The notes under the pieces are model-generated. The model worked only from the letters and a program-made list of their open reading frames with translations. It searched no databases and was not told the origin of the DNA. From NCBI GenBank assembly GCA_946620235.1, contig CAMONC010000001.1, forward strand, positions 414-64,413: a DNA stretch of 64,000 nt. The letters run 5' to 3'. Positions 1 to 64,000 of this stretch are shown here, one piece after another. Each line of letters starts with the position of its first letter. Positions within the stretch are counted from its first letter, which is position 1. Both the position numbers and the translations under genes were made by a program. Origin of the DNA: an uncultured Lachnospiraceae bacterium (GTDB taxonomy: Bacteria > Bacillota > Clostridia > Lachnospirales > Lachnospiraceae).

Positions 1-4
1 CCGC

Positions 5-23
5 TTCCAACAAACTTCCAACA
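5..23 (-). promoter_or_regulatory. Direct-repeat operator TTCCAACA-N3-TTCCAACA (11-bp period), second copy; probably upstream of the next minus-strand gene outside the window
   Basis: Exact 19-bp match (ttccaacaaacttccaaca) to 36041-36059; both copies intergenic and in the same orientation. Confidence 0.6.
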
Positions 24-76
24 TCGAATGCCGGCGGCAACGGGCCAAAATGAACCACTGACTCCGTCCCCGTGGG

Positions 77-2506
77 TCATGCAAGTCCCACCTCTTCGGC
101 GTAGGGTTCGAAGTCCGACTTGGTGAAGACCTTGCCGACCTTGACGAACTCGTACTTGATGGCGTTTAAGTAATGTCTCATATGCACCTCACCGTTGGCT
201 GTCGGATCGGCGGCTGCGAGGAAGGCGGCATTCAGGATACAGTTCTTGATATTACCACCCGCAAACTCATATTTCTCGGCGAGGAATCTGATATCCACAT
301 CCTCGGCCAGCGGAGTATCCTTCGGTATGGTCGTCTTCCAGAGCATCTCTCTGGTATCGACATCGGGGAACTGGAACTCCACGATGTACTTCATACGTCT
401 GAAGAATGCGGGGTCTATGTTGTGCTTGTAGTTGGTGGCCAGTACGCAGACACCGTCATATGCCTCCATCTCCTGAAGGAGCAACGCTGTCTTGTTGTTG
501 GCTGAGGCCTGGTTGGAGCCGCCGTCATCGGAACGCTTGGCGAATATGGTATCGCACTCGTCGAAAAAGAGTACGACATTACATTTCTTCGCTTCCCTGA
601 ATATCATTGACAGTGATTTCTCGGTCTCACCGACGTATTTATCCACAACCTTGGATATATCCACTCTGTACAGTTCCAGATTCAGCTCATGCGCGAGAAC
701 CTGGGCCATCATGGATTTACCGGTACCGGGAGCACCGAAGAGGAGTACCGTAAGTCCGCGTCCGTAAGGATACTTTCTCGTATAGTTCCATGATTCGTAG
801 ACCTGCTTCCTGTAGGTCATCTGCTCTATCGCATGCTCTATGGTCTCACGCTGGGTCGGATTCATGACGATATCGTCAAATCCGAACTTGGCCTCAACTC
901 TGGTGGCCTTCTGTGAGAGCTCGGAACTCATCTGGGCATAGCAGCCCTTGAAGAGACAGGCTCTGGATATCTTATCCTCCTTCTCCATATTGGAGAGTGA
1001 CTTGGCCTTGACCAGAGCATCATGTATCTTGCCCGATGTAAAGAGGAACTTGGTGGACATCTCCAGCAGATCCACGTCGTCGGCCAGCTCAAAGCCCTTG
1101 GAGAAATACTCCCAGCAGGTCAGACGCTCACCGGTGTCGGGTGTAGGCAGCTCAAGATCCGTAAACTCACTCTTGGTGACCTCACGGAAATCAATATAGA
1201 GCTTACTCATGGCGAACACCAGCACACCCTTCTCGGTAAGCTTGGAGAAAGCCAGATCCATGTAGCCGAAGAATTTCTCCTTCTCCTCATCATGGTAGGT
1301 AAGCTCTGTCAGACAGCAGCATGACTTGGTGAGAATACACTCTCTGGTAACCGACCACAGTGCTTTCTCAACAAAGCCGTAATCATATATGAACAGCTTC
1401 TTACAGTTAATGGCAACCGCGCGAAGGCCGTTCTCACGGCAGAAATGCTTCACGAAGAACCTTCGCCCGCTGCCGTCGTCGCCGTAGTAATAGAAGATGC
1501 GGACACCGTCATCATACGATATCTTCATGGCTTCAAGACGGCTTTCATTGGCCATGACGGGATCAAGCTCCTTATCGTCGGTCAGCATGTATATGAAGCG
1601 GTCGTAGTTCGCATCCAGTGCCAGGGGATTACGTCCGAAGAGGAAGTCGATCATACGCTTATCCGGTGATACGACAGTGCTGAAGGGCATGCTGTCATAT
1701 ACCTGCAGCGGCAGTACCGGGAGAAGCTGCTCGAGACATGCGGACATATCTCCGTACGCTCCGTTGATGGAGAAACCCGCCCCATAGAAAACCTTGGCTG
1801 CAGACTCTATGGTAGGTGCGGAGAGATTGGCATTCTCATTGATGATATGGAACACACCAGCGTAGTCTGTCTGTGTCGATGAGAGGATACCGCAGGCGAA
1901 GCAGAACTGGGTGAAGTACTCGAACTCCAGCCTCTGGCACAGCTCATAGAAGGGAAGCTCTATACCCTGCTCCACGGTGATCGCCGCACGACGGTTGATA
2001 GTCTCAAGACGTTCCACTATAGGCAGGCCGGCATCCTTGCGTATCTCATTCCATATCTCGCTGTCATCGTCACCCGGCTCATCGTCGGTCGCATCGAAGT
2101 CGAAACTGTTGCTGGCAGCGAAGTCCCCGAGCAGACCGAGGAGATCGTCGTCTATATCGTCATCATCATCTTCACCGAGTTCATCGGAGATACCCGTATC
2201 GGTATCGTCATCGGTATCATCATCCGCAACAGAATCCTCACCCGGACCTGCTGACTCATCCTCAGCCGTATCTGACGGCATCTTGTTCTTATACGACTCG
2301 GTCAGTCTCGAGTGGCAGGTAGCCTCAGCCAGCTCGATATCCGGATACATTATGTTCTTGTATCCGCCGTCGCCGTTCGCATATATGACCTTCAGGTGAG
2401 CGATATAGCTGTCGATGCTGGAGTTCACGCAGTCGAATACATACTGCATATACTCGCTGTAATCCTTAAAGGGCTGATTGTTTAATTCTTCATTGAAATT
2501 TGCCAT
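77..2506 (-). CDS. AAA+ ATPase, Afp15/Pvc15-like (CIS-associated)
   Basis: Intact C-terminal AAA domain (Walker A GAPGTGKS, VDKYVGETEK, Walker B FFDECD, LATN, AFFRR), degenerate first AAA domain (GDDGSGRR), acidic N-terminal insert; last gene of the CIS operon. Confidence 0.88.
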   Translation of the reverse strand: MANFNEELNNQPFKDYSEYMQYVFDCVNSSIDSYIAHLKVIYANGDGGYKNIMYPDIELAEATCHSRLTESYKNKMPSDTAEDESAGPGEDSVADDDTDDDTDTGISDELGEDDDDDIDDDLLGLLGDFAASNSFDFDATDDEPGDDDSEIWNEIRKDAGLPIVERLETINRRAAITVEQGIELPFYELCQRLEFEYFTQFCFACGILSSTQTDYAGVFHIINENANLSAPTIESAAKVFYGAGFSINGAYGDMSACLEQLLPVLPLQVYDSMPFSTVVSPDKRMIDFLFGRNPLALDANYDRFIYMLTDDKELDPVMANESRLEAMKISYDDGVRIFYYYGDDGSGRRFFVKHFCRENGLRAVAINCKKLFIYDYGFVEKALWSVTRECILTKSCCCLTELTYHDEEKEKFFGYMDLAFSKLTEKGVLVFAMSKLYIDFREVTKSEFTDLELPTPDTGERLTCWEYFSKGFELADDVDLLEMSTKFLFTSGKIHDALVKAKSLSNMEKEDKISRACLFKGCYAQMSSELSQKATRVEAKFGFDDIVMNPTQRETIEHAIEQMTYRKQVYESWNYTRKYPYGRGLTVLLFGAPGTGKSMMAQVLAHELNLELYRVDISKVVDKYVGETEKSLSMIFREAKKCNVVLFFDECDTIFAKRSDDGGSNQASANNKTALLLQEMEAYDGVCVLATNYKHNIDPAFFRRMKYIVEFQFPDVDTREMLWKTTIPKDTPLAEDVDIRFLAEKYEFAGGNIKNCILNAAFLAAADPTANGEVHMRHYLNAIKYEFVKVGKVFTKSDFEPYAEEVGLA

Positions 2507-2532
2507 ATCCGTTTCCTGCTATCGCAAAACAC

Positions 2533-2763
2533 TCATGAACCTGTATGGAACACCGCTTCGCGGTCGAACACACTCTTGGCCGTATTGATCCCGGTCTGGT
2601 TCTTTATATCAAAAACCCCCGCCTCGGTGTCGTTTATGAAAGGTTGGCGTTTGCGGACATCATACATGTAGGTTTCTTCCTCTTCGTCGTAATATCCGCT
2701 GCCGATCTTTATATCCTTCTCGTTCTTCTCTTTATTCTTACGTATCAGGTCATCATTGATCAT
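2533..2763 (-). CDS. Small hypothetical protein (76 aa)
   Basis: ATGA overlap with the upstream SH3 gene; fills the operon gap. Confidence 0.55.
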   Translation of the reverse strand: MINDDLIRKNKEKNEKDIKIGSGYYDEEEETYMYDVRKRQPFINDTEAGVFDIKNQTGINTAKSVFDREAVFHTGS

Positions 2764-3491
2764 TGTGCGGCAGTCTCCGTGTCTGCAGTCGCGTCCTCAG
2801 CGGCGGACGGCTCCGTGAGTGCGTCACCCTCGGCCGGTTCCGTCTCCGATCCATCCTTTAGGAGTGTGGTGAACTGGGGCGCCGTCAGTTCCTCGGTGGG
2901 AGCTTCCACCATATCGATGAAATCCGCGGGGAACGTCTCCTCTGTAAGCTCTGTGACCGCCAGATACCGGGTGGATAGATAGCCCTCCCTGCCCGAGTTC
3001 GATACGACCTTGCACCACTCGTTGCCGGGTTCGGTGATATACCCTCCGGTGCCGGGGAAAAGCTTCGTGATGACTGAAGCGTCTTCACTCGGTCCGGTAC
3101 GGAATCTCAAGTCAGGCTGTGTATTGGTCGTCCTGAATGAGAAATATCTGATCTCGAACACCTCAGGTTCGGGTTCGGGTTCCGGTTCAGGCTCAGGGGC
3201 AGGTTCGGCCGGCTCGGGCTCAGCCTGCTCAGGTTCGGGTTCGGCCGGCTCGGGTTCCTGAACCGTCGTTGTGACATCTGTCACATCACCGGTGGGCTCT
3301 GTCGCCGCCGGTTCAGCCACCTCTGCGGACTCTCCTATCACTGTCTGTGTCAGGGCGGCCGGCTTGGCGCCGTAGGATTTACGGTCCCGGTTAAATACCG
3401 AGCTTTTACCTCCCAGCAGTATCAGCGCAAACAGCGCCACTATTATGTAGAATACAGCTAATGCTATGAATATCCTTAAGTTCCTTTTCAT
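2760..3491 (-). CDS. Membrane-anchored bacterial SH3 (SH3b) domain protein with Glu-Pro linker
   Basis: N-terminal TM helix, (EP)n spacer, LRFRTGPS..ASVITKL..G...EWCKV...GREGYLSTRYL SH3b signature. Confidence 0.85.
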   Translation of the reverse strand: MKRNLRIFIALAVFYIIVALFALILLGGKSSVFNRDRKSYGAKPAALTQTVIGESAEVAEPAATEPTGDVTDVTTTVQEPEPAEPEPEQAEPEPAEPAPEPEPEPEPEPEVFEIRYFSFRTTNTQPDLRFRTGPSEDASVITKLFPGTGGYITEPGNEWCKVVSNSGREGYLSTRYLAVTELTEETFPADFIDMVEAPTEELTAPQFTTLLKDGSETEPAEGDALTEPSAAEDATADTETAAQ

Positions 3492-3544
3492 TATACTTAT
3501 CTCAACCTATACCGATCTTATCAATTCAAAACACAGCCCGCACA

Positions 3545-4432
3545 TCATGACGTGGGCAGCTGTATGTATATCCCCATGCCGCTTCCCTCGGGACTTCTTG
3601 CATAGATCGTGCCGCCGTAATGCTCTACGATGGCCTTGGCCTGTGTAAGCCCCAGACCGTTTCCGCTGATACGGTTCGATCCCTGGTAATTGAGCTCAAA
3701 TATATGCTTGGTTTCGTTTTCGGGCAGCCCCTTGCCGGTATCCTTGAGCACGATGAATATATCATCCTCTATGGCGGATATGGTCACCACGAGAGTACCC
3801 TCGGTCTGCATATACTTGATGGAATTATCTATGATATTGCGGAACATGATGAGCAGACGCTTGGCACTCGCATGTACCATCAGTTTATCGGAGGCAGTGG
3901 AGATATTGACTCTGAGCCCTGCCTCTCTGGCCGCATCCGCGAGCTCGGCTATCGCACGTCTGGCCACATCTATGATATCGACCGTGACGGCTGGATCCTC
4001 ATCATCCGGAGGAAGCAGGCCCTCGACAGAGGAATCGGAGGGAGTGACCGCTGCGGCCTCCTCCGCAGCACGTACCTGCTGTTCTTCGGCAGCCTGAAGC
4101 GCAGCCTCGGTGGTACCGAGCTTGGATACCAGATCATCTATCTGCAGCTGCATCCTGCGTATGTCGGAGTTCTTCTCCTCGATGGACCGGTCACACTCAG
4201 CCCGCAGCTGCTCTTTCTCAGCCTTGAGCATACCTATCTCCTGCTGCAGATGCTCGGCTCCGGTATAGTCGTTGTGCGTCGCATAACACATATATGCAAA
4301 GGCAACCATAGAGAGTGTGAAGAGAAGAAAGAATACCAGCACATACGGCAGCGGCATCGTAAACCCTGCCAATATGGTCAGTACATAGAATATGCTCGCT
4401 GCTATTATCGCCAATTTCTGCGAATTTCTCAT
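3545..4432 (-). CDS. Membrane GHKL/HATPase_c kinase lacking a recognisable HisKA H-box
   Basis: Two TM helices, coiled coil, N-box NIIDNSIKY, G1 DTGKG, F-box IFE, G2 GNGLGL; no H-box motif seen. Confidence 0.8.
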   Translation of the reverse strand: MRNSQKLAIIAASIFYVLTILAGFTMPLPYVLVFFLLFTLSMVAFAYMCYATHNDYTGAEHLQQEIGMLKAEKEQLRAECDRSIEEKNSDIRRMQLQIDDLVSKLGTTEAALQAAEEQQVRAAEEAAAVTPSDSSVEGLLPPDDEDPAVTVDIIDVARRAIAELADAAREAGLRVNISTASDKLMVHASAKRLLIMFRNIIDNSIKYMQTEGTLVVTISAIEDDIFIVLKDTGKGLPENETKHIFELNYQGSNRISGNGLGLTQAKAIVEHYGGTIYARSPEGSGMGIYIQLPTS

Positions 4433-5124
4433 TTTATGTAAACCTCCGAGTCATTTATTTTTTCCCTGCTGCCTGTAAGCTCATCGAGATCTATCCTGCG
4501 TCTGTGAGCGGCTTCCGCTGCCGACAGATCGTGTGTAGCCATGATGATCGTGATCTTTTGCCTGTGTATGATATCCAGAAGTCTCAGAATCTCCGCAGTC
4601 GATACGGGATCCAGATTACCGGTGGGCTCATCGACCAGCAGAAGCTTGGGATGATTGATCACCGCTCTCGCCAGGCACACCTTCTGCTGCTCTCCTCCTG
4701 ACATCTGGCGCGGATATCTCTTATGCAGATGGTCGATCCCGAGCATGGTGAGCACATGGGTGATCTTGGTCTCGGCATCCCTACCGCTGCCTCCGGTAGC
4801 AAGTATCGCCGCCGCGAGATTATCATACACGTTCACATCGGGGATGAGTCTGAAATCCTGAAACAGCACACCTATATCTCTGCGGTAGAATGGGATCCTC
4901 CTCCGGGGTATGTTGCGCAGGTTTACGCCGTCCACGATGATATCTCCCGATGTCGGCTCTATCTCCTTGAGCAGCATCTTGAGAAGTGTCGTCTTACCGC
5001 TGCCGCTCGCTCCGGTCAGTACGACGAACTCATCATCCGCTATCTCGGCGGAGAAGTCATCGTATACCACCGGTGCCCCGTCTTCATCCTCATATGAATG
5101 ACTGATATGGGAAAAGGTGATCAT
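4429..5124 (-). CDS. FtsE/LolD-like ABC ATPase with no adjacent permease
   Basis: Walker A GASGSGKT, RRDIGVLFQDFRL, signature MSGGEQQ, Walker B LLVDEPTGNLD, ATHD. Confidence 0.88.
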   Translation of the reverse strand: MITFSHISHSYEDEDGAPVVYDDFSAEIADDEFVVLTGASGSGKTTLLKMLLKEIEPTSGDIIVDGVNLRNIPRRRIPFYRRDIGVLFQDFRLIPDVNVYDNLAAAILATGGSGRDAETKITHVLTMLGIDHLHKRYPRQMSGGEQQKVCLARAVINHPKLLLVDEPTGNLDPVSTAEILRLLDIIHRQKITIIMATHDLSAAEAAHRRRIDLDELTGSREKINDSEVYIK

Positions 5125-5426
5125 TGGATTGCCAGTGCCTTATCAAGTCCCGTCACACGCAAGATGTCCTTCACGGGGTCGGTCACGTTGATCACGGTGA
5201 ATCGGCCGCCCTTGCTCGCCGCCGTCTTCTGCCCGATCATCAGACCTCTTAAGCCTGCGCTGGAGACGTACTGGACCCCTTCCATATTCAGGATCACATT
5301 GCCTGATTTCTGAAACCCCTTGAGTATGGCATTCTGGAATTCAGTGGCGGCTATGGCATCGATCTTGCCGCTCACATTGAGCTGGACCATGCCCTCTCCT
5401 TTTATTTCTTCTACGTTCATACTCAC
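5121..5426 (-). CDS. STAS-domain anti-sigma-factor antagonist (SpoIIAA/RsbV-like)
   Basis: SGKIDA...YVSSAGLR (phosphoacceptor Ser)...ILRVTGLD; 101 aa. Confidence 0.9.
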   Translation of the reverse strand: MSMNVEEIKGEGMVQLNVSGKIDAIAATEFQNAILKGFQKSGNVILNMEGVQYVSSAGLRGLMIGQKTAASKGGRFTVINVTDPVKDILRVTGLDKALAIQ

Positions 5427-5436
5427 TCCTCTGTAC

Positions 5437-6495
5437 TTATGTCAGAACAAACGCTCCGTCATATAATGCTTCTTCATCCAGGATCATCTGCTTGTCGGCG
5501 GGGATGGCGGCATTCATATCCAGATATGAGTTGCCGTCCATGACTGCCTCGTGCTCCATCTGCAGTATCCTGAGTTTCGTACGCAGGGGTTTGAACTGAT
5601 CCACCATGAATGTCAGCTGGTGTCTGAGTTCCTCGGTCAGCTTGCGGTTCACGAGTATCGTGATGTCAAACACTCCGCCTCCCTGCATTCTGTTCTCCAG
5701 TATCACGGGCTCCTCACCCAGTATTATCGTCAGTATCCTCTCGATACCCTTGCGCGTGCCTTTGAGCTTGTTCAGCGTATAGGCTTCCCTGACTATCCTG
5801 CGCAGTACATCCTCTTCGAGGAATCCGCCCTTCAAGTCTATACCGAACCAGGAACCGTACATCTCGAGCAGCTCGGGGGAGCAGGTATTTAAGTCAAGCA
5901 TCTCATAGAGATGTTCGTTCTGCTCCGAGATATCATTATATATGCTCGAAAACACCGACAGGTACCTGTGGAAGAAGCTGTTCCTCTCCTGATATACCTG
6001 CGGAAACGTATCCATGAAGTTATCACCCACGGCGCTTACTCTGATCCTGTCTATGGAAGCTCCTCCGTATCCCATCATCTCTATGGCGATGTAGAGGTAT
6101 CTCCCCTGCAGGTCATACAGTACCGCGTCCTCACAGTTGACCAGACGCTTCGCTCCGTGCCCGGTCATAAATCCTATCTTATCATACGGACTGATATCGG
6201 GTGCGCACAGCATATCCGCTATGGAGATGAGCCCGTGCTCATCGGTACGAACCTCCGTATGATCCGTGGCCAGGAGATATATATAGCATACCATCTCCTC
6301 GGATATATCAAGTCCGGCGCTGATGCGTCCCCACTCGGATCCGTCGTTCACACCGTCCAGCGGGCGGAAGAAGATATGATGCTCGTGCGCACTCTCATCC
6401 AGAGTGATACGCCCGTCAGTGTCGTACGTAAATCCCTGCACATATGCGCTCTTTATTCTGTTGCTTTTGATCGAATACCATATACCGTTAGCCAT
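5437..6495 (-). CDS. CIS baseplate protein with phage P2 gpI-like tail domain
   Basis: FPQVYQE..FFHRYLSVF...LEMYGSWFG...LKGTRKGIERIL motif; follows the baseplate J genes. Confidence 0.8.
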   Translation of the reverse strand: MANGIWYSIKSNRIKSAYVQGFTYDTDGRITLDESAHEHHIFFRPLDGVNDGSEWGRISAGLDISEEMVCYIYLLATDHTEVRTDEHGLISIADMLCAPDISPYDKIGFMTGHGAKRLVNCEDAVLYDLQGRYLYIAIEMMGYGGASIDRIRVSAVGDNFMDTFPQVYQERNSFFHRYLSVFSSIYNDISEQNEHLYEMLDLNTCSPELLEMYGSWFGIDLKGGFLEEDVLRRIVREAYTLNKLKGTRKGIERILTIILGEEPVILENRMQGGGVFDITILVNRKLTEELRHQLTFMVDQFKPLRTKLRILQMEHEAVMDGNSYLDMNAAIPADKQMILDEEALYDGAFVLT

Positions 6496-6514
6496 TTATC
6501 TCTCCGGTGTCATC

Positions 6515-8605
6515 TCATTTATCGGATGTAACTATCTGTATCTGAATACTGCCGGGATAGATCAGGCAGTCATAGCGCGGTATGATGTCATACTCCTTAA
6601 GCTGGGCCAGCTTGGAGTTCTCCGTATGGAGCGACAGTTCATACACATACTCCACGCATGGCAGCTCCTCTATCGCATGGAAGACATCCTCGAACCTGAG
6701 TGTCTCGCCTATGTTATGATCCGAATTCATATAATCGAGTCTGCTGTATATGCGTTCCTCGATCTGCTCCCTGCAGTCCGCGAAATGTCTCTTGACATAC
6801 ACCGTCGCCTTGACCCCTACCGGAGCATAGACGGGCTGAAGTATCCTGAACTTGGCGGTGATGAGTCTCCTCTCTTCAAGCCTCGATGATATCCTCTGTC
6901 TGTATATCTCACTGAGCTTCGGAAATCTCTCATCCGTGTCAGGCAGCACCACCACGCTCACGAGATTCTCTCTTTCATCCATCACGGCGCGTGTCTTACG
7001 GATACACAGTCCCGGTGTGGTACTTACTATCGACTCATAATCCCCGGCGGTGACTGCGGTATACGGTGTACGCATATCCCTGATGAATCTGCCTCTGACA
7101 TCCTGAAGTGTCTCTCTGTAGACGCCGCCCGTGCCTTCACCCGGATTATAGAATGTCACGGGTATATCCCCGTCATCCATGCTCACTTTATTTCCGGCGG
7201 AGATATTTCCTCTGGGACCGGATGTAACGGCCGCGCTGCCCATATACAGATCCGCCCCTATGAAGTCGCCCGCATCCTCTATGACTATACGTCCCTCGTT
7301 CTCGAGGAGGTGATAGTACAGTGCACCGGGGGATTTCTTCTCCGGTCTGACGAAGTCATATGTATAACCCTCCTCATCCTGCCTCCTGGCTATGAGGAAG
7401 AAGCTCTCGCTCACGATATGTTCCAGAGGAAGTGCGATCTCCTGATCGTCATATCCTATAACCGTACCGACATTGTAGCGTCTCATGATCTGCTCGTTAT
7501 ACAGGATGACTCTGACGCACTCCTTGCCCTTCGACGGTGCATATCCGTACTCGCGTCCGTCGAATATGAAGGTCATGCCGTCCTCTGTCTCCCTGTATCT
7601 GCAGAAGCGGCCGCGCATGCCGCCACCGGTCACCAGTTCATACCTGCGGTACGGCTCACCGCGTCCGTCACGTCCGAAGACGAGATAGTACACATCGTGC
7701 CCTATGGGCGATCTGACCGTTACACGGTCGGCTCTCGAGAAAGCCTGTGAATATGCGTATGTATCCTTTTGCCACACCTCAAACAGGAATCCGTAGAGAT
7801 TAGTCATCTTCGGCACGATATCATAGTCCGCACGCTTAAGGACCGCCCTGAGGCAATAACCGGTTACCGGAGTATCGCTGAATACCGTGGGCTCAGTATC
7901 GGGCAGGGATATGCGTATCTCCCCGCTGCCGCTGAATGCGCCCGTGAAATCGCGCACGCTTAAGGTCTCCCAGCCGTCTGCCGTATGGATCTGCCATTCC
8001 ACATCCGCGAAGATGTGCTCGGTCCGGTTCTCGGTCTGATTGCGTCTGCTGTTTATCACCATCCTGATATACATGATGATCTCATGCAGTCCGCTCAGGT
8101 CGGCATCGAATATGATATAGAGAGCATTGTCCGCTTCCGGATGCTCACCGAATATACGTGCGGGTACGGCCAGCTCACGATCCAGCACGAAGCTGATATC
8201 CTTATACCCGTCTTTATCCCCGGCATAGACCGCGGTTACGCGTCCGGCGCCTGCTGTCGTCTCCCTGTTGGTCTCAAAGCAGATGTCACCCAGATGGAAT
8301 CTCTGTCCGGACATAAGCGTAAGCGGTGTTTCGAGTTCATCGGCCGACAGCAGAACCCTCGAGCACTTGCCTCTGGCAGGAGTGAATCCGGCCATCTTGA
8401 GCAGCGCCATACGCGCACGATAGCTTAGAGCCACGATCTCAGCACCCTGCAGGGCCGAGAAAGCGGTCAGGTTCTCCAGGATGGTGATACCGGGGTCCGA
8501 GGGATTATAATTGGTCCACTCCGAGCTTCTTAAGGGAAGTTCCCTAAGAATGTCGTCCATCCTCTCTTCATATGTTCTGCCTTGAAGCTGTTCAACTCTG
8601 AGCAT
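6515..8605 (-). CDS. Baseplate J/gp6-like wedge protein (Afp11-like)
   Basis: EWTNYNPSDPGITILE N-terminal motif; TAVTAGDYE motif; C-terminal J-like domain. Confidence 0.88.
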   Translation of the reverse strand: MLRVEQLQGRTYEERMDDILRELPLRSSEWTNYNPSDPGITILENLTAFSALQGAEIVALSYRARMALLKMAGFTPARGKCSRVLLSADELETPLTLMSGQRFHLGDICFETNRETTAGAGRVTAVYAGDKDGYKDISFVLDRELAVPARIFGEHPEADNALYIIFDADLSGLHEIIMYIRMVINSRRNQTENRTEHIFADVEWQIHTADGWETLSVRDFTGAFSGSGEIRISLPDTEPTVFSDTPVTGYCLRAVLKRADYDIVPKMTNLYGFLFEVWQKDTYAYSQAFSRADRVTVRSPIGHDVYYLVFGRDGRGEPYRRYELVTGGGMRGRFCRYRETEDGMTFIFDGREYGYAPSKGKECVRVILYNEQIMRRYNVGTVIGYDDQEIALPLEHIVSESFFLIARRQDEEGYTYDFVRPEKKSPGALYYHLLENEGRIVIEDAGDFIGADLYMGSAAVTSGPRGNISAGNKVSMDDGDIPVTFYNPGEGTGGVYRETLQDVRGRFIRDMRTPYTAVTAGDYESIVSTTPGLCIRKTRAVMDERENLVSVVVLPDTDERFPKLSEIYRQRISSRLEERRLITAKFRILQPVYAPVGVKATVYVKRHFADCREQIEERIYSRLDYMNSDHNIGETLRFEDVFHAIEELPCVEYVYELSLHTENSKLAQLKEYDIIPRYDCLIYPGSIQIQIVTSDK

Positions 8606-8645
8606 TATTCAGTGCCTCTGTTTTCCTCCGTGACATACCCGTATG

Positions 8646-11600
8646 TCACTTGTTGGTTATGATCACTTTATGTGAGCCGCTCCGTGTTACCATGAACGGG
8701 GTGATCTCTATGTCTTTGGTGTCAAGCTCGTGTGAGCCCGTCGTGTCCGTGTAGGTGCCTATCACGGTGATCCTCTGGATGATGGCCCGGCTTCTCAAGA
8801 CACTCAGTCTCATCAGGATCTGTGATTCCTTGGGCAGCACACCTATGGCCCAGCCGGAATTGTTCTCATCGGACACGGGATTCAAGTATGAACTGAGTAC
8901 GCTCTTTAACTCATTCTGAACCTCGAAGCTGTCATCCATATCCATGACAGTGGCCCATACGGTGACCGAGATATCCACGAATACAGGCTCCACGATGTGC
9001 AGATTGTCATCCGACACGGTCAGCTCGCAGTGCCTGAGCAGATCCTTCTTGAGCAGTGCCGATATCCTGTGGAAGGAAAAGGATCCGTCGGCGAAGTCCT
9101 TCATGAGCAGAACGATCGAGATATCCGAAGCATCGCCACCGCCGTCTATGGTCTCGCCTACCACCACACTGGTTCTCTCGATGCTGTCACTGTACTCCAT
9201 GATGTAGCGTATGTAATCACCCTCGCTGACCAGCTTGCCTCTGGCATGCATGATGCCCGCCCCGCGCATAAGCGCATGGTCAAGGGTCTCCAGGTTGCTG
9301 CCTCCGTGAGCACGTATCGGATTATACAGGCTGTCTATATACGGAGCATCTCCGGCAAAGGATGTGATGGCTCCCTCGGGCAGGTTGCCGTCCTCACCGT
9401 CCGTCGACCTGATGCGTGCCATAAACGCCACATTATCCGTAACTCTGGGCATATCACAGAGATTGCCGTCAGAGAACATCACCTCTCCCGTAAGCCTGTC
9501 TATGCGGTAGCATCTTCTGTCGGGAGCGTTGTAGAAATCATCCGTCTCTTTCCAGAGAACATAGAACGCGGATATACGCCCCAGCAGATCATACTCGGCC
9601 CGGACACGCTCGGGAGTCTGTGAAAGCATCTCCTCCATTTCGTCCTTACGCAGCGATCCGGCCTCGTTGACCCATATCTCGGCATCCAGTATATTGGACG
9701 ACCCGAGTGTAAACCGCATGTTGGGCATCACTTCGTCTATGTAATAGTCGGTCTCATCACCTGTCTGAACATTGGTCACGGTGACTGCATTCAGACACAT
9801 CCTGACGATATGGGGCAGGAACACATCGCTGCCCTCATTCTTCTGTGCGGTGCTTCTGACTATACGTATCCAGTACAGGCGGTTGCCCTCCAGAGTCATC
9901 TCCGTCATATCGGCCGGAGGCAGGAACATGATGGTGCCGGACCGTGTAAACTCCTCCGTCAGATCGGTGAATCTCATCTCCTTGAATCCGGTGGGGGATG
10001 AATACTCGAGCCTGAACCGCACACCGTTCTGGTTACTGATCTCCGAGAGCTGGAAGTACAGACTGATCGGTCCTTCCTCAAGCTTGCGGTCGAGACCTAT
10101 GTATAATGTATCCTCGGCATATTCACTGCCGGATAATATCGTAAACGGTTTGCCCGTGCCTATCTGCTCGCTGATATCGGACTTGACCGTACCGGCTATC
10201 CTCTCGAGCTTGACCGGAGGCACATACCTGCCCTCATAGGAGTAGGTTATCTTCAGCCCCTCTATGATCGGATATGTGTGGATGGCCGGCCGCATATAGC
10301 AGTTATCGGATCTGGTGATACGCATGCGCAGCGTGCGTCCGCTGTACGGGCCGCTCTCCGAGCTCACCCAGTCCTCCGGACATGTGAAGCTCAGAGAATA
10401 CCTGCCGTTCTCGGCATTGGCGAAAAGTCCCGCATATTCGGTATCACAGTTTAGTTTCTTCCAGCCTATGCCGTTGTAGTACTCTATCGTGATCTCATCC
10501 GCCTTGACGAGTGACGGATTATCGTAGGGTATCTTCCTGGGCTTACGTTTGATGACCGTAAGCTCCGCATCCTCCTGCTCCGCGGTCAGTCTGATCTGGT
10601 TATCCTGATAGGTGACATCGAAGTCCAGGGTTATGTGGGCGCCTCTCTTGGAGAAGCAGGGATCGTGTCCTATATAGCACTCATTGTACTGTGCGAGAGT
10701 ATCGGAGAAGGGTATGAATTTGCCCGGCTCCAGTTCCATCTGTCCGTCACCGACATACTCGGGTGACCTGGATGCACCACCGGCAGATATGCTCACATCC
10801 TCCACCTTGAGAGACTCCGTCATCGGTTCATGTGCCTCAAGGATCACCACGGACATCTCACGTCCGCCCATGGATACATGCGCACATTCCCCTGACTTCA
10901 TGAGTTCAAAGGTGATACCGTCGTCTAAGAGCTTCACGCTGTCGAAATCCGCAAATCCGCTCTGAGTCAGATACCGGAAGTCAAACTCCCGTCCGCTTAT
11001 CCTGTCAGCTATATCCTCGCCGCCCGCCAGTCTGATATATATGGGTTCATTCACTCCGTCAAACAGTCTGTCGTGATATATGATGAGCACGCTCTGTCCC
11101 AGATTACTCTGCTCACCGAAGAGTACAAAAGGCGGGATAGTCTGTATCATCTCCTCGTCCAGGATATCGGAGAGTAATACGGGGGTCTCAGGCTCAGCGT
11201 CCGATTCATCGTTCTCTTCGATGACAGGCTGTATGACTGCCGACTCGGGTACGATGGAGGGAACAGCGAAGTCGCCGAATACCGGAGAGATGGTACCGCG
11301 CTCCATATCGGTCAGGAACACGGCCCTGATCTGTGCTTCAGTCACATAGATGTTGCGGTCGGTCTCATATATGATATAGCCGGTTTCCGATCGCGAGGAC
11401 TCCGCACTGAGTCTGGTTCCCTTCGGAAGCCTGGCTCCGGGCAGTATCCCGCCGTAGAGGTTGAATATGACGAGACTGCCTGCGGGCTGTGCCGGATTCA
11501 ATGTGAAATCCAGCATGTTCACGAACTCCAGATGATACCGCTCGGGCATCAGACTCATGAGGTGGTAGTTCTCCTCGGTCTGCCTGGCAAAAACCTGTGC

Positions 11601-11723
11601 AATGACAGAACCTATATCCGGGTTGTCGCGGTCAAAATGCCACTCCGGAATATAGGATGCCGCCAGCTTCTCTATTTGATCTTCTATCTCCCCCGCTGTG
11701 AGGGGTTTCCAGATATTACTCAT
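8646..11723 (-). CDS. Large baseplate J/gp6-like wedge protein (Afp11/Afp12-like)
   Basis: YIPEW...PDIG...F, DRLTGEVMFSDG, STDGEDGNL, AHGGSNLET, LVSEGDY, YLNP...GWAIG motifs. Confidence 0.88.
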   Translation of the reverse strand: MSNIWKPLTAGEIEDQIEKLAASYIPEWHFDRDNPDIGSVIAQVFARQTEENYHLMSLMPERYHLEFVNMLDFTLNPAQPAGSLVIFNLYGGILPGARLPKGTRLSAESSRSETGYIIYETDRNIYVTEAQIRAVFLTDMERGTISPVFGDFAVPSIVPESAVIQPVIEENDESDAEPETPVLLSDILDEEMIQTIPPFVLFGEQSNLGQSVLIIYHDRLFDGVNEPIYIRLAGGEDIADRISGREFDFRYLTQSGFADFDSVKLLDDGITFELMKSGECAHVSMGGREMSVVILEAHEPMTESLKVEDVSISAGGASRSPEYVGDGQMELEPGKFIPFSDTLAQYNECYIGHDPCFSKRGAHITLDFDVTYQDNQIRLTAEQEDAELTVIKRKPRKIPYDNPSLVKADEITIEYYNGIGWKKLNCDTEYAGLFANAENGRYSLSFTCPEDWVSSESGPYSGRTLRMRITRSDNCYMRPAIHTYPIIEGLKITYSYEGRYVPPVKLERIAGTVKSDISEQIGTGKPFTILSGSEYAEDTLYIGLDRKLEEGPISLYFQLSEISNQNGVRFRLEYSSPTGFKEMRFTDLTEEFTRSGTIMFLPPADMTEMTLEGNRLYWIRIVRSTAQKNEGSDVFLPHIVRMCLNAVTVTNVQTGDETDYYIDEVMPNMRFTLGSSNILDAEIWVNEAGSLRKDEMEEMLSQTPERVRAEYDLLGRISAFYVLWKETDDFYNAPDRRCYRIDRLTGEVMFSDGNLCDMPRVTDNVAFMARIRSTDGEDGNLPEGAITSFAGDAPYIDSLYNPIRAHGGSNLETLDHALMRGAGIMHARGKLVSEGDYIRYIMEYSDSIERTSVVVGETIDGGGDASDISIVLLMKDFADGSFSFHRISALLKKDLLRHCELTVSDDNLHIVEPVFVDISVTVWATVMDMDDSFEVQNELKSVLSSYLNPVSDENNSGWAIGVLPKESQILMRLSVLRSRAIIQRITVIGTYTDTTGSHELDTKDIEITPFMVTRSGSHKVIITNK

Positions 11724-11728
11724 CCGTC

Positions 11729-12190
11729 TTAACCTTCACCGTACTCGTCTATATCTATGATCTCAGGCTCGTAGTACTCCTCTTCCTCCTCGGGTACAGG
11801 CTCCGCATTCAGATAAAAGGGAAATACGAGATTGCCGAACTGATTCGTCTCCGCAACCGTATAATCTATATTGATCATGATATATCCCTGCTGTGCCTGC
11901 ATATCGGTCGTGATATCCACATCGGAAACCCTGGGTTCCTGACGCAGGATGCTCTCGGTCAGATCACGCTTCATGATGGTAAGCTCAGTGAGATTCACAT
12001 CCATGAAGACATACGACGCGCTGTCCGTACCGAATGACGGTCGTGTCAGACGTTCGGTGACCTGAGTCATAAGTATCAGATATATGGATTCCCTGACGCT
12101 CTGCATACCGCTGCTGGTTACGAATCTCCCCGTGGCGGGATCTATACGCGGCGGAAACGCCATGCCTGTTCCTAAATGATCTTTTGCCAT
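11729..12190 (-). CDS. gp25/GpW-like baseplate protein (Afp9-like)
   Basis: LGTGMAFP...VRESIYLILMT..ERLTRPSFG...EPRV...NLVFPFYL. Confidence 0.92.
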   Translation of the reverse strand: MAKDHLGTGMAFPPRIDPATGRFVTSSGMQSVRESIYLILMTQVTERLTRPSFGTDSASYVFMDVNLTELTIMKRDLTESILRQEPRVSDVDITTDMQAQQGYIMINIDYTVAETNQFGNLVFPFYLNAEPVPEEEEEYYEPEIIDIDEYGEG

Positions 12191-12215
12191 AATACTTTCC
12201 TATAGTTGTGTTATG

Positions 12216-13028
12216 TTAACCGAGTTTGATCGGAGTTCCTTCCACCGATACCGGGCCGCTGCTCTTGAGTTTCAGCATCGAGTTGCCCGATGCGTTGACA
12301 TTGCCGCCCTCTAAATTCAGTCTGCTGTTTGCCTTGATCTCCGTGCTGTCCGAAGAAGTGATCTTGACCTTGCTCGCATCTATCGATACGGTTCCGTTGG
12401 ACCCGTTCATGAACACCTTGATATTGTCACCGCACTTGATCGTAAGCTTCTGATCCGCATTGATCTCCATCTGGCCGTTCTCGGTCTTCATCTCGATCTT
12501 GTTCTTGCCTTCCTTGTCGGAGATCAACAGCTTCTTTTTATCGTTATCCATCTCGATCTTGAAGGCATCCTTGCCTGTCTTGATGACGATATGATCCTTC
12601 TCACCCTCGCCCTCCTTGTTATCCATGATCTCGATGAGATTACCGTTACGGGTCTGTATCCTCTTATACTGGTTGTCCTCATCAAATGCCTTCTGGACGA
12701 AGTTTGAATTGAGCTTCGGTACGGCACCTATGATGAACGGCTTGTCGATGTTGCCCTGTTCGAATACCACGAGCACCTGGTCTCCCACCTCGGGAACGAA
12801 GTATTCGCCCCATTTCTGGCCTCCGTAGGGAAATGCGATCCTCGCCCAGACAAGCTTGTTCTCCTGATAGTCTCTGGTTGTTATGTTAACCAGAACCTGC
12901 CCCTGATGATCCTTGTCATAGTTTTTGACCACCTGACATACCAATACTCCCATCAGACGGTTGTCACCCATATCCGTTTTGTCTATCTGATGTCTGGCGA
13001 CATCATCCATTATATCGAAAAAGGGCAT
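12216..13028 (-). CDS. Spike protein, gp5/GpV OB-fold plus beta-helix (C-terminal half of VgrG/Afp8)
   Basis: WARIAFPYGG..WGEYFVPEVGDQVLVVFEQGNIDKPFIIGAV; beta-strand repeats at the C-terminus. Confidence 0.9.
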   Translation of the reverse strand: MPFFDIMDDVARHQIDKTDMGDNRLMGVLVCQVVKNYDKDHQGQVLVNITTRDYQENKLVWARIAFPYGGQKWGEYFVPEVGDQVLVVFEQGNIDKPFIIGAVPKLNSNFVQKAFDEDNQYKRIQTRNGNLIEIMDNKEGEGEKDHIVIKTGKDAFKIEMDNDKKKLLISDKEGKNKIEMKTENGQMEINADQKLTIKCGDNIKVFMNGSNGTVSIDASKVKITSSDSTEIKANSRLNLEGGNVNASGNSMLKLKSSGPVSVEGTPIKLG

Positions 13029-13051
13029 TGAAACCTCCTAAACATAAGCAC

Positions 13052-14221
13052 CTACGGCAGCGTGGACGCCTTGCCGATGATGGTCGTATAGTATCCCGAC
13101 GAATCGCTCTCATGTATCACATCGGTCAGGTAGTATTTATTGGATACACCGTCACCGAATCCCGTCAGGGTAATGAATCTCCCGGGCACCAGCTCAGGCA
13201 TCCCGGACAGCGTCATACTCAGACTTCCGAACCTGTATGACATGTCCTCCATGATATATGTGGCACGGAGGTCTGCGTCGGTCTGGGTCTCCACGGACGA
13301 ATCCGTATATACATATGTCTGTTTTGATACCAGAGCCTTGGCTTTGCCGGACAGTGAGAATTTGCCGGTGTTCTTTTTTTTGACCTCTATCTTCTGGGCC
13401 TTGGCTATATCTATGGTGCGGACCTTGACCTCACCTACCAGACCGGTTATGTCATAGCCTATGTCAAAGCTCTGTATGATGACCGCGGGTATGATATCTA
13501 TCAGATCCTTGGTATTACTCTTAGCCGGACGGAAGGTGATGTTCCCGCCTATACTGAAGAATTCATAATTGAACTTCTTCGCCGCCCTGATCACGAAATC
13601 ATAGTCACTCTCGGCGACCATTTCTATACGGTTATCGGGTGTCTCTCCCGGTGCCCCGCCCGAGACTCCTCCGGGCCCGGAGGGCTTGTCCGGAGTATCA
13701 CTGACAGCCAGATCGGTGATGACCTGTCTGTTGACCAGATCCTTGTAGGCTGCCCCCTCGAATATCTCCTTGACAGCATCGGAGTAGTAGTTGGCCTCCA
13801 GTCTCCTGGAGCTGTTATTGGACATCATGATGCCCTTTACATCCATAGCGGTGATACGTACCGCACCCAGCAGATCCTCATAAGGCTGATATATGAACTC
13901 AACTCTGGCTATATATCCCCTGAAGACCTCGGTAATGCTGGCGGCATGTCCCAACAGGATCCTGACGTCATTGCCCAGACCGATGTATTTCTTGAGTACC
14001 TCCATGTCATAGACTCCACCGGACTCATCGAAGGCTCCGGTGATATTGAATGTCGCTATGCTTGCCTTGAAATCACTGGTCAGTTCAATGGTGTAGTCTG
14101 ATACACCCAGCCTGGCTTTTTTGTCTTCCTCGGGATTCTTGCCGCCCAGATAGACTCTGCTGACCGGATGTGTGAAACCTTCATATTTTTCAAACAGTTT
14201 ACTTAAATCGAACTCTGCCAT
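13052..14221 (-). CDS. Baseplate hub, gp27/GpD-like (N-terminal half of VgrG/Afp8)
   Basis: VRILLG...VFRGYI; ESDYDFVIRAAKKFNYEF; GMPELVPGRFITLTGFG...YYLTDVIH. Confidence 0.88.
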   Translation of the reverse strand: MAEFDLSKLFEKYEGFTHPVSRVYLGGKNPEEDKKARLGVSDYTIELTSDFKASIATFNITGAFDESGGVYDMEVLKKYIGLGNDVRILLGHAASITEVFRGYIARVEFIYQPYEDLLGAVRITAMDVKGIMMSNNSSRRLEANYYSDAVKEIFEGAAYKDLVNRQVITDLAVSDTPDKPSGPGGVSGGAPGETPDNRIEMVAESDYDFVIRAAKKFNYEFFSIGGNITFRPAKSNTKDLIDIIPAVIIQSFDIGYDITGLVGEVKVRTIDIAKAQKIEVKKKNTGKFSLSGKAKALVSKQTYVYTDSSVETQTDADLRATYIMEDMSYRFGSLSMTLSGMPELVPGRFITLTGFGDGVSNKYYLTDVIHESDSSGYYTTIIGKASTLP

Positions 14222-14227
14222 ATCGTC

Positions 14228-15214
14228 TTAATGAACGTTCATGCTTGCGATGTTTTTTACCAGCTGCTTCTGATCGGTCATTCCGGTATTGTTCTTGAAC
14301 TTCTGTATCCAGATCCTCTTCTGATCCTCGAAGTCACTGTCCAGAAGCACCAGTCTCAGGGTGACCGTGGCTCTGCAGGGCTCACCGTTTACGTTGAACA
14401 TCGTATACTCGGCATTAACACCGTTTAATATGCCCTGATAGGACATATCGCCCCAGGTGAAGCTCATCAGGTGCATGTTCTTGTTACGCATTATATAGGT
14501 AAAGGCCTCCACCTCGTTCTGAACGGAATAATTACTCTCACCTTTGACCGTGTCCTTAACCAGCTTGCCCACTCCTCTGGCTATATTGGTGGCACCCAGA
14601 GTGAACTTATCCGAGTAGAACGCATCCTGGTTATTGGTCTTATCAAATAGGAGCGGGATGCTCAGCTCTATATGCGAGGTCACGGCACTGATCCGGTTTG
14701 CCGGTCTACCCTTGCGTTTTCCTTCTTCTCCCTGCTGGCCTTCACCCTTCTTGTCATTTTCGGCATCCTTGTTTGTGAAGCTCTGGACCATCATCTCCTC
14801 GCCGCCGTAACCTGTCATCGTAAGCTCGGACGGATTAAACGGCACTTCGAATCTGAATTTATGGAAGTCCTTGTTTATGTCAAAAACAGTACCGTCGGCA
14901 TTCAGCATATCCGCAGCATTATCGGCTGCCGCCTTGAGAGCCCCCATGGTAGCTCCGTAGCTGGCGGCCAGGCCTTCATCGAAACCACCAAGCCCCTTCA
15001 TACCTGCGCTGTGTCCCCCTCCGGGTTTGGGGGCTTCGTTTTCGCCGATTTTACGCCCGGAGAAGTCAGCTATCTCTATGACAGCCTTCTCCACATTTCC
15101 CATTGTCTGGGCTGCCATCTGGCCCAGAGTAGAATTGGCTACCGATGAGGCCGCCCCTTTTACAAAGCCGGCTGCTTTACTTGCTCCGTTCCACAGAGTC
15201 GATCCAAAACCCAT
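14228..15214 (-). CDS. CIS tube-initiator protein (Afp7/gp48-like, no LysM), paralog 2
   Basis: FEVPFNPSELT...LSIPLLFD...FTWGDMSYQG...VNAEYTMFNVNGEPCRATVTLRL. Confidence 0.85.
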   Translation of the reverse strand: MGFGSTLWNGASKAAGFVKGAASSVANSTLGQMAAQTMGNVEKAVIEIADFSGRKIGENEAPKPGGGHSAGMKGLGGFDEGLAASYGATMGALKAAADNAADMLNADGTVFDINKDFHKFRFEVPFNPSELTMTGYGGEEMMVQSFTNKDAENDKKGEGQQGEEGKRKGRPANRISAVTSHIELSIPLLFDKTNNQDAFYSDKFTLGATNIARGVGKLVKDTVKGESNYSVQNEVEAFTYIMRNKNMHLMSFTWGDMSYQGILNGVNAEYTMFNVNGEPCRATVTLRLVLLDSDFEDQKRIWIQKFKNNTGMTDQKQLVKNIASMNVH

Positions 15215-15228
15215 ATCCGCCTATCCTC

Positions 15229-16251
15229 TCATATATTCAGGATATTATTATTGAAGACCTTGCTGGCCATGGATGTACCGCCACCCTTGCCTTCTTTGAA
15301 TGTCTTATTGAAAGAATCCTTCCACTGCTTGTTCTGATAACTGAAGTTATCGCCCTGTTTGTCGGGATCCTTCTGGTTCTCCTTGCGGTCATCCTGAGTG
15401 ATCTCCAGACGCATCGTACCGCGGATTGGATTACCACTGGTGTTAAACATGTTATATGTGTTGCTGACACCGGTCACCTGACCGCGGAATACCATCTTGC
15501 CCCAGTGAAAGATCACGTGTTGGGTGATCGATGATACCAGCAGTGTCATGAATGTCTCCATGCGCGCCCTGACGCTGAAAAAGTTCTGACCGTGAGACCA
15601 TACATTGGCAACCTTGCCTACAGCCTTGCTCGCGTTTAAGTCAAACACTTCCTGAAGCATGAAGGCGTCCGACAGATCCACATCATCGAATATCAGTTCA
15701 AATGACAGCTTGGTCCTGCCCGAATACTCCTGCTCATTCAACAGCTTCGCGGTATTATTCCCCGTGTTGTTCATACTCTTGATCTTACCGTTTACGGAGT
15801 CCATCCTCATGGATGCGGGATTGAACTGCACCGGGATCCTTAAGAAATTATCGTTTTCCTTGGCTACTTCACCGACCTTATTCGGATCTTTGCCGCCACC
15901 GGCCAGAGCATCTCCGATAGCTCCCTTCGCGCTCTTGGCCGCAGCAACGAAATTAGCCTTTGAGCTCAACGCATTCTTAACAGCGGATCCGGCACCTTTC
16001 AGTCCCGAACCCACAGCACTCATGGAATCCTTGAATCCCATGCCCTCCGAGCTTTTTTGAATCAGCTCGTTTTCAAACTCCTGCGCGATTTCGTTGAATG
16101 CCGCCAGTTTGTTCGGATCAGTCTTTCCTCTCTCATCAGGCAGATATTTATCGGGATTGGGTATAAAGATGACTGCCTTCGCGCCGGCGCCGTCGGTAAA
16201 CATACCCTTGGCACTGGAGCCTAAGTTACTCATCATATTTGAAAATGCCAT
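15229..16251 (-). CDS. CIS tube-initiator protein (Afp7/gp48-like, no LysM), paralog 1
   Basis: IPVQFNPASM...LSFELIFDD...FHWGKMVFRG..TGVSNTYNMFNTSGNPIRGTMRLEI. Confidence 0.85.
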   Translation of the reverse strand: MAFSNMMSNLGSSAKGMFTDGAGAKAVIFIPNPDKYLPDERGKTDPNKLAAFNEIAQEFENELIQKSSEGMGFKDSMSAVGSGLKGAGSAVKNALSSKANFVAAAKSAKGAIGDALAGGGKDPNKVGEVAKENDNFLRIPVQFNPASMRMDSVNGKIKSMNNTGNNTAKLLNEQEYSGRTKLSFELIFDDVDLSDAFMLQEVFDLNASKAVGKVANVWSHGQNFFSVRARMETFMTLLVSSITQHVIFHWGKMVFRGQVTGVSNTYNMFNTSGNPIRGTMRLEITQDDRKENQKDPDKQGDNFSYQNKQWKDSFNKTFKEGKGGGTSMASKVFNNNILNI

Positions 16252-16290
16252 CTCTATCCCTCCTTTCCCTCAAGTCGATCAACAGCCGCA

Positions 16291-18180
16291 TTATATCCCG
16301 CGTCTGACCTTTTCATTACGCATCTGGGTCTCGAGCTTACGGAATACCTGATTGCTGATCGCGGAGACCTGACTCTTCACGCCCTCGTCGATCATCCTGC
16401 GCAGCTGCCGCTCATCATAGTTTTTGACGGTCTCGGTGTTGTTGATGACTGTGGACTGCCTGGTGGTATTCAGCTGAGTCTCCGTATCATGGACCGTCTC
16501 ATTACGGATCTGTCTGCTGATATCCCGGTGCATCATATCGAGATGCTCTTCAAGCTCTTCCTGAGAGAGCGACTCGGTCCTCTTATGTATCGTGGGTACC
16601 GCCTCGTATGTATGCATGACGGGTCTGCTGTGTACCGGGGCGGCTGCCTTCGACTTCTCTATCGATTCGATCAGCTCGGCTGCATCGGCGGCAGCCCTGC
16701 GGGCTTTCTCCTCCGCCTCTTCTTCGACCTCCCGCTCTGTCTGTCTGATATCGTATATAAGCTCGCCTTCGTCGGCGGGTCTTAATATATCGCTCTGAAG
16801 TACCGCCAGAGGATTCTGCTCATATTCACCCAGCACCTCATATATCCTGACTGCCTCCTCCGGGAATATGAGTGCCATCTCACGCAGGATCTCTTTCTCA
16901 CGTCCCGCCCTGACCTCTTCCTCGGCTGTGAGTTTGTTCTTAAGCTCTTCAGGTGACATCAGTGCCAGCCTGCCATCCTTAAGGGTCTGCTGTAATCCGC
17001 CCTCTCCGGCCTGAGCTCTCTCTCTTCGTCTGAATCTCTCGAGCATGCGTGAGTATTCCTGCCTGCGCTGCTCATTCCGGACGTTCATCTCGTTGACCGT
17101 CTGAGTGATCCTTATCAGTTCCTCCTCGGATATGCGGCCTTCGGTATCTCCCGACAGAAGTTCGATCTCACTGGAGGTCAGATAATTGTTCTCGGTGAGC
17201 ATCTGCTCGCTCTCGAGTACCTGGAGACTCAGGTCGCCCTGATACTGCGTGAGCCTCTGCAGAGTACTCAATGATGCCCCGAAGAACACGTCCTCGAATC
17301 TGTAGTACTGATTGGCATTTAAGTAGAATCTGTCAAAAGCGGTATGGTACAGATTCTGCAGCATATCCATGAGGACGGCTCCGTTTACCTCGTTCCTGAC
17401 CCGGTTGATGGCCACATCGGTGGTCTCGAGGCTCTCCTCATAGGTGTTGGTATTCAGATATACAAGGTTCTCGTCGGCTATGCCGGCCTGCTCTCTGAGC
17501 ATCGAGAGCAGTATGTGCTGGGCCGTATAGCTCTGGCTGGCTATGGAATATTCGTTTTTCTCTACTCCCGTCTCCTCCACGGAGCGGTTGAAGTTGCTCA
17601 CTATCTGATATACCGCACCGGTCTTGAGACGATCCATGATCCTCTCGTAGAGGAAGTTTTCCCTCTCGGTGACGGTCTCGGTGCTCTCTCCGGACACGGC
17701 GGTCACAAGCTCGGTCTCCATTGACTCCACCATCTCCTTGAGTTCCATACCCTTCTCCAGATACAGGTTAATCAGAGTGTTGGTGTTCCTGGTCTCCTCA
17801 GCCATACGGTAGAAGGCCTGCATGAAGCGTCTGTCGTCACGTATGCCCAGCTTATACAGCGCATCCGTGATGAAGACCCTGTCCTGATAGGTCACATGAG
17901 CATCCGCCGAAAGGACTATGCGGTTAAGCACATTGTTTAAGATCTCGACCTTCTGCAGATTGGTCTCATTACGGGTGTTGGACGTAATAACACTCGTCAT
18001 CCCGCCGCCTTCCTGAACATATATCTCAGGAGGTGTCGTACTTAAATGAAGCAGGTCTTCGGACGTGACCGGAGTCTCCATCAGGGAGTAGTTGCCGGTT
18101 ATGCGTCGGTAAAACGCTTCGGGAGCTGACAGATATGTGGTTCGTGCCTTTATTTCTATAGGAGCTTTGACAGTCAGCAT
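16291..18180 (-). CDS. Helical CIS protein, candidate tape-measure/Afp6-like (629 aa)
   Basis: Glu-rich helical/coiled-coil; C-terminal ISNQVFRKLETQMRNEKVRRG resembles the terminal motif of CIS proteins encoded between tube and tube-initiator genes. Confidence 0.5.
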   Translation of the reverse strand: MLTVKAPIEIKARTTYLSAPEAFYRRITGNYSLMETPVTSEDLLHLSTTPPEIYVQEGGGMTSVITSNTRNETNLQKVEILNNVLNRIVLSADAHVTYQDRVFITDALYKLGIRDDRRFMQAFYRMAEETRNTNTLINLYLEKGMELKEMVESMETELVTAVSGESTETVTERENFLYERIMDRLKTGAVYQIVSNFNRSVEETGVEKNEYSIASQSYTAQHILLSMLREQAGIADENLVYLNTNTYEESLETTDVAINRVRNEVNGAVLMDMLQNLYHTAFDRFYLNANQYYRFEDVFFGASLSTLQRLTQYQGDLSLQVLESEQMLTENNYLTSSEIELLSGDTEGRISEEELIRITQTVNEMNVRNEQRRQEYSRMLERFRRRERAQAGEGGLQQTLKDGRLALMSPEELKNKLTAEEEVRAGREKEILREMALIFPEEAVRIYEVLGEYEQNPLAVLQSDILRPADEGELIYDIRQTEREVEEEAEEKARRAAADAAELIESIEKSKAAAPVHSRPVMHTYEAVPTIHKRTESLSQEELEEHLDMMHRDISRQIRNETVHDTETQLNTTRQSTVINNTETVKNYDERQLRRMIDEGVKSQVSAISNQVFRKLETQMRNEKVRRGI

Positions 18181-18182
18181 TT

Positions 18183-19922
18183 TTATTTCTTCGAAAGTGA
18201 CTCAGCCATAAGGGCACGTCTGGTCGGCGGCCATGTGACCGGTGTCTGCTTCACATCCCCGTTGGGGGCGGGCTTGGCATAGGTTGGCTTCGGGTTCTCT
18301 TTATTGGCTTTGATATCCCACGGTGTCTTCGCAGGCTGCAAGCCGTCTCCGTTGGTGGCAGGCTTGGCGTAAGACGGCTTCGGGTTATCTTTATTGGACT
18401 TGATATCCCACGGTTCCCTGGCAGGCTGTCTGCCGTCTCCGTTTACGGCAGGCTTGGCATAAGACGGCTTCGGGTTCTCTTTATTGGCTTTGATATCCCA
18501 CGGTGTCTTTGCGGGTTGCAGGCCGTCTCCGTTCTCTGCGGGCTTGGCATAGGTCGGTTTGGGATCTTTTTTATTTGCTCTTATATCCCAGGGCTTCATC
18601 ACCGTCGGAGGTGTATCCCCGTTAAAGGCCGGTATGGCATTCTCGGGTTTGGGGTCAGTCTTGTTGGCTTTGATATCCCATCTGGGTTTGGCCGTGCCGT
18701 CCGACATCTCCCAGCCGCCTTCCTTGGGCTTGGGTGTATAATGGTCATCACTAACCGCATTGGTGCTATCGGCATAAGTGGGTTTGGAGCCGTCATACTT
18801 CTCCTGCCTCTTCTTGGCGGTTATATCCGTGCTCTCCCAGCCTCCCTCTCCGGGTCCCGATGGCGTATAATGATCTGATGAAGTTTCATTACTCTGATTG
18901 GCATACTTGACCTTATCCCCGGCCTTGATTTCTTCGGCTCTGGGCTTGGCTGAAGAATCGGTCATCTTCCAGCTGCCGTCATCCTGCTTGGAGTAATGCT
19001 CCTTACTTGTCATGTTGTTGCCGTTGGCCCACTTGACTTCGGTTCCTTCTCCATACGCATCCAGTCTCTCTTTGACTTTGGAGTCTACACGTTTGAGTCC
19101 GTTTTCACCCGACGTATATGATTTGGCTGCCCAATCGATTGATTTCGGGTTGGCATATGTGGTCTTGTGCCCCTCAACACCTTTGATAGACCAGAAGGGT
19201 TTGTTGGTTGATGTGGCTCTTTTCTGTGGATCCGTTATGCCGCCATAGGCTGTATCCTTGCGTACCCGTATAGGATTCACAGCATAATCCACACTCTTCT
19301 GCTCGTAGTATTCACTATCCTTGCTCAGACCCAGCTTGCTGGCGTATTTATTCTCGAGATTACCTGTATTATCTTCTTTTTTGAATTTATAAGGCTCAAG
19401 CTCCTGTGATCCCTCAAAGGGATTGGTCACTACCATCAGCTCTCTGTAGGCTATGGTGGTAGTCTCAGTCAGGATCGCGCTCTTCTCGGAGTTCAATTCT
19501 CCGTATTCCTTGGCTGTAACCACACACCCGGTGAAGGTGTATATACGCGCGGGACTTGCAGGCGCGGCATCGATGATCTCGGATCTGGCTTTGTGTCTGT
19601 ATACATAGAGCATGACGGGCAGCATAAGCTCCGTTCCGTTGGCCAGAGGATCAAGGAATCTCTCCGTGCCCACGTATCTCTCGACCTGGAATGTAAAAGG
19701 CTTCGATATGGGCTTGCGTCTCATATGAACATAGTCATTTACACCACCCTCACGGATGTATTCGTATTCATTCTCTTTGTTGAATACCTTTACACTCTTG
19801 AGCGCCAGAAAATATACTCCTTCAACCTCGAGCACGAAGTTAAAGGACGTTATGGGATTGTTGACCGGGGCATTACGATCGGTTATGTCATCATTGCCCC
19901 ATGCACTCCAGCCACTGCTCAT
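18183..19922 (-). CDS. T4 gp19-like tube protein (Afp5-like) fused to a ~400-aa repeat-rich extension
   Basis: NPITSFNFVLEVEG...EYEYIREGGVNDYVH...YTFTGCVVT..YGELNSEKSAILTETTTIAYREL tube domain followed by tandem repeats. Confidence 0.82.
   Translation of the reverse strand: MSSGWSAWGNDDITDRNAPVNNPITSFNFVLEVEGVYFLALKSVKVFNKENEYEYIREGGVNDYVHMRRKPISKPFTFQVERYVGTERFLDPLANGTELMLPVMLYVYRHKARSEIIDAAPASPARIYTFTGCVVTAKEYGELNSEKSAILTETTTIAYRELMVVTNPFEGSQELEPYKFKKEDNTGNLENKYASKLGLSKDSEYYEQKSVDYAVNPIRVRKDTAYGGITDPQKRATSTNKPFWSIKGVEGHKTTYANPKSIDWAAKSYTSGENGLKRVDSKVKERLDAYGEGTEVKWANGNNMTSKEHYSKQDDGSWKMTDSSAKPRAEEIKAGDKVKYANQSNETSSDHYTPSGPGEGGWESTDITAKKRQEKYDGSKPTYADSTNAVSDDHYTPKPKEGGWEMSDGTAKPRWDIKANKTDPKPENAIPAFNGDTPPTVMKPWDIRANKKDPKPTYAKPAENGDGLQPAKTPWDIKANKENPKPSYAKPAVNGDGRQPAREPWDIKSNKDNPKPSYAKPATNGDGLQPAKTPWDIKANKENPKPTYAKPAPNGDVKQTPVTWPPTRRALMAESLSKK
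18235..18690 (-). repeat. Five tandem 90-bp (30-aa) repeats, consensus PWDIKANKENPKP[ST]YAKPAxNGDGxQPAxx
   Basis: The ttattggctttgatatccca-like motif recurs at 18301, 18391, 18481, 18571 and 18661 (exact 90-bp period). Confidence 0.95.
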
Positions 19923-19956
19923 ATACTCTACCTGTTTCCTGCTTTGCCGGCGGATC

Positions 19957-20160
19957 CTATCCTCTCGTCGGCTTCATATCCAAAATGCTCTTTTCCTTCT
20001 TCTCCGAGGGATTAAGGCTCTTGTTGATCCCCGATATCTCACTGCACCATCTGCGCCTCTCCACATGCGGGAGACTCATCACTTCCGCTTCGCTCCAGTG
20101 GAAGTAGTATGAGATGAATGACATCTCCCGGTACAGGTCATCACTGGGATAGAGTCTCAA
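19957..20160 (-). CDS. DUF6760-like small CIS protein; probable C-terminal (gpT-like) part of a frameshifted tail-assembly chaperone
   Basis: LYREMSFISYYFHWS..EVMSLPH.ERRRWCSEIS.IN; lies in the -1 frame relative to the upstream gene with a TTGA overlap. Confidence 0.85.
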   Translation of the reverse strand: MRLYPSDDLYREMSFISYYFHWSEAEVMSLPHVERRRWCSEISGINKSLNPSEKKEKSILDMKPTRG

Positions 20161-20519
20161 CCCTCCTGCGTAAAATTTAGCGGTACCTCAAACACCTTGC
20201 CGCAATCCGGGCATACACATTCCATCGTCGGAGGCTCTATGTCGTTGATACGCTGGTACATATCCTGCAGATATGCGAGATCAGCGGTAAAAAGCTGCTC
20301 TATCGTAGTTGCTGTGACCGACTCAATGCCCTCTAATTCAGTAATAACCTTGCTTAATATGACAATTGTCAGATACGAGGGATTGGAGAGCACTCTGGGA
20401 TCACGTGTAGCGGAGATCTCATCTCCGGCCGTAGCCAGACGCATCCGGCCTCTGCGGTGCAGTTCTCCAGCCGAATCCATATATCCCTTCGGTAGTGTGA
20501 AGTCATATAAGGTATCCAT
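20157..20519 (-). CDS. Tail assembly chaperone-like protein (gpG-like)
   Basis: YDFTLPKGYMD..G.LHRRGRMRLATAGDEI...IEQLFTADLAYLQDMYQRIN; C-terminal CPDC; directly after the tube gene. Confidence 0.85.
   Translation of the reverse strand: MDTLYDFTLPKGYMDSAGELHRRGRMRLATAGDEISATRDPRVLSNPSYLTIVILSKVITELEGIESVTATTIEQLFTADLAYLQDMYQRINDIEPPTMECVCPDCGKVFEVPLNFTQEG
20172..20178 (-). other. Putative programmed -1 ribosomal frameshift site A_AAT_TTT
   Basis: Minus strand reads CTA AAT TTT ACG CAG GAG GGT TGA, an X_XXY_YYZ heptamer in the correct phase; the -1 frame is open into the next ORF. Confidence 0.7.
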
Positions 20520-20589
20520 CTTCTATATCCTCCCGATATCAATCAGTGTGTACATACCGTCCTGTAACGGTTTTGTCCGCTTACTCTGA

Positions 20590-20609
20590 GGCTCATCAAG
20601 CGATGAGCC
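20590..20609. other. Intergenic stem-loop GGCTCATC-AAGC-GATGAGCC downstream of the tube gene
   Basis: Perfect 8-bp inverted repeat with a 4-nt loop; no U-tract follows it on the coding strand. Confidence 0.6.
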
Positions 20610-20629
20610 CCATATATGCAGACAAAAAA

Positions 20630-21130
20630 TCAGTTGGGAATAATAAGTTCCTCGTACGCGATCTCCACTGACTCTATCGCTACATCAGAGTTCTTAGCGT
20701 CTAAGTCGGGAGCATTGTACTTGGTTACCCATGCATTGGTAAGTGTCCACTGTCTGGTACCTACAGGTGACTCTACCAGTGATGAAGGTGCACCGGAGTT
20801 GATGTCGATCAGCTCGATCGTAACGTTGTTACGGGGCATCTGACCTCTGGACTCACTCACACACTCCATGATCCATGTCTTGAACGGGCTGGAAATGATA
20901 TAGCCCATCTTCAGTGTTACATTGCCGTGCTTAACGAGTCCGGGAACCTTAACAGGTGCAAGTGAACCTGAGTTACCCTGTCTGAACTCGATAACATCGA
21001 CTGTGGCTTCTATGCCGGTTACTTCGCTGAAAGCTGCTGTTCCCGCTACGGTATCAACAGTCACCAGGAAGTTCATTTTGGTCAACGGATATGCTGACCG
21101 TTTGTCATTTTCATATGCTCCAGTAGCCAT
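20630..21130 (-). CDS. Major tail tube protein, T4 gp19-like (Afp1-like)
   Basis: YPLTKMNFLV...FSEVTGI...IEFRQG...KVPGLVKHGNVTLKMG...WTLTNAWVTKYNAPDLDA..SDVAIESVEIAYE. Confidence 0.95.
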   Translation of the reverse strand: MATGAYENDKRSAYPLTKMNFLVTVDTVAGTAAFSEVTGIEATVDVIEFRQGNSGSLAPVKVPGLVKHGNVTLKMGYIISSPFKTWIMECVSESRGQMPRNNVTIELIDINSGAPSSLVESPVGTRQWTLTNAWVTKYNAPDLDAKNSDVAIESVEIAYEELIIPN

Positions 21131-21180
21131 AATTCATGACTCCTTTCTGTAAGTTAAACTCTACGACTGTTCTCCGAAGC

Positions 21181-22887
21181 TTATTCAGAAGCTTCCTCAC
21201 CGCCGCCTGCTTCCGATGTATGCTGTGTTACTCTGAAGATCACGAACTCAGCAGGACGGGACGGTGCGATACCTACGTTACATATCAGTCTTCCGTTCAT
21301 GATATCGTCTCTTGTCATGGTAGAAGTACCGATCTCTACGAAATAGCTCTCCGAAGCGGATCCGCCTGCGAGCATTCCGTTTCTGAACAGTCCGTCCAGG
21401 AAGTTGGCGATCGTCTGGTGAACTCTCTGCCAGAGAGCGGGATCGTTGGGCTCAAATACAACCCAGTTGGTATTGGCCTTGATGCTCTCTTCGACATAGA
21501 TGAACAACCTGCGGACGTTGACATACTTGAACGCGCTGTTGCTGGATGCGGTACGTGCACCCCAGATCCTGATACCCTGTCCGGGCAGATTACGGATGAG
21601 GTTGATCCCCTCGGGATTCAGGATATCCTGCTCATCCTTGGTGTAGTTAACCGACAGACCGGTACAGAAGATGACCTCATTGGCAGGTGCCTTGTGTACG
21701 CCTCTGGCGATATCGGTTCTGGAGTATACACCCATGACTGCTCCCGACGGAGGAATGTAGTCGGACTTGTTGCTGGATCTGTCAAATACCTGGATCCAGG
21801 GATGATACATAGCACAGTATGTGGAATCCACTATCTGTCTGTAACCGATCAGATCGGCTGTCTTGTACATCTCCTTGGGCATATCGAGTACCGCGAATCT
21901 GCTGCGGAGTCTCTCACAATGTGCAACCAGAGCTACGACTACTTCGGGCATCGTGATGCCGGGGATAGCGAGCATGCTTATCAGTGAGTTCTCCTCAAAT
22001 GCTGCAAGTCCTGTACGCTTGCCGGGGCCGTTATCCTCGCCGATATATGTTGCGGCATTGATCTTGGCTACGGAACCGTCGGTACCTCCCTCGAGGAAGA
22101 ATACGCCGTCGGTGATGTCCTTGCCGAGGATCTCGGATACGGGATTGCCGGGTGCCTTGGGCTGAGTAACCTCAACCTTGATCAGATCGCTGCCTGCGAG
22201 CCTGCTGCCGATATATCTGGGTGATGCTGTATTGAAGCTGAGTTCAGCATAATTCTCCACATCATCGCCGTAACGGATGGACATATCCATGGTTACGAGA
22301 TACAGCAGTGACTTGGGTACGATATCCGCATCAACGGCATTCTTGGGTAATTCGCTCTCGAATGTTACCTCGTTGTCAACGATGGTCTTGATCCTGGTGT
22401 AGGTCTTCTCGAATACCACGAGGTCTCCCTCTCTGAAGCCGTCCAGAGTCTTTGCCTTATAACCCGTAGCCGTCTTCTCCACCAGCTGAAGCTTACGCTT
22501 CTTATTGGTGGCCAGGATGATCTGTACCTTGTTGCCCCAGGTACCGGGGGAAGTTGCCTGTACGGTCAATATACCTTTCTTGGCCTCGGCAGTTTTGGCA
22601 TCAGCGGGTGCCACACGCATTACGAAGCATCTGGTTCCGCCGTTATCAAAGAACTGCTCAACGCTGTTGGCCAGAAAACGGTATTCACCGTAGCCGAACT
22701 CCGATAAGAATCCGCCGAACTGCTGACGGAATGAACGCATACTTGTTACGAGAAGGGGAGCGCCCGTAAGGGGGCCTTTCTCCGCAAGTCCGATAAAGCC
22801 TGCCGTACTGGTACCGACACCTTCGATACTACGCGGCGAATTATCATATTCCTCGACGTATACGCCCGGTGATAAATACTCTGCCAT
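21181..22887 (-). CDS. Contractile tail sheath protein (Afp2/3/4-like)
   Basis: YLSPGVYVEE...GVGTSTAGFIG; PPSG..MGVYSRTD..RGVHKAPAN; IWGART; YVNVRRL; WVVFEPND; RPAEFVIFR. Confidence 0.97.
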   Translation of the reverse strand: MAEYLSPGVYVEEYDNSPRSIEGVGTSTAGFIGLAEKGPLTGAPLLVTSMRSFRQQFGGFLSEFGYGEYRFLANSVEQFFDNGGTRCFVMRVAPADAKTAEAKKGILTVQATSPGTWGNKVQIILATNKKRKLQLVEKTATGYKAKTLDGFREGDLVVFEKTYTRIKTIVDNEVTFESELPKNAVDADIVPKSLLYLVTMDMSIRYGDDVENYAELSFNTASPRYIGSRLAGSDLIKVEVTQPKAPGNPVSEILGKDITDGVFFLEGGTDGSVAKINAATYIGEDNGPGKRTGLAAFEENSLISMLAIPGITMPEVVVALVAHCERLRSRFAVLDMPKEMYKTADLIGYRQIVDSTYCAMYHPWIQVFDRSSNKSDYIPPSGAVMGVYSRTDIARGVHKAPANEVIFCTGLSVNYTKDEQDILNPEGINLIRNLPGQGIRIWGARTASSNSAFKYVNVRRLFIYVEESIKANTNWVVFEPNDPALWQRVHQTIANFLDGLFRNGMLAGGSASESYFVEIGTSTMTRDDIMNGRLICNVGIAPSRPAEFVIFRVTQHTSEAGGGEEASE

Positions 22888-22912
22888 ATACTTTACCTCT
22901 TTTCATTAAACT

Positions 22913-23302
22913 TCAGTTTGCTGTTACCTTAACCTGTCCCGGAAACGTGATGGATACCGAGCCTGCGTAAGCACACATCATCTTACAGTCACCTGTAAGA
23001 CAGGGCTTGCCGCCTATGATCACCTTCGGTTTGGTGGGGATCCAGGTGCCGGCCGGCATGGGCATGCACGGTTGTGGTGTAAGCACTCCCATTGCTGCCG
23101 TGGTCGCTGCCGCGACTGCCGGATTGGCCATGGATGTACACAGTCCGAAGGGTCCTATATTGGCTCCTCCCTGTGAATCCGCGATGGTTGCTGCGGGCTT
23201 GCCCTGCGCCATGACCTTAGCCTGTGATGTCACTTTGACAGGTGCGGGTGCCGTGCCCATTGTGCACATTGCGGTTCCTCCCGCTGCTACCAGTTCACTC
23301 AT
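22913..23302 (-). CDS. DUF4280 PAAR-like spike tip protein
   Basis: AMCTMG..P...NIGPFGLCTSMANPAVAAATTAAMGVLTPQPCMP...W...CKMMCAYAGSVSI..PGQ. Confidence 0.92.
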   Translation of the reverse strand: MSELVAAGGTAMCTMGTAPAPVKVTSQAKVMAQGKPAATIADSQGGANIGPFGLCTSMANPAVAAATTAAMGVLTPQPCMPMPAGTWIPTKPKVIIGGKPCLTGDCKMMCAYAGSVSITFPGQVKVTAN

Positions 23303-24104
23303 GATCCGTAGTTTCCTTTCCGGTATAAGGCAATACCTTGATTGCGTTGTCCATCAAGTCGATCTCTCCGGACTCCTGGTGAAAATCGATCGGTCTGAAG
23401 TACTCATTACCGCCTGCGGTGAATCGTATCAAGTGCGGCAGTGTGCTGCCGTCATCCCTCACTTTCAGCGTGTAATCTCCTTCGGGGCCCGCTCTGCCGT
23501 ATATGATACGGCATACTCTTTCACCCGGTTTGTGTTCTCCTTTGAGCGGTTCTTCAAGGACAACACGTGTCGGATTATCGCTTTCCGCGATACCGAACAC
23601 TTCATAGCGCGATCCATCTTCCGATACCAATGCGTAACGCATATTATCGATCACTACTCTTCCTCCGGATGTCAGCGGCATAAGGTTCATGTAATATACA
23701 TCTCTCCTTGCCGAGGCTTCGTGGAAGACGCAGATCGGCCGTGTAACAGCTACGGCTTCGATGGATTCCAGTTTGGAAAGGTTCCCGTGGATCTCTATTA
23801 CGGATCCTGCTGTGCGATTCTTCTCTGACGGCATCAGGAATACATCGCATATAGGGAGTTTGGGATCAAGCTTTTCGTAACGGACATCCAGATCCAGTTC
23901 CTCGTATCCCCGGGCCTTGATATGCATAGAAAAGTCTTCCCTGCTTTCGCCCGTGAATACCCAGAAGCCGTCGCCCTTAAACATGGGCCTGAGCACTTCC
24001 GCGCCGGAATCAAAGTGTATATCCGTTTCTGTCAGTTCTCTCCCTGTGGTGGTATCGATCAGGCGAAGCGCTAAAGACAGGCGTGCTCTGATCACTACAC
24101 TCAA
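23295..24104 (-). CDS. Conserved CIS-associated beta-rich hypothetical protein
   Basis: Between the Pvc16-like and PAAR-like genes, overlapping the latter; LALRLIDTTTGR and IKARGYE transthyretin-like signatures. Confidence 0.65.
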   Translation of the reverse strand: MSVVIRARLSLALRLIDTTTGRELTETDIHFDSGAEVLRPMFKGDGFWVFTGESREDFSMHIKARGYEELDLDVRYEKLDPKLPICDVFLMPSEKNRTAGSVIEIHGNLSKLESIEAVAVTRPICVFHEASARRDVYYMNLMPLTSGGRVVIDNMRYALVSEDGSRYEVFGIAESDNPTRVVLEEPLKGEHKPGERVCRIIYGRAGPEGDYTLKVRDDGSTLPHLIRFTAGGNEYFRPIDFHQESGEIDLMDNAIKVLPYTGKETTDHE

Positions 24105-24112
24105 TTCTTCTC

Positions 24113-24703
24113 CTACCTCCTTTCCTCTCCGGTTACACTGATCTCAAAACCGGCATCGGTTACACGAGGTGTATCGATGATCTCACCGCTTGACAGGTAT
24201 ACGGGTGCCGCCCGGTAGAACAGGCTGATCTGATAAGGCTTGTTGATCGCCTGCCATACCCGCACTTTTTCCTCCAGACTTATCTTCGCCTGAGACAGTA
24301 CTATCGGAGGCTCCTGCGTGTCGAGCCAGTTTTGGAGTTCATTGGGCCTGACGGAACTGTTATCGTTCACTATCTGCGCTATGCGCCCAATGATTTTCTG
24401 TATATCGGGATCCTTGAGGCCCATCTGGCCGGATCCGTTGATAAAGACCATATAGTATAATGCATATGGTCTGGGCGGTTTGGATATCTGAGCCCGGCCT
24501 GCCTGTACATATCTGGGACCGGTCACTTCCACGTCCTCTCTGATATCATACAGATACAGACCTACGATATAGTCCACGTCCTGAGACATGGGGGACGATA
24601 TCTCTATATTGTTGGGAGAAGGGATGGGCTCGGGACACATTTTCTCCCTGAGCGTCTTGATTATATATGCGCTTACATCTGATATTATCGGATAATCTGC
24701 CAT
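24113..24703 (-). CDS. DUF4255/Pvc16(Afp16)-like tail terminator (cap)
   Basis: IISDVS..IIKTLR...IEISSP...VGLYLYDIRED...LYYMV...VWQAINKPYQISLFYRA.PV. Confidence 0.88.
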   Translation of the reverse strand: MADYPIISDVSAYIIKTLREKMCPEPIPSPNNIEISSPMSQDVDYIVGLYLYDIREDVEVTGPRYVQAGRAQISKPPRPYALYYMVFINGSGQMGLKDPDIQKIIGRIAQIVNDNSSVRPNELQNWLDTQEPPIVLSQAKISLEEKVRVWQAINKPYQISLFYRAAPVYLSSGEIIDTPRVTDAGFEISVTGEERR

Positions 24704-24706
24704 CTG

Positions 24707-27418
24707 TTATTCTCCCTTGACAAATTCGGTAAGTGCTTCCGTATATTCCTGAACCTTGGCCTGCATGGGGCCTGTCAGGCATATGGCGTAATCGGTACCG
24801 TAAGCATACTCCGCACTGCAACCGAAATACGTGCTGCCGTCATTCTCGCCTATCATGAGTGCACCCTGTGACACCACCGCAGTGTTCATCTGCTCGGGTT
24901 CCTCGTCGGTGCTGCTCCTGTACATCAGGTCGCTGCCACGCTTAAAGATATACACCTTCGATCCCGATGTGACTGTGGCGGTAGCCTTCGTTTCATCATA
25001 GAAATATCTGTACGAGGTCACAGCGGATATGACTCTTAAGTCAATGTATTCTATGGATTTATTATCACTGTACTGTCTGTATAAGTATTTATTGCCTCCG
25101 GATATCAGCCTGTTGACCAGCTTGGATGTAAGACTCTCCGCCGGTGCTATACCGGATCTGGCCAGTCTCGACATGACCGCCGAAGCTATGGCAAGCTCCC
25201 TGTCATTCATCTCATCGAGGCTCTTGCCGAAGAGGGCTTCAAGCTGCGCCAGAAGCTCATCCTCCGAGGCCGCACTGTCGGTACTTTTCGATGAATCTAT
25301 CGCATTCTGTATGCCACGCAGGGTAGCTGCGCTTGCCCCGCTCGCGGCTGCCTTATCCTTGAGCTTATCTAGTGCATCATCGGCCCCCGCTGCTGCGAGT
25401 GCATCGGCTATGCCGCTCAAATCCGCATTCGCATCATCCGCCAGTTTATTCATGGCCTTGTCCGTAAGGGAGTCAGCCATGGAGGCTCCTCCTCCGGCTC
25501 CTGCGATATCCTGATCCACTGCCGCTATCAATGCATCATATGCCTTGACACCGGCCAGATCATTATTATCAAGTGCTTCATCACGCTTTTTTAACAGCTC
25601 AGCCTTTCTGTCCTTCAGACGGTCGGCATCCGATTGGAGGCTCTTATCGGAATCAATGATCTTCTGGGCCTCTTCCTTGAGCCATACTATATGTGCTTCC
25701 ACGGATGATTTCGCATAAGGCTTGAAATCACTGTCCGGCAGAGAGTCATTGAGTTTCTCCGCCAGATCCAGCCGCTGGTATACATATGCCAGTGCATTTG
25801 CTGCCGTATCACGCTGTCTGACACCGTCTATGAGGAACTGAAGCATCGACCGGTCGGCTTCAAGCGAGGTCTTCTGATCATCGAGGAAGGCAGTGCGTGC
25901 ATTCTCACCGGTCAGCGTCGAATAGTCGGGATCGGGGCCTGACTGTGCATGCTGTGTATATGCCGAGTCGGCCTGAGGTATCAGGCTGCTCATGAGCATA
26001 TCAAGCTCGCCCGCTTTATCACTGACCTTATTATTCTTGATATTGATCACATGCTTCAGATATGTGACCGGTCCTCCGGTGCCGGATGCGGATGACGAAT
26101 CTATGACCTGGACCGAGTAGTCGTACTCGGAATGCCCGAGGATGTCCTTGGTATCCTCCAGGCTCTTGGACAGATGCTTGGTATAACTGTCGGAGCAGTT
26201 GGACATGCATTGACCGATAGCTTCGGTCAGTGCCGAATCCGCGGCAAATGCATTCTCCTTCGGAGTTTCATCATATACATAATCCTCATTTTCGGAATTG
26301 GCTTCCTCATGACGCTTCTTGTCATTCTCCACGCTTTCCTCGAGTATGGTCCACCATCCGTCAGAGTTACCCTTGATGCCCATCCAGCTGAACCAGGCCG
26401 ACAGCCACGGAGCCTTAATTGCCAGGCTGGATGCGGAGAAATCATGTTTGGTGGCATCCTCGAGCTCGTTGATATAGTCAGGATTGGTCGCATTGTTGGG
26501 ATCATTGGATGAATCCTTGAAATTACCGTATGGCGTATAATTGGATCCTGTGGCCAGAGTATTGAGTGTATTGAGCAGGTTCGGATCCATCACCACGAGT
26601 CTGTCCATGACAAGCATACGGCGCTTGGCATCCACCTTTTCCATCAGGCCGTATACGATGGCTGCCTCTTCATCGGCACCCTGTGCCTTGAGGTTGATAT
26701 AGCAGCTGTTAAGCTTCTGCAGATCCTCGTCACACTTATTGGTCTCTGCATCCCGGATATCAAGTGCGAAGAACGTGCTCAGCAGCCGGAAATAATATAC
26801 GTCAGTCCTTAAGTTGCCCGTCTGTTCGGAATTCCTGTTCTTGATGAAGTCGTCACGGGATATATCCTGTGCCTCCTCCGAATATGTATACTGCATCCAC
26901 AGAGGCTGTAGCTCCGGAAGCTTGGACAGATCGTAAGGATCGGGGATGTCAAACGTATTGACCGGAGTCATGGTCTTGGCATCACGCAGGATACCGTCGG
27001 ATCCGGCATAGTATGATACATACAGAGGATCGAGCACCGCTTCATCCACGGGTACACCGTCTTTCGAAATGCCTGCCAGTCCGTTATCCACGTTGTCTGT
27101 TTCATACCACTGCCCGTTGGTGAATTCCGATTTATAGTAGATATTGTTCTGCCCGCTTTCTGTAGCGGAAGCAGCGGCCTTTTCCTGCAAAGGGCCGGTA
27201 AGTGCCTTGATATGGATGATATATGTACCGATGAAGAGCACGGAATTATCCACAGTGGTCTTGCTCTTGAACTCCGAATACGTGACTGCCGTGCTTGTAT
27301 CGAAGATCGCATCGGCTATTATGTCTCTGCTCATGAATACAGCCACACCGGATCCTGCGATCAATACCGCCATCAGGAAGCTCAGTATTCTTTTGTATGT
27401 CTTGGATAGTTTCTTCAA
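24707..27418 (-). CDS. Large exported/membrane-anchored protein with coiled coil and C-terminal copper-amine-oxidase-N (stalk)-like domain
   Basis: N-terminal basic + hydrophobic segment; helical middle; C-terminal YIDLRVIS..TSYRYFYDE....TVTSGSKVYIFKRG. Confidence 0.6.
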   Translation of the reverse strand: MKKLSKTYKRILSFLMAVLIAGSGVAVFMSRDIIADAIFDTSTAVTYSEFKSKTTVDNSVLFIGTYIIHIKALTGPLQEKAAASATESGQNNIYYKSEFTNGQWYETDNVDNGLAGISKDGVPVDEAVLDPLYVSYYAGSDGILRDAKTMTPVNTFDIPDPYDLSKLPELQPLWMQYTYSEEAQDISRDDFIKNRNSEQTGNLRTDVYYFRLLSTFFALDIRDAETNKCDEDLQKLNSCYINLKAQGADEEAAIVYGLMEKVDAKRRMLVMDRLVVMDPNLLNTLNTLATGSNYTPYGNFKDSSNDPNNATNPDYINELEDATKHDFSASSLAIKAPWLSAWFSWMGIKGNSDGWWTILEESVENDKKRHEEANSENEDYVYDETPKENAFAADSALTEAIGQCMSNCSDSYTKHLSKSLEDTKDILGHSEYDYSVQVIDSSSASGTGGPVTYLKHVINIKNNKVSDKAGELDMLMSSLIPQADSAYTQHAQSGPDPDYSTLTGENARTAFLDDQKTSLEADRSMLQFLIDGVRQRDTAANALAYVYQRLDLAEKLNDSLPDSDFKPYAKSSVEAHIVWLKEEAQKIIDSDKSLQSDADRLKDRKAELLKKRDEALDNNDLAGVKAYDALIAAVDQDIAGAGGGASMADSLTDKAMNKLADDANADLSGIADALAAAGADDALDKLKDKAAASGASAATLRGIQNAIDSSKSTDSAASEDELLAQLEALFGKSLDEMNDRELAIASAVMSRLARSGIAPAESLTSKLVNRLISGGNKYLYRQYSDNKSIEYIDLRVISAVTSYRYFYDETKATATVTSGSKVYIFKRGSDLMYRSSTDEEPEQMNTAVVSQGALMIGENDGSTYFGCSAEYAYGTDYAICLTGPMQAKVQEYTEALTEFVKGE

Positions 27419-27443
27419 TGCTTTTCTCTCTCGTTCGTCAAAC

Positions 27444-29513
27444 TTACTCCGGAAGTTTCTTTATAAGCCCGTTCAGCGCATCAAATCTGCCTGTGTAGAG
27501 CACACCGCCGGCTTCATCATACAACTCTATCTTCAGATCATCCATTGACTGCTGGAGCAGTGGCAGATAAGTAAATGTTTTATCGATCTCAACCTTTGTA
27601 TCTCCGCCCACATAAGTGCCGTCCTTGTACAGGATACAGAAGCTCTTCACCTCTTTATCTTCGGGCGTGATCTGAAGCTGTATCAGATTGGTGTCATCGA
27701 GCTCTATCGTAAATGTACCGAGGACATCTCCCTCGTTCTTCTTGATATCGTAGCCTGATGTGATGCTCAAGGGACCTGACTCCTCACTCGGATCTATGAT
27801 ACAATCGTCCACAAACTCATCCCCGTTATACAGTCTGATCTTGACCTCATCCAGCTTCTCCAGATCCAGACCCAGATGTCTTAAGGGCTTGTCCTTGGCG
27901 GTACGCTCCCCTACCATTGTATTATTGATCCAGAGCTCATAATCGGTAATATCCACAGCGAAATCATCCGGTATAGTTATGTTAACCTCGAATGCCATAT
28001 CCTGGATGATCCGTTCGATGGAATAGAATGCGCCGTCGGCTTTGTTCTTCTCAACATAACTGGTACCCACTACCGCTGTCTGCATATCCGCATCCGTGCC
28101 TGAGAGTATAGCGCTGATACCGCCGCAGGTCAGTCTGTCAAAAGAGTACAGTGTCTGGGAGTAAAGCTTCATTGCATCCAGGAGACCGTTCTGGAGTTCC
28201 TCGTAGCTTTCCAGCTGGGAATCATACTCCTCGAAGGTCAACTGTCCCAGGCGGTTTTTGAGCTCGGCTGCGGCCAGCTCCTCTTTTGCCTTGTCCAGAT
28301 CACTGATGCTCTGCTTATATGAGTTCTTCACCGATATATAGTTGTTAAAGGTATCCGTGACAGTCTGGTCGAGTGTCTCCTTCGCGGCGTCCTTTTCCTT
28401 GGCGGCTGCCGCATAATCGAGAACATTCTGGAACAGCACATACGGATCATCATCTATATAGCGGGTACCGTCCATGTTGCCCTTGAACCAGAGCCTCGGG
28501 ATCTTCACGAAGAGGAATATCCTGATCTTCCCCTTCCAGTAGCTGTCTATCTTGGTCAGGAAATCCTTGTAATCCTTTTTGAAGGACTTCTTGTTGATGC
28601 TGTTGCCGTTCAGTGCTGCGCTCACATATGACGCGATCATATTGGCGTCCCTGCCGTATTTGTTCTTGACCAGCCCCCAGTTCGTATTAAGTTCGGCTCT
28701 CGCTGTGGTCTCCGCTATGCATGCCTCATAATAGGTCTCGTCACGGTCCTCGGTATACTGTATCAGAGCGTCGAGCTGGTCTCTGGATACCTCGGATTCC
28801 AGATACGGCTTCTCAAATGTGTACTGAGTGGTCACATCTATGCCTATCATCTTGGTCAGCTTCTGCAGATCCGCCTCCAGAGTACGTCTGTCCGATGTGA
28901 TCTTGTCATTGGTGCTGTCCAGTTTCTTCTGTATCTTATCCACGTCAGCCTGCGTGGCCTGACCGGTACGGAGTCTCGCCTGGTTTCTGGCCAGACCGTC
29001 CTTAAGGCTCTCGGCTCTGCGCTCGTTAAATTCAATGGTCTCCTGCAATACCACGATCTCAACGTAGAGATTGTTGACAGTCTCGCTGATCTCATAGGTC
29101 TTATCCTGCAGGTTGTGCTGGGCGACCTTGATATCATACTGTATCGCCACGGGCTTGAACTGGAACTCCGACGCCTCCGCCATATTGGGGCTCGTGGGAA
29201 ACTGGAAGTTAAGCAGCGGTGACCATCTGAACTGGCTCATGGATTCCTGCTTCAGCTTGATGGCTTTGACCGCACTCTCATATTCAGCCTGTTTGGATGC
29301 AATGGCGTCCTCTGCGTTCTCATACTCAAGTGAGTTCTGTATGGCCAGCAGGCGGCAGGCCTTGAGTGTGATCTTCTGTTCTGCGGCTGCTTCGGCTTCG
29401 ATGGAACCGGTGCAGGCGATGTCAATGACATCCCCGACGGGCGTACATATAAGTATCGCGCATGCCAGAAGTATGGCCGTTATTCTGTTTAGGATGCCGG
29501 TCAGCTGCTTCAT
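27444..29513 (-). CDS. TolC/outer-membrane-efflux-like helical protein with beta-rich C-terminal domains
   Basis: Signal peptide; ITLKACRLLAIQNS; two OEP-like repeats (VNNLYVEI...ARLRTGQATQADV and VTDTFNNY...LKNRLGQLTFEEY). Confidence 0.7.
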   Translation of the reverse strand: MKQLTGILNRITAILLACAILICTPVGDVIDIACTGSIEAEAAAEQKITLKACRLLAIQNSLEYENAEDAIASKQAEYESAVKAIKLKQESMSQFRWSPLLNFQFPTSPNMAEASEFQFKPVAIQYDIKVAQHNLQDKTYEISETVNNLYVEIVVLQETIEFNERRAESLKDGLARNQARLRTGQATQADVDKIQKKLDSTNDKITSDRRTLEADLQKLTKMIGIDVTTQYTFEKPYLESEVSRDQLDALIQYTEDRDETYYEACIAETTARAELNTNWGLVKNKYGRDANMIASYVSAALNGNSINKKSFKKDYKDFLTKIDSYWKGKIRIFLFVKIPRLWFKGNMDGTRYIDDDPYVLFQNVLDYAAAAKEKDAAKETLDQTVTDTFNNYISVKNSYKQSISDLDKAKEELAAAELKNRLGQLTFEEYDSQLESYEELQNGLLDAMKLYSQTLYSFDRLTCGGISAILSGTDADMQTAVVGTSYVEKNKADGAFYSIERIIQDMAFEVNITIPDDFAVDITDYELWINNTMVGERTAKDKPLRHLGLDLEKLDEVKIRLYNGDEFVDDCIIDPSEESGPLSITSGYDIKKNEGDVLGTFTIELDDTNLIQLQITPEDKEVKSFCILYKDGTYVGGDTKVEIDKTFTYLPLLQQSMDDLKIELYDEAGGVLYTGRFDALNGLIKKLPE

Positions 29514-29516
29514 ATA

Positions 29517-30752
29517 CTACGCTGTCTCCTCTTCGTCCTGCGAGACATAATAGAACTCGAAGTATCCCGCCCTGTTCGGGCACACGAATGAATACAACAC
29601 ATCTCCTCTGCGGAATGTATATATATAGACCTCATAATCTCTGTCATAAGCTTCCACCGTCGATACATCGGAGAAGCTGTCCGTAGTGACCAGATCGGCC
29701 ACTCCGTCAAATGCGTTCCTGCCGGAATTGATGATGTCTATGGCTATTGCCTCGGGCAGAACGATATCACTGAAGCCCTCGTAAACGGGCGATCCCAGTA
29801 CATCCTCTATATTGGGGATGGTATCCACGACTTCTCCGCCGTAGGTGAAGTAATCGTGGAGGACATAAACCTCCGTGACCTTCTCTTCGTCATCGAGAGC
29901 CTCGGCGTCCCTGACTCCGTGATAGAGTGCGTCGATACCGGTCATGTACACGACCGACTCATCATCGGTCATGTAGAGATCTCTGGCTCCCTTGTAGCAG
30001 TCGGCAACTTCGGATGCGGTCTTGCCCAGCATCTCACTGTAGACGATATTATCGCTTGAAAATGATCCGATGTAGAGTTCATTCTCGCCGGAATCATACA
30101 GGATGCCCGCCCCGTTCTTCATGCCGCGGGCGAAGCTTCCCTCATACTCCTTGGTACCGTTCTCACGATAGAGAGTACCGTTGCCCTCGAACCGGTTATC
30201 ATGGAACGTGCCCTGGTACATCATATTCCCGGCGGGATAGTTCAATGTGCCCTGACCCTCGTATTTATTCTGGTCAAAGGTACCGGTATATACGACATTG
30301 CCGGCCGGATTGTACAGAGTACCCTCTCCGGTCACATATCCTTCCTCTACATTACCGTCGAATGCCCGGTATCCCGACTTGCCCAGGATCCTCACATGGC
30401 CCTTGGCGGTCCTGAGTCTCAATGAATTGTAGTCGTATGTCTTGACCCCGTCCTCATCGAAATGCTTAAAAAGCGATGTCTCGGTACTGATGTACCAGAT
30501 GCTCACGACGCCTATGATGAGTACCAGCGCATAGACCAGGCGTCTGGATATCATCCATCGTCCTACAGTGAAGTAGTCTTCATTGTTGCGGGGCTTAAAG
30601 CCCAGCAGATTGGAGAAGAACTCCCTGATCTTGACTACGACACGCGTCTTGATGAAGCTCCAGCTGGTGTACATGCGGAACTTCGTCACGAATCCGGTCA
30701 TCTTGGACTTGACGGTCTGTATGAGAATATTTAACAGGTTGTTACCGCCCAC
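29517..30752 (-). CDS. Membrane-anchored MORN-repeat protein
   Basis: One TM helix; about five YxGxFxxxxxxGxGxLY repeats. Confidence 0.85.
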   Translation of the reverse strand: MGGNNLLNILIQTVKSKMTGFVTKFRMYTSWSFIKTRVVVKIREFFSNLLGFKPRNNEDYFTVGRWMISRRLVYALVLIIGVVSIWYISTETSLFKHFDEDGVKTYDYNSLRLRTAKGHVRILGKSGYRAFDGNVEEGYVTGEGTLYNPAGNVVYTGTFDQNKYEGQGTLNYPAGNMMYQGTFHDNRFEGNGTLYRENGTKEYEGSFARGMKNGAGILYDSGENELYIGSFSSDNIVYSEMLGKTASEVADCYKGARDLYMTDDESVVYMTGIDALYHGVRDAEALDDEEKVTEVYVLHDYFTYGGEVVDTIPNIEDVLGSPVYEGFSDIVLPEAIAIDIINSGRNAFDGVADLVTTDSFSDVSTVEAYDRDYEVYIYTFRRGDVLYSFVCPNRAGYFEFYYVSQDEEETA

Positions 30753-30768
30753 TTACCGTTTCCTCCGG

Positions 30769-33186
30769 TCATACATGGAGATTTCTGAAGGTTTCTTCGT
30801 CCACGCTCTCGTTCAGGTATCTGTCGCTCTCGAATACATACCATTTCACCAGATCATCATCCGGTGTCTCCTTGAGGATATCCGAGAATAAAGTACGGGA
30901 TATATAGAAGTCTTTCTCATAGAAAGAACCGAGTGCCTCATTGAACTTGTCTGTCACAGCCAGTCTGGCCGCTCTGACTCTGGCGGGATATGCGTCAAGC
31001 ACCTCGTACAGCTTGATACCGCCGTATCTGCTGCCGCATCCTATGTATCCTATGAATCTCAGGGCGCCCGTAACGCTTTCACGCTCCTTGATATCCTCGC
31101 TGATCACCAGCCCCAGATGAAGCCCGGTCACGATGCGGTGGGCTGCCGATATGAGCTTTTTGCGCTCCGCATCGGCATACGTGGTAGTCTCCTCTTCGGT
31201 TCCAGCCACGCCGAAAGAACATTTGTCATAGAACAGGGATGCCGACAGGCTTCCTCCGTTGCCATGATTATATGTGGCAAACACTTCAGTCAGGAATGAG
31301 GTAACGTTCTTCTCATAATCCTGCATGAACATCTGGATGACACTCATATCGGGAGCCTTGCCGACGAGCATGCAGCCGTGAGTCTTCTGGAATGCACCTA
31401 TGCTTCCTATGATCCTGTCATATCCGCGCACATCCCTGATCCCGCCCGGAGGCATATTGATGGTAGCCACGGTTCCCCTGAGTGAGATATGATCTCCGTT
31501 TCTGACATCGATTATCGAGTCCTTCTGCAGGAATTTCTCGATATTCTTGGGGGCAAATCTGTAATAAGCCTCCAGGATACGAAGCTTGCTGTACTGAAGC
31601 TCCTCCACTCTCTTGCTTATCTCGGTCATGGAATCCCACATATCCTTAACGTCACGTCCCATCACCACGGGTCTGTCAGGCAGTTCCTTGCCGAGAGCCG
31701 TGTCGGACAGAGCCGACTCAAGTATCAGCATATCGCGCGAAAGCAGATACCATATGCCCAGGATCAGGATCGATCCGAATGCGAACGACAGGATAAAGAG
31801 TATGATCGCGCCTCTGTTGTCCACCCACACCCCGGCTGTATCCGAAGTGTCATTAATGATGCCCACGATAGCATAGTCGGGAACGGTATCATCATCTGCG
31901 ACAGCTATGGCACGGCTTCTCTGGTTATCTATCACCATATCCTCATATGTAAATCTGTTGCCCTTGAAGAGTGATGTGCTGATCCCGTCCACCGCGTTAC
32001 CGAATATCGAAGTGAGGCTCTGGAGATTGCGTCCGCTGGCGCTGGCCACTGTCACCGAGTCATGAAGCCTCACGATGAGTACATCATAGAAAATATCCGA
32101 GTTGCCCTCACGCCTGACAAAATCCGTCAATGCATGTCTGATGGACTGATACTGCTCCGAATCATAGAATCCCTGCGAACTGTAATCCACATAATCGGTG
32201 ATGCCCGCTTCGTCCGCAAGGCTCAGCATCGATATGACGGCGAACCGTGAATGTTCGGATTTGCGTGCCTCCGAGGTCCTGGCTGTCACGGTATATACTC
32301 CCACCCCGACGATCACCAGGAGCACCGCCTCGGCGATAGCCACGAAGTAGAACATACGGTTACGGTTGATGAACATTCTGACAAGCAGGAAAAGGATCAC
32401 AAACCAGATCAGGAGTATGGCGATATATGCAAGTATGTAATTACCGTAAAGAGAGAATATCTGTCCGGGTGACAGTCTCATGTGGTTCACGGCATACGCT
32501 ACGTTTTCATCCGGTCTGAAATATCCGAAAGGCGCATCCGCATCGGTTCTGGCGAGCATCTCGCCGTTGCCGTATCTGGCCTGAGAGAAGAATCTCCCCT
32601 CGGGAGCCACCTTCTTACGAAGACTCTCGACAATGACCTGTGATCCTGTCAGGGAATCCGGTTCCTTAAGCTCGCTGTTATTGATGCCGTATACGCTCGC
32701 ATACGACCCGTCCCCGGCCAGTGTGGTCAGATACAGCCCACCGGACTCGGCGGAGAATCCGCTTATGATCTCATCGCCCAGCAGAAACGTCTCAGTCTCG
32801 GAGAGGAGCCTAAGCTTGTGATCCATGAATATGATGCGGTAGAAAACGGATGAATCCGTGCCGTCATCGGCATCGGCCTGTTGGATCGTGGATAATACGG
32901 CGTACACGCCCTCATTATTCACGTCTATGAGCTCGACCCTCTCCTCGTCAGCTTCCCGTGACGAGAACATCGCTCTCACGTCTCCGTCCGCATCCATACG
33001 GAATATGCGCCCGCATCCGGCCACGTTGGCGGCGAGGAATATCTTGTCCCCGCTGTATGCACCCTGAGTGTACGCGGTATACTCAACGGTGGCACTTCTG
33101 CCGTTCATAAATGACGCAAAAACGAATATCGACACGGTAAAACTGATGATGTATAAGATTATGATGATCCTGTTACGTAATTTCAT
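30769..33186 (-). CDS. Multi-pass membrane protein with degenerate class III nucleotide-cyclase domain
   Basis: Four TM helices, two extracytoplasmic domains; AYYRFAPK..EKFLQKDSIIDV..GD, LVISE, RFIG, LYEVLD and FNEAL..FY..DF..SRTLF..IL...PDD.LVKWY cyclase-flanking motifs; catalytic residues not conserved. Confidence 0.72.
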   Translation of the reverse strand: MKLRNRIIIILYIISFTVSIFVFASFMNGRSATVEYTAYTQGAYSGDKIFLAANVAGCGRIFRMDADGDVRAMFSSREADEERVELIDVNNEGVYAVLSTIQQADADDGTDSSVFYRIIFMDHKLRLLSETETFLLGDEIISGFSAESGGLYLTTLAGDGSYASVYGINNSELKEPDSLTGSQVIVESLRKKVAPEGRFFSQARYGNGEMLARTDADAPFGYFRPDENVAYAVNHMRLSPGQIFSLYGNYILAYIAILLIWFVILFLLVRMFINRNRMFYFVAIAEAVLLVIVGVGVYTVTARTSEARKSEHSRFAVISMLSLADEAGITDYVDYSSQGFYDSEQYQSIRHALTDFVRREGNSDIFYDVLIVRLHDSVTVASASGRNLQSLTSIFGNAVDGISTSLFKGNRFTYEDMVIDNQRSRAIAVADDDTVPDYAIVGIINDTSDTAGVWVDNRGAIILFILSFAFGSILILGIWYLLSRDMLILESALSDTALGKELPDRPVVMGRDVKDMWDSMTEISKRVEELQYSKLRILEAYYRFAPKNIEKFLQKDSIIDVRNGDHISLRGTVATINMPPGGIRDVRGYDRIIGSIGAFQKTHGCMLVGKAPDMSVIQMFMQDYEKNVTSFLTEVFATYNHGNGGSLSASLFYDKCSFGVAGTEEETTTYADAERKKLISAAHRIVTGLHLGLVISEDIKERESVTGALRFIGYIGCGSRYGGIKLYEVLDAYPARVRAARLAVTDKFNEALGSFYEKDFYISRTLFSDILKETPDDDLVKWYVFESDRYLNESVDEETFRNLHV

Positions 33187-33222
33187 CTGATCCTGTCTTT
33201 CATACGATTAAATCAACACCGT

Positions 33223-34068
33223 CTACTGGAGCAGGCTCTCTGTACCTATCTGTTTGAAAGTGTTAAACAGAAGTCTGAGCCAAGAATTGCCTCCAAGGAA
33301 TAACCTCGACAGCAATATACTGAGCGCCGCGATACCGAGTATCACACTGATCCAGAAAAGTATGCCGAGTATATTGTCCGTATTGCGGGTAAGCCATAAT
33401 CTGAAGCGTCTGTACGGTGTCAGCTTCTCCGTGCTGACCGCGGCGATGGTGACGTCCCTGTACAGATCGGTAAATCTGTCATAGCTTCCGTTCGAGGTTT
33501 TCTTTTCCAGCAGATAATAGCTTGTAGCCTTCTGACCGGCTTTGGGTTCGAGCATCTTAAGCAGGAGCTTCGCACACACACCCGTGCACTCGCTCTCACC
33601 TATCTCGGGATCGAGATCGGCCAGATCCATCTCATATCCGAAGTATACCGACCTGTCATTCGCCATCTGAAGCTGATCACCGGTAAGCAGCAGATACAGT
33701 ATCGGATAAGGCAGATTACAGGTGATACATGCAAGTATCGTGCTGATACACACCTCTTCGCACTGTGCGAGAGTCAGCGTTTCACCGTTATAGAACTCCG
33801 AAAGAGGCCTTTCACGGTGATACGGAAATACCAGGATCTCCTGATCGCCGTGTGCGAACTCCTCTATCAGCACCCCGTCTCCGGTGCGGTCTGACATATT
33901 AAACAGCTCGAGAATCTGGCGTACCCTCGTGTGATTGTGCACAACGATCACCGTGTACATAATGCTCCCGCCGGAGTTTAAGTCCTTGCATATATAGCAG
34001 TCACTGACCTCACCGACACTTTTGGTGCTCACGGTCAGAAGACGCATTTTGCCGGATTCATATATCAT
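33223..34068 (-). CDS. Kinase-like (pseudo-kinase) protein with C-terminal TM helix
   Basis: N-lobe-like beta start (SDCYICKD...YTVIVV), LVFPY hinge-like segment, no HRD/DFG; TM helix near the C-terminus. Confidence 0.45.
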   Translation of the reverse strand: MIYESGKMRLLTVSTKSVGEVSDCYICKDLNSGGSIMYTVIVVHNHTRVRQILELFNMSDRTGDGVLIEEFAHGDQEILVFPYHRERPLSEFYNGETLTLAQCEEVCISTILACITCNLPYPILYLLLTGDQLQMANDRSVYFGYEMDLADLDPEIGESECTGVCAKLLLKMLEPKAGQKATSYYLLEKKTSNGSYDRFTDLYRDVTIAAVSTEKLTPYRRFRLWLTRNTDNILGILFWISVILGIAALSILLSRLFLGGNSWLRLLFNTFKQIGTESLLQ

Positions 34069-34080
34069 CCGATGGGCTCC

Positions 34081-35934
34081 TTACAGATCGAGTTTCGGTA
34101 TATCAACCATGGGCTCCGGCTTCTGCTCGGGTGTTCCGCCCGGATCCGACTCCTTGGCATCGTTCTTGACTATCGCGTATGCATAGGTGCATACCATGGG
34201 CATATCGGAGCAATATATCCTGATCTCGTATACACCCTCCTTGGCCGGTGCGGTATATACTCCGTCAGTGGACACTTCACCGCTGCCGGATGCTGTCAGC
34301 TCATAGGTGATGCTGACGGGATCCATATTGTTGAACTGTACACCGAAGTAATAATTCTCACGAGGTCTCATGACAACAGTGGGGGTCTTGGCCGTGATGG
34401 TCTTGCCGTAATAATCCGCAGTATCGAGGTCGTCACCCGAAGGGAACCTGATGGCTACCCATCTGTATGTCAGCACAAGGAAATCAACGTCATGCAAAAG
34501 CTTGGCTGCCACTACGAAGCTGCCCTTGTCATTGAGCACCCTGACCGCGGTCTCCGCATCAACCAGCTGCTGTGACTGTCTGGAGAAAAGCTCGGGATTA
34601 CCGTATACGGTACTCTTGGCATTGGCCCCGAGTGCCTGATCGGCGGAGAGGTACTCATATCCTATCGATACATATACATTGCCGCTGCCGAGCCCGTGCG
34701 TGATCTCTCCGGAATAGCGTATATCTCCGGCTCTGGCGTCCTTGCCCAAAGGGATCTCCAGCACGCCCGTAGCCACATTCTTAAGCTCAGAACCGGTGAT
34801 CGGAGCGGGGGCAGTATCCGATGAAGAATTCGCATCCGCTGTTTCGGGGACGGATATATCCGCTTCCTTGACGTAATACTCCATGTATTCGGTGCGGATC
34901 GAATTCTGTGCAGGCAGATCGATATAAGCATCGGTTGCGGGATCAATCACATCCTCGATCACATAAGCGCTGTCGGTGCGCATCAGTTTGATATCGGCCA
35001 GGCGGATCGAATCCGTACCCATACCCTGTCTCATCTCGAGGTTGAGTCTGCCGAGCTCGCGTCCGACAAGTGCTGAGGGAGAATCCTCCGAAAGTCTGAC
35101 TCTTATGGCTATGCTGCTCTCGGCACCTATAGCCTTATCATCCTCAAATGCCGTCGCGGATCCGCTCCTCAGGATCACATTGGATTCTATACCGGGCTGG
35201 CTCATGGTCTTCACCCAGTAATCCCTGTACATCACACCGCCCTCCGGCAGTTCTATATCATCCACGCAGATCTCTATCTGCTGTGTACCGTCCGGTGCCG
35301 TAAATGCCGGTATATCCAGGATTCCCTTGAACGAAAGCTTCACGTCCGCATCGGTCTTTTTGTGTATCTCAAGCCTGATCTTTACATTGCGGTCCTTGCA
35401 TACGGTCGTTGGCATCACAATAAATCCGGTAAAGTTCGCTCCCGAGAACACCTGCTCCTTCGTCAGGAACTCAGACTCCAGCTCCAGTCCTTCCTCATAA
35501 TCCTCGCGATCGCAGAGGAATAACTCGAAGCCCTCACTGATACGGTTGAATTCATAATCCTGGTCCGTATCCTTGTGGCTCACGGCATATACGGAATGTA
35601 TCTCATTCTCCTTGTATCTCACGCAGAGACTTGCCAGATCGGTATGAAGAGAATCAAATCCCGATATCGTGGACAGCTTCTTGACGATGGATGAGTCAAT
35701 GATGATCTCACGCCCGGTACCGTCAATGACCACACCGCTTTCAACCAGTATCGACAGATCGTCCAGATTAAACACGCCGCACCCGCATACGATACCCGAT
35801 CCGTACATGAGGCTGTTCATAAACCTGAGCTTGTCGATGTGGTAGTTCTGCTCCGCCTGGAAATCAGCCGTAGTAAGCATCTTACCCGGATAATAGCGGT
35901 TCCTTTCAAACGGATATAACTGACTGTTTGGCAT
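34081..35934 (-). CDS. CIS baseplate-attachment/fibre-like protein with C-terminal Ig-like domain
   Basis: N-terminal FERNRYYPGKMLTTADFQAEQNYH...GSGIVCG...VESGVVIDGTGREII, typical of CIS fibre anchor domains; C-terminal GEVSTDGVYTAP. Confidence 0.72.
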   Translation of the reverse strand: MPNSQLYPFERNRYYPGKMLTTADFQAEQNYHIDKLRFMNSLMYGSGIVCGCGVFNLDDLSILVESGVVIDGTGREIIIDSSIVKKLSTISGFDSLHTDLASLCVRYKENEIHSVYAVSHKDTDQDYEFNRISEGFELFLCDREDYEEGLELESEFLTKEQVFSGANFTGFIVMPTTVCKDRNVKIRLEIHKKTDADVKLSFKGILDIPAFTAPDGTQQIEICVDDIELPEGGVMYRDYWVKTMSQPGIESNVILRSGSATAFEDDKAIGAESSIAIRVRLSEDSPSALVGRELGRLNLEMRQGMGTDSIRLADIKLMRTDSAYVIEDVIDPATDAYIDLPAQNSIRTEYMEYYVKEADISVPETADANSSSDTAPAPITGSELKNVATGVLEIPLGKDARAGDIRYSGEITHGLGSGNVYVSIGYEYLSADQALGANAKSTVYGNPELFSRQSQQLVDAETAVRVLNDKGSFVVAAKLLHDVDFLVLTYRWVAIRFPSGDDLDTADYYGKTITAKTPTVVMRPRENYYFGVQFNNMDPVSITYELTASGSGEVSTDGVYTAPAKEGVYEIRIYCSDMPMVCTYAYAIVKNDAKESDPGGTPEQKPEPMVDIPKLDL

Positions 35935-36009
35935 TAACTTTTACCCCCGAAAAAAAGTATATATAAAACGTTTGCATGCCACCTGAAGGCATAGTTACAT
36001 ACAGATAAC

Positions 36010-36018
36010 ATTATAGCA
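36010..36018 (-). promoter_or_regulatory. Extended -10 promoter (TGcTATAAT) for the CIS operon
   Basis: Perfect TGnTATAAT about 75 bp upstream of the ATG at 35934 in an AT-rich intergenic region; poor -35. Confidence 0.7.
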
Positions 36019-36040
36019 TAAATATATGCTAACAAAAGCA

Positions 36041-36059
36041 TTCCAACAAACTTCCAACA
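36041..36059 (-). promoter_or_regulatory. Direct-repeat operator TGTTGGAA-N3-TGTTGGAA just upstream of the -35 region
   Basis: 8-bp direct repeat with 11-bp period; identical copy at 5-23. Confidence 0.65.
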
Positions 36060-36066
36060 AATACAC

Positions 36067-37329
36067 TCACGGCATATGAACCTTGCAGAGCTCCTGCTTA
36101 CAGGTATACAGATACTCAGAAGAGATCCCTTGGTCATTAAGGATCCTGACAAGCGTTTCAACATACACATCGGAAGTCTGGTTAAGCATCATGGTTGCGT
36201 GAAACTTATCCCCGACAGGAACCATAATGAACATGATCGGTGCACTGATCGCGGCACTCTCGAGCATGATGCCGTCCATATAAGCCTCTATGCTTCCCCA
36301 GTTCGTGCGTCCGATGTAACTTACGGCGAACGTCTCCGGAACGATCGACTCAAGCCTCTCATGATATCTGCTTCTGCGTTCATCTATGGTCGGAAGATCA
36401 TCGAGCGAATTCACAAACCCGGCATAACGGCTGAGTCTGTATCTGACACTGTCGGGATCCGACCGGGCGATAACGGTGCCCCTGGTGCATGTCAGCTGTC
36501 TGTCCATGGGCATGGAATCGTATCTGTCATCATATATGATATTGAGCAGAACAGTCTGCGGATGGTAATTATTCTCACCGCAGGCGATCGGTCTGAAGGA
36601 ATAAGGCATGCTGCAGGAGATCGGAGTCCCCCTGCTGTCAGGGAAGAGTTCCCTGATCATCTCCTTGGAGAAATACGCAAGAACCGATGCCGGACTCCCG
36701 TCCTGCGAACCGGCCAGCCGCATCAGGTCATCTACGGAAACCGTAAACACATAATCGGAGCGTTCGGTACCCGACGCATATCTCATGTCAGGCACAAATA
36801 CGCATTCGGGATCCTTCGGCAACGGTACGGGGTCAACATCATCCAGCTCCATATGCTCATACGGATCCTCCGCCTCTCCGGGAAGAAAGTCCTCACCGGG
36901 CAGTCTGATCCCGGCAGATGACAGATGTATACCGAGTGCATCGGTCAGATACAGATAGATAACTGTTTGGATCCAGGGCAGAAAACCTTTGGAATCAGTC
37001 AGATTATGTGATATATCAAAGATGATCTTGTTGTTTACATAACTAACCGCAATCAGATGACCGTCCGCTTCATCTCCGCCCAGCAGGATCGGAGCGGTGC
37101 CGGAACGGACCGGTATAGGATCGGGATTATGAATGATCTCATAAGACTCCCCGTGCCGCAGGATACGTATGCAGAAATAGGGATATCTGAGAGCGGCCCG
37201 CTGTACGGCATTGTTCAACACATCACCGGATATATCACCGCACTTAAGGCTGACGGTATGTCTCATCACATGAGAGAAATCATCAAAATCGAAATAAAAA
37301 AGATCGTTCTCTATTACCCTGTTTCTCAC
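36067..37329 (-). CDS. CoA-dependent acyltransferase (condensation/alcohol-acetyltransferase fold)
   Basis: LNNAVQRAALRYPYF; HxxxD motif SHNLTDSKG; FAVSYIG; 4-nt overlap with the phosphatase gene. Confidence 0.75.
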   Translation of the reverse strand: MRNRVIENDLFYFDFDDFSHVMRHTVSLKCGDISGDVLNNAVQRAALRYPYFCIRILRHGESYEIIHNPDPIPVRSGTAPILLGGDEADGHLIAVSYVNNKIIFDISHNLTDSKGFLPWIQTVIYLYLTDALGIHLSSAGIRLPGEDFLPGEAEDPYEHMELDDVDPVPLPKDPECVFVPDMRYASGTERSDYVFTVSVDDLMRLAGSQDGSPASVLAYFSKEMIRELFPDSRGTPISCSMPYSFRPIACGENNYHPQTVLLNIIYDDRYDSMPMDRQLTCTRGTVIARSDPDSVRYRLSRYAGFVNSLDDLPTIDERRSRYHERLESIVPETFAVSYIGRTNWGSIEAYMDGIMLESAAISAPIMFIMVPVGDKFHATMMLNQTSDVYVETLVRILNDQGISSEYLYTCKQELCKVHMP

Positions 37330-39158
37330 TGGTCACCCCTGTATTCAAAAGACAGCATGGTAATATCGTCAAACTGTTCGGCACCGTTTGTGAATGCCGC
37401 AATATCCTCGCGCAGCGCTTCAAACGTATCCCTGCCCGAGCCTGAAACCGAAGAATCCAGTGACATGAGCATCCTGGAGGTACCGAACAGCTCATCGTCC
37501 GCGCTCGTTGCCTCCGGAACTCCGTCTGTATAGACAAACAGCCTGTCTCCGGGGGACATGGTGATGGTATGTTCCCTGAAACCGGCTTCGGCAGAAAACC
37601 CCAGTACCATATCATGTTCCTCGAGGATCAGCTCATAGCGGCCCGTAGCCGCCCGGTAGATAGCCGGATCCTCATGTCCCGCATTTACATAGCATATCTC
37701 ATGACTCGATATCGTATATATGCCGACCCATACAGTGACAAACATCATATCGGGGTTGTTCTCACACAGCCTCTCATTAACCTTGCTCACTATACTGGCC
37801 GGAGACTCATCATCCTTGGCGGCACTCTTGATCAGGGTCTTGCATACCGCCATGAACAGCGCCGCAGGTACTCCCTTGCCGGAGACATCCGCGATAGATA
37901 TTCCTATATGATCGTCATCTATAACGAAATAATCATAGAAATCACCGCCGACTTCCATAGCCGGCTTCATATCCGCCAGGATCACAAAATCCGGTTCGCC
38001 CGTATATCCTATCAGTGACCTCGGAAGCATATTGGCCTGTATCTGACGGGCTACACCGAGCTCGGCTCCGATGCGTTCCTTTTCGGACGTGATCGAGCGT
38101 ATCTCCTCCATATACCTGTCAATCTCCTCGATCATCTGCGAGAAGCTGTCTGCCAGAGCCTCTATCTCATTCGCGGACTTTATCTCTCCGAGTCTGCTAA
38201 CTGTCTGAGCCGCGTCCTTGGTATCCATGTATGACCGGATGGTAGTTTCCTCGTCCATGATGGGGCCGGCTACTTTTCTCTTCAGCAGCCTTATGACCAG
38301 GTACTGCATCAGAAGAAACGCAAGCACGACGACCACAGCCAGTATATTGGCTGATATAAATCCGGCCTGGAGCAGCATCCTGTCAGTCATGGCAGCTCCG
38401 CATACCGCTATGAGACTTCCGTCATCGTCCAATACGGGTACCCAGGCACCGGTGGTTTGCAGGTCGGAATCATCATCATTGTACAGGCCTGACGGCCCGG
38501 TAGCTGACGCTTCGGATGCATCCGCATAATCACTGATCAGGCGTTCGAGCTGAGGATAATCATTCATGTCGACATGATCGACTACTCCGAGTTCATAGAC
38601 GTCTCCGCCCTCGGAGATCCTCTTTTCGCCGCTCTTTGTACCCGTCACCATGTAGTACATGGAATCCCGGTCCATCACGAAGCAGAACAGCCATAACGGA
38701 TCAAAGGAATCCTTGATCTCCGAGAAAGCCAGGGAAAGCCGTCCCAGACAAAGCTCCGCATATAGCCGGCGTTCTTCTTCATTCAGGCTTAAGAACTCCT
38801 CATCGGTCACATCGCGCAATATGATAAACTCGGGATGAAGAGCCTTAAACTCCCTCTCCATCGAATCCAGTTTCTCATAGTCATACACATGATCAAGGTC
38901 GTCGCGATGCTCAAGCCAGTATTCGACAAGAGATGATCTCGCTTTAAACTCCTCCACTCTCAAAGCAGCCATTCTGGCCTGACTGTCGATCTGCCGCACG
39001 GACGCGTTCAATCCCAGCCTGATGATCAGAAATGACCCAAGTCCCATTATCAGGATCAGGATCACGAACATAAAGCTGAAGAGAGGCAGTCTTACCTGGT
39101 TCAGTATGCTCCCGTTTCTTATTCTCCTCCTGTTTATCTCAGTCATTCTCACATTCAC
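37326..39158 (-). CDS. Membrane PP2C-type Ser phosphatase (SpoIIE/RsbU family) with HAMP domain
   Basis: Two TM helices, HAMP, VARQIQANMLP, GGDFYD, IADVSGKGVPAALFM, VNAGH, YTDGVPEA, DDIT. Confidence 0.93.
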   Translation of the reverse strand: MNVRMTEINRRRIRNGSILNQVRLPLFSFMFVILILIMGLGSFLIIRLGLNASVRQIDSQARMAALRVEEFKARSSLVEYWLEHRDDLDHVYDYEKLDSMEREFKALHPEFIILRDVTDEEFLSLNEEERRLYAELCLGRLSLAFSEIKDSFDPLWLFCFVMDRDSMYYMVTGTKSGEKRISEGGDVYELGVVDHVDMNDYPQLERLISDYADASEASATGPSGLYNDDDSDLQTTGAWVPVLDDDGSLIAVCGAAMTDRMLLQAGFISANILAVVVVLAFLLMQYLVIRLLKRKVAGPIMDEETTIRSYMDTKDAAQTVSRLGEIKSANEIEALADSFSQMIEEIDRYMEEIRSITSEKERIGAELGVARQIQANMLPRSLIGYTGEPDFVILADMKPAMEVGGDFYDYFVIDDDHIGISIADVSGKGVPAALFMAVCKTLIKSAAKDDESPASIVSKVNERLCENNPDMMFVTVWVGIYTISSHEICYVNAGHEDPAIYRAATGRYELILEEHDMVLGFSAEAGFREHTITMSPGDRLFVYTDGVPEATSADDELFGTSRMLMSLDSSVSGSGRDTFEALREDIAAFTNGAEQFDDITMLSFEYRGDQ

Positions 39159-39170
39159 ACAATACTATAG

Positions 39171-42100
39171 TCATTCGGTTTTAAATGCATCATTATATGC
39201 TTTCGTAGAAGCAGTCATTTCATCGGGTGCATCTCCGACATTGTTCTTGTCCTTCTCATCCAGGTTCATATTTTTATCAGCTGAATACCCCGCACCTTCC
39301 ACGCTTCTGGCTGACACGATGACATCTCTGGCCACACTGTCATCCGCACCCATGAATTTGAGGAGGTGTAACAATGCCTCCACTGTCAGCTGCTTACCTG
39401 ACAGGAAACCGGCTATGTCATTAAGCATCCTGACTGCCGCAGCCTTTTGCGCAGCAAGCTTCTTCCCTTCTTTAGTCTTGGCAGTCTTTTTATCTATCTG
39501 AAGACTTGCCAGATCCTGCAGCGCGGAATATTTCTCATCAAAAGTATTGATCATCCTTGCCACCATTTCCGCATCCATATGTGACAGGTCAACGATCCGG
39601 CCTTCCACTGCATCTCCGACAGTACTCCTGTGGGTATGGAATGCGGTCTGCTCCTCGGTTGACTGTGCGCCGCCGATCTCAATGAGCGCACTTCCGCCGG
39701 TAGTCTCGTTACCCACGGTGATCTTCTGTGACAGCTGCCCGTATGCCCCGCTGTCATCTATCGCGGTGCCGCCGGTCTGCTTGCCCAGTCCGCCAAGTGC
39801 CAGATTGAAGCCGTTCTTTTTCTGATAACCTTTTGCCCTGGATCTGAGTGCTGACGAAATCGCACTCTGGGCAGCCTTGGTACCGGCAGGCAGCGAGATC
39901 TTGATCTGTCCGCCATGAGCAAATGCCTCCGATATGTTTTCATCGAAATGCCCGGCCTTGGTCTTCTTATCCTCACCGGTATCATGTCTGTCAAAACGCC
40001 CGAGTTGCATGATGAACATCATCTTGGCAAGCTGTCGCTGCTCCACCTTATGGCTTCCAAGCATTTTATCCGCTTTCTTCTCTGCCTCCTCCGGTGCCAT
40101 GCTTTTGCGAAGCTGCCGTTCCAGACTTTTTTTCTGATCGTCATAATCTGCGGACAGGGTCTGAACAATGAGCTGACGGTTCATGTATGCATCATATTCC
40201 CTGGCTGTCTTCCAGGCATCTCTTCCCTTGCCGTCTTTGGCCTTCCTTCGGATCATCATATTGATGGCTTCACGGAATGCCGGATCATGTGCCTTGACTG
40301 ACAGCTCGTCCTTCTTTTCCTTACTGAGCTTCTCAAGCGGCGGTAATTCTCCCTTGCCGCCGTTGTAGGTCTTGTCTTCGCTTAGGAATTTATCCAGTGC
40401 CTTGCGTGCGAAGTATTCCTTCATAACGGAGGGCAGATGCTTGAATTTGCTTGCATCCCCCTTCTTCGCCAGTTTTACGGCCGAATTGATATCCTCGAGA
40501 CGGCTTCCGGTCTTCTCCGAAAGTTTATGACCGAATACCGTGGTTTTCTTTAAATGCGCCTCGATCTGGGCCATGTCATCGCCGGTAAGGATCCAGGCAA
40601 ACGGCTGTTCAGCCTTCTCCTGATCCACGTAAGCAGCCTGGAATATATCCATCGGCAACGGGGTGGCTTTCTTATCGGCTGCTTTCATCTTTTTGGCCCT
40701 TATCTGCTCCTGGAAGGACAGAAGCTTCTTATTGAGCACCGGCATAGTCTGCTGAGTGGCCTGAGTCTTGAATATCGCTTTGAGCTGATCGGTATTCTGC
40801 TCCAATATCTCCTTTTCGAAAGCTTCTGACGACTGGATGATCTCAAAATCTTCCGCCTTGAGCTCCAGTTTGGGCTTCTTCTGCTCCTGTTTGGGCTTCT
40901 GCTGCTCAGGCTTCTTCTGCTCGGGCTTCTGCTGCTCAGGCTTCTTCTGCTCCTGTTCGGGCTTCTGCTGCTCGGGCTTCTTCTGCTTCAATATCTCCTT
41001 TTCGGAAGTTTTTGACGACTCGATGATCACAAAATCTTCCACCTCGAGCCCCTGTTTGGGCTTCTGCTGTCCCTGCTTGGGCTTCTTTGCCTGCTTGCCT
41101 TTATTCTTCTCTTTTTTCAGATCCTGTTGCCAAATTTGGGCCTGTTCTTCCCGTTTGTTCTTTGCTATCTGTGCGTACTCATTCTGCTGTGCCTCGATAG
41201 CCTGCTTCTCTTCCTCGGTCACTTCAGGCAGTCCAAGCTTCTTTCTGGTCTCTTCGATCTGCGCCTTGACCTCCTGAACATTCTTCGTATGATCGAGATT
41301 CTTGGGCACGTATACTTCATCATCAAGGTATTTTTCCAGCACATTGTCCGGTTCTCCCTTGTGCATGGCAAAAGTAACGCCCAGATTATGGATCATGTTA
41401 GTCGGTGAGGTTGCCTCTTTCTTCTCATATGCGTCCGTATATACAAGCTTGCCTTCTTCGTTATAGGTGACACCTGCCTCCTGCTTAAGCTTATCCTTTG
41501 TATCCTTATCAAGCTTCTGCAGGAATGCAAGTTCAAGCGATACACCCTTGTTTTTCCTGATACCGGCCTTCAGTATAGTGGAGAATTCTTCAGGTGATAG
41601 ATCCAGTTCCACCGTTGTTCCGTTATCCATTCCCGAATCACGGCACCTGAGCTTGCCATCCTTGAATCCGATGATAGTGCGATAATGCGGCGGGATGAGC
41701 ATGGACATGGGGCCGCTTCCGCCCTGCATCAGTCCGCTCACTTTATTAAATATAAGATATGACAGTTTGACCCACTGAGCATCGGTGAATTTTTTGTAAT
41801 CAAAGTGGCCGTCATTTTCGGGTATATTGAACCGCAAATGCCTGACAGCCGTATCTGACATCTGTGCGAGCATCGTATCCGCGGATGTCATTACATTCCC
41901 CATCGCTCCGGCAGGCTTGACGTAACTCTTGATATCATTCAGTTCGCTCTCCATTCCGGCGTCTCCGCTCTGATCAAGCTTCTCTCTACGCAGATAATCC
42001 TCCGAGTACGGATTGACGACGATATTGGAGGGATTTAAGAATGTCATCTGATCTATTTGCGGCATATTCTCCGGTTTGAGCACATTCTTCAGATACCAGT

Positions 42101-45100
42101 TGCACATGAGCGCCCCGCTGGTAGCCCAGCAGCTCAAACCGTACCACTGCTTGACATTGGGGATGGTCTGAGCCTCGTCGGCCAACCCGGCATCGGGGAC
42201 TTTGGTTTTGGTCTTGACATTGTCCAGATGCTTTTTCAGCGCTTTCACCTTGGGCTGTACGATGGTATTATCGACCGCTGACTCCCATGCATTCAGGAAA
42301 GCAACTATCTTTCTGTAAGTATTGGCCGAGATCTTTTTGCCCTTCAGCATGTCATAACCTACTTTTCTCGACCACAGACTGCGATACTCTCTACATGCAT
42401 CCGCCGAGGAGATATCCTTTGGCATATGCTCAATGAACCATGCAACATGGGCCTGGTCCTCTTTGGGGATCGAGGTGTCTTTGACTATGACATATTTCCC
42501 GTTTATTCTCTCTTTGGCCACAATATTGGTGTATTTTTCCTTATATGCCATCCTGATACTCTTCTGGAGTTTAGCATGGTCGGCTCCGGAAGATACTTTG
42601 GCCTTGGCATATCCGGCCACAGCCTCATTGGAATCGAGGGCAAAAGCTCCGGATATGAGCGATGCCACACTTCCGGCCTTATATGCGGGTGCCGGCTCTT
42701 TCTTATCGGCAAACAAAGCGTCATCTTCCTCTGTATAGTTCGCCTGATCCACCAGATCATCCTGATCGAATGTCACGCGCAGCTCATTTATGATCTCATC
42801 AACGTTGTTTTGGTCTATCTTAACCTTCTTCCCGTCGGTATGTCGGACAAGTTCCCTGCCCACCAGCCATGCTTTAGCTTCCTTGTGGACCTCATCCCAG
42901 GTGACCTTATTTATCTTATTATCAACGCACAGCTGCATGCGCAGGAAATCAACGAACTCTCTCGTAGTCCTGAGTGAGCCCTCGTTTACGATAGCCATCG
43001 CATCGGCCGATACCACGCGCTTCTCATACTTCGGAGGCTCATTGAGGTGCTCTTCATCATGTTGTTCTTCATGTTGCTCTTCATGATGCTCCTCCTCTTT
43101 ATGTTGCTCTTCATGATGCTCCTCCTCTTTATGTTCCTTTTCCTTATTTTCTTCCTCTTTGTGTTCTTCCTCTTTGTGTTCTTCCTCTTTATGCTCTTCC
43201 TCTTTATGCTGATCTCCGTTTTTCAGGATCTGCCCCTTTTCCGCATTTTTTTCCGCAGGCTTTTCCGCATTTTTTTCCGCAGGCTTTTCGTCGTAACGTG
43301 CGTCACTGAGCTTCGACAGGTCGGCTTCAGCCAGCATGCGGGCTACATTATTCTCATACTCTTTGTTCTCATCTTCCAGCTGATCCGTCAGATCAGCCTT
43401 GATGGCCGCCGTTCCCCTTTCCTTCTCATATTTGGCTATATCATCCTGATAACCGTCCAGCAGGAGCTGATAACTCCTCATATTCTGCCTGAAATCGCCT
43501 TCCTTCATTCCCCGTTCGGACGGCTGTAATACAATGTCGTCCGGCAGTTTGCCGTTAGACATTATATTCACCAGGTTTTGCATCCTGTAGAGTTCGGCAT
43601 AGAAGCAGATATAGTGACACTTGGTCAGAGTGTTATTATAGGCAGCCAGAGCCTGATTCCTGACCTTCTCATCCTGGATCGTGTTGATCATGGCTACGGG
43701 GATGCTCTTTCCGTCAGAGGTCTGGTGATCAAGGAGTTTCTTGGCACTATAGAACTCCTGTCTGAACGTGATGACACGGTCGATCACACTGTTCCTGTTG
43801 CCGGTGATGTTTTCGCGGATCTCGATCATCAGTCTGGTTGATTCATTCTCAAAATCCGCAAGATAATCCCTGACCCGCTCTGCAGCATCACGATCGTTCT
43901 CGGCCAGGAGTTTTTCAGACTCTTTGGTGTCCGCTATGGCGTTCATACGCTTCACCGTATCAACATTGTATCTGACAGCTTTCTTTTCATTCAGAACTAC
44001 CCAGTCATCTTCCTCTGTGCTTTCCAGTTCGGACATGATGGCACTTCCGTACTGATCAAGCTTACGGCCGTTCACGACATGGTCATAGGCGTTTAAGTAT
44101 CCCTTGGCGCGCTCCATCAGTATAAAAAGATCATATTCAGCCCGTTTTGATTCGGCCTTGATACGCTTCGTCAGTTCCTTCGACATCTTGACCTGATCAA
44201 GTCCGAGAACCTCCGTGCCGTTATCCACACGGAATTTCAGCTCATCTATTGACTCGCTTATTCTCCGGATCTTGTCTTCAAACTGTTCGGCCAGACCGGT
44301 ATTGTATCTGATCTTTTTCTTCTCCTCTGAATCTTTTTTGATCTTCTCCGCAGCCACCAGAATGCCGTATGTATCTCCCGCAGGTGCGGGTTGATCATTC
44401 TGCAGGTGCCTGTCATTTACTGTTTTGTATGCACTGCGTATACGTTCCGACCAATGCTCGTCATTTAACTTCTTCAGCCCGGCTTTGGTCTTGTCGTCCT
44501 GTGCAGCCAGCCTGGCTTTAAGCTGCGTGTACGCCTCCACTGACGCGTTACCGTCGGAAACAATGAGTGTTTTATCATTTGAACTGCCGAGCATACCTCT
44601 TCTGTATGAGATGCCGGCGTCACGCAGACAGCGTGTCATATCGGAGTTGATGGCGATCTCCATCTGCCTGATATGATCAAAATTGATTTTTTCATCATGC
44701 TCATGATGATCTTCGGGATCACCTTTTTTGCCTTTCTTATCACGCGCCTTGTCCTCCCTGGGATACAGTTTGGTCATAAGCGCTCCCAGCGGATCTGCCT
44801 CGGCATCGATCTTCTCGCTCGACACCTTTCTGTGTACACGGAGCTGGTTGATGGCATTATATCTGTTGCGGATCTGCATCAGGCGGTCAAAAGTCTGAGG
44901 AATTGCTTTGCTGCCGAACATCTTATCCGGTATGTTCAAAACGGTATGCAGGGTATCGGTGATGGCTGCCTCCATGGTGCCCACAGGATCCTCTGCCACC
45001 CGGCGCAGATATGCCTTGTAGCTTTCCACGGACTCGGCGGTAAACCTGATCTCATCCCCGATCTGCTCATCGTTGTTCTGCTCGGTCTCAATGGCGGGGC

Positions 45101-45683
45101 CCAGATTCATTATTACGGTTCTGTAGTTGTCCAGAACCGATGCGCCGGATTTATTCTTATCCTTCAGCTCCTCCAACGCTTCCTCGGTAAGGATCTCATT
45201 TGCAAGCTCATATTTCTTGTTCTCTATGGCCTCAAACCGTCTGGTGCTCAGCATGAAATCAGCCGTATGCTCATTGATCGCTTCGGCCGACACGCTGAAT
45301 CCATGCCCCTCGTATTTATCTTCTTCCTCTTCGCGGTAGACTTTCATCGATGCATTCCACTGATCCAGCATATCGGATGCTTTTCTCTTACTCCGCTTTT
45401 TGTCAAAATAACCGTACTTACGCTCCTGAAGCACGAAATCCTCATTGTCATATCGGGGAGCGGCTATCTCAACGCCATCCAGAGCCTTATTCTTATGCGC
45501 CTTCTTATATGTCTTGCGGAACTGTTCCTGCTCGGCAACTTCCGAAGACACAAACTGCGCATCATAATGCATCTTGTCAAGTTCCATCACCTTATTGGGA
45601 ACGTGCTTATCCCCGATGATCTTTGTGACGGTCCGGTTTAAGCCTGTTTCCTGTTTTTTGATCTTTTCTGCGTAATCACCCAT
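39171..45683 (-). CDS. Giant multidomain candidate effector (2170 aa): papain-like Cys protease plus Ntox11-like C-terminus
   Basis: No signal peptide; KQWYGLSCW (C1185), PHYRTIIG (H1333), RDS (D1349); C-terminal AHGGQIKISLP...GFNLALGGLG...DSGAYGQL; low-complexity linkers. Confidence 0.7.
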   Translation of the reverse strand: MGDYAEKIKKQETGLNRTVTKIIGDKHVPNKVMELDKMHYDAQFVSSEVAEQEQFRKTYKKAHKNKALDGVEIAAPRYDNEDFVLQERKYGYFDKKRSKRKASDMLDQWNASMKVYREEEEDKYEGHGFSVSAEAINEHTADFMLSTRRFEAIENKKYELANEILTEEALEELKDKNKSGASVLDNYRTVIMNLGPAIETEQNNDEQIGDEIRFTAESVESYKAYLRRVAEDPVGTMEAAITDTLHTVLNIPDKMFGSKAIPQTFDRLMQIRNRYNAINQLRVHRKVSSEKIDAEADPLGALMTKLYPREDKARDKKGKKGDPEDHHEHDEKINFDHIRQMEIAINSDMTRCLRDAGISYRRGMLGSSNDKTLIVSDGNASVEAYTQLKARLAAQDDKTKAGLKKLNDEHWSERIRSAYKTVNDRHLQNDQPAPAGDTYGILVAAEKIKKDSEEKKKIRYNTGLAEQFEDKIRRISESIDELKFRVDNGTEVLGLDQVKMSKELTKRIKAESKRAEYDLFILMERAKGYLNAYDHVVNGRKLDQYGSAIMSELESTEEDDWVVLNEKKAVRYNVDTVKRMNAIADTKESEKLLAENDRDAAERVRDYLADFENESTRLMIEIRENITGNRNSVIDRVITFRQEFYSAKKLLDHQTSDGKSIPVAMINTIQDEKVRNQALAAYNNTLTKCHYICFYAELYRMQNLVNIMSNGKLPDDIVLQPSERGMKEGDFRQNMRSYQLLLDGYQDDIAKYEKERGTAAIKADLTDQLEDENKEYENNVARMLAEADLSKLSDARYDEKPAEKNAEKPAEKNAEKGQILKNGDQHKEEEHKEEEHKEEEHKEEENKEKEHKEEEHHEEQHKEEEHHEEQHEEQHDEEHLNEPPKYEKRVVSADAMAIVNEGSLRTTREFVDFLRMQLCVDNKINKVTWDEVHKEAKAWLVGRELVRHTDGKKVKIDQNNVDEIINELRVTFDQDDLVDQANYTEEDDALFADKKEPAPAYKAGSVASLISGAFALDSNEAVAGYAKAKVSSGADHAKLQKSIRMAYKEKYTNIVAKERINGKYVIVKDTSIPKEDQAHVAWFIEHMPKDISSADACREYRSLWSRKVGYDMLKGKKISANTYRKIVAFLNAWESAVDNTIVQPKVKALKKHLDNVKTKTKVPDAGLADEAQTIPNVKQWYGLSCWATSGALMCNWYLKNVLKPENMPQIDQMTFLNPSNIVVNPYSEDYLRREKLDQSGDAGMESELNDIKSYVKPAGAMGNVMTSADTMLAQMSDTAVRHLRFNIPENDGHFDYKKFTDAQWVKLSYLIFNKVSGLMQGGSGPMSMLIPPHYRTIIGFKDGKLRCRDSGMDNGTTVELDLSPEEFSTILKAGIRKNKGVSLELAFLQKLDKDTKDKLKQEAGVTYNEEGKLVYTDAYEKKEATSPTNMIHNLGVTFAMHKGEPDNVLEKYLDDEVYVPKNLDHTKNVQEVKAQIEETRKKLGLPEVTEEEKQAIEAQQNEYAQIAKNKREEQAQIWQQDLKKEKNKGKQAKKPKQGQQKPKQGLEVEDFVIIESSKTSEKEILKQKKPEQQKPEQEQKKPEQQKPEQKKPEQQKPKQEQKKPKLELKAEDFEIIQSSEAFEKEILEQNTDQLKAIFKTQATQQTMPVLNKKLLSFQEQIRAKKMKAADKKATPLPMDIFQAAYVDQEKAEQPFAWILTGDDMAQIEAHLKKTTVFGHKLSEKTGSRLEDINSAVKLAKKGDASKFKHLPSVMKEYFARKALDKFLSEDKTYNGGKGELPPLEKLSKEKKDELSVKAHDPAFREAINMMIRRKAKDGKGRDAWKTAREYDAYMNRQLIVQTLSADYDDQKKSLERQLRKSMAPEEAEKKADKMLGSHKVEQRQLAKMMFIMQLGRFDRHDTGEDKKTKAGHFDENISEAFAHGGQIKISLPAGTKAAQSAISSALRSRAKGYQKKNGFNLALGGLGKQTGGTAIDDSGAYGQLSQKITVGNETTGGSALIEIGGAQSTEEQTAFHTHRSTVGDAVEGRIVDLSHMDAEMVARMINTFDEKYSALQDLASLQIDKKTAKTKEGKKLAAQKAAAVRMLNDIAGFLSGKQLTVEALLHLLKFMGADDSVARDVIVSARSVEGAGYSADKNMNLDEKDKNNVGDAPDEMTASTKAYNDAFKTE
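40865..40990 (-). repeat. Coding low-complexity repeat (QKKPEQ/QKPEQ)n
   Basis: Repeated ggcttct(tc)tgctc units; protein QKKPEQQKPEQEQKKPEQQKPEQKKPEQQKPKQEQKKP. Confidence 0.9.
43040..43290 (-). repeat. Coding repeats: (HKEEE/HHEEQ)n His-Glu tract and a 24-bp duplication (EKPAEKNA x2)
   Basis: 15-bp units of the tcttcctctttgtgt type; tttccgcatttttttccgcaggct occurs twice in tandem. Confidence 0.9.
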
Positions 45684-46581
45684 CGTATCTCTCCAATATA
45701 TCCAATGAGAGGCTTGCGGTCATTTCATGCAATCCCCTGATGTTAAGTGTCCCCTCCAGCAGTCTGGTGATCTGCCCTTCGGGGAAGTATCCGGTTATCA
45801 GATCGTTGTCCTCATAGTTGCTCAGAATATCTCTGCACAGAGCACTTATCAGGTACAGCGGAGCCTTGAGCTGTGATGATCCGACGTAAACCAGCGCTAT
45901 ATCCGCCGACGCCCCGTCCGGAAATACCCTGCCGAGAGCCAGGGACTTGTCTCTGAGACGGTAATCATTCATGTCCTGGACCAGCATCAGCCCGGCAGCT
46001 TTATCGTGCTCCATGTATACCAGGCTGTGCTCCTCCATACTTGCGAGAACATCATGATCGCTTATGATATGACTTATGTCATATCCTTGCCTTTCAACAT
46101 TCTTATACAGTTGTTTCCTGGCCGGATCCGGAAGCACTCTTAACTTGATCGTATCTCTGGGCATGTATGACACCGCCGTACATTTACGTATATCCTGCAC
46201 ACGGAATCTGAAAAAGGCGCTCTTTGCTGCATGCTCCTCAAAAGAGAATCTGGAGCATATACGCGCTACCGCCGGGTACTCGGACGGCAGATAATCAAAT
46301 GTGATCACGGAGAAGCCCTCATCCCTCAGCATAAAAGCAAGGTCAGCCAGAGCTTTGTCCATATATCCGTATCCGCGTCTGTCGGGAATAAGATACATAT
46401 ATCTGAGCTCGGCCATATCGGCCCTCTCACGTATCACGACCGTCCCGGCCGCTTCACCGTCAACCGATATCCCGTAAAAGCGCATATCCCCCTCTTTAAG
46501 AGCCTGTGTCTTAAGTATCCCGGGAATAAGCGGGATAAACACATCTATATTGTCAGTTGAGATCTGACTTATATAAACCAT
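45676..46581 (-). CDS. Tandem GNAT-family N-acetyltransferase
   Basis: AELRYMYLIPDRRGYGYMDKAL acetyl-CoA-binding motif A; second GNAT-like half; 8-nt overlap with the 2170-aa gene. Confidence 0.8.
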   Translation of the reverse strand: MVYISQISTDNIDVFIPLIPGILKTQALKEGDMRFYGISVDGEAAGTVVIRERADMAELRYMYLIPDRRGYGYMDKALADLAFMLRDEGFSVITFDYLPSEYPAVARICSRFSFEEHAAKSAFFRFRVQDIRKCTAVSYMPRDTIKLRVLPDPARKQLYKNVERQGYDISHIISDHDVLASMEEHSLVYMEHDKAAGLMLVQDMNDYRLRDKSLALGRVFPDGASADIALVYVGSSQLKAPLYLISALCRDILSNYEDNDLITGYFPEGQITRLLEGTLNIRGLHEMTASLSLDILERYDG

Positions 46582-46605
46582 TGCTTTTCTCTCCTCGTCG
46601 GGCTG

Positions 46606-47460
46606 TCACTCTTTCAGCGTCCTGCTTGCGTTCATTATCCTCTGTGATCTTATAAGGGGCCGTACAGGCGCGGTAAAAAACTCGGCCAGTCGTCTGAACC
46701 TGTCATTGACGGCGGCTATGTACAATTCTCCTCCGGTCCCTATCTGCATAAAGGACTTGCCAAGCGACATATACAGAAGCCCCATCAGATCCTCTTCGTG
46801 TCCATCCGCGCACATCAGATCCGCAAGATAGAGACTGCCGTCCGGCATCTCACTGATCACCGTGAAGCTTTCCATGTGTCCCGAATCGTCGACCGTCATA
46901 AATGAGAGGCCGGGATCCGGATGAAGCTCCCTGATCAGCCCGCTGTTCTCCTCAGAAGCGTTCTGAAGACTGGTTACCCTGTGTTCATGCATCAGTCTGA
47001 CAGCCGCCTCCCTCATGGATGCGGCATATGCACCGTCGCGTATCAGACTGCCCAGACTATAGCCATCAATCCTGAATACAGATGCTTCCTCCGTAAAATC
47101 GGTAAAGCCGAGATCTCTGAGTACATTCTCGTTTATGCCCGATTCATCATCGGCATAACGGTAGCTGAGCATCTTGAATCCATGATTTATGCCAAAGCTC
47201 TGCAACGACGCAAATATCTCCGGGCGGATGATTTGTCCGCCCGAAGAATCACTGTATCTGAGACTCTGCACGGTAAGAGTGCTGCCGGTATGCTCAAGTA
47301 CTACGGCTCCTACCGGATCATCATTGCACAGAATGCCTATACTGTATCCCCCCGCTCCCCGTTCATCGGTGACGTTGCCGGGAAGATAGCCGGCGAAACG
47401 CTCTGCGTTGGTATCATTTATTCGTACATATCGGTAACTGTCAGACATCTGTTCTCCCAT
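46606..47460 (-). CDS. Degenerate tandem GNAT-fold protein
   Basis: IGILCNDDPVGAVVLE...LTVQSL...LRDLGF; second half LYLADL; same layout as its neighbour but lacks the RG.G motif. Confidence 0.6.
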   Translation of the reverse strand: MGEQMSDSYRYVRINDTNAERFAGYLPGNVTDERGAGGYSIGILCNDDPVGAVVLEHTGSTLTVQSLRYSDSSGGQIIRPEIFASLQSFGINHGFKMLSYRYADDESGINENVLRDLGFTDFTEEASVFRIDGYSLGSLIRDGAYAASMREAAVRLMHEHRVTSLQNASEENSGLIRELHPDPGLSFMTVDDSGHMESFTVISEMPDGSLYLADLMCADGHEEDLMGLLYMSLGKSFMQIGTGGELYIAAVNDRFRRLAEFFTAPVRPLIRSQRIMNASRTLKE

Positions 47461-47468
47461 GTGATCTG

Positions 47469-50400
47469 TTATGCAAGTGAGTGCTTGAGTATCTGGTGGA
47501 AGTTGCCTTTGACTCCCATAACTCCCATAAGCTTGCTGACGTTCATATTCTTCAGGGTGCCTTCATTAAATGCATTGTTGTTGAACAAAGTCTTTGCGAT
47601 CTGAGCGCCTATCTTCTTCTCCGCATCGGTCTTTGCTTCCTTCATGAAGACATCGGTATCTATGGACATGAAGATCCTTGCCAGATCCGTGAGGTAATCG
47701 GAGGATGCAATACCCGTTTCCCTGCGAAGCACTTCATCCAGAACGGAGCTACTCACATTCCTGTATTTAGCCCCAAGCATCTTGGCTATGTTCGCTTTCT
47801 TGGCCAGCTTATCATGTACGACGTCCATTACTATCCTTGTGCCTGTCATCAGCGTTCCCCATACCGCATCGACGATCTTGACAACGATATTTTTGTCTCC
47901 GCCGGGCACAAATGATTTGACTGTGTTGATAATGGACTTTCCTATGTTGGATACCATGCCTGCCACTGCGTTATGCTTGTCTTCCCTGCTCTTTCTCTTG
48001 GCACAGGCCATACCGTACTGCAGCTGTGAATTGTCCTTGAGAACTTCAAGCATTTCCACATCATCTGCATCTTTTTGCTGCTTATCATTAAGTGCGGTGA
48101 AGCTGTTCTCCGTGGTCTTGATCCGGTCGACCTGATACGAGGCTTTCTTGTAGTTGACGAACTCCTCGTATGTGCCGATAAGTGACTTTGTCCAGCCAAG
48201 TATATTCTTTACCTCTTTAAGCTTGACCTGCTTTGCCACTACGGTACCTATCCCGAGCAGGAACTTCAGGCCTGAACTTATGAGCTGGTAATAGCAGTTA
48301 TCGGTATAAGCAAGATCGGATTTCGGATCATAGTTCGGTTCTGTTTTCTGTTTCTCAGCTGCCTGTTTTGCCTTGGTCTTTCTGAATTTGTTGCAGATCT
48401 TGATCAGCTGCATGATATTCTTGGCACCGGTATATACCAGGCCTATCACATTCCTGCGGTCATCACTGGTATGCCTGGTTTCGGTCTCTGCCGGCTTGAT
48501 CACCTCTCCGGTTTCCTTATTTATTTCGGCCTCCTTGGTCACGGCTTCATATGTGCTGTCACCGAAGAGATCACTGATGGCATAGGCGCCCGGCTCGGCT
48601 ATGGCTCCCATATCCATGGCGCTGGTTACCGCTGTAGTGTATGTGTTGCCTATCTGGAGCATTCTCAAGGTTTCAGCGGGATATATATCGGACGCGTCCA
48701 CAACATCCACAAACGAAGTAAATATCTCATTGGCGAATGAAAGCAGTGAACCGTCCACGAGCTTCTTCTGGAAATAAGCTGCGGTTCCTCTCTTGCCTTC
48801 GATATTCTCTCTGAACTGCTTCCACCTGGTAGGCATCAGGGCTCCCAGGATATTATTCGGATCAAAGTGCGACCTGTTTGCGTTCAGTTCATCGATCAGA
48901 GCTATCCTCATAAGCTGTCCGGTGGCTTCCCTGTTCTTGGCGAGTACACGGTTGAATCTGGAATCAAAGGTTCCCTTCCACTTCCGCTCAAAATCAGTAA
49001 GTATCAGTTCAGAGCAGATAGCCTTGGCTATATTCCAGTATTCAGGCACTGTATCCTCACTCAGCAGAAGCAATGCCAGATCGGACAGGGCCTTATGATC
49101 GTCCTGGATAGCTGTCAGCACCTTTGTGGCACGGCTGGCAGGATCATTAAGATCAAACTTGACCCCTCCTGCCTGCTCCTGCCTTATCACATCATAAGCC
49201 ACCTTGGTCTTCATAGCAGTCGAGAGTTTATCCTTATCTTCCTTTGTTCCTGTTTTTAAGGTATTCTCCCATCCGGCTTCGACCTCATTCGGAAGAGTGT
49301 GTGTATCTCCCTTCAGGATCTTCTCCTCCTGTTCGGCTATCATAGTTGCATGAAGGGCTTCACTTTCCTCCTGCTGCGTAAAGAAGGTACCGACCATGGA
49401 TTCGGGTGAATCGTCACTCTCCATTTTATCGTAGATTATCGAATTGACCGGATACATAAGCGAGTCAAGCTCTTTCATGAGCTTCTTCATGATCTTTTCA
49501 CCGCCGGCAGTGTCTGCTGCCCCGTATCCCATGGCATGCTGTATGGTCTTTGCATTGATTTGACGGAATATCTCGGCTCTTAAGACTGCACGTCTTACAG
49601 CTTCCTTTTGAGCTACTCTGCCCCAGCTGTTGGTAAGGCCTATGGTGGATGCGTCCTTCTTGCCGGATATGACCTTACGGTTGGTGGATATGAATTCACC
49701 GAACAGGAATACTCCGTTCAGTCTCTGGGCTCCGAACCACTTAGCCTGCTTGGCCTGCATTATCTCCACGTTATCCTCGGTATAGAGGAACTTGCCGCCG
49801 GCATCCTTGGCTTCCGTGATCAGTTTGAGTTCCTCGGCCGACTTGTATTCCTTAACGACCGCGCGTCTTTCGGTAAGTGCCGTCGGATTATCCTTTTTCA
49901 ACTGCCTGGATGCTTCATATCCCGTAAAATCTATACTGTTCAGCTTATATCTCTTCTGATATCCGTCCTCATCGGCCTCACCCAAAAGTGTCATTTTGGT
50001 ATGTGTTTTGATGAAATCCTTTTCATCATTGCTGCGTCCGGCCTTCTTGTTCTTCACTTCCACACGCACATTGAGATAGGGATTCTCCTGCAGGCTGTCC
50101 AGTGAGGTCTCGAGTTTCTGCAGGTCGAACTCACCCACGTATTCCTTTACGGCCTTTTCCGGGGCAGCTCCGTCTGTTCCCTTGCGGTTCATCATCCGGT
50201 ATCTGGCAGCTGCGGCATCATATTGCTTGTAGTATTTGCGGTATGAATCCGTTTCATATCTCTTGCGGCGGATCTCATTCCACTCTTTGGTCTTCGTTCT
50301 GAGGATCGATTTCTGCTCGGCTATGATATCCTCCTGCTTTTTCTTCTGATCCTCTATGCCGTTTCTTTCCATTTTCTTGCCGATCGCCCGGAAGAGACTG

Positions 50401-50972
50401 AATATGTTCTTCTGATGAACAGTAGCCTTATTGGCTGCAGCCTGTTCCTTCAGTTTGCGCATATACTCAATATCCTGCATTTTATGATCGAAATCCGTTG
50501 CAGTAGCCAGTCCTTCACTTCCCACGCCTTTCTCGACGTCCTTTTCTGCGGACTCCTGCTGCTGAACGATCATATTATTCAGCTCGACCTCGGATACCTC
50601 GGCATTATGCCTGGATTGTTTGCTCTTCTCGGCATACATCTCGGCCTCCAGCAGTCTCTTCTGCCTGGTAGCCTCCTTTGCCTTGGCGAGTGCCTCCTGC
50701 ATCTGGTTACGCAGCGTCCTGTGTGCGTCCTGCATTTGCGTGGCTTCAGCAGAAGACAGTTTATTGGCCTCCTGCATCTGCTCGAACAGATTGCGGCGGA
50801 CATCCCTCATGACATCCTCACGGGATGCATTGCCCATGATCTTGTCCTTAAGCGCACTCTCGCCATCTGTCACATAGGACTTGAACTTTGAATCAAAAGC
50901 GCCTTCACCGCTCTTCTTCATCTTGTCCTTGGACATATATGTATGTTTGAACTTCATTCCCTGACCGTCCAT
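47469..50972 (-). CDS. Large coiled-coil candidate effector/pore-former (1167 aa)
   Basis: No signal peptide; N-terminal coiled coil; C-terminal Gly-containing amphipathic/hydrophobic helices. Confidence 0.6.
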   Translation of the reverse strand: MDGQGMKFKHTYMSKDKMKKSGEGAFDSKFKSYVTDGESALKDKIMGNASREDVMRDVRRNLFEQMQEANKLSSAEATQMQDAHRTLRNQMQEALAKAKEATRQKRLLEAEMYAEKSKQSRHNAEVSEVELNNMIVQQQESAEKDVEKGVGSEGLATATDFDHKMQDIEYMRKLKEQAAANKATVHQKNIFSLFRAIGKKMERNGIEDQKKKQEDIIAEQKSILRTKTKEWNEIRRKRYETDSYRKYYKQYDAAAARYRMMNRKGTDGAAPEKAVKEYVGEFDLQKLETSLDSLQENPYLNVRVEVKNKKAGRSNDEKDFIKTHTKMTLLGEADEDGYQKRYKLNSIDFTGYEASRQLKKDNPTALTERRAVVKEYKSAEELKLITEAKDAGGKFLYTEDNVEIMQAKQAKWFGAQRLNGVFLFGEFISTNRKVISGKKDASTIGLTNSWGRVAQKEAVRRAVLRAEIFRQINAKTIQHAMGYGAADTAGGEKIMKKLMKELDSLMYPVNSIIYDKMESDDSPESMVGTFFTQQEESEALHATMIAEQEEKILKGDTHTLPNEVEAGWENTLKTGTKEDKDKLSTAMKTKVAYDVIRQEQAGGVKFDLNDPASRATKVLTAIQDDHKALSDLALLLLSEDTVPEYWNIAKAICSELILTDFERKWKGTFDSRFNRVLAKNREATGQLMRIALIDELNANRSHFDPNNILGALMPTRWKQFRENIEGKRGTAAYFQKKLVDGSLLSFANEIFTSFVDVVDASDIYPAETLRMLQIGNTYTTAVTSAMDMGAIAEPGAYAISDLFGDSTYEAVTKEAEINKETGEVIKPAETETRHTSDDRRNVIGLVYTGAKNIMQLIKICNKFRKTKAKQAAEKQKTEPNYDPKSDLAYTDNCYYQLISSGLKFLLGIGTVVAKQVKLKEVKNILGWTKSLIGTYEEFVNYKKASYQVDRIKTTENSFTALNDKQQKDADDVEMLEVLKDNSQLQYGMACAKRKSREDKHNAVAGMVSNIGKSIINTVKSFVPGGDKNIVVKIVDAVWGTLMTGTRIVMDVVHDKLAKKANIAKMLGAKYRNVSSSVLDEVLRRETGIASSDYLTDLARIFMSIDTDVFMKEAKTDAEKKIGAQIAKTLFNNNAFNEGTLKNMNVSKLMGVMGVKGNFHQILKHSLA

Positions 50973-51009
50973 ATTCTCACCTCAGTTATGTCAGCCTTTC
51001 TTCTGCAAA

Positions 51010-51651
51010 CTACTCAGTCGCTTCAATTGAATCCGGATCGATCCCGGCCTTCTTGGCTATGGCTTCAAACTCCTCTTCAAAAGCAGCGAGTCTCCCCTCA
51101 AGTTCGTCTATATCCGAAACTTCATCCAGGTAATCCATGTAATCAACGATGCTCATTCCGCCCGGATTGACCACGGAGAACATCACGAAATCCATGAACA
51201 GATCCATCTGATCGTACAGGCATCCGAGATAATACCGGATGTTGTCATACTCTGCTTCGATCTGATTAAGATTGACGGGCATTCTGTATGAGAGATAGAC
51301 CTGTTTGAGCGGATCATAGTATGCGAATGTGCCGAATCCGGGGAAGGCTCCCGCACTTATCACATGATTCAGTCCGTTAAGAGAAATAAGAAGATCGGCA
51401 AGAGACTCCTCGGGGATATTCTCGGCGAATGTTGTATGGAAGTGGAGCACTCCGTAGGGAGCTTCCTCTCTGAGTCCGCCCTCCAGCATCACATCCACTA
51501 TGGCGGTTGCATCCGTTACACCCATGTGCTCTGCATGTGCACGCAGCACTCCGTCATTCTCCAGGCACTCTCCGAAGAGTTCATTCATCATTTCCTTAAG
51601 TACCGTGCTCAGTTCGCTTATTGAATTTGTTTCGCTTGATTTCTTAGCCAT
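51010..51651 (-). CDS. YbjN/CesT-like (type III secretion chaperone fold) acidic protein
   Basis: Very acidic; VLHFHTTFAENIPEESLADLLISLNGLN...GFGTFAYY...QVYLSYRMPV pattern; second ATG (51651) is properly spaced from AGGAGG. Confidence 0.62.
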   Translation of the reverse strand: MAKKSSETNSISELSTVLKEMMNELFGECLENDGVLRAHAEHMGVTDATAIVDVMLEGGLREEAPYGVLHFHTTFAENIPEESLADLLISLNGLNHVISAGAFPGFGTFAYYDPLKQVYLSYRMPVNLNQIEAEYDNIRYYLGCLYDQMDLFMDFVMFSVVNPGGMSIVDYMDYLDEVSDIDELEGRLAAFEEEFEAIAKKAGIDPDSIEATE

Positions 51652-51690
51652 TGTTTTCATTCCTCCTGTGAATGGTCTGTTTATGTTGCC

Positions 51691-51723
51691 ACTATATCAT
51701 CACATATGTCACACAAGTGTCAC
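51691..51723 (-). promoter_or_regulatory. Putative promoter: extended -10 TGaTATAGT preceded by direct repeat GTGACA-N5-GTGACA
   Basis: tgtcac at 51707-51712 and 51718-51723 (11-bp period), ending 10 nt upstream of TATAGT (51696-51691). Confidence 0.5.
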
Positions 51724-51724
51724 T

Positions 51725-52705
51725 TTAATCCCATGTAAGAGAATCGATCACGGCTGCCATTGAATCGGAAACAGCCATATCGAGTGCCTCATCTCCGGAC
51801 ATATGTCCCGTAAGATCGAAAATAAGCGCTCCGTCCATATAGTCTCTGGCCATGGCTGTCTCATACAGTCCGGATCCGCCCTCAGCTGGTGGCAGCATAG
51901 CCCAGTATCCCGTCACATCCTCGGCACCGGGAAAAGGTCCCTCGGTATAAGTGGTCGCATCTCCCCAGCTCTCGCCGAGTTTCTTTATAGCTTCCTCAGC
52001 GCCGCTCTCCACGGTATATGTCACGGTGATCATATTCGTGCCGGCTGATTCGCCGGTATATACGATGAATGTTTCGGGGCCTTTGGAAGTAACCTCAAAG
52101 AGATCTGCATTATATCTTACACTCCATCCGTTGGCATCATGATATACGCTTTCCTCAGGTCCGTTCACGTAGTTCTCGGCGCTGAATGTATCGGCATCCG
52201 CTCCGGACAGAAGTTCGAAAACCATCGGTCTCTCAGGGACATCCTCAAAGTATCCGTGCACGGCGCCGGTGTCATCCACGGCCGTGATCACCAGAGTCTC
52301 CTCCGAAGACTCGTCCGCTCCGCCGAAGCTTAGGGTCACACGTCCGTCAGCCTGGCTGACCACATCAAACGGAACGCCTATGCCGTTATTGGCACCGTCT
52401 GCCGTATATCCGTAGGTATCGCTGTTAAACACATAGAAGTATGTCAGATCCGGATTCTCAAGTTCCTCGGAATAATTGACATATACGCCCTTGGTGAAAT
52501 AGGGTGCCGCAGGAATATCTGCGGGAGCTTCTGCCGTCTCCCCGGTACTTTCCGCCAAAGGTTCCGTTGCGGTCTCTTCGGCCTGCTCCGCTTCGGCTTC
52601 CGGCTGTGTATCAGCCTCTGTGCTGCCGCATCCTGCCAGGAGCACGCCTGACATCGCCATAGCTGTAATTACTGTTACAGCCTTTCCAAACATTCTTTTT
52701 TTCAT
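51725..52705 (-). CDS. Acidic lipoprotein, C-terminal PsbP/DcrB-like domain (tentative)
   Basis: MKKRMF...LLAG-C lipobox; AAGGAGGAG RBS before the ATG at 52705; YHDANGWSVRY...VIDSLTW pattern. Confidence 0.75.
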   Translation of the reverse strand: MKKRMFGKAVTVITAMAMSGVLLAGCGSTEADTQPEAEAEQAEETATEPLAESTGETAEAPADIPAAPYFTKGVYVNYSEELENPDLTYFYVFNSDTYGYTADGANNGIGVPFDVVSQADGRVTLSFGGADESSEETLVITAVDDTGAVHGYFEDVPERPMVFELLSGADADTFSAENYVNGPEESVYHDANGWSVRYNADLFEVTSKGPETFIVYTGESAGTNMITVTYTVESGAEEAIKKLGESWGDATTYTEGPFPGAEDVTGYWAMLPPAEGGSGLYETAMARDYMDGALIFDLTGHMSGDEALDMAVSDSMAAVIDSLTWD

Positions 52706-52746
52706 AATAATCTCCTCCTTCACTTGTCCTGAAACATTTCGTCACG

Positions 52747-55700
52747 TCATCGTGACATCTTAAATCCCTTGAAGACTTTCTCAACCGTAGCCGCTGAAGT
52801 ATCTCCTATCTCCTTCTCCAGTCCCAGTACATTCATGACGGTGATCGCCATCAGTCTGGTCTCAGCGAGAGGATTATAGTTACTTGCAGAGAACACTATG
52901 GACTGAGCTACGGTCATACCGGTGTATTCGATCAGCTCACTGGTGTGCTCATATCCCTTCGCATCCGAGATTATGTCAACCAGATTGAGCTTGCTCGCAT
53001 TCTTGAGCGACTTGCTGCCTGTCTTGTCGAAGCCCTTCATGATCTTATCAACCACAGCCTTGCCTGCTTCGGTTTCCTTGAAGTAATCATTGAGTGCCAC
53101 TCTGTCAGTAGCAAGTCTGGCAGCATACATGACGAACTCGAGACCGCCCTTGACAGCCTTGGCTATGGCTTCGGATCCTACACCCAGCTTGGCTCCGGCC
53201 GTGGTAGCCGCATCGATCGCCATATTGATCACATCCTCGGATATATTAAACGCCTGGACAGCTGTCACTACATCCTCTGCCACGCCCTTGAGTGCGCGGT
53301 GCTTGGATACTATCTTCTCCACGATCGCAGCCTGCTCGGGGCTCAGCCTATCCTGTGCAGCCTTGCTGAGCTTAGCTTCATCCTCCGCACGCATCTTGGC
53401 GGCGTTCTTGGATCCCAGCTTAATGGCACCGATATTCTCGGCACACAGTGCGATATTTTTGGCATGATCGGCACATCTCTTTACATAACCGATACCGGTA
53501 ATAACAGATGACATGGTCTCAGTGACTGTATTCTTGATGCTGTACAGATAGTGCTCCTTTTCCAGCAGTTTCTGTGCATTCTCCTCGCCGATCGTTGCAT
53601 TCAGGATTGAAGTGAATGTCTCCTTTGCATAGTTCTCGGCATTCTGCTTATACAGTGCGAGTTCATCAGGCTCGACAGTGTTACCGTCTGCATCCGTCTT
53701 GGGTGTCAGATCGATCGTGTTATGTATCAGTGCATCATTTAAGAACTTGTATGCTATCTTCTGGGTAGAGTTCTTGAACAGAGTCTCTATATCCTTTAAT
53801 CCGTCGCCGACACGCGGAAGGGATTTGGCAATATCATAAACATCACTGCCGATCTTTGCTACATCCGATCCGGTCTTCTCTACCTTCTTGGCCGTATCAC
53901 GCCAGTCACCGTAGGAGTTGTCAACAGGGGCATTCTTTGTTTCCTGTACTACCAGATTATCGGCATTCTGTCCTGCGGAAACCCCTTTGACCTCTCTGAA
54001 CCATTTGAGTTTGTCGGAATTGGCAACCACATTTGTTTTTAAGTAGTCGGCCACTTCCTTGAATGCAGCTTCCGCGCTCTTGGCCTGGGCTATGATGTTG
54101 TCCATGCCCTCCTTCAGATGATCCACGTAATCAAGCTGCGCCCGCCTCTGGGCCTCCTCTTCGCGCTCCTTGGCTTTTTCCTCGGCGGTCTTCTCTTTTT
54201 GCTTAACACCAAGCTCTGATATGTTATACTCAGTCGGATTCTCGCCAAGTTTCTTGTACTTACCCTTAAGATCACCCACGTTTCTCTTAAGCCAGGCACT
54301 TCCCTTGCATACCAGGCCGTCCTTATTGAACATGAATTTAGCTATATCATCAACGGTGTTGGCAGCATCACCGGCGATATTGATGATCTTATCCAGTGTA
54401 ACATCTCCGGTGATCTTGTAACCGCCGATGATATCCTTGCCCGTTTTGGCAAATATACGTGTAATGGTCCTGGCCCAATGGTTACCCGTGCGGTGGATAT
54501 TCTTCCTGAGGAACGAGTAATTCATGTTGATATGACCGTTCTTACTGAGTTCGCCGGCACCGCGATAGAGCTGTGCATTACCCTCGGCAAACTCGAGTTC
54601 CTCGGATGCACGGTTGACGAACTGAAGAGCACGCTTGAACAGCTTCCAGTCTACGGCAGTGGCTCTGCCTCTGAACAACTGACGCTCATTGGCAAATATC
54701 TTGGTCAGATCGTTGTTCTTGGAGAAGTTCGTGCGGTCGCTTACCTGAGTGGTGAACAGGGTTGCCATGGCATTATAATATGCCTGGTCATCCAGCTGTA
54801 TACCGATATTACCCTCAAGACTTGAATCGATATACTCATCTATAAGAGCATCTCTGCCTGCCTTGTTGGCAAACTCTCTCTCAGCCCAGCCCATATAGCT
54901 GCTCTTGTAATTGATCCTGGATATATCGAGGAAATCACGTCTGGCCAGAACCTTGAAGAACAGATTTTTCTCCTGAGCGGTCAGTGCATGATATCCGGAT
55001 ATGGCACGTGTTATATCTTCACTGTCGTCCTTTTCGGCCTGCTCTTTGATCAGCTGCTCGAAGTTATCCTGCTTGAATTTATCCTTCTCTTTACTGTATT
55101 TATCACGGAGCTTGACATACTCATCGACAGCTGCCTTATTGCCCGAGAATGCGATATAGTCAACAGCATGACTCATTGCATGTGCCGCCAGCTTCTTCTC
55201 GGCGATCGAATCCATCAGGTCCAGAGCCTGCTCTACAAGAGTCCAGTCGACAAGTGTCCGGCGGTTGAATGACTCACTGTCAAAGCAGCCCTTGGTGAGT
55301 GTCTTACCCTTGAGTACCAGATCATCCCTGAGTTTGAAGCTCAGTGCAGTGGTAAGTGCCTGCTTGCAGCTTTCGGGATCATCGAAGCCTTCCAGAACTT
55401 CCGATCTGATCTTCGTATCCGAAGAAAGAGCCTCAACAAGCGCATCCCTCTTTTCCTGATCGATGACTTTCTTTACACCGGTACCGTCATCCAAACTGCT
55501 CGTATCGAAGATGGTTCTCTCCTGCATAAGTCTGGTGAACACTTTAAGATCGGTATCCGACAGTTTGTTCAGGCGCTTCTTGATCTTTGCCATCCGCAGA
55601 TTCTGAGCAAGTATGCGGTCCACGGCCCTGTACTGATTTATGCTGCCGACACCGGCTTTCAGCATTTTCTTGGCAATATCTTTGCGTGATACGATATCGC

Positions 55701-58700
55701 CGTCGGCAAACGAGAGCAGTTTCTTTCTGACATTGTCTATCGTCATGTCATTGGCGGGCAGAGAATCCACGATCTGCTGGTTGTTCTTGCCGTAATTCAC
55801 GTAAGCCGCATTTATGGATGTATATCCGTTCGCCAGTCGGTCCATATCCCTCTCGCCGTAGCGGAGTCTCTTGGCAGATATAGCCTGGGCGAACTGCATT
55901 GCCTTATTATATGCCGTTACTGAGAAGGTGAAACCCTCGGGATCGAGGATGTTGTTCTTGCCGTAATTGATCAGCTTATACAGAGCTTCCCTGTAGTCGA
56001 CATGTACATCAAGAATTCCGCCCGCCACGTAATTGTGGATCTGCGTGGTGAGCTGGGAATTCTCTTTTGCTTTGGCATCCTTAGGTGCAAGCAGTGATGC
56101 GGTACCTGAGGTACCCATGCCTATCGCACCCTTATCCATCATCATCAGCGCGATAATGAACAGCTTCTTCTGGTCTTCATCAAGTTTCTCATACTTATTC
56201 AGTCTGCCGTTAAACAGCAGTTCCCCATGCTTTATGGTTTCGGATATATCCTTTTCGGATATCTTCGTTCCCACACGGTTCTGTGAAGCCTTTTTATACT
56301 CCTCGCTGGATATGGAGTTCTTTGAGAATTCTATATGTTCACGGTTGGTCTTGTCAGAATAGAATTCGGTTACGGCTTCATTCCAGTCTTTGGCTACGAA
56401 CTTGTCACCGGAGGCGATCTCACCGATGATCGTATTCATGTAGTACTCTCTGAGCGCATCCACCTGCCTGTCTATATAGAGCTCGGACAGGCCGGCACCC
56501 TTATAGTGCCTCTCAACTCTCTTTCTAATGCATTCCGCTGCCTGTGCGGAATATTTGATATACTTCGTGGCTCTGTCAAGCAGCTCACCGAGATCCTCAC
56601 TCTTGGAGCCCACACCGGTCATAAAGATCGTACGCAGATCGGATGCGATCTCCATGCGTTCTCTCTCCAGAGAAGGCTCATCAATTTCAATACTCTCAAA
56701 TGCACGGAGCTTCTTATAATCCTCTCTGAACTTCTTATAATCCGAAGTGGTACGCAGTTCTGCCACATCAGGTCCTTTGGCATTTTCGAAGAGTTTCCTG
56801 CCCGTCTTTGAGCTGTAGTTTTTGACTATGAACATCTGAGCTTCTTCTTCACTCATCGCAGGATCGTCTTTTTTCTCCTGCCTCAGGAAGTCATACATCT
56901 TCGCCATAGAGAAGGCATGCTTATACAGAGTGCCCGACCACCATCTGGTCCCTGTCAGACGCTCTTTTACATTCTGGGATGCGCCTTCTTCCACCAGCGC
57001 ATCCTCGAGCACCTGAGGAAGCTGAAGATCACCGCAGTACTCTTTGATCAGCCCGCGCATCTTATCCGCAAGCGCAGTGTCGAGAGATACGGACTTATCA
57101 CCTCTGGCCTTGACTCTGATCAGAGACTTGCCGGTACGTACGCTGGTTATGACAGCCTTATCGATCCCCAGATAATTGCTTCTGGAAACACGTCCCCTGT
57201 TCTTCTCTTTCTGGATCTTCTCTATCTTCTCGTGCTCTGCGACATCAGGCTGGATGTTATAGAACGAGTCACCGTCATCGAGGATCTTTTTTATCGTTTC
57301 ATCATCCTTGAGTTCATCTTCCTTAACCTTGGAACGAATGATCTCAAGCTGCTCCTTTGCATACTGCTTGACCACCTTGGCATCAAACAGTTTGAGCATT
57401 CCATCGGGATCCTTTGCCATTTCATAGATGGAAGCTACCACGGCGAGCTTTAAGTTGACTGCGAGACCGCCCTTAATGCCTGCTTTGGACAGTTCCTTGT
57501 CCACGACCTTTTCTGCCGCTTTGATATTATCCGCAGCTGAGTTTAATCCGTCGGGTCTTACCTTCAGGACCTTGGCCGAGTAGCCTTTAAGCTGATCAGA
57601 GAAATACTCGGCGTTACCGGATATCGCTCCCTGATAGATCTCTCTCAGATAAGAATATGCATACGACTTACGGATTGCCTCGGGTACGGAATACTGCTCC
57701 TCATTCATGGCTTCCGCAAGTGCGCCGAATTTCTCCTCAAGTTCCTCATTAAGGAACTTATCAAACTTCGATTCATCATCGCTCATCAGGATGAGGCGTA
57801 CCTCAGGTACTCCCACGAGAAGATCGGCTATGGACTTATACTTGGAGTTATACAGCTTACCAACCTGATCGAGGCGATCATTGAATCTCTCTCTGGCGAT
57901 CCGTGCTTCCTCGGGCTCCCCGCCGTCCTTGAATCTCTCGGCATATGCCTCGATCGCAGACAGGGCCTCACTCCAGTCATTGACTCCGTATCGCTCCAGA
58001 TTGATCCTCCTGAAGCGGAATTTGACATCATCATTCATATCATCATCGATGTCATGTAATCCCATCATCATGAGTTTGAAACGCTCTATGACCACCTTCA
58101 TCTCAGGCACACTTAAGCCATGTGTTCTGAGGGCATTCTTAAGTTCTGCCGTGCGTTCTTCCAGACGCCTGGCTTCTCTCTCTTCAGCAACTTTCAGCTG
58201 CTTATCCCTGCCTTTATAGACGGCATCAAGTTTCCTGTAAGGCATGCTGGCATCCAGCGATCCGCCGAAGAGATGGAACATAAACCTGTTCTCCATCGTA
58301 CCCTGCATGCTGTCTATGATCTTCTTCTCGGCCTTAACCTTACGAAGAATCGCAGGGGCCTTCTGAGCGTCCTTGAAATCACGCTTGCTCAAGAACTCAC
58401 GACGGGACATCTTGTCTCCCGTCATCTGGGCAGACATGGTGTTGGTGACCATTTCGGTAAATATCTTGCTGTCGTATTCACCGCATTTGGATCTGAGTTT
58501 CTCGAGAACCTCCCACTGCTCCTGAGTCAGCATGGTGGACTTGTCATCCGCCTTTTTCAGGAATGTTTTGGTGTTGGCTTCGGAGTTCTTGGCATACTTC
58601 TTGATGGCATCGGTTCCTGCCAGATATTTCTCCAGATAGTTCTTCGGATCACCACCGGAGACTGTCTTAACGAAATGATCCCTGCATGATAAGTCAAGTT

Positions 58701-60075
58701 TCAGACCTTTCATGGTATTGAGGATCGCATTCTCGATATGATATTCAAGAGGTGCAATATAACGTATCATGGAGAAGAAACGGTCACACTGGTCCGTGAT
58801 CTGTGTTTCGGTACCGAATATTCTCAGAGCTCCCAGATTTCTGATAAGCTTGGCGGCGATCGCGTCTCTCGTAGCCACAGAGAACCTGGTCTCCAGCTGC
58901 TGCCTGAGCAACTCGTCGGTCTCCATCTGCCTCTCCTTGAGGTTGGCTATACGTTCATCGAACTCGTCATCATCGGATTCGTCTATGAGCTGTTTCATGA
59001 TCGGATACTCATACAGTTCCGATATATCCAGCGGGATATGCAGTTCTTTGGAGAACTTCTTTGCTCTCCTGGATGTCCGCTCTATATAATCCTTATTCGT
59101 ATTCGCATAGTCATCCATCAGAGTCAGCGCTTTATCCGCGATCTCCTGAGGCTTAAGCGTAAACATCGCATCTTCGCCCAGACCCGCTATGACATACTGC
59201 ATGAGAGAGTTACGGACCCAGGGGGTATCCGATGTCAGTTTGCTCTTCTTATCAACCAGCAGGCTTATGGTCATCCTGTTCGCCAGCATGCGGTTATTAT
59301 GATCCTCTATGAAGGCGATGAAGTCATCTTTATTCTTGAGTTCATCCATTGTCGAGCCGTCGAGGAGCTGCCTGATAGTCTCTGAATAGCCGCCGACGAT
59401 CCATTTCTTGGCCAGTTCGGTACGTTCCTTTTCACCCATCTTAGGGCCGTACTCTCCCGTAGAAGCGATATTTACCATTTCTTCGGTAGCCTGCTTGATG
59501 CGGAAATTCTCCTCACGCTGCTCGATCTCTTCGGGGGAGAGATTCTGCTGTCTGTACTCCAGCATACGTGCCTTCTCCGGAGTCAGAGAGGCCTTGTATT
59601 CTTCTATCTGGTTATTGAGCTTCCCGAGGATGGCTCCGATACGTCTGACGATCTGTATTCTGCGCTCACCCTTACCGGTCCAGTGGAATCCGTCACGGGT
59701 ATAGAGATAATGACTGACATGCATTCGGGCATTATAGAATGTCTCGAAGAAATCGGCGGTAAGCTTCTTATTCTCTACCTCATACTGGCCGCCCGTTGTA
59801 GCCAGCGTGATAAGGTCATTCACGGAGTTATACATATTCATGAATGTATCGGATTTAGAACCTGTATCATTGGCAAGCTCATCACGAAGCTGCTTAATGT
59901 CGTATTTGTTATATTCAGCATAAGAAGCGGCATTCTTACCGGTTCCCTCGGAAGTAAATGTCGCTTTGTCCACCATCATCCATGCCGGATTCTGGATCTC
60001 TTCATAGGTGGGCTGCTCCACCTGAAGCTCTACCTGTTTTTTCTTCTTTAACTGTTCTTCTTGCTCTCTACCCAT
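52747..60075 (-). CDS. Giant helical candidate effector (~2440 aa)
   Basis: Uninterrupted 7.3-kb ORF; AAGGAGA RBS before the ATG at 60075; no signal peptide; internal ~200-aa repeats; amphipathic C-terminus. Confidence 0.65.
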   Translation of the reverse strand: MGREQEEQLKKKKQVELQVEQPTYEEIQNPAWMMVDKATFTSEGTGKNAASYAEYNKYDIKQLRDELANDTGSKSDTFMNMYNSVNDLITLATTGGQYEVENKKLTADFFETFYNARMHVSHYLYTRDGFHWTGKGERRIQIVRRIGAILGKLNNQIEEYKASLTPEKARMLEYRQQNLSPEEIEQREENFRIKQATEEMVNIASTGEYGPKMGEKERTELAKKWIVGGYSETIRQLLDGSTMDELKNKDDFIAFIEDHNNRMLANRMTISLLVDKKSKLTSDTPWVRNSLMQYVIAGLGEDAMFTLKPQEIADKALTLMDDYANTNKDYIERTSRRAKKFSKELHIPLDISELYEYPIMKQLIDESDDDEFDERIANLKERQMETDELLRQQLETRFSVATRDAIAAKLIRNLGALRIFGTETQITDQCDRFFSMIRYIAPLEYHIENAILNTMKGLKLDLSCRDHFVKTVSGGDPKNYLEKYLAGTDAIKKYAKNSEANTKTFLKKADDKSTMLTQEQWEVLEKLRSKCGEYDSKIFTEMVTNTMSAQMTGDKMSRREFLSKRDFKDAQKAPAILRKVKAEKKIIDSMQGTMENRFMFHLFGGSLDASMPYRKLDAVYKGRDKQLKVAEEREARRLEERTAELKNALRTHGLSVPEMKVVIERFKLMMMGLHDIDDDMNDDVKFRFRRINLERYGVNDWSEALSAIEAYAERFKDGGEPEEARIARERFNDRLDQVGKLYNSKYKSIADLLVGVPEVRLILMSDDESKFDKFLNEELEEKFGALAEAMNEEQYSVPEAIRKSYAYSYLREIYQGAISGNAEYFSDQLKGYSAKVLKVRPDGLNSAADNIKAAEKVVDKELSKAGIKGGLAVNLKLAVVASIYEMAKDPDGMLKLFDAKVVKQYAKEQLEIIRSKVKEDELKDDETIKKILDDGDSFYNIQPDVAEHEKIEKIQKEKNRGRVSRSNYLGIDKAVITSVRTGKSLIRVKARGDKSVSLDTALADKMRGLIKEYCGDLQLPQVLEDALVEEGASQNVKERLTGTRWWSGTLYKHAFSMAKMYDFLRQEKKDDPAMSEEEAQMFIVKNYSSKTGRKLFENAKGPDVAELRTTSDYKKFREDYKKLRAFESIEIDEPSLERERMEIASDLRTIFMTGVGSKSEDLGELLDRATKYIKYSAQAAECIRKRVERHYKGAGLSELYIDRQVDALREYYMNTIIGEIASGDKFVAKDWNEAVTEFYSDKTNREHIEFSKNSISSEEYKKASQNRVGTKISEKDISETIKHGELLFNGRLNKYEKLDEDQKKLFIIALMMMDKGAIGMGTSGTASLLAPKDAKAKENSQLTTQIHNYVAGGILDVHVDYREALYKLINYGKNNILDPEGFTFSVTAYNKAMQFAQAISAKRLRYGERDMDRLANGYTSINAAYVNYGKNNQQIVDSLPANDMTIDNVRKKLLSFADGDIVSRKDIAKKMLKAGVGSINQYRAVDRILAQNLRMAKIKKRLNKLSDTDLKVFTRLMQERTIFDTSSLDDGTGVKKVIDQEKRDALVEALSSDTKIRSEVLEGFDDPESCKQALTTALSFKLRDDLVLKGKTLTKGCFDSESFNRRTLVDWTLVEQALDLMDSIAEKKLAAHAMSHAVDYIAFSGNKAAVDEYVKLRDKYSKEKDKFKQDNFEQLIKEQAEKDDSEDITRAISGYHALTAQEKNLFFKVLARRDFLDISRINYKSSYMGWAEREFANKAGRDALIDEYIDSSLEGNIGIQLDDQAYYNAMATLFTTQVSDRTNFSKNNDLTKIFANERQLFRGRATAVDWKLFKRALQFVNRASEELEFAEGNAQLYRGAGELSKNGHINMNYSFLRKNIHRTGNHWARTITRIFAKTGKDIIGGYKITGDVTLDKIINIAGDAANTVDDIAKFMFNKDGLVCKGSAWLKRNVGDLKGKYKKLGENPTEYNISELGVKQKEKTAEEKAKEREEEAQRRAQLDYVDHLKEGMDNIIAQAKSAEAAFKEVADYLKTNVVANSDKLKWFREVKGVSAGQNADNLVVQETKNAPVDNSYGDWRDTAKKVEKTGSDVAKIGSDVYDIAKSLPRVGDGLKDIETLFKNSTQKIAYKFLNDALIHNTIDLTPKTDADGNTVEPDELALYKQNAENYAKETFTSILNATIGEENAQKLLEKEHYLYSIKNTVTETMSSVITGIGYVKRCADHAKNIALCAENIGAIKLGSKNAAKMRAEDEAKLSKAAQDRLSPEQAAIVEKIVSKHRALKGVAEDVVTAVQAFNISEDVINMAIDAATTAGAKLGVGSEAIAKAVKGGLEFVMYAARLATDRVALNDYFKETEAGKAVVDKIMKGFDKTGSKSLKNASKLNLVDIISDAKGYEHTSELIEYTGMTVAQSIVFSASNYNPLAETRLMAITVMNVLGLEKEIGDTSAATVEKVFKGFKMSR

Positions 60076-60112
60076 GATTTGTCTCCTTGTCGCCAAACAC
60101 AGTACCTGTATT

Positions 60113-60922
60113 TTATCCGTCCATCAGTTCATTGAAACGCCTGCTTAAGTCCGCCTCACCGAGTGTGGCCCAGGCGTATTGATTCATATATTCGCCCCTG
60201 TAGGTACTGACGGCGTTTATATCCCCCGCAAGAAATCTGTACAGATCACAGTCTATCAGTTCGGGGCGTATACGCATGGTGGATTTCTTGAGTTCGAATA
60301 TATCGCCGATACCGTGATCCTTCAGGGTGGAACGCAGGCTCCTGATGATCACATCAAGCTGTTTCTGCATCGAGTAGTCGTACTCACCGTCTTCCCACAG
60401 TACCGAAAATGCCTCCACACGCTTAATGCTCGCGCCGTTCCTGTCCACCAGATAAGCAAGGAGTTCTTTCGCCTTGGACCGTCCGAAAGACACGGTCTCG
60501 CCGTCCACCATGATGTCAAAGTTACCGAAAGTCCTGACCGTAATATGGGCAGACGGCAGTGTGCGCGCACCCGCAACGCTGTACTCGATCTCTTCGGTGA
60601 GTCGCTCTATGCTGACCGGCTTCATCAGATATCCGGACGCATGCAAGGCAAAAGCCTCAACCGCATATTCCGCATATGCCGTCAGAAATATGACGGCGCA
60701 TGAAGGTTGAACATTCTTGAGTTTTGCAGCCAAAGCTATTCCGTTCATCTCCGGCATGTCTATATCGAGCAGCGCTATATCCACAGGATTGTTGCGTGCG
60801 TATTCCAGCGCGTCCAGCGGATTGGTGAATCCCTGAACTTCATTGATCACTTTGATCTGCTTAAGCTGCGACATCGTATGATCCAGGATCAGTGCAGCAT
60901 CATCCACACATATCGCCTTCAT
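60113..60922 (-). CDS. Response regulator, REC plus SARP-like (winged-helix, partial BTAD) output
   Basis: ICVDD, LLDIDMP, FLTAY, YLMKP; FGNFDI...SKAKELLAYLVD...LW...LRSTL...CDLYRF...YRGEYM. Confidence 0.9.
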   Translation of the reverse strand: MKAICVDDAALILDHTMSQLKQIKVINEVQGFTNPLDALEYARNNPVDIALLDIDMPEMNGIALAAKLKNVQPSCAVIFLTAYAEYAVEAFALHASGYLMKPVSIERLTEEIEYSVAGARTLPSAHITVRTFGNFDIMVDGETVSFGRSKAKELLAYLVDRNGASIKRVEAFSVLWEDGEYDYSMQKQLDVIIRSLRSTLKDHGIGDIFELKKSTMRIRPELIDCDLYRFLAGDINAVSTYRGEYMNQYAWATLGEADLSRRFNELMDG

Positions 60923-60938
60923 CCGTATCCCTGTATGC

Positions 60939-63311
60939 TCAATGAATCCTTATATCTGTCAGAGCGACCAGATCTCCCGTGACAGCTACCAGTATGTCCC
61001 CCTTCAGATCAGGATCCCTGACATATGTGTTATTCTCTATCCTGATACCGTGATTTTCGGTGAAGGTGGTGACTTTATTACCCGATCTGCCGAACGTAAC
61101 GCTGACCTCATATCCGCGCTGGTTGATCTCTTTCCAGTCATCCCAGTTTGTAAACTTATCCCCTCTGACCGAATACCTGTCGTTCTCGGAGTATATGCCG
61201 TCATCTCTTATCTCACCGTCCAGCCTGATCAATGCATATTCCCGGTAATCTTCACCGTATATCTTCCCGTCCGATGCACTGAAGATGATTATATACGGAC
61301 AGTGCCATACCAGATTGGCAGACGGCAGACTCATGGTATGGAAATCTATGGTAAGTCCTTCTTTCACAGGGATACCCTGTGTTGCAGCAGTACGATATCC
61401 GTCCACCTGGACATTGGGTACGTCACTCTCAAGCCGGTCGATATAGCTGACCTCGTCGGCTATACGCTCTATCGCATCGTCCTCGGCTATCGGACCGTTG
61501 CTCAGGATGTCTATATCATAGATATGGCAGTTTTCTCCGGTCAGTCCGACATAAGCGTATCTCGAATTGTCCTGAAGAGCGGCTATGACCTCGGTCATTT
61601 TGCCGGCGTATCTCAATCTGATCCGGATATGATCCCCCGCCTTTACAGATTCTATCTCATAGATACCGTCGTCATCGGATTCCGTCTCGGTGACCGTGGT
61701 CTTCATATTTCTGGCCGAAACGTTGTTCGCATGCCCGTCGAACCACAATTCCCCGTATTCGACATATCTGGTCTCCTCTACGGCCCTTACGGTATCATGC
61801 ACACGTCTGTCCTGTGAATCAAAAAGGATGACCGCCGGAGCCGAGAACCCTTCATCCGATCCGAGTGTGGATTCGCACCTGAACCGTATCAGGGTGACCT
61901 CTGTTGATATCCTGATACCGTATGAGACCGTGCTGCGGTATTCTTCACAGCTAAACTCATCATGGAGAAGTGCATCCACATATTCATTTTCGGTCTTCAT
62001 CTGATAGCCCGGATCTTCATCGATCATCTGAACCATGAGGCGCGCGTATTTGGGATCAAAAGCACTGCCGGCTTCCCTGACGAAGGCCTCGCGGACCATA
62101 TCCTGAGGAAGAGGATCACGATAGTTGTTGGAGGTGGTCATCAAATCATAAGCATCCGCGACGGCCACGATCCTTGCCGGCTCGGGTATGGCCTCACCGG
62201 ACAGTCCCTCCGGATAACCCTTGCCGTCATATCGCTCGTGAGAATACTGTGCTCCCATACCGATGCCGGGAAAATCCGAGATCGAAAGCAGTATCTGCCC
62301 GCCTATGACAGGCTCCTTCTTCACTTCCTCCAGTTCCTCATCCGTCAGATCCTCCAGCTTGTCCAGGATGCTGTCCGGTGTCTGTATCTTGCCCACATCA
62401 TGCAGCAGGGCGCAATAGTATACTTCCTCGCATTTGCTCTCATTCATGCCCCCGAGCCTGGCCAGCCTCACAGCATAATCCGCCACCCTCTCCGAGTGTC
62501 CGGCTGAATGCAGGCCCCTCTCATCCACGGCATTTACAAATGCTTTGGCCGTCTGAGTAAACAGCCTGTTCATAGTGTCCTGGTTCTCTTTCAGGCTATC
62601 TATCTCCAGGCGCTGGGCATGCTCGAGTCTCTCATTTAAGTCAAAGTATGAAAATATATATGAGGTTATGGCCACGAAGACCATAGCGATATTGACCAGG
62701 GACAGTCCGTATGCGGCTATCTGTATGAGAGCTGCGACGATGGGGGCTATGACGAATACCTGGAGAGAGATAAGGATCCATCTGCTGAACAGTTTACGAT
62801 ACTGCATGATCACGGAAAGCAGGACAAGAGGCCCGAGCACCGGTATTATATAGGCGATAAGGAATCCCTTACCTCTGTGATATACGTTATTCTCATCAAA
62901 ATAATAATACAGTCCGATGAACTGCGACAGGATCACAAGAGCCATCTCGACGACCGATGCCCATGCAACGATCCTGACCCTGACCGGCAGCACGCTCATC
63001 CTGCCTTCATCAAGCATCAGGTCGGCCAGATACAGCGAAAAGGCAAGCACCATGCCTGCGGTCATGAAAAAAACCACAAAATTGGATACTCTGACCATCA
63101 CGTATCCCAGTGTACTCACATCGCCGGAATAGATATAGGCCATACGGTCAAAGCTTATCAGCATCAGTGCATTGAAAACCAGAAGGATAAGTATGAATCT
63201 CCTCCTTCGTTTTATCGCTCTGGTAAACAGCAGCAGCAGGATCAGGATCACGCATGTGCCGCTTAGAACCAGCATGAAATCAAGTTGGTAGGTTGCCAGT
63301 AATTTCATCAT
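60939..63311 (-). CDS. Membrane (7-TM) HD-GYP phosphodiesterase with duplicated C-terminal beta domain
   Basis: GHSERVA, LLHDVGKI, HERYDGKGYP, ARIVAVADAYD, FDP; start moved to MMKLL to avoid overlap with the upstream gene. Confidence 0.9.
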   Translation of the reverse strand: MMKLLATYQLDFMLVLSGTCVILILLLLFTRAIKRRRRFILILLVFNALMLISFDRMAYIYSGDVSTLGYVMVRVSNFVVFFMTAGMVLAFSLYLADLMLDEGRMSVLPVRVRIVAWASVVEMALVILSQFIGLYYYFDENNVYHRGKGFLIAYIIPVLGPLVLLSVIMQYRKLFSRWILISLQVFVIAPIVAALIQIAAYGLSLVNIAMVFVAITSYIFSYFDLNERLEHAQRLEIDSLKENQDTMNRLFTQTAKAFVNAVDERGLHSAGHSERVADYAVRLARLGGMNESKCEEVYYCALLHDVGKIQTPDSILDKLEDLTDEELEEVKKEPVIGGQILLSISDFPGIGMGAQYSHERYDGKGYPEGLSGEAIPEPARIVAVADAYDLMTTSNNYRDPLPQDMVREAFVREAGSAFDPKYARLMVQMIDEDPGYQMKTENEYVDALLHDEFSCEEYRSTVSYGIRISTEVTLIRFRCESTLGSDEGFSAPAVILFDSQDRRVHDTVRAVEETRYVEYGELWFDGHANNVSARNMKTTVTETESDDDGIYEIESVKAGDHIRIRLRYAGKMTEVIAALQDNSRYAYVGLTGENCHIYDIDILSNGPIAEDDAIERIADEVSYIDRLESDVPNVQVDGYRTAATQGIPVKEGLTIDFHTMSLPSANLVWHCPYIIIFSASDGKIYGEDYREYALIRLDGEIRDDGIYSENDRYSVRGDKFTNWDDWKEINQRGYEVSVTFGRSGNKVTTFTENHGIRIENNTYVRDPDLKGDILVAVTGDLVALTDIRIH

Positions 63312-63330
63312 CTGTATTACCCCGGTCAGA

Positions 63331-64000
63331 TTACAGACCCAATAATTTCTCCATTCCGTCCCAATCCAGTGCCTTAAGGCATTTCTCCAATTCGACAAAT
63401 ACATTGTTGTCCTGATCGGGCAGACGGTATTCACGCACGCCGGATATGATCATCTCCACGGCATCGTAATCCATCTGCGGAACCACTTCCTTAAGAGCTT
63501 CATACGCTTCGGCCAGTTCCTTATCCGGGATCATATCTCGCAGGTCGTTTTCCGTATCTGCTTCACGCAGGCGTGAAAGCTTCTTTTCATATGCACGGTA
63601 ATCATTCAGGAGTTCATCCGTGTGTTCGCGGATGAATGCGATATTCTCTTTCTTGCCTGCATCTTCCAGAGACTCCGCCAGAGCCGCCAATCCCGTTGCT
63701 CCCACTATACGTGCGGATGTCTTAAGCGCATGCACCTTGATCGTGTACAGATCATAGTCCTTCGCCTCATACGCATCCTGTATGATCCCTGCATTGTGAT
63801 CGATCGTATCGAGGAAGTCCGTAAGGCTGTGGATATACGTCACTATACCACCGGACCAGTGGATACCCTCATCGGCATCGATACCGTCCACATCCCTGAT
63901 CCAGAGCTTATCATCCGGCAGTTCGGACAGTTCCTCAGCTTTGTCAGCCGCAGCCGGTTTCATCATCATATCGGCAGGGATATGCCGCATGATGGTTTCC
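63331..64000 (-). CDS. C-terminal part of an HPt-domain protein (probably a hybrid sensor kinase), truncated by the window edge
   Basis: GIDADEGI...YTIKVHALKTSARIVGA..LA.LA..LE.AG HPt motif; frame open to the window end. Confidence 0.85.
   Translation of the reverse strand, partial: ETIMRHIPADMMMKPAAADKAEELSELPDDKLWIRDVDGIDADEGIHWSGGIVTYIHSLTDFLDTIDHNAGIIQDAYEAKDYDLYTIKVHALKTSARIVGATGLAALAESLEDAGKKENIAFIREHTDELLNDYRAYEKKLSRLREADTENDLRDMIPDKELAEAYEALKEVVPQMDYDAVEMIISGVREYRLPDQDNNVFVELEKCLKALDWDGMEKLLGL

Follow-up and report, generated by a model that had tools for sequence, protein, structure and literature searches.

The DNA analysed here, a 64,000-nucleotide stretch referred to as the window, encodes a complete contractile injection system (CIS) at positions 77-35934 (Pfam/NCBIfam), accompanied by a group of membrane, exported and signalling proteins. 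With moderate confidence, the locus is read as a membrane-docked, outward-firing, T6SS-like machine that would dock baseplate first on the inner face of the cell membrane and fire from the living cell. Gene content, folds, dead catalytic motifs and co-conservation are established, and from these we infer docking, direction and target. T6SS-type firing is documented in diderm bacteria and one archaeal clade, and no report of firing from a living cell in Gram-positive bacteria was found in the literature. The MORN-TM protein, the pseudokinase, the pseudo-cyclase receptor and the TolC-fold pair are candidate parts for a contractile machine of the Gram-positive wall. The locus would also provide a bacterial sister of the archaeal T6SS, give a TolC-fold protein a role in a cell that lacks an outer membrane, and hint at an overlooked contact weapon of a dominant rumen and gut family.

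Gene content and layout of the locus

All 29 genes of the run (27 ORFs of at least 80 aa and two small ORFs) lie on the minus strand, with internal gaps of -8 to 110 bp and a following gap of 132 bp. The original prediction of 29 co-oriented genes with gaps of about 110 bp or less is confirmed, and its complete structural set with about ten accessory proteins is borne out as a full CIS with nine such proteins. The structural set contains an Afp15-type AAA ATPase, Cis12/gpI, two baseplate-J proteins, gp25, a split VgrG (hub and spike), two CIS_tube proteins, the tube, a long tube-domain protein, a chaperone, the sheath, the DUF4280 PAAR, Pvc16 and Cis13 (all Pfam/NCBIfam). The nine accessory proteins are a 903-aa exported protein, a TolC-like protein, MORN-TM, a 4-TM receptor, kinase-fold-TM, STAS, an FtsE-like ATPase, TM-HATPase and TM-SH3b (Table 1). 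Past the Afp15-type ATPase, the contig has another 413 bp, which reach into a surface protein with a signal peptide. On the other side, the functional island probably continues up to about 60.9 kb. A promoter and terminator scan gave results at chance level.

Table 1. Positions of the features in the window
Feature	Position	Strand	Evidence
Afp15-type AAA+ ATPase, 809 aa	77..2506	-	Pfam/NCBIfam
Accessory tail: STAS, FtsE-like ABC ATPase, HATPase, SH3b, 76-aa unknown	2533..5426	-	Pfam/NCBIfam
Small ORFs of the 29-gene run	2533-2763, 19957-20160	-	
Two baseplate-J (Cis11a/b) and Cis12/gpI	5437..11723	-	Pfam/NCBIfam
Two CIS_tube (Afp7-like), hub and spike (split VgrG), gp25	11729..16251	-	Pfam/NCBIfam/PHROGs
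Second protein with a tube domain and a long tail of repeats (579 aa); putative tape measure (629 aa)	16291..19922	-	
-1 frame extension of the tail assembly chaperone	19957-20160	-	
Tail assembly chaperone	20157-20519	-	PHROG 508
Slippery heptamer AAATTTT in the chaperone gene	20172-20178	-	
Inner tube	20630..21130	-	Pfam T4 gp19, E 5e-31
Contractile sheath, 568 aa	21181..22887	-	Pfam
DUF4280 PAAR-like spike tip	22913..23302	-	Pfam, E 2e-31
Conserved 269-aa protein of no matched family, adjoining the cap gene	23295..24104	-	
Pvc16/Afp16 cap	24113..24703	-	Pfam Pvc16_N, E 1e-26
Exported helical protein, 903 aa, obligate TolC-fold partner	24707..27418	-	N-terminal hydrophobic segment
Exported TolC-fold protein, 689 aa	27444..29513	-	Pfam OEP
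Bitopic MORN-repeat protein, 411 aa, TM 72-90	29517..30752	-	Pfam MORN
4-TM receptor, 805 aa, with two domains outside the membrane, a HAMP and a degenerate class III cyclase domain	30769..33186	-	
Membrane pseudokinase, 281 aa, one TM at 233-251	33223..34068	-	
Cis13 short baseplate fibre/foot, 617 aa	34081..35934	-	NCBIfam CIS13, E 1e-25
SpoIIE/PP2C membrane phosphatase	37326..39158	-	Pfam
Candidate cargo array: three large proteins (2170, 1167, 2449 aa) without signal peptide	39171..60096	-	

The chaperone and its extension are predicted to form a gpG/gpGT-like programmed frameshift. The heptamer occurs at the chaperone in 81 of 92 loci and any XXXYYYZ in 87 of 92, versus 1 of 92 at a control position. 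The 579-aa protein has a weak gp19 match in Pfam, and the 629-aa protein is a putative tape measure, from its position and variable length alone. The 269-aa neighbour of the cap has no family match in Pfam, NCBIfam or PHROGs and is present in all 76 metagenome loci with room for it. Cis13 consists of a baseplate-binding N-terminus, a conserved tip (385-497) and an Ig-like end, without an S74 chaperone, and weakly matches Anabaena tCIS All3314. Mean pairwise identity is 39-40% in the tip versus 21% in the middle domain. The tip is conserved across several families, and the fibre is neither long nor variable.

Host and class of the injection system

The relatives of the host are Lachnospiraceae. 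Omp85 was not found in the host genome, which is 83% complete, while control searches were positive in seven diderms; the monoderm Clostridia host proposed originally is upheld. According to record titles, the locus is carried by cultured Butyrivibrio isolates, which makes the question directly testable.

TssJLM and TssB/C are absent from the 39 window proteins (Pfam/NCBIfam), and the locus lies outside the canonical T6SS (i-iii). A search of the 83%-complete genome for IcmF-N, the mark of TssM, was likewise negative (E. coli control positive). Subtype IIa (Chen 2019; PMC6899500) has two afp11 genes, afp8 split into gp27 and gp5, a divergent afp12, and afp13, and Pfam/NCBIfam matches find this gene content in the locus. 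The Afp/PVC-type label given at first does not hold, since lineage I has a single afp11 and a contiguous afp8, unlike the two baseplate-J proteins and split hub and spike found here. The Streptomyces subtype IId, judged on layout and fibre, is also set apart by the IIa layout and the presence of Cis13. By gene content, this lineage II system is best regarded as IIa-like, with a sheath nearest to a IIa haloarchaeal protein. The best PDB match of the sheath is the haloarchaeal T6SS sheath 9EZM (E 1e-108), followed by Streptomyces 8BKY (E 2e-95), versus about 1e-45 for PVC/Afp. For the baseplate, the sole matches among solved structures are 9GTP and 9QGL.

Comparison with known systems

The haloarchaeal clade-IIa CIS of Halogeometricum borinquense was imaged on the cytoplasmic membrane, kills by contact, touches the membrane with feet, and has its nearest bacterial kin in Bacillota (PMC11566945). 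The T6SS-likeness proposed originally gains from this, as the closest solved relative (9EZM) is membrane-bound. Both systems have two Cis11, Cis12 and Cis13 and a single-membrane host, and each has a conserved membrane gene as the hallmark of the anchored clade; Cis12 and Cis13 would fit the membrane-touching feet. However, the archaeon has no peptidoglycan and assembles nothing outside the membrane, unlike the walled host here, and has one 6-TM anchor candidate instead of three to five unrelated membrane or exported proteins. The putative tape measure and a window without DUF4157 cargo are further differences.

The Streptomyces CIS shares the walled monoderm host, a similar sheath and a bitopic membrane protein after the baseplate genes, namely CisA, which is encoded directly after them (PMC12237407). 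It is a fibreless IId system with one adaptor and self-directed killing, whereas the present locus has Cis13, a split VgrG and a multi-protein module. In Amoebophilus and Aureispira, T6SS subtype iv is eCIS-derived, tape-measured and anchored without TssJLM, and Aureispira has a six-fold trans-envelope complex with antennae (bioRxiv 2024.01.29.577165). Its hosts are diderms, the system is of another clade, and the part of that source available names no TolC or MORN component. The Afp/PVC particles share sheath, tube, baseplate, Afp15 and Pvc16, but have a far more distant sheath, a single Afp8 and Afp11, and are released with target-binding fibres. Related CIS vary in mode of action, so the mode is not safely readable from sequence (PMC12998442).

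The membrane and exported module

The pseudokinase has a Hanks-kinase fold without HRD/DFG motifs (model pLDDT 92.9; motif reading). Its structural matches include PknS (VIA Z 14.2) and PpkA (VIA Z 11.4), and its nearest named family in the Atlas is YukC/EssB (0.91, 184 shared features), a pseudokinase component of T7SSb (PMC9600267). These proteins likewise couple a membrane kinase fold to a secretion machine. The present protein differs by lacking the EssB outer domain and the motifs that PpkA and PknS have; the YukC profile matches none of 114 members, and YukC lies outside the best 50 structural matches. YukC is a candidate identity for this protein. One of the 114 members, in G028, has an outer Pro-linker and a LysM-like end.

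Homologues of the receptor match HAMP and Guanylate_cyc, and the first metal-binding Asp position of the cyclase domain is not conserved. The TolC-fold protein has two helical repeats and two C-terminal beta-sandwich domains (model pLDDT 81.5). It matches E. coli TolC by profile (E 4e-5) and by Foldseek (E 1e-9), and profile, model and Foldseek agree on the two-repeat alpha-helical barrel fold of TolC/OEP channels. Unlike in these channels, the host has no outer membrane, the two beta-sandwiches are additional, and all that is left of the barrel strands is a pair of short, hydrophobic hairpins (96-104, 329-339), with strands of just 3-5 residues in the model. With such strands, no Omp85 found in the genome and no adaptor or permease detected by Pfam in the operon, the protein does not fit an outer-membrane barrel with a partner pump. 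The 903-aa profile gave coiled-coil noise only against the PDB, and one homologue ends in a Cu-amine-oxidase-N-like domain. Both proteins bear N-terminal export signals and so cannot belong to a particle built in the cytoplasm.

In the accessory tail, the HATPase is a 2-TM coiled-coil protein and the SH3b protein a TM-Pro-linker-SH3b protein. The FtsE-like ATPase is a second copy without permease; the housekeeping ftsEX sits on contig C5, which rules out the operon gene as the housekeeping copy. The SpoIIE/PP2C phosphatase is the likely partner of the STAS protein, and SpoIIE/HATPase_c_2 genes border the CIS in G546, G590, G613 and G645.

Conservation of the module

The gene-neighbourhood survey proposed with the original prediction finds that, in either direction, the membrane genes and this CIS clade are strictly conserved together. 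MORN-TM is present in all 24 loci with the short conserved-tip Cis13 fibre, and the pseudokinase-TM and the pseudo-cyclase receptor in 21 each; none of five loci with other fibre ends has module genes, and three of these five carry long S74-chaperone fibres. The 24-versus-5 split represents few independent clades on the tree and comes from 33 rows, omitting G477 and G442 (remnants without Cis13), G004 (Cis13 beyond the stretch) and G787 (contig end). Most profiles derive from the counted loci themselves, and seven loci were independent of profile building. Where the operon is rearranged, Cis13 still moves with the module. The pseudokinase was not found in the G082 and G164 genomes. Among 251 Lachnospiraceae genomes, 26 have the sheath, 24 the pseudokinase (23 sheath-positive) and 12 the TolC-like protein (all sheath-positive).

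The TolC-fold and 903-aa proteins occur in 13 of the 24 tip-bearing loci, always jointly and only alongside the CIS. Their pairing is complete in the locus table (14/14) and in the metagenome loci (65/65), and 50 of 51 TolC-seeded metagenome loci with room have a CIS gene. The MORN protein has 320-449 aa (one 546) with the pair and 493-800 aa (one split gene) without it. Since 11 of 24 loci lack the pair, a complete trans-envelope complex cannot be a general feature; the complex unrelated to TssJLM that had been proposed keeps the support of the missing TssM and loses its generality. The module as a unit fared similarly, with a strict MORN-TM linkage and a STAS/FtsE/HATPase/SH3b tail that is patchy among relatives, the FtsE copy being missing in most TolC-bearing loci. 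The entire tail as core was ruled out in favour of a subclade add-on. In some loci, the TolC pair is expanded or duplicated. G613 and G651 have giant exported proteins inside the operon or next to it.

Lysis genes and expression

As originally stated, the 39 window proteins include no holin, endolysin, capsid or integrase (Pfam/NCBIfam; 22 also against PHROGs), and the sole lysis-class match is an isolated SH3b binding domain. A lysis cassette just outside the window would speak against the original prediction, and none lies in about 20 kb beyond the locus in two same-genus genomes. The one holin family searched genome-wide, PF05105, was not found. The absence of lysis genes proves little, because no holin or endolysin turned up either among the neighbours scanned at three long-fibre loci that have no module, and the argument from missing lysis genes to missing lysis was dropped. 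An amidase-SPOR gene adjoins the G651 locus, and two loci have nearby SH3b proteins whose end looks NlpC/P60-like on inspection by eye. RNA-library contigs fall on the tube, sheath and cap genes in four gut studies and on module genes in three of these four, with no silent control; cover of the cargo array is sparse and uninformative on expression.

Proposed mechanism and alternatives

A capped, fixed-length sheath-tube would assemble in the cytoplasm, where Afp15-type ATPases would load large cargo. The Cis13 tip would bind the cytoplasmic face of MORN-TM and the membrane pseudokinase, a possible scaffold comparable to YukC/EssB in type VII secretion. On the outer side, the wall would be crossed or opened by the MORN solenoid, joined in one branch by the TolC-fold and 903-aa proteins, and SH3b/LysM domains would serve as tethers to peptidoglycan; the operon has no conserved gene for a dedicated wall hydrolase, which counts against this reading. 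The pseudo-cyclase receptor might relay an outside cue by protein contact, not cAMP, leading to firing into a touching cell. Only tentatively can this be extended to an eCIS-derived T6SS proper to Gram-positive gut bacteria, docked by an inner complex of pseudokinase and MORN and gated by the pseudo-cyclase receptor, with a repurposed TolC-fold ring, perhaps six-fold instead of trimeric, as tunnel or antenna across the peptidoglycan, polymorphic cargo proteins of 1000-2500 aa, each with its own Afp15 loader, presence in about 1 in 10 Lachnospiraceae genera, and activity in the rumen. The pore of a canonical TolC trimer is about 3.5 nm wide and a CIS tube about 8 nm; such a trimer would be too narrow for the tube, which counts against the tunnel model.

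The main alternative, rather unlikely, is that particles float in the cytoplasm until stress makes the module draw them to the membrane, and that they then fire at the envelope of the producer itself as in Streptomyces, for programmed death or development; the module would correspond to an elaborate CisA plus sensors. The sheath similarity, the walled monoderm host, the receptors and partner-switching genes, and the pseudokinase/MORN genes lying where CisA lies (PMC12237407) agree with it. However, two Cis11, the split VgrG and Cis12/13 are those of IIa and not IId, the Cis13 foot is retained, and the exported TolC-fold pair and a diversified cargo with several loader ATPases suit outward delivery. 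Release by lysis through unlinked autolysins or prophages, with membrane genes that sense or control expression or lysis, is decidedly unlikely. The cap, the Afp15 ATPase and the putative tape measure would make a self-contained particle, long-fibre loci also lack adjacent lysis genes, and the amidase-SPOR and SH3b-NlpC/P60-like proteins could serve it. It leaves the strict linkage of the Cis13 tip to MORN-TM unexplained, and neither the absence of a long or variable receptor-binding fibre, with a tip conserved over several families, nor the catalytic degeneration of receptor and kinase fits well.

It is very unlikely that the TolC-fold, 903-aa and FtsE-like proteins form a separate, co-regulated structure for export or on the cell surface, such as an adhesin or antenna, outside the tube path. 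The pair is dispensable and sometimes expanded, and giant exported proteins accompany two operons, as such a structure would allow, but no permease or membrane-fusion protein is in the operon, the FtsE copy is usually missing, and the pair never occurs without the CIS. This alternative is compatible with the MORN/pseudokinase core of the membrane-docked, outward-firing reading.

Upstream cargo candidates

The large divergent upstream proteins, tied to extra Afp15-type ATPases, are candidate cargo. No recognisable toxin family was found in them with Pfam, NCBIfam or PHROGs. Their partner genes encode a GNAT-like and a 216-aa protein; the latter resembles a CesT/YbjN chaperone, an assignment that PDB and Pfam profiles do not support. 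In G001 and G003, the array also lies upstream of the CIS, with 26-44% identity versus 89-90% for the sheath. Paralogous cassettes of ATPase, 216-aa protein and large protein occur elsewhere in G000 and G001.

The locus and its membrane module

The window is contig C1 of a 2.5-Mb genome that is 83% complete. The run of 29 co-oriented genes first noticed was borne out: all are on the minus strand, neighbours are spaced by -8 to 110 bp, and nine of them code for proteins of the membrane, exported or signalling kind. The full complement of a contractile injection system (CIS) is present, as proposed. Its layout (two baseplate-J genes, split VgrG, Cis12/Cis13) fits subtype IIa by the criteria in the accessible text of Chen 2019 (PMC6899500), and not the Afp/PVC type assigned to it. 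Neither TssM nor Omp85 was detected in this 83% complete genome, whereas seven diderm controls gave an Omp85 signal.

The 689-aa exported protein matches both repeats of E. coli TolC by profile, and its predicted model has the TolC fold (pLDDT 81.5; Foldseek E 1e-9). It shares the two-repeat helical fold with TolC, an outer-membrane channel, but of the barrel strands it keeps just a pair of short hydrophobic hairpins, and it has two additional beta-sandwich domains. Its 903-aa partner is exported and helical; the sole family match is a Cu-amine-oxidase-N domain in one homologue. The 281-aa protein has a kinase fold and one TM segment (pLDDT 92.9; against PknS, VIA Z 14.2, rmsd 2.8, 189 aligned) and lacks HRD and DFG motifs. 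YukC/EssB, described in the accessible text of PMC9600267 as a membrane pseudokinase touching all T7SSb parts, is its closest named family in Atlas (0.91); profile and fold searches did not confirm membership. The 805-aa protein is a four-TM receptor with HAMP and degenerate cyclase domains, and the 411-aa protein carries MORN repeats and crosses the membrane once.

Features of the window and of fetched stretches (L-numbers) of genomes (G-numbers)
Feature	Location	Remark
CIS operon	window 77-35934	minus strand
Slippery heptamer AAATTTT	window 20172-20178	minus strand, end of tail chaperone gene; -1 frame open for at least 67 codons
Candidate cargo array	window 39171-60096	upstream of CIS; encodes three large proteins that lack a signal peptide, together with GNAT-like and 216-aa partners
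Glu/His/Gln low-complexity repeats	window 40428-42419	in 2170-aa protein; a public run has variants that differ in length but stay in frame
Hpt, HD-GYP-type membrane protein, response regulator	window 60113-63990	head of cargo array
Orphan Afp15-type ATPase cassettes with large protein and 216-aa partner	L131:5996-12236 (G000 C65); L269:9069-15379; L270:12065-16325	far from CIS operon
Further large protein	L133:11986-15195	ended by contig edge; papain-like stretch in common with 2170-aa family (23% identity)
TolC-fold protein lengthened to 1243 aa	L017:4922-18054 (G004); L111:12278-18424 (G192)	variable insertions have enlarged the duplicated 903-aa gene (to 1776 aa)
3353-aa exported protein	L149:15929 to L150:19164 (G613)	with some 20 small genes and a HINT-domain pretoxin behind it, inserted in CIS operon between 903-aa homologue and Pvc16
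Sensor-MFS fusion with substrate-binding protein; BTAD/NTPase regulator	L116:7220-10584; L167:9679-13357; L168:1629-5235	recurrent near TolC-less loci
Remnant loci	L140-L142 (G477); L171-L173 (G442)	sheath remains; baseplate and module genes gone

Conservation of the module with the CIS

The neighbourhood survey proposed with the original prediction confirmed that the membrane genes co-occur with CIS homologues. Thirty-three fetched loci were compared. Four of the rows were excluded: two are remnants, one runs into a contig end and one has its Cis13 beyond the stretch. The conserved tip of the short Cis13 baseplate fibre marks 24 complete loci, which carry MORN-TM (24/24), pseudokinase (21/24), pseudo-cyclase (21/24) and the TolC pair (13/24). 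Module genes are absent from all five loci with a different Cis13 end (0/5); three of these have long S74-chaperone fibres, two of the three with nuclease-domain neighbours. Because the sheath tree resolves these groups into few clades, the association is a pattern and not a statistic. In G735, which belongs to a distant family and did not contribute to the profiles, the gene order is that of the window (Cis13, pseudokinase, receptor, MORN, TolC, 903-aa, Pvc16, 269-aa, PAAR).

Sheath-seeded loci with sufficient flank contained the 903-aa gene (66/66), TolC-like (53/57), MORN (51/56) and receptor (51/56) genes; in the loci that miss them, enlarged or duplicated 903-aa genes occupy the 10-kb flank. 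In a survey of 251 Lachnospiraceae genomes, sampled at roughly one per genus and in part with no more than four candidates scored in each, 26 had the sheath and 24 the pseudokinase, 23 of the latter being sheath-positive. The sheath occurs in 7/7 congeners and 10/401 Clostridia, and a Cis13 match in 9/391 phylum-wide genomes. A relative is encoded by 307 of the 328 stretches matched in the sheath search, and by title the 80 top-ranking relatives in GTDB species belong to Lachnospiraceae (Butyrivibrio, Acetatifactor, Eisenbergiella, unnamed) or Eubacterium. The locus is real and conserved.

No account of the module was found in full-text literature (main text, mostly outside subscription journals) on CIS in Lachnospiraceae, Butyrivibrio, Clostridia, Firmicutes/Bacillota or with TolC. 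It is also absent from the accessible text of Geller 2021, a 2025 metagenome survey, a review and a rumen cryo-ET paper. Supplementary lists (dbeCIS tables, Geller lists, Zachs fig. S6) may include such loci as plain eCIS. The membrane-module CIS is a new form within known CIS.

Mode of action

Against solved structures, the sheath matched PDB 9EZM best (E 1e-108), followed by Streptomyces (2e-95) and PVC/Afp (about 1e-45). 9EZM is the clade IIa CIS of Halogeometricum (Zachs 2024, PMC11566945). According to the accessible text of that paper, six feet, which fit Cis12/Cis13, hold the particle at the cytoplasmic membrane, killing is contact-dependent, the anchored branch is marked by one conserved membrane gene, and the nearest bacterial relatives are Bacillota; its introduction gives T6SS as previously described in Gram-negative bacteria only. 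On balance, the locus more likely than not encodes a membrane-docked machine that would fire outward. A Streptomyces-like CIS directed at its own cell (cf. accessible text of PMC12237407) is unlikely. Sequence alone is an unreliable guide to CIS mode of action, as stated in the accessible part of PMC12998442.

Release of an eCIS by lysis is judged quite unlikely. As first noticed, family searches of the encoded proteins found no holin, endolysin, capsid or integrase in the operon. Flanking proteins of 11 loci (n=114) included no holin and one amidase-SPOR gene, and further sets of 59 and 56 proteins contained no lysis genes. This absence does not serve as an argument against lysis release and favours neither mode, because module-free, long-fibre loci share it. 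It is very unlikely that the TolC-fold protein forms a separate surface structure: TolC-like genes were found in 12/251 Lachnospiraceae genomes, each of them sheath-positive and a member of the branch whose sheaths are at least 60% identical, and TolC-seeded metagenome loci had a CIS gene in 50 of the 51 having room, the 903-aa gene in 65/65 and MORN in 71/71. A normal TolC trimer is narrower than a CIS tube, so in a membrane-docked machine the TolC pair would form a wider ring or else serve as a sensor or strut. Envelope complexes other than TssJLM, and antennae, exist in Aureispira (accessible text of bioRxiv 2024.01.29.577165).

The tube-to-cap stretch is partly present in 17 RNA runs. In four studies, RNA contigs span the genes for tube, sheath and cap; three of those studies also have pieces that map to the MORN, receptor, pseudokinase or Cis13 gene. 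This support for expression is weak, because contigs show neither level nor strand and the comparison was made without a silent control.

Cargo candidates

Arrays similar to that of the window lie ahead of the CIS in G001 and G003 (26-44% identity). No toxin family was recognised in the large upstream proteins; a Cys-His-Asp papain-like stretch was seen by eye in the 2170-aa protein. Afp15 loads cargo, as is known from PVC work. Stand-alone paralogous cassettes of Afp15-ATPase, 216-aa gene and large protein occur in G000 and G001, and an ATPase paired with a large protein in G003. In G004 and G192 the ATPase has two or three copies, with large proteins between them. The orphan cassettes are candidate cargo-specific loaders.

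Accessory tail and regulators

STAS, FtsE, HATPase and SH3b genes are confined to part of one branch, and SpoIIE/anti-sigma-type genes frequently flank the loci that have them. The operon FtsE is the second one in the genome and comes without an FtsX. The response regulator at the head of the cargo array has a close homologue in the same array of G001 and G003, and immediately before cis13 in G192. The AAATTTT heptamer is present in 81/92 loci (control, 1/92); a gpG/gpGT-like frameshift is predicted to be retained in a domesticated CIS.

What the first reader, a model, noticed from the sequence alone, without database searches (positions are those of the whole stretch)
24707..34068. Five-gene candidate membrane/cell-wall complex at the head of the CIS operon
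Seen: a pseudo-kinase with TM, a 4-TM pseudo-cyclase, a TM-MORN protein, a TolC-like exported protein and a 903-aa anchored coiled-coil/stalk-domain protein sit between the fibre-anchor gene and the Pvc16-like gene with gaps of 3-36 bp. None is a canonical Afp/PVC component. Inference: they form a docking platform and wall-spanning conduit for the baseplate.
Basis: partly seen in the sequence, partly recalled or inferred. Interest (0 to 1): 0.82.

Follow-up and report, generated by a model that had tools for sequence, protein, structure and literature searches.

The report
Membrane dock for Gram-positive injection machine
Five membrane and cell-wall genes sit inside a phage-tail-like injection-system operon of rumen and gut Clostridia, and their close relatives were found only at such loci; they likely dock the machine to the cell's own membrane so that it would fire outward through the wall, a mode not described for these bacteria in the papers searched.

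Summary
Five co-oriented genes (A pseudokinase-TM, B 4-TM pseudo-cyclase, C TM-MORN, D TolC-like, E stalk protein) lie between a Cis13-like baseplate gene and Pvc16, with gaps of 3-36 bp. They keep this order in 79 of 79 related loci examined (cut by contig ends; 2 lack B). In a 201-genome family sample every strong homologue of A, B, D and E lay in a CIS-bearing genome. The block is layered, not one fixed five-part unit. A and C are the core. A comes and goes with the terminal Ig domain of Cis13 (about one evolutionary event), and Cis13(385-595)+A(1-222) got weak complex support (0.53 vs best control 0.00). D+E form an optional exported pair (fused in one locus; missing in 8 of 19 genomes, where C is usually longer). 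B is predicted to be a dead receptor cyclase, more likely a trigger than a strut. Docking is likely; a literal tube conduit is doubtful, since a TolC trimer lumen (20-26 A) is far narrower than a CIS tube. No description was found in nine paper searches. Verdict: new envelope-anchoring module of a clostridial CIS, probably T6SS-like; interest 0.8.

The parts
34081..35934 (-). 617-aa Cis13/Cis19-like peripheral baseplate protein, first gene of the operon; N-terminal baseplate-binding domain (about 8-147), middle domains, terminal Ig-like domain (about 508-592) proposed to bind protein A
   Evidence: NF053767 E 1.2e-25, below cut-off; weak profile match to Anabaena All3314/Cis19, E 0.03-0.05; Ig domain co-occurs with A; complex job
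33223..34068 (-). Protein A, 281 aa: cytoplasmic kinase-like domain without catalytic residues (1-~215), one TM (233-251), short conserved outer tail; proposed membrane dock
   Evidence: profile hits to Ser/Thr kinases E 5e-4 to 1e-2; HRD Asp column is L/V/I/A in 91 of 100 rows; one homologue adds an outer LysM
30769..33186 (-). Protein B, 805 aa: TM - outer beta-propeller fragment - 2 TM - outer dCache - TM - HAMP/coiled coil - class III cyclase fold without metal-binding Asp - TPR; proposed sensor or trigger
   Evidence: AlphaFold2 mean pLDDT 84.8; Foldseek E 3e-9 to adenylyl cyclase; VIA Z 14-15.7 cyclases, 10.8 dCache, about 11 propeller; column counts, distant homologues read; ESM Atlas HAMP/Guanylate_cyc neighbours
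29517..30752 (-). Protein C, 411 aa: basic amphipathic cytoplasmic N-terminus, one TM (67-85), outer MORN repeats and C-terminal domain; core member; proposed strut
   Evidence: Pfam MORN; hydropathy; present in all three CIS clades seen; longer where D is absent
27444..29513 (-). Protein D, 689 aa: signal peptide, two TolC/OEP helical repeats with short conserved hydrophobic hairpins (about 94-106 and 326-345), C-terminal beta-rich region
   Evidence: Pfam OEP E 6.9e-7; TIGR01844 E 1.9e-8; two stretches match TolC, E 4e-4; column counts; only OEP hit in its own genome; no structure predicted
24707..27418 (-). Protein E, 903 aa: likely cleaved signal peptide, novel N-terminal domain, helical bundles and coiled coil, variable-length helical repeats, C-terminal copper-amine-oxidase N1 'stalk' domain; partner of D
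   Evidence: AlphaFold2 mean pLDDT 85; VIA Z 9.9, rmsd 1.9, 73 aligned to 1d6u; PF07833 in 16 of 46 members; repeat expansions and D-E fusion in L223
77..24703 (-). Rest of the CIS operon: Pvc16, 269-aa gene, PAAR-like DUF4280, sheath, tubes, CIS tube proteins, spike, gp25, two baseplate J, tail I, then STAS, FtsE-like ATPase, HATPase, SH3 membrane protein, Afp15-like ATPase
   Evidence: Pfam and NCBIfam scans, PHROGs

Best explanation
These genes sit in the CIS operon and likely encode an envelope-anchoring module that docks an eCIS-type injection machine on the inner face of the cell's own membrane, so that it would fire outward in a T6SS-like way. Steps: (1) shown: the genes are operonic with the CIS and travel with it; (2) predicted, weakly: the terminal part of the Cis13-like baseplate protein binds the cytoplasmic pseudokinase domain of bitopic protein A, as TssK links the T6SS baseplate to TssL and as the pseudokinase YukC scaffolds the T7SSb; (3) inferred: bitopic C joins A in the membrane and its MORN sheet projects into the wall as a strut; (4) inferred: exported D and E form a pair (fused in one locus), D's helical barrel resting its hydrophobic hairpin tips on a membrane or surface layer and E's variable-length stalk tying it to the wall, making a collar of struts around the firing site rather than a pipe for the tube; loci without D/E use a longer C; (5) inferred: B, a catalytically dead dCache-HAMP-cyclase receptor, passes an outside cue to assembly or firing.
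For: Order Cis13-A-B-C-D-E, or a contig-cut part of it, in 79 of 79 GTDB loci (63 complete, 2 without B); these are the best 79 of 226 relatives found. In 201 family genomes: D in 11 and E in the same 11, all with the sheath; strong A hits in 19, of which 18 have the sheath and the 19th lies beside Cis13, C and PAAR on a 6-kb contig; B cyclase-region hits in 15, all with the sheath. Order survives rearrangement of the operon (G040, G695). Cis13 with terminal Ig has A adjacent in 127 of 127 loci, Cis13 without it has no A in 20 of 20. Complex job Cis13(385-595)+A(1-222): weak support, median 0.53 (0.45, 0.53, 0.61), best of 3 controls 0.00, runs agree in at least 89% of contacts, partner pLDDT at least 86; the mark was reached by 116 of 157 solved and 2 of 215 mismatched pairs, at 0.60 or under by 18 of 157 and both mismatches. 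D followed by E in 94 of 96 loci; L223 fuses D, E's N-domain (E 4e-7) and a stalk domain. One A homologue carries an outer LysM. No holin or endolysin among the window's 39 ORFs or 74 of 142 unassigned flanking ORFs scanned. Precedent: Cis13-type proteins contact the membrane in Anabaena tCIS and are postulated to do so in the haloarchaeal T6SS (PMC8894136, PMC11566945; passages).
Against: No contact is measured. The Ig/A correlation collapses to one nested clade plus the outgroup on a quick tree, so it is about one event. The complex pass is in the weak band where passes are more often wrong than right unless likely beforehand. A-C, C-D and D-E contacts and D's fold and oligomer were not modelled. 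D/E are dispensable in many loci and A in one clade, so neither is needed by every CIS of this group. Docking does not show firing direction: Streptomyces CisA recruits its CIS to the membrane to kill its own cell (PMC12237407 passages). No peptidoglycan hydrolase was found in the window to open the wall (only an SH3-domain match to an amidase family). Lack of lysis genes in a locus does not exclude lysis genes elsewhere.
Confidence: 0.5

Rival explanations
1. Literal conduit: D assembles as a wide, higher-order ring (for example a hexamer matching the C6 baseplate) through which spike and tube pass, with A, B, C as its membrane base.
For: D has both TolC repeats but much shorter hairpins than the dozen-residue strands of outer membrane factors, so its oligomer need not be a trimer; a TolC alpha-barrel is about 100 A long, close to the 11-19 nm walls reported for two Lachnospiraceae (PMC10117717 section 19).
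Against: TolC-family lumen is 20-26 A against about 80 A for a CIS tube (recalled); D/E not found in 8 of 19 A-bearing genomes, so a tube conduit would be optional.
Confidence: 0.12
2. CisA-like mode: the module recruits cytoplasmic particles to the membrane under stress and firing kills or lyses the producer cell; D/E and B sense or report envelope state.
For: Same docking evidence as the best explanation; Streptomyces precedent with a bitopic adaptor; no holin found, so self-puncture could replace it.
Against: A self-killing device needs no exported wall-side proteins of variable length; large variable genes and an RHS/Hint insertion beside or inside these loci look like cargo for other cells.
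Confidence: 0.13
3. Signalling module only: A, B and C sense an outside cue and control expression or assembly of a released eCIS, without stable docking.
For: B has receptor architecture and A is kinase-derived; SpoIIE, STAS, response-regulator and HD genes crowd these loci.
Against: Both enzymes lack catalytic residues; A tracks a domain of a structural baseplate protein; D and E have no signalling domains.
Confidence: 0.13
4. D/E (with C) are a separate export channel or surface-display unit, for example a TolC duct working with the operon's FtsE-like ATPase or with adaptors encoded elsewhere, or a tether for released particles.
For: Monoderm TolC-like proteins occur in efflux operons and are proposed to sit in the S-layer (PMC8809574 passages); an FtsE-like ATPase lies in the operon; adaptor (MFP) genes exist on three other contigs of the genome.
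Against: No adaptor or permease gene in the window's operon; D has a 200-residue C-terminal extension and is tied to E, not to an adaptor; never seen away from a CIS in the samples.
Confidence: 0.1

Closest known systems
Streptomyces coelicolor CIS with membrane protein CisA (PMC12237407; abstract start and passages seen)
   Same: eCIS-type particle in a Gram-positive bacterium, two baseplate J/Cis11 genes or copies, a bitopic membrane protein predicted to bind a baseplate subunit
   Different: CisA is one protein with an unstructured cytoplasmic part and is predicted to bind Cis11; firing kills the producer. Here 2-5 proteins, a folded pseudokinase predicted to bind Cis13, and exported wall-side proteins
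Haloarchaeal T6SS of Halogeometricum borinquense (PMC11566945; passages seen)
   Same: eCIS-type cluster used membrane-bound in a single-membrane cell; Cis12/Cis13 postulated as feet; a membrane gene tracks one clade; nearest Cis11 relatives are in Bacillota
   Different: One 6-TM anchor candidate, no complex seen outside the membrane, no peptidoglycan to cross
Anabaena thylakoid-anchored CIS (PMC8894136; passages seen)
   Same: Cis13/Cis19-type peripheral trimers; weak profile match of the 617-aa protein to Cis19
   Different: Cis13 carries its own TM helix there; the 617-aa protein has none and would need A
T7SSb pseudokinase EssB/YukC (PMC9600267; abstract and outline seen)
   Same: Bitopic membrane pseudokinase of Firmicutes used as an interaction hub of a secretion machine
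   Different: No YukC Pfam match in 51 A members; A is much shorter, with one kinase-like domain and almost no outer domain
Monoderm TolC-like proteins (PMC8809574; passages seen)
   Same: OEP repeats, signal peptide, single-membrane hosts, reduced barrel
   Different: Those lie in efflux operons with adaptor and transporter and have a hydrophilic modelled barrel; D has hydrophobic hairpin tips, a C-terminal extension and partner E, inside a CIS operon
Canonical T6SS TssK-TssJLM (recalled; one reference title seen)
   Same: Functional logic: fibre-derived baseplate protein binds a bitopic membrane protein of a trans-envelope complex
   Different: No Tss membrane-complex family matched; the machine is Afp/PVC-like

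Membership tests
eCIS (Afp/PVC-like) gene cluster | sheath, tube, spike/PAAR, gp25, baseplate J, Pvc16 cap, AAA ATPase in one locus | tested here: met
eCIS (Afp/PVC-like) gene cluster | release by cell lysis, usually with lysis genes | tested here: inconclusive
   no holin or endolysin in 39 window ORFs or 74 of 142 flanking ORFs of relatives; lysis itself not testable
Canonical T6SS i-iii | TssJ/L/M membrane complex, TssK, ClpV | tested here: not met
   no such family among 39 ORFs in Pfam or 24 in NCBIfam
T6SS mode of action (incl. subtype iv, archaeal) | extended particles bound perpendicular to the cytoplasmic membrane; contact-dependent delivery | not testable with these tools
   needs cryo-ET and competition assays
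Cis13/Cis19 family (617-aa protein) | N-terminal baseplate-binding domain | tested here: inconclusive
   NF053767 E 1.2e-25 over 8-147 but 90.6 bits against cut-off 370; All3314 E 0.03-0.05
TolC/outer membrane factor (D) | two OEP helical repeats and export signal | tested here: met
   A-x-A site conserved in 52 of 56 rows
TolC/outer membrane factor (D) | trimer with 12-stranded membrane-spanning barrel | tested here: inconclusive
   hairpins read from the alignment are about 5 residues a strand against a dozen in OprM; no model of D made
TolC/outer membrane factor (D) | adaptor and transporter genes in the same operon | tested here: not met
   none in the operon; adaptor genes on other contigs
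Class III nucleotide cyclase (B) | cyclase fold | tested here: met
Class III nucleotide cyclase (B) | two metal-binding Asp and transition-state Asn/Arg | tested here: not met
   first-Asp position (placed by eye at residue 577) is S/N/A/G in 43 of 56 rows, second site unconserved; distant homologues have N, G or Q there
Hanks-type Ser/Thr kinase (A) | kinase fold | tested here: inconclusive
   many kinase hits but best E 5e-4 to 1.5e-3; no fold search of A
Hanks-type Ser/Thr kinase (A) | Gly-rich loop, HRD, DFG | tested here: not met
   HRD aligns to Y-L-L; column counts
EssB/YukC | sequence family membership | tested here: not met
   no YukC Pfam hit in 51 members at E 0.05
Streptomyces CisA | homology to CisA | not tested
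   no direct comparison run; described architecture differs from all five proteins

The most novel reading that the evidence does not exclude
Clostridia have built a T6SS-like weapon of their own: an eCIS docked through a pseudokinase (A) and MORN strut (C) and carried across the peptidoglycan by a repurposed TolC-like barrel and stalk (D/E), gated by a dead receptor cyclase (B). It would be the first trans-envelope complex for a contractile injection system in a walled single-membrane bacterium, present in about a tenth of Lachnospiraceae genera sampled.
Probability: 0.4. Interest if true: 0.92.

Novelty: new variant of a known kind. Interest (0 to 1): 0.8.

Why it matters
Contact-dependent contractile injection is not established for walled Gram-positive bacteria (own knowledge; the papers read show membrane-recruited self-killing in Streptomyces and a wall-less archaeal T6SS). 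A dedicated, conserved envelope module in 19 of 201 sampled Lachnospiraceae genomes, and in other Bacillota families, would show how a phage-tail machine is docked and fired across peptidoglycan, give a role to monoderm TolC-like proteins and to two bacterial pseudo-enzymes, and point to a common antagonism system in rumen and gut communities. It is directly testable: cultured carriers exist, and Butyrivibrio sp. DSM 10294, which encodes a D homologue, is named among the strains of a published rumen cryo-ET survey.

Tried and rejected
Single-sequence Pfam/NCBIfam/PHROGs scans gave nothing for A, B, E. Profile searches of PDB sequences gave nothing useful for B or E. Foldseek of the E model had no match at E <= 0.001; VIA rows for its helical part (Z 7-9.6, incl. 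ESX EccD chains) are common helical arrangements and were not used, and residues 40-330 were barely tested. D had no match in plasmid records. Weak A-profile hits (4 more genomes plus one extra place; 2) cover only part of the kinase domain and were treated as ordinary kinases; I looked at one (L247, not a CIS locus). Seven genomes with weak B hits confined to the TM/HAMP part were dropped from the B count. Three sheath-only genomes had no Cis13 or large baseplate J hit (one search had no positive control). E search in five clade-2 genomes was empty without an internal positive, but one search had positives. RNA runs: contigs from 4 metatranscriptome runs (3 studies) cover pieces of the block and three gene junctions at high identity; contigs cannot show strand, level or a single transcript and no silent control was laid, so this is presence only. 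The Ig/A and C-length/D contrasts include duplicate loci and are confounded by clade, so no statistical test is given. The tree is the quick one (57 of 129 rows), unrooted, and was used only to count events. Three look-ups of earlier scan findings showed nothing. No structure of A, C or D was predicted and D's oligomer was not tested.
Full report
OBSERVATION. The five ORFs are present as described, on the minus strand, behind a 617-aa gene and ahead of Pvc16, with gaps of 12, 36, 16, 3, 25 and 3 bp. I call them A (281 aa), B (805), C (411), D (689) and E (903) in transcription order. Downstream lies a complete Afp/PVC-type cluster: Pvc16, PAAR-like DUF4280, sheath, tubes, spike, gp25, two baseplate J genes, tail I and an AAA ATPase. 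The 617-aa protein matches the CIS13 model over its N-terminus (E 1.2e-25, below the curated cut-off) and weakly the Anabaena crown protein All3314/Cis19; it has no TM segment. Close relatives are named Lachnospiraceae and Butyrivibrio, mostly from rumen.

WHAT EACH PROTEIN IS. A: profiles hit many Ser/Thr kinases, weakly (best E 5e-4 and 1.5e-3); the HRD position aligns to Y-L-L and the Asp column is L, V, I or A in 91 of 100 rows. One TM follows; one homologue adds a Pro-rich linker and LysM after it, which places the kinase-like part inside and the tail at the wall. B: the AlphaFold2 model (pLDDT 84.8) matches class III cyclases at 564-740 (Foldseek E 3e-9; VIA Z 14-15.7), dCache sensors at 288-470 (Z 10.8) and beta-propellers at 32-242 (Z about 11); the first metal-binding Asp position, placed by eye, is S, N, A or G in 43 of 56 rows and N, G or Q in distant homologues. 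C: basic amphipathic N-terminus, one TM, MORN repeats. D: two stretches align to the two TolC repeats, with a conserved A-x-A signal site and two short, strongly conserved hydrophobic hairpins; it is the only OEP hit of its genome. E: model pLDDT 85, mostly helical, ending in a copper-amine-oxidase N1 stalk domain (VIA Z 9.9, rmsd 1.9, 73 aligned; PF07833 in 16 of 46 members); Ala37 after the hydrophobic stretch is kept in 42 of 46 rows, so the N-terminus is more likely a cleaved signal than an anchor; homologues run from about 730 to 1780 aa, partly by repeat expansion.

DO THEY BELONG TO THE CIS? A D-profile scan of GTDB found 226 relatives; the best 79 loci were returned. All 79 show the order Cis13-A-B-C-D-E or a contig-cut part of it; 63 are complete, 2 lack B; the 5 without any CIS gene are whole contigs of 4.7-9.3 kb holding only module genes. 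As an unbiased check, one sample of 201 family genomes was searched with sheath, D, A, B and E. Sheath: 21; D: 11; E: the same 11; strong A: 19; B cyclase region: 15. All D, E and B genomes have the sheath; 18 of 19 A genomes do, and the last has A next to Cis13, C and PAAR on a short contig. The three sheath-only genomes showed no Cis13. In 401 phylum genomes the Cis13 profile hit 9; of the 7 non-self loci read, 1 had all five genes, 3 had A, B, C, 1 had B and C, and 2, with only N-terminal Cis13 homology, had none. In 399 class genomes D was found in 4 by single sequence.

THE BLOCK IS LAYERED. A second clade of clostridial CIS keeps Cis13-A-C adjacent, moves B behind PAAR and lacks D/E; a third lacks A. 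Across all fetched loci with a complete Cis13 and at least 1.2 kb downstream (147 of 161 rows, duplicates included), Cis13 with its terminal Ig-like domain has A adjacent in 127 of 127, Cis13 without it has no A in 20 of 20. A quick tree puts the Ig-less rows in one clade of 12 plus a 2-row outgroup: the correlation is about one event, a lead and not a statistic. It chose the pair for the one complex job: Cis13(385-595)+A(1-222) scored 0.53 (0.45, 0.53, 0.61) against 0.00 for the best of 3 controls, with at least 89% contact agreement and partner pLDDT at least 86; verdict weak support, the mark being reached by 116 of 157 solved and 2 of 215 mismatched pairs, and at 0.60 or under by 18 of 157 and both mismatches. 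D is followed by E in 94 of 96 loci, and L223 fuses a D-like barrel, E's N-terminal domain (E 4e-7 in an 8-sequence search) and a stalk domain in one chain. C has median 411 aa and 4 motif matches where D follows (94 rows) and 612 aa and 11 where it does not (51 rows); ranges overlap and clade confounds it.

MECHANISM. Best reading (0.5): A, with C, is the membrane dock for the baseplate through Cis13; D+E are an optional wall-side collar and tether; B is a dead receptor that gates assembly or firing; the machine fires outward from an intact cell. Docking alone I put near 0.7. Shown: operon membership, co-occurrence, domain anatomy, loss of catalytic residues. Predicted weakly: Cis13-A contact. 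Inferred: every other contact, the firing direction and B's role. The literal conduit is doubtful: TolC-family channels have a 20-26 A lumen (PMC8277102, passages), a CIS tube is about 80 A wide (recalled), and D is dispensable. It survives only if D forms a larger ring. Which surface D's hydrophobic tips touch is open; one Butyrivibrio fibrisolvens strain is reported with an outer-membrane-like layer (PMC10117717 section 19). No lysis gene was found in the window or in 74 of 142 flanking ORFs scanned, and no wall hydrolase either, which the model still lacks.

WHAT IS KNOWN. Membrane-bound eCIS-type machines are known from Anabaena (PMC8894136, passages), Streptomyces (PMC12237407, passages) and haloarchaea (PMC11566945, passages), each with a single anchor protein or built-in TM helix; a pseudokinase scaffolds the Firmicute T7SSb (PMC9600267, abstract and outline); monoderm TolC-like proteins are proposed to sit in S-layers in efflux systems (PMC8809574, passages). 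Nine full-text searches showed no listing that describes this module; I read passages of only the papers named here plus PMC12599244 (no relevant terms) and PMC8894135. One trace is in print: the supplement of PMC8213781 lists MORN as enriched in eCIS operons (odds ratio 14, 17 genes, Paenibacillus, Cohnella, Oscillibacter, Anaerotignum, Fusibacter) and files it as a eukaryotic domain; its main text does not mention MORN or TolC. Three of its 15 supplement files were not searched and two were cut, bioRxiv supplements were closed, and subscription papers are not in the library, so a prior description cannot be excluded.

VERDICT. Real, conserved, CIS-specific envelope module; docking likely, tube conduit unlikely as stated; new variant of membrane-anchored CIS, with a 0.4 chance of being the first trans-envelope CIS complex of a walled monoderm. 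Interest 0.8.

Noticed in passing
window 39171-45683, 47469-50972, 52747-60096 (minus): Three very large ORFs (2170, 1167, 2449 aa) without Pfam or PHROGs hits, interleaved with GNAT-like and small acidic genes upstream of the operon; likely CIS cargo. The 2170-aa protein shows a Cys..His..Asp spacing reminiscent of papain-like proteases (by eye only). A partial second set (Afp15-like ATPase, 1167-aa and 216-aa paralogues) lies on contig C65.
   Followed up: partly
window 2760-5426 (minus): STAS, FtsE-like ATPase without FtsX, HATPase-only membrane protein and TM-Pro-rich-SH3 protein at the tail of the operon, kept in several relatives (L012, L014, L135, L140); could recruit wall-remodelling enzymes.
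   Followed up: partly
L149 16179-17078; L203 from 11833; L233 from 11794: The A gene is cleanly inverted between Cis13 and B in three contigs, two of which group together on the tree.
   Followed up: partly
L204-L207, L210, L216, L218, L221, L223, L238, L239: In the clade lacking A, gene C is on the opposite strand and the tail-I gene is about twice as long (about 700 aa), perhaps an alternative anchor.
   Followed up: no
L108-L110 (G622): About 30 kb holding an RHS/Hint gene and many small ORFs is inserted between E and Pvc16.
   Followed up: partly
L018/L019, L096, L097, L132/L133: Tandem extra E genes, and D with a long C-terminal coiled-coil extension (1042-1243 aa) in L018, L096, L097.
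   Followed up: partly
window 18183-19922 (minus): Second tube-domain protein carries a long C-terminal extension with Pro/Lys-rich repeats; length varies from about 150 to 970 aa among relatives.
   Followed up: no
L141, L150, L155, L151: MFS-domain membrane proteins, ABC substrate-binding proteins and one SLH-domain protein recur beside clade-2/3 loci.
   Followed up: partly
L026 4606-5796: A plain 396-aa TolC-like gene sits directly ahead of a GerA spore germination operon.
   Followed up: no
L106/L107 (G486), L125 (G621), L112/L113 (G028): CIS-type sheath genes without baseplate or Cis13 found in the genome; orphan or decayed loci.
   Followed up: partly
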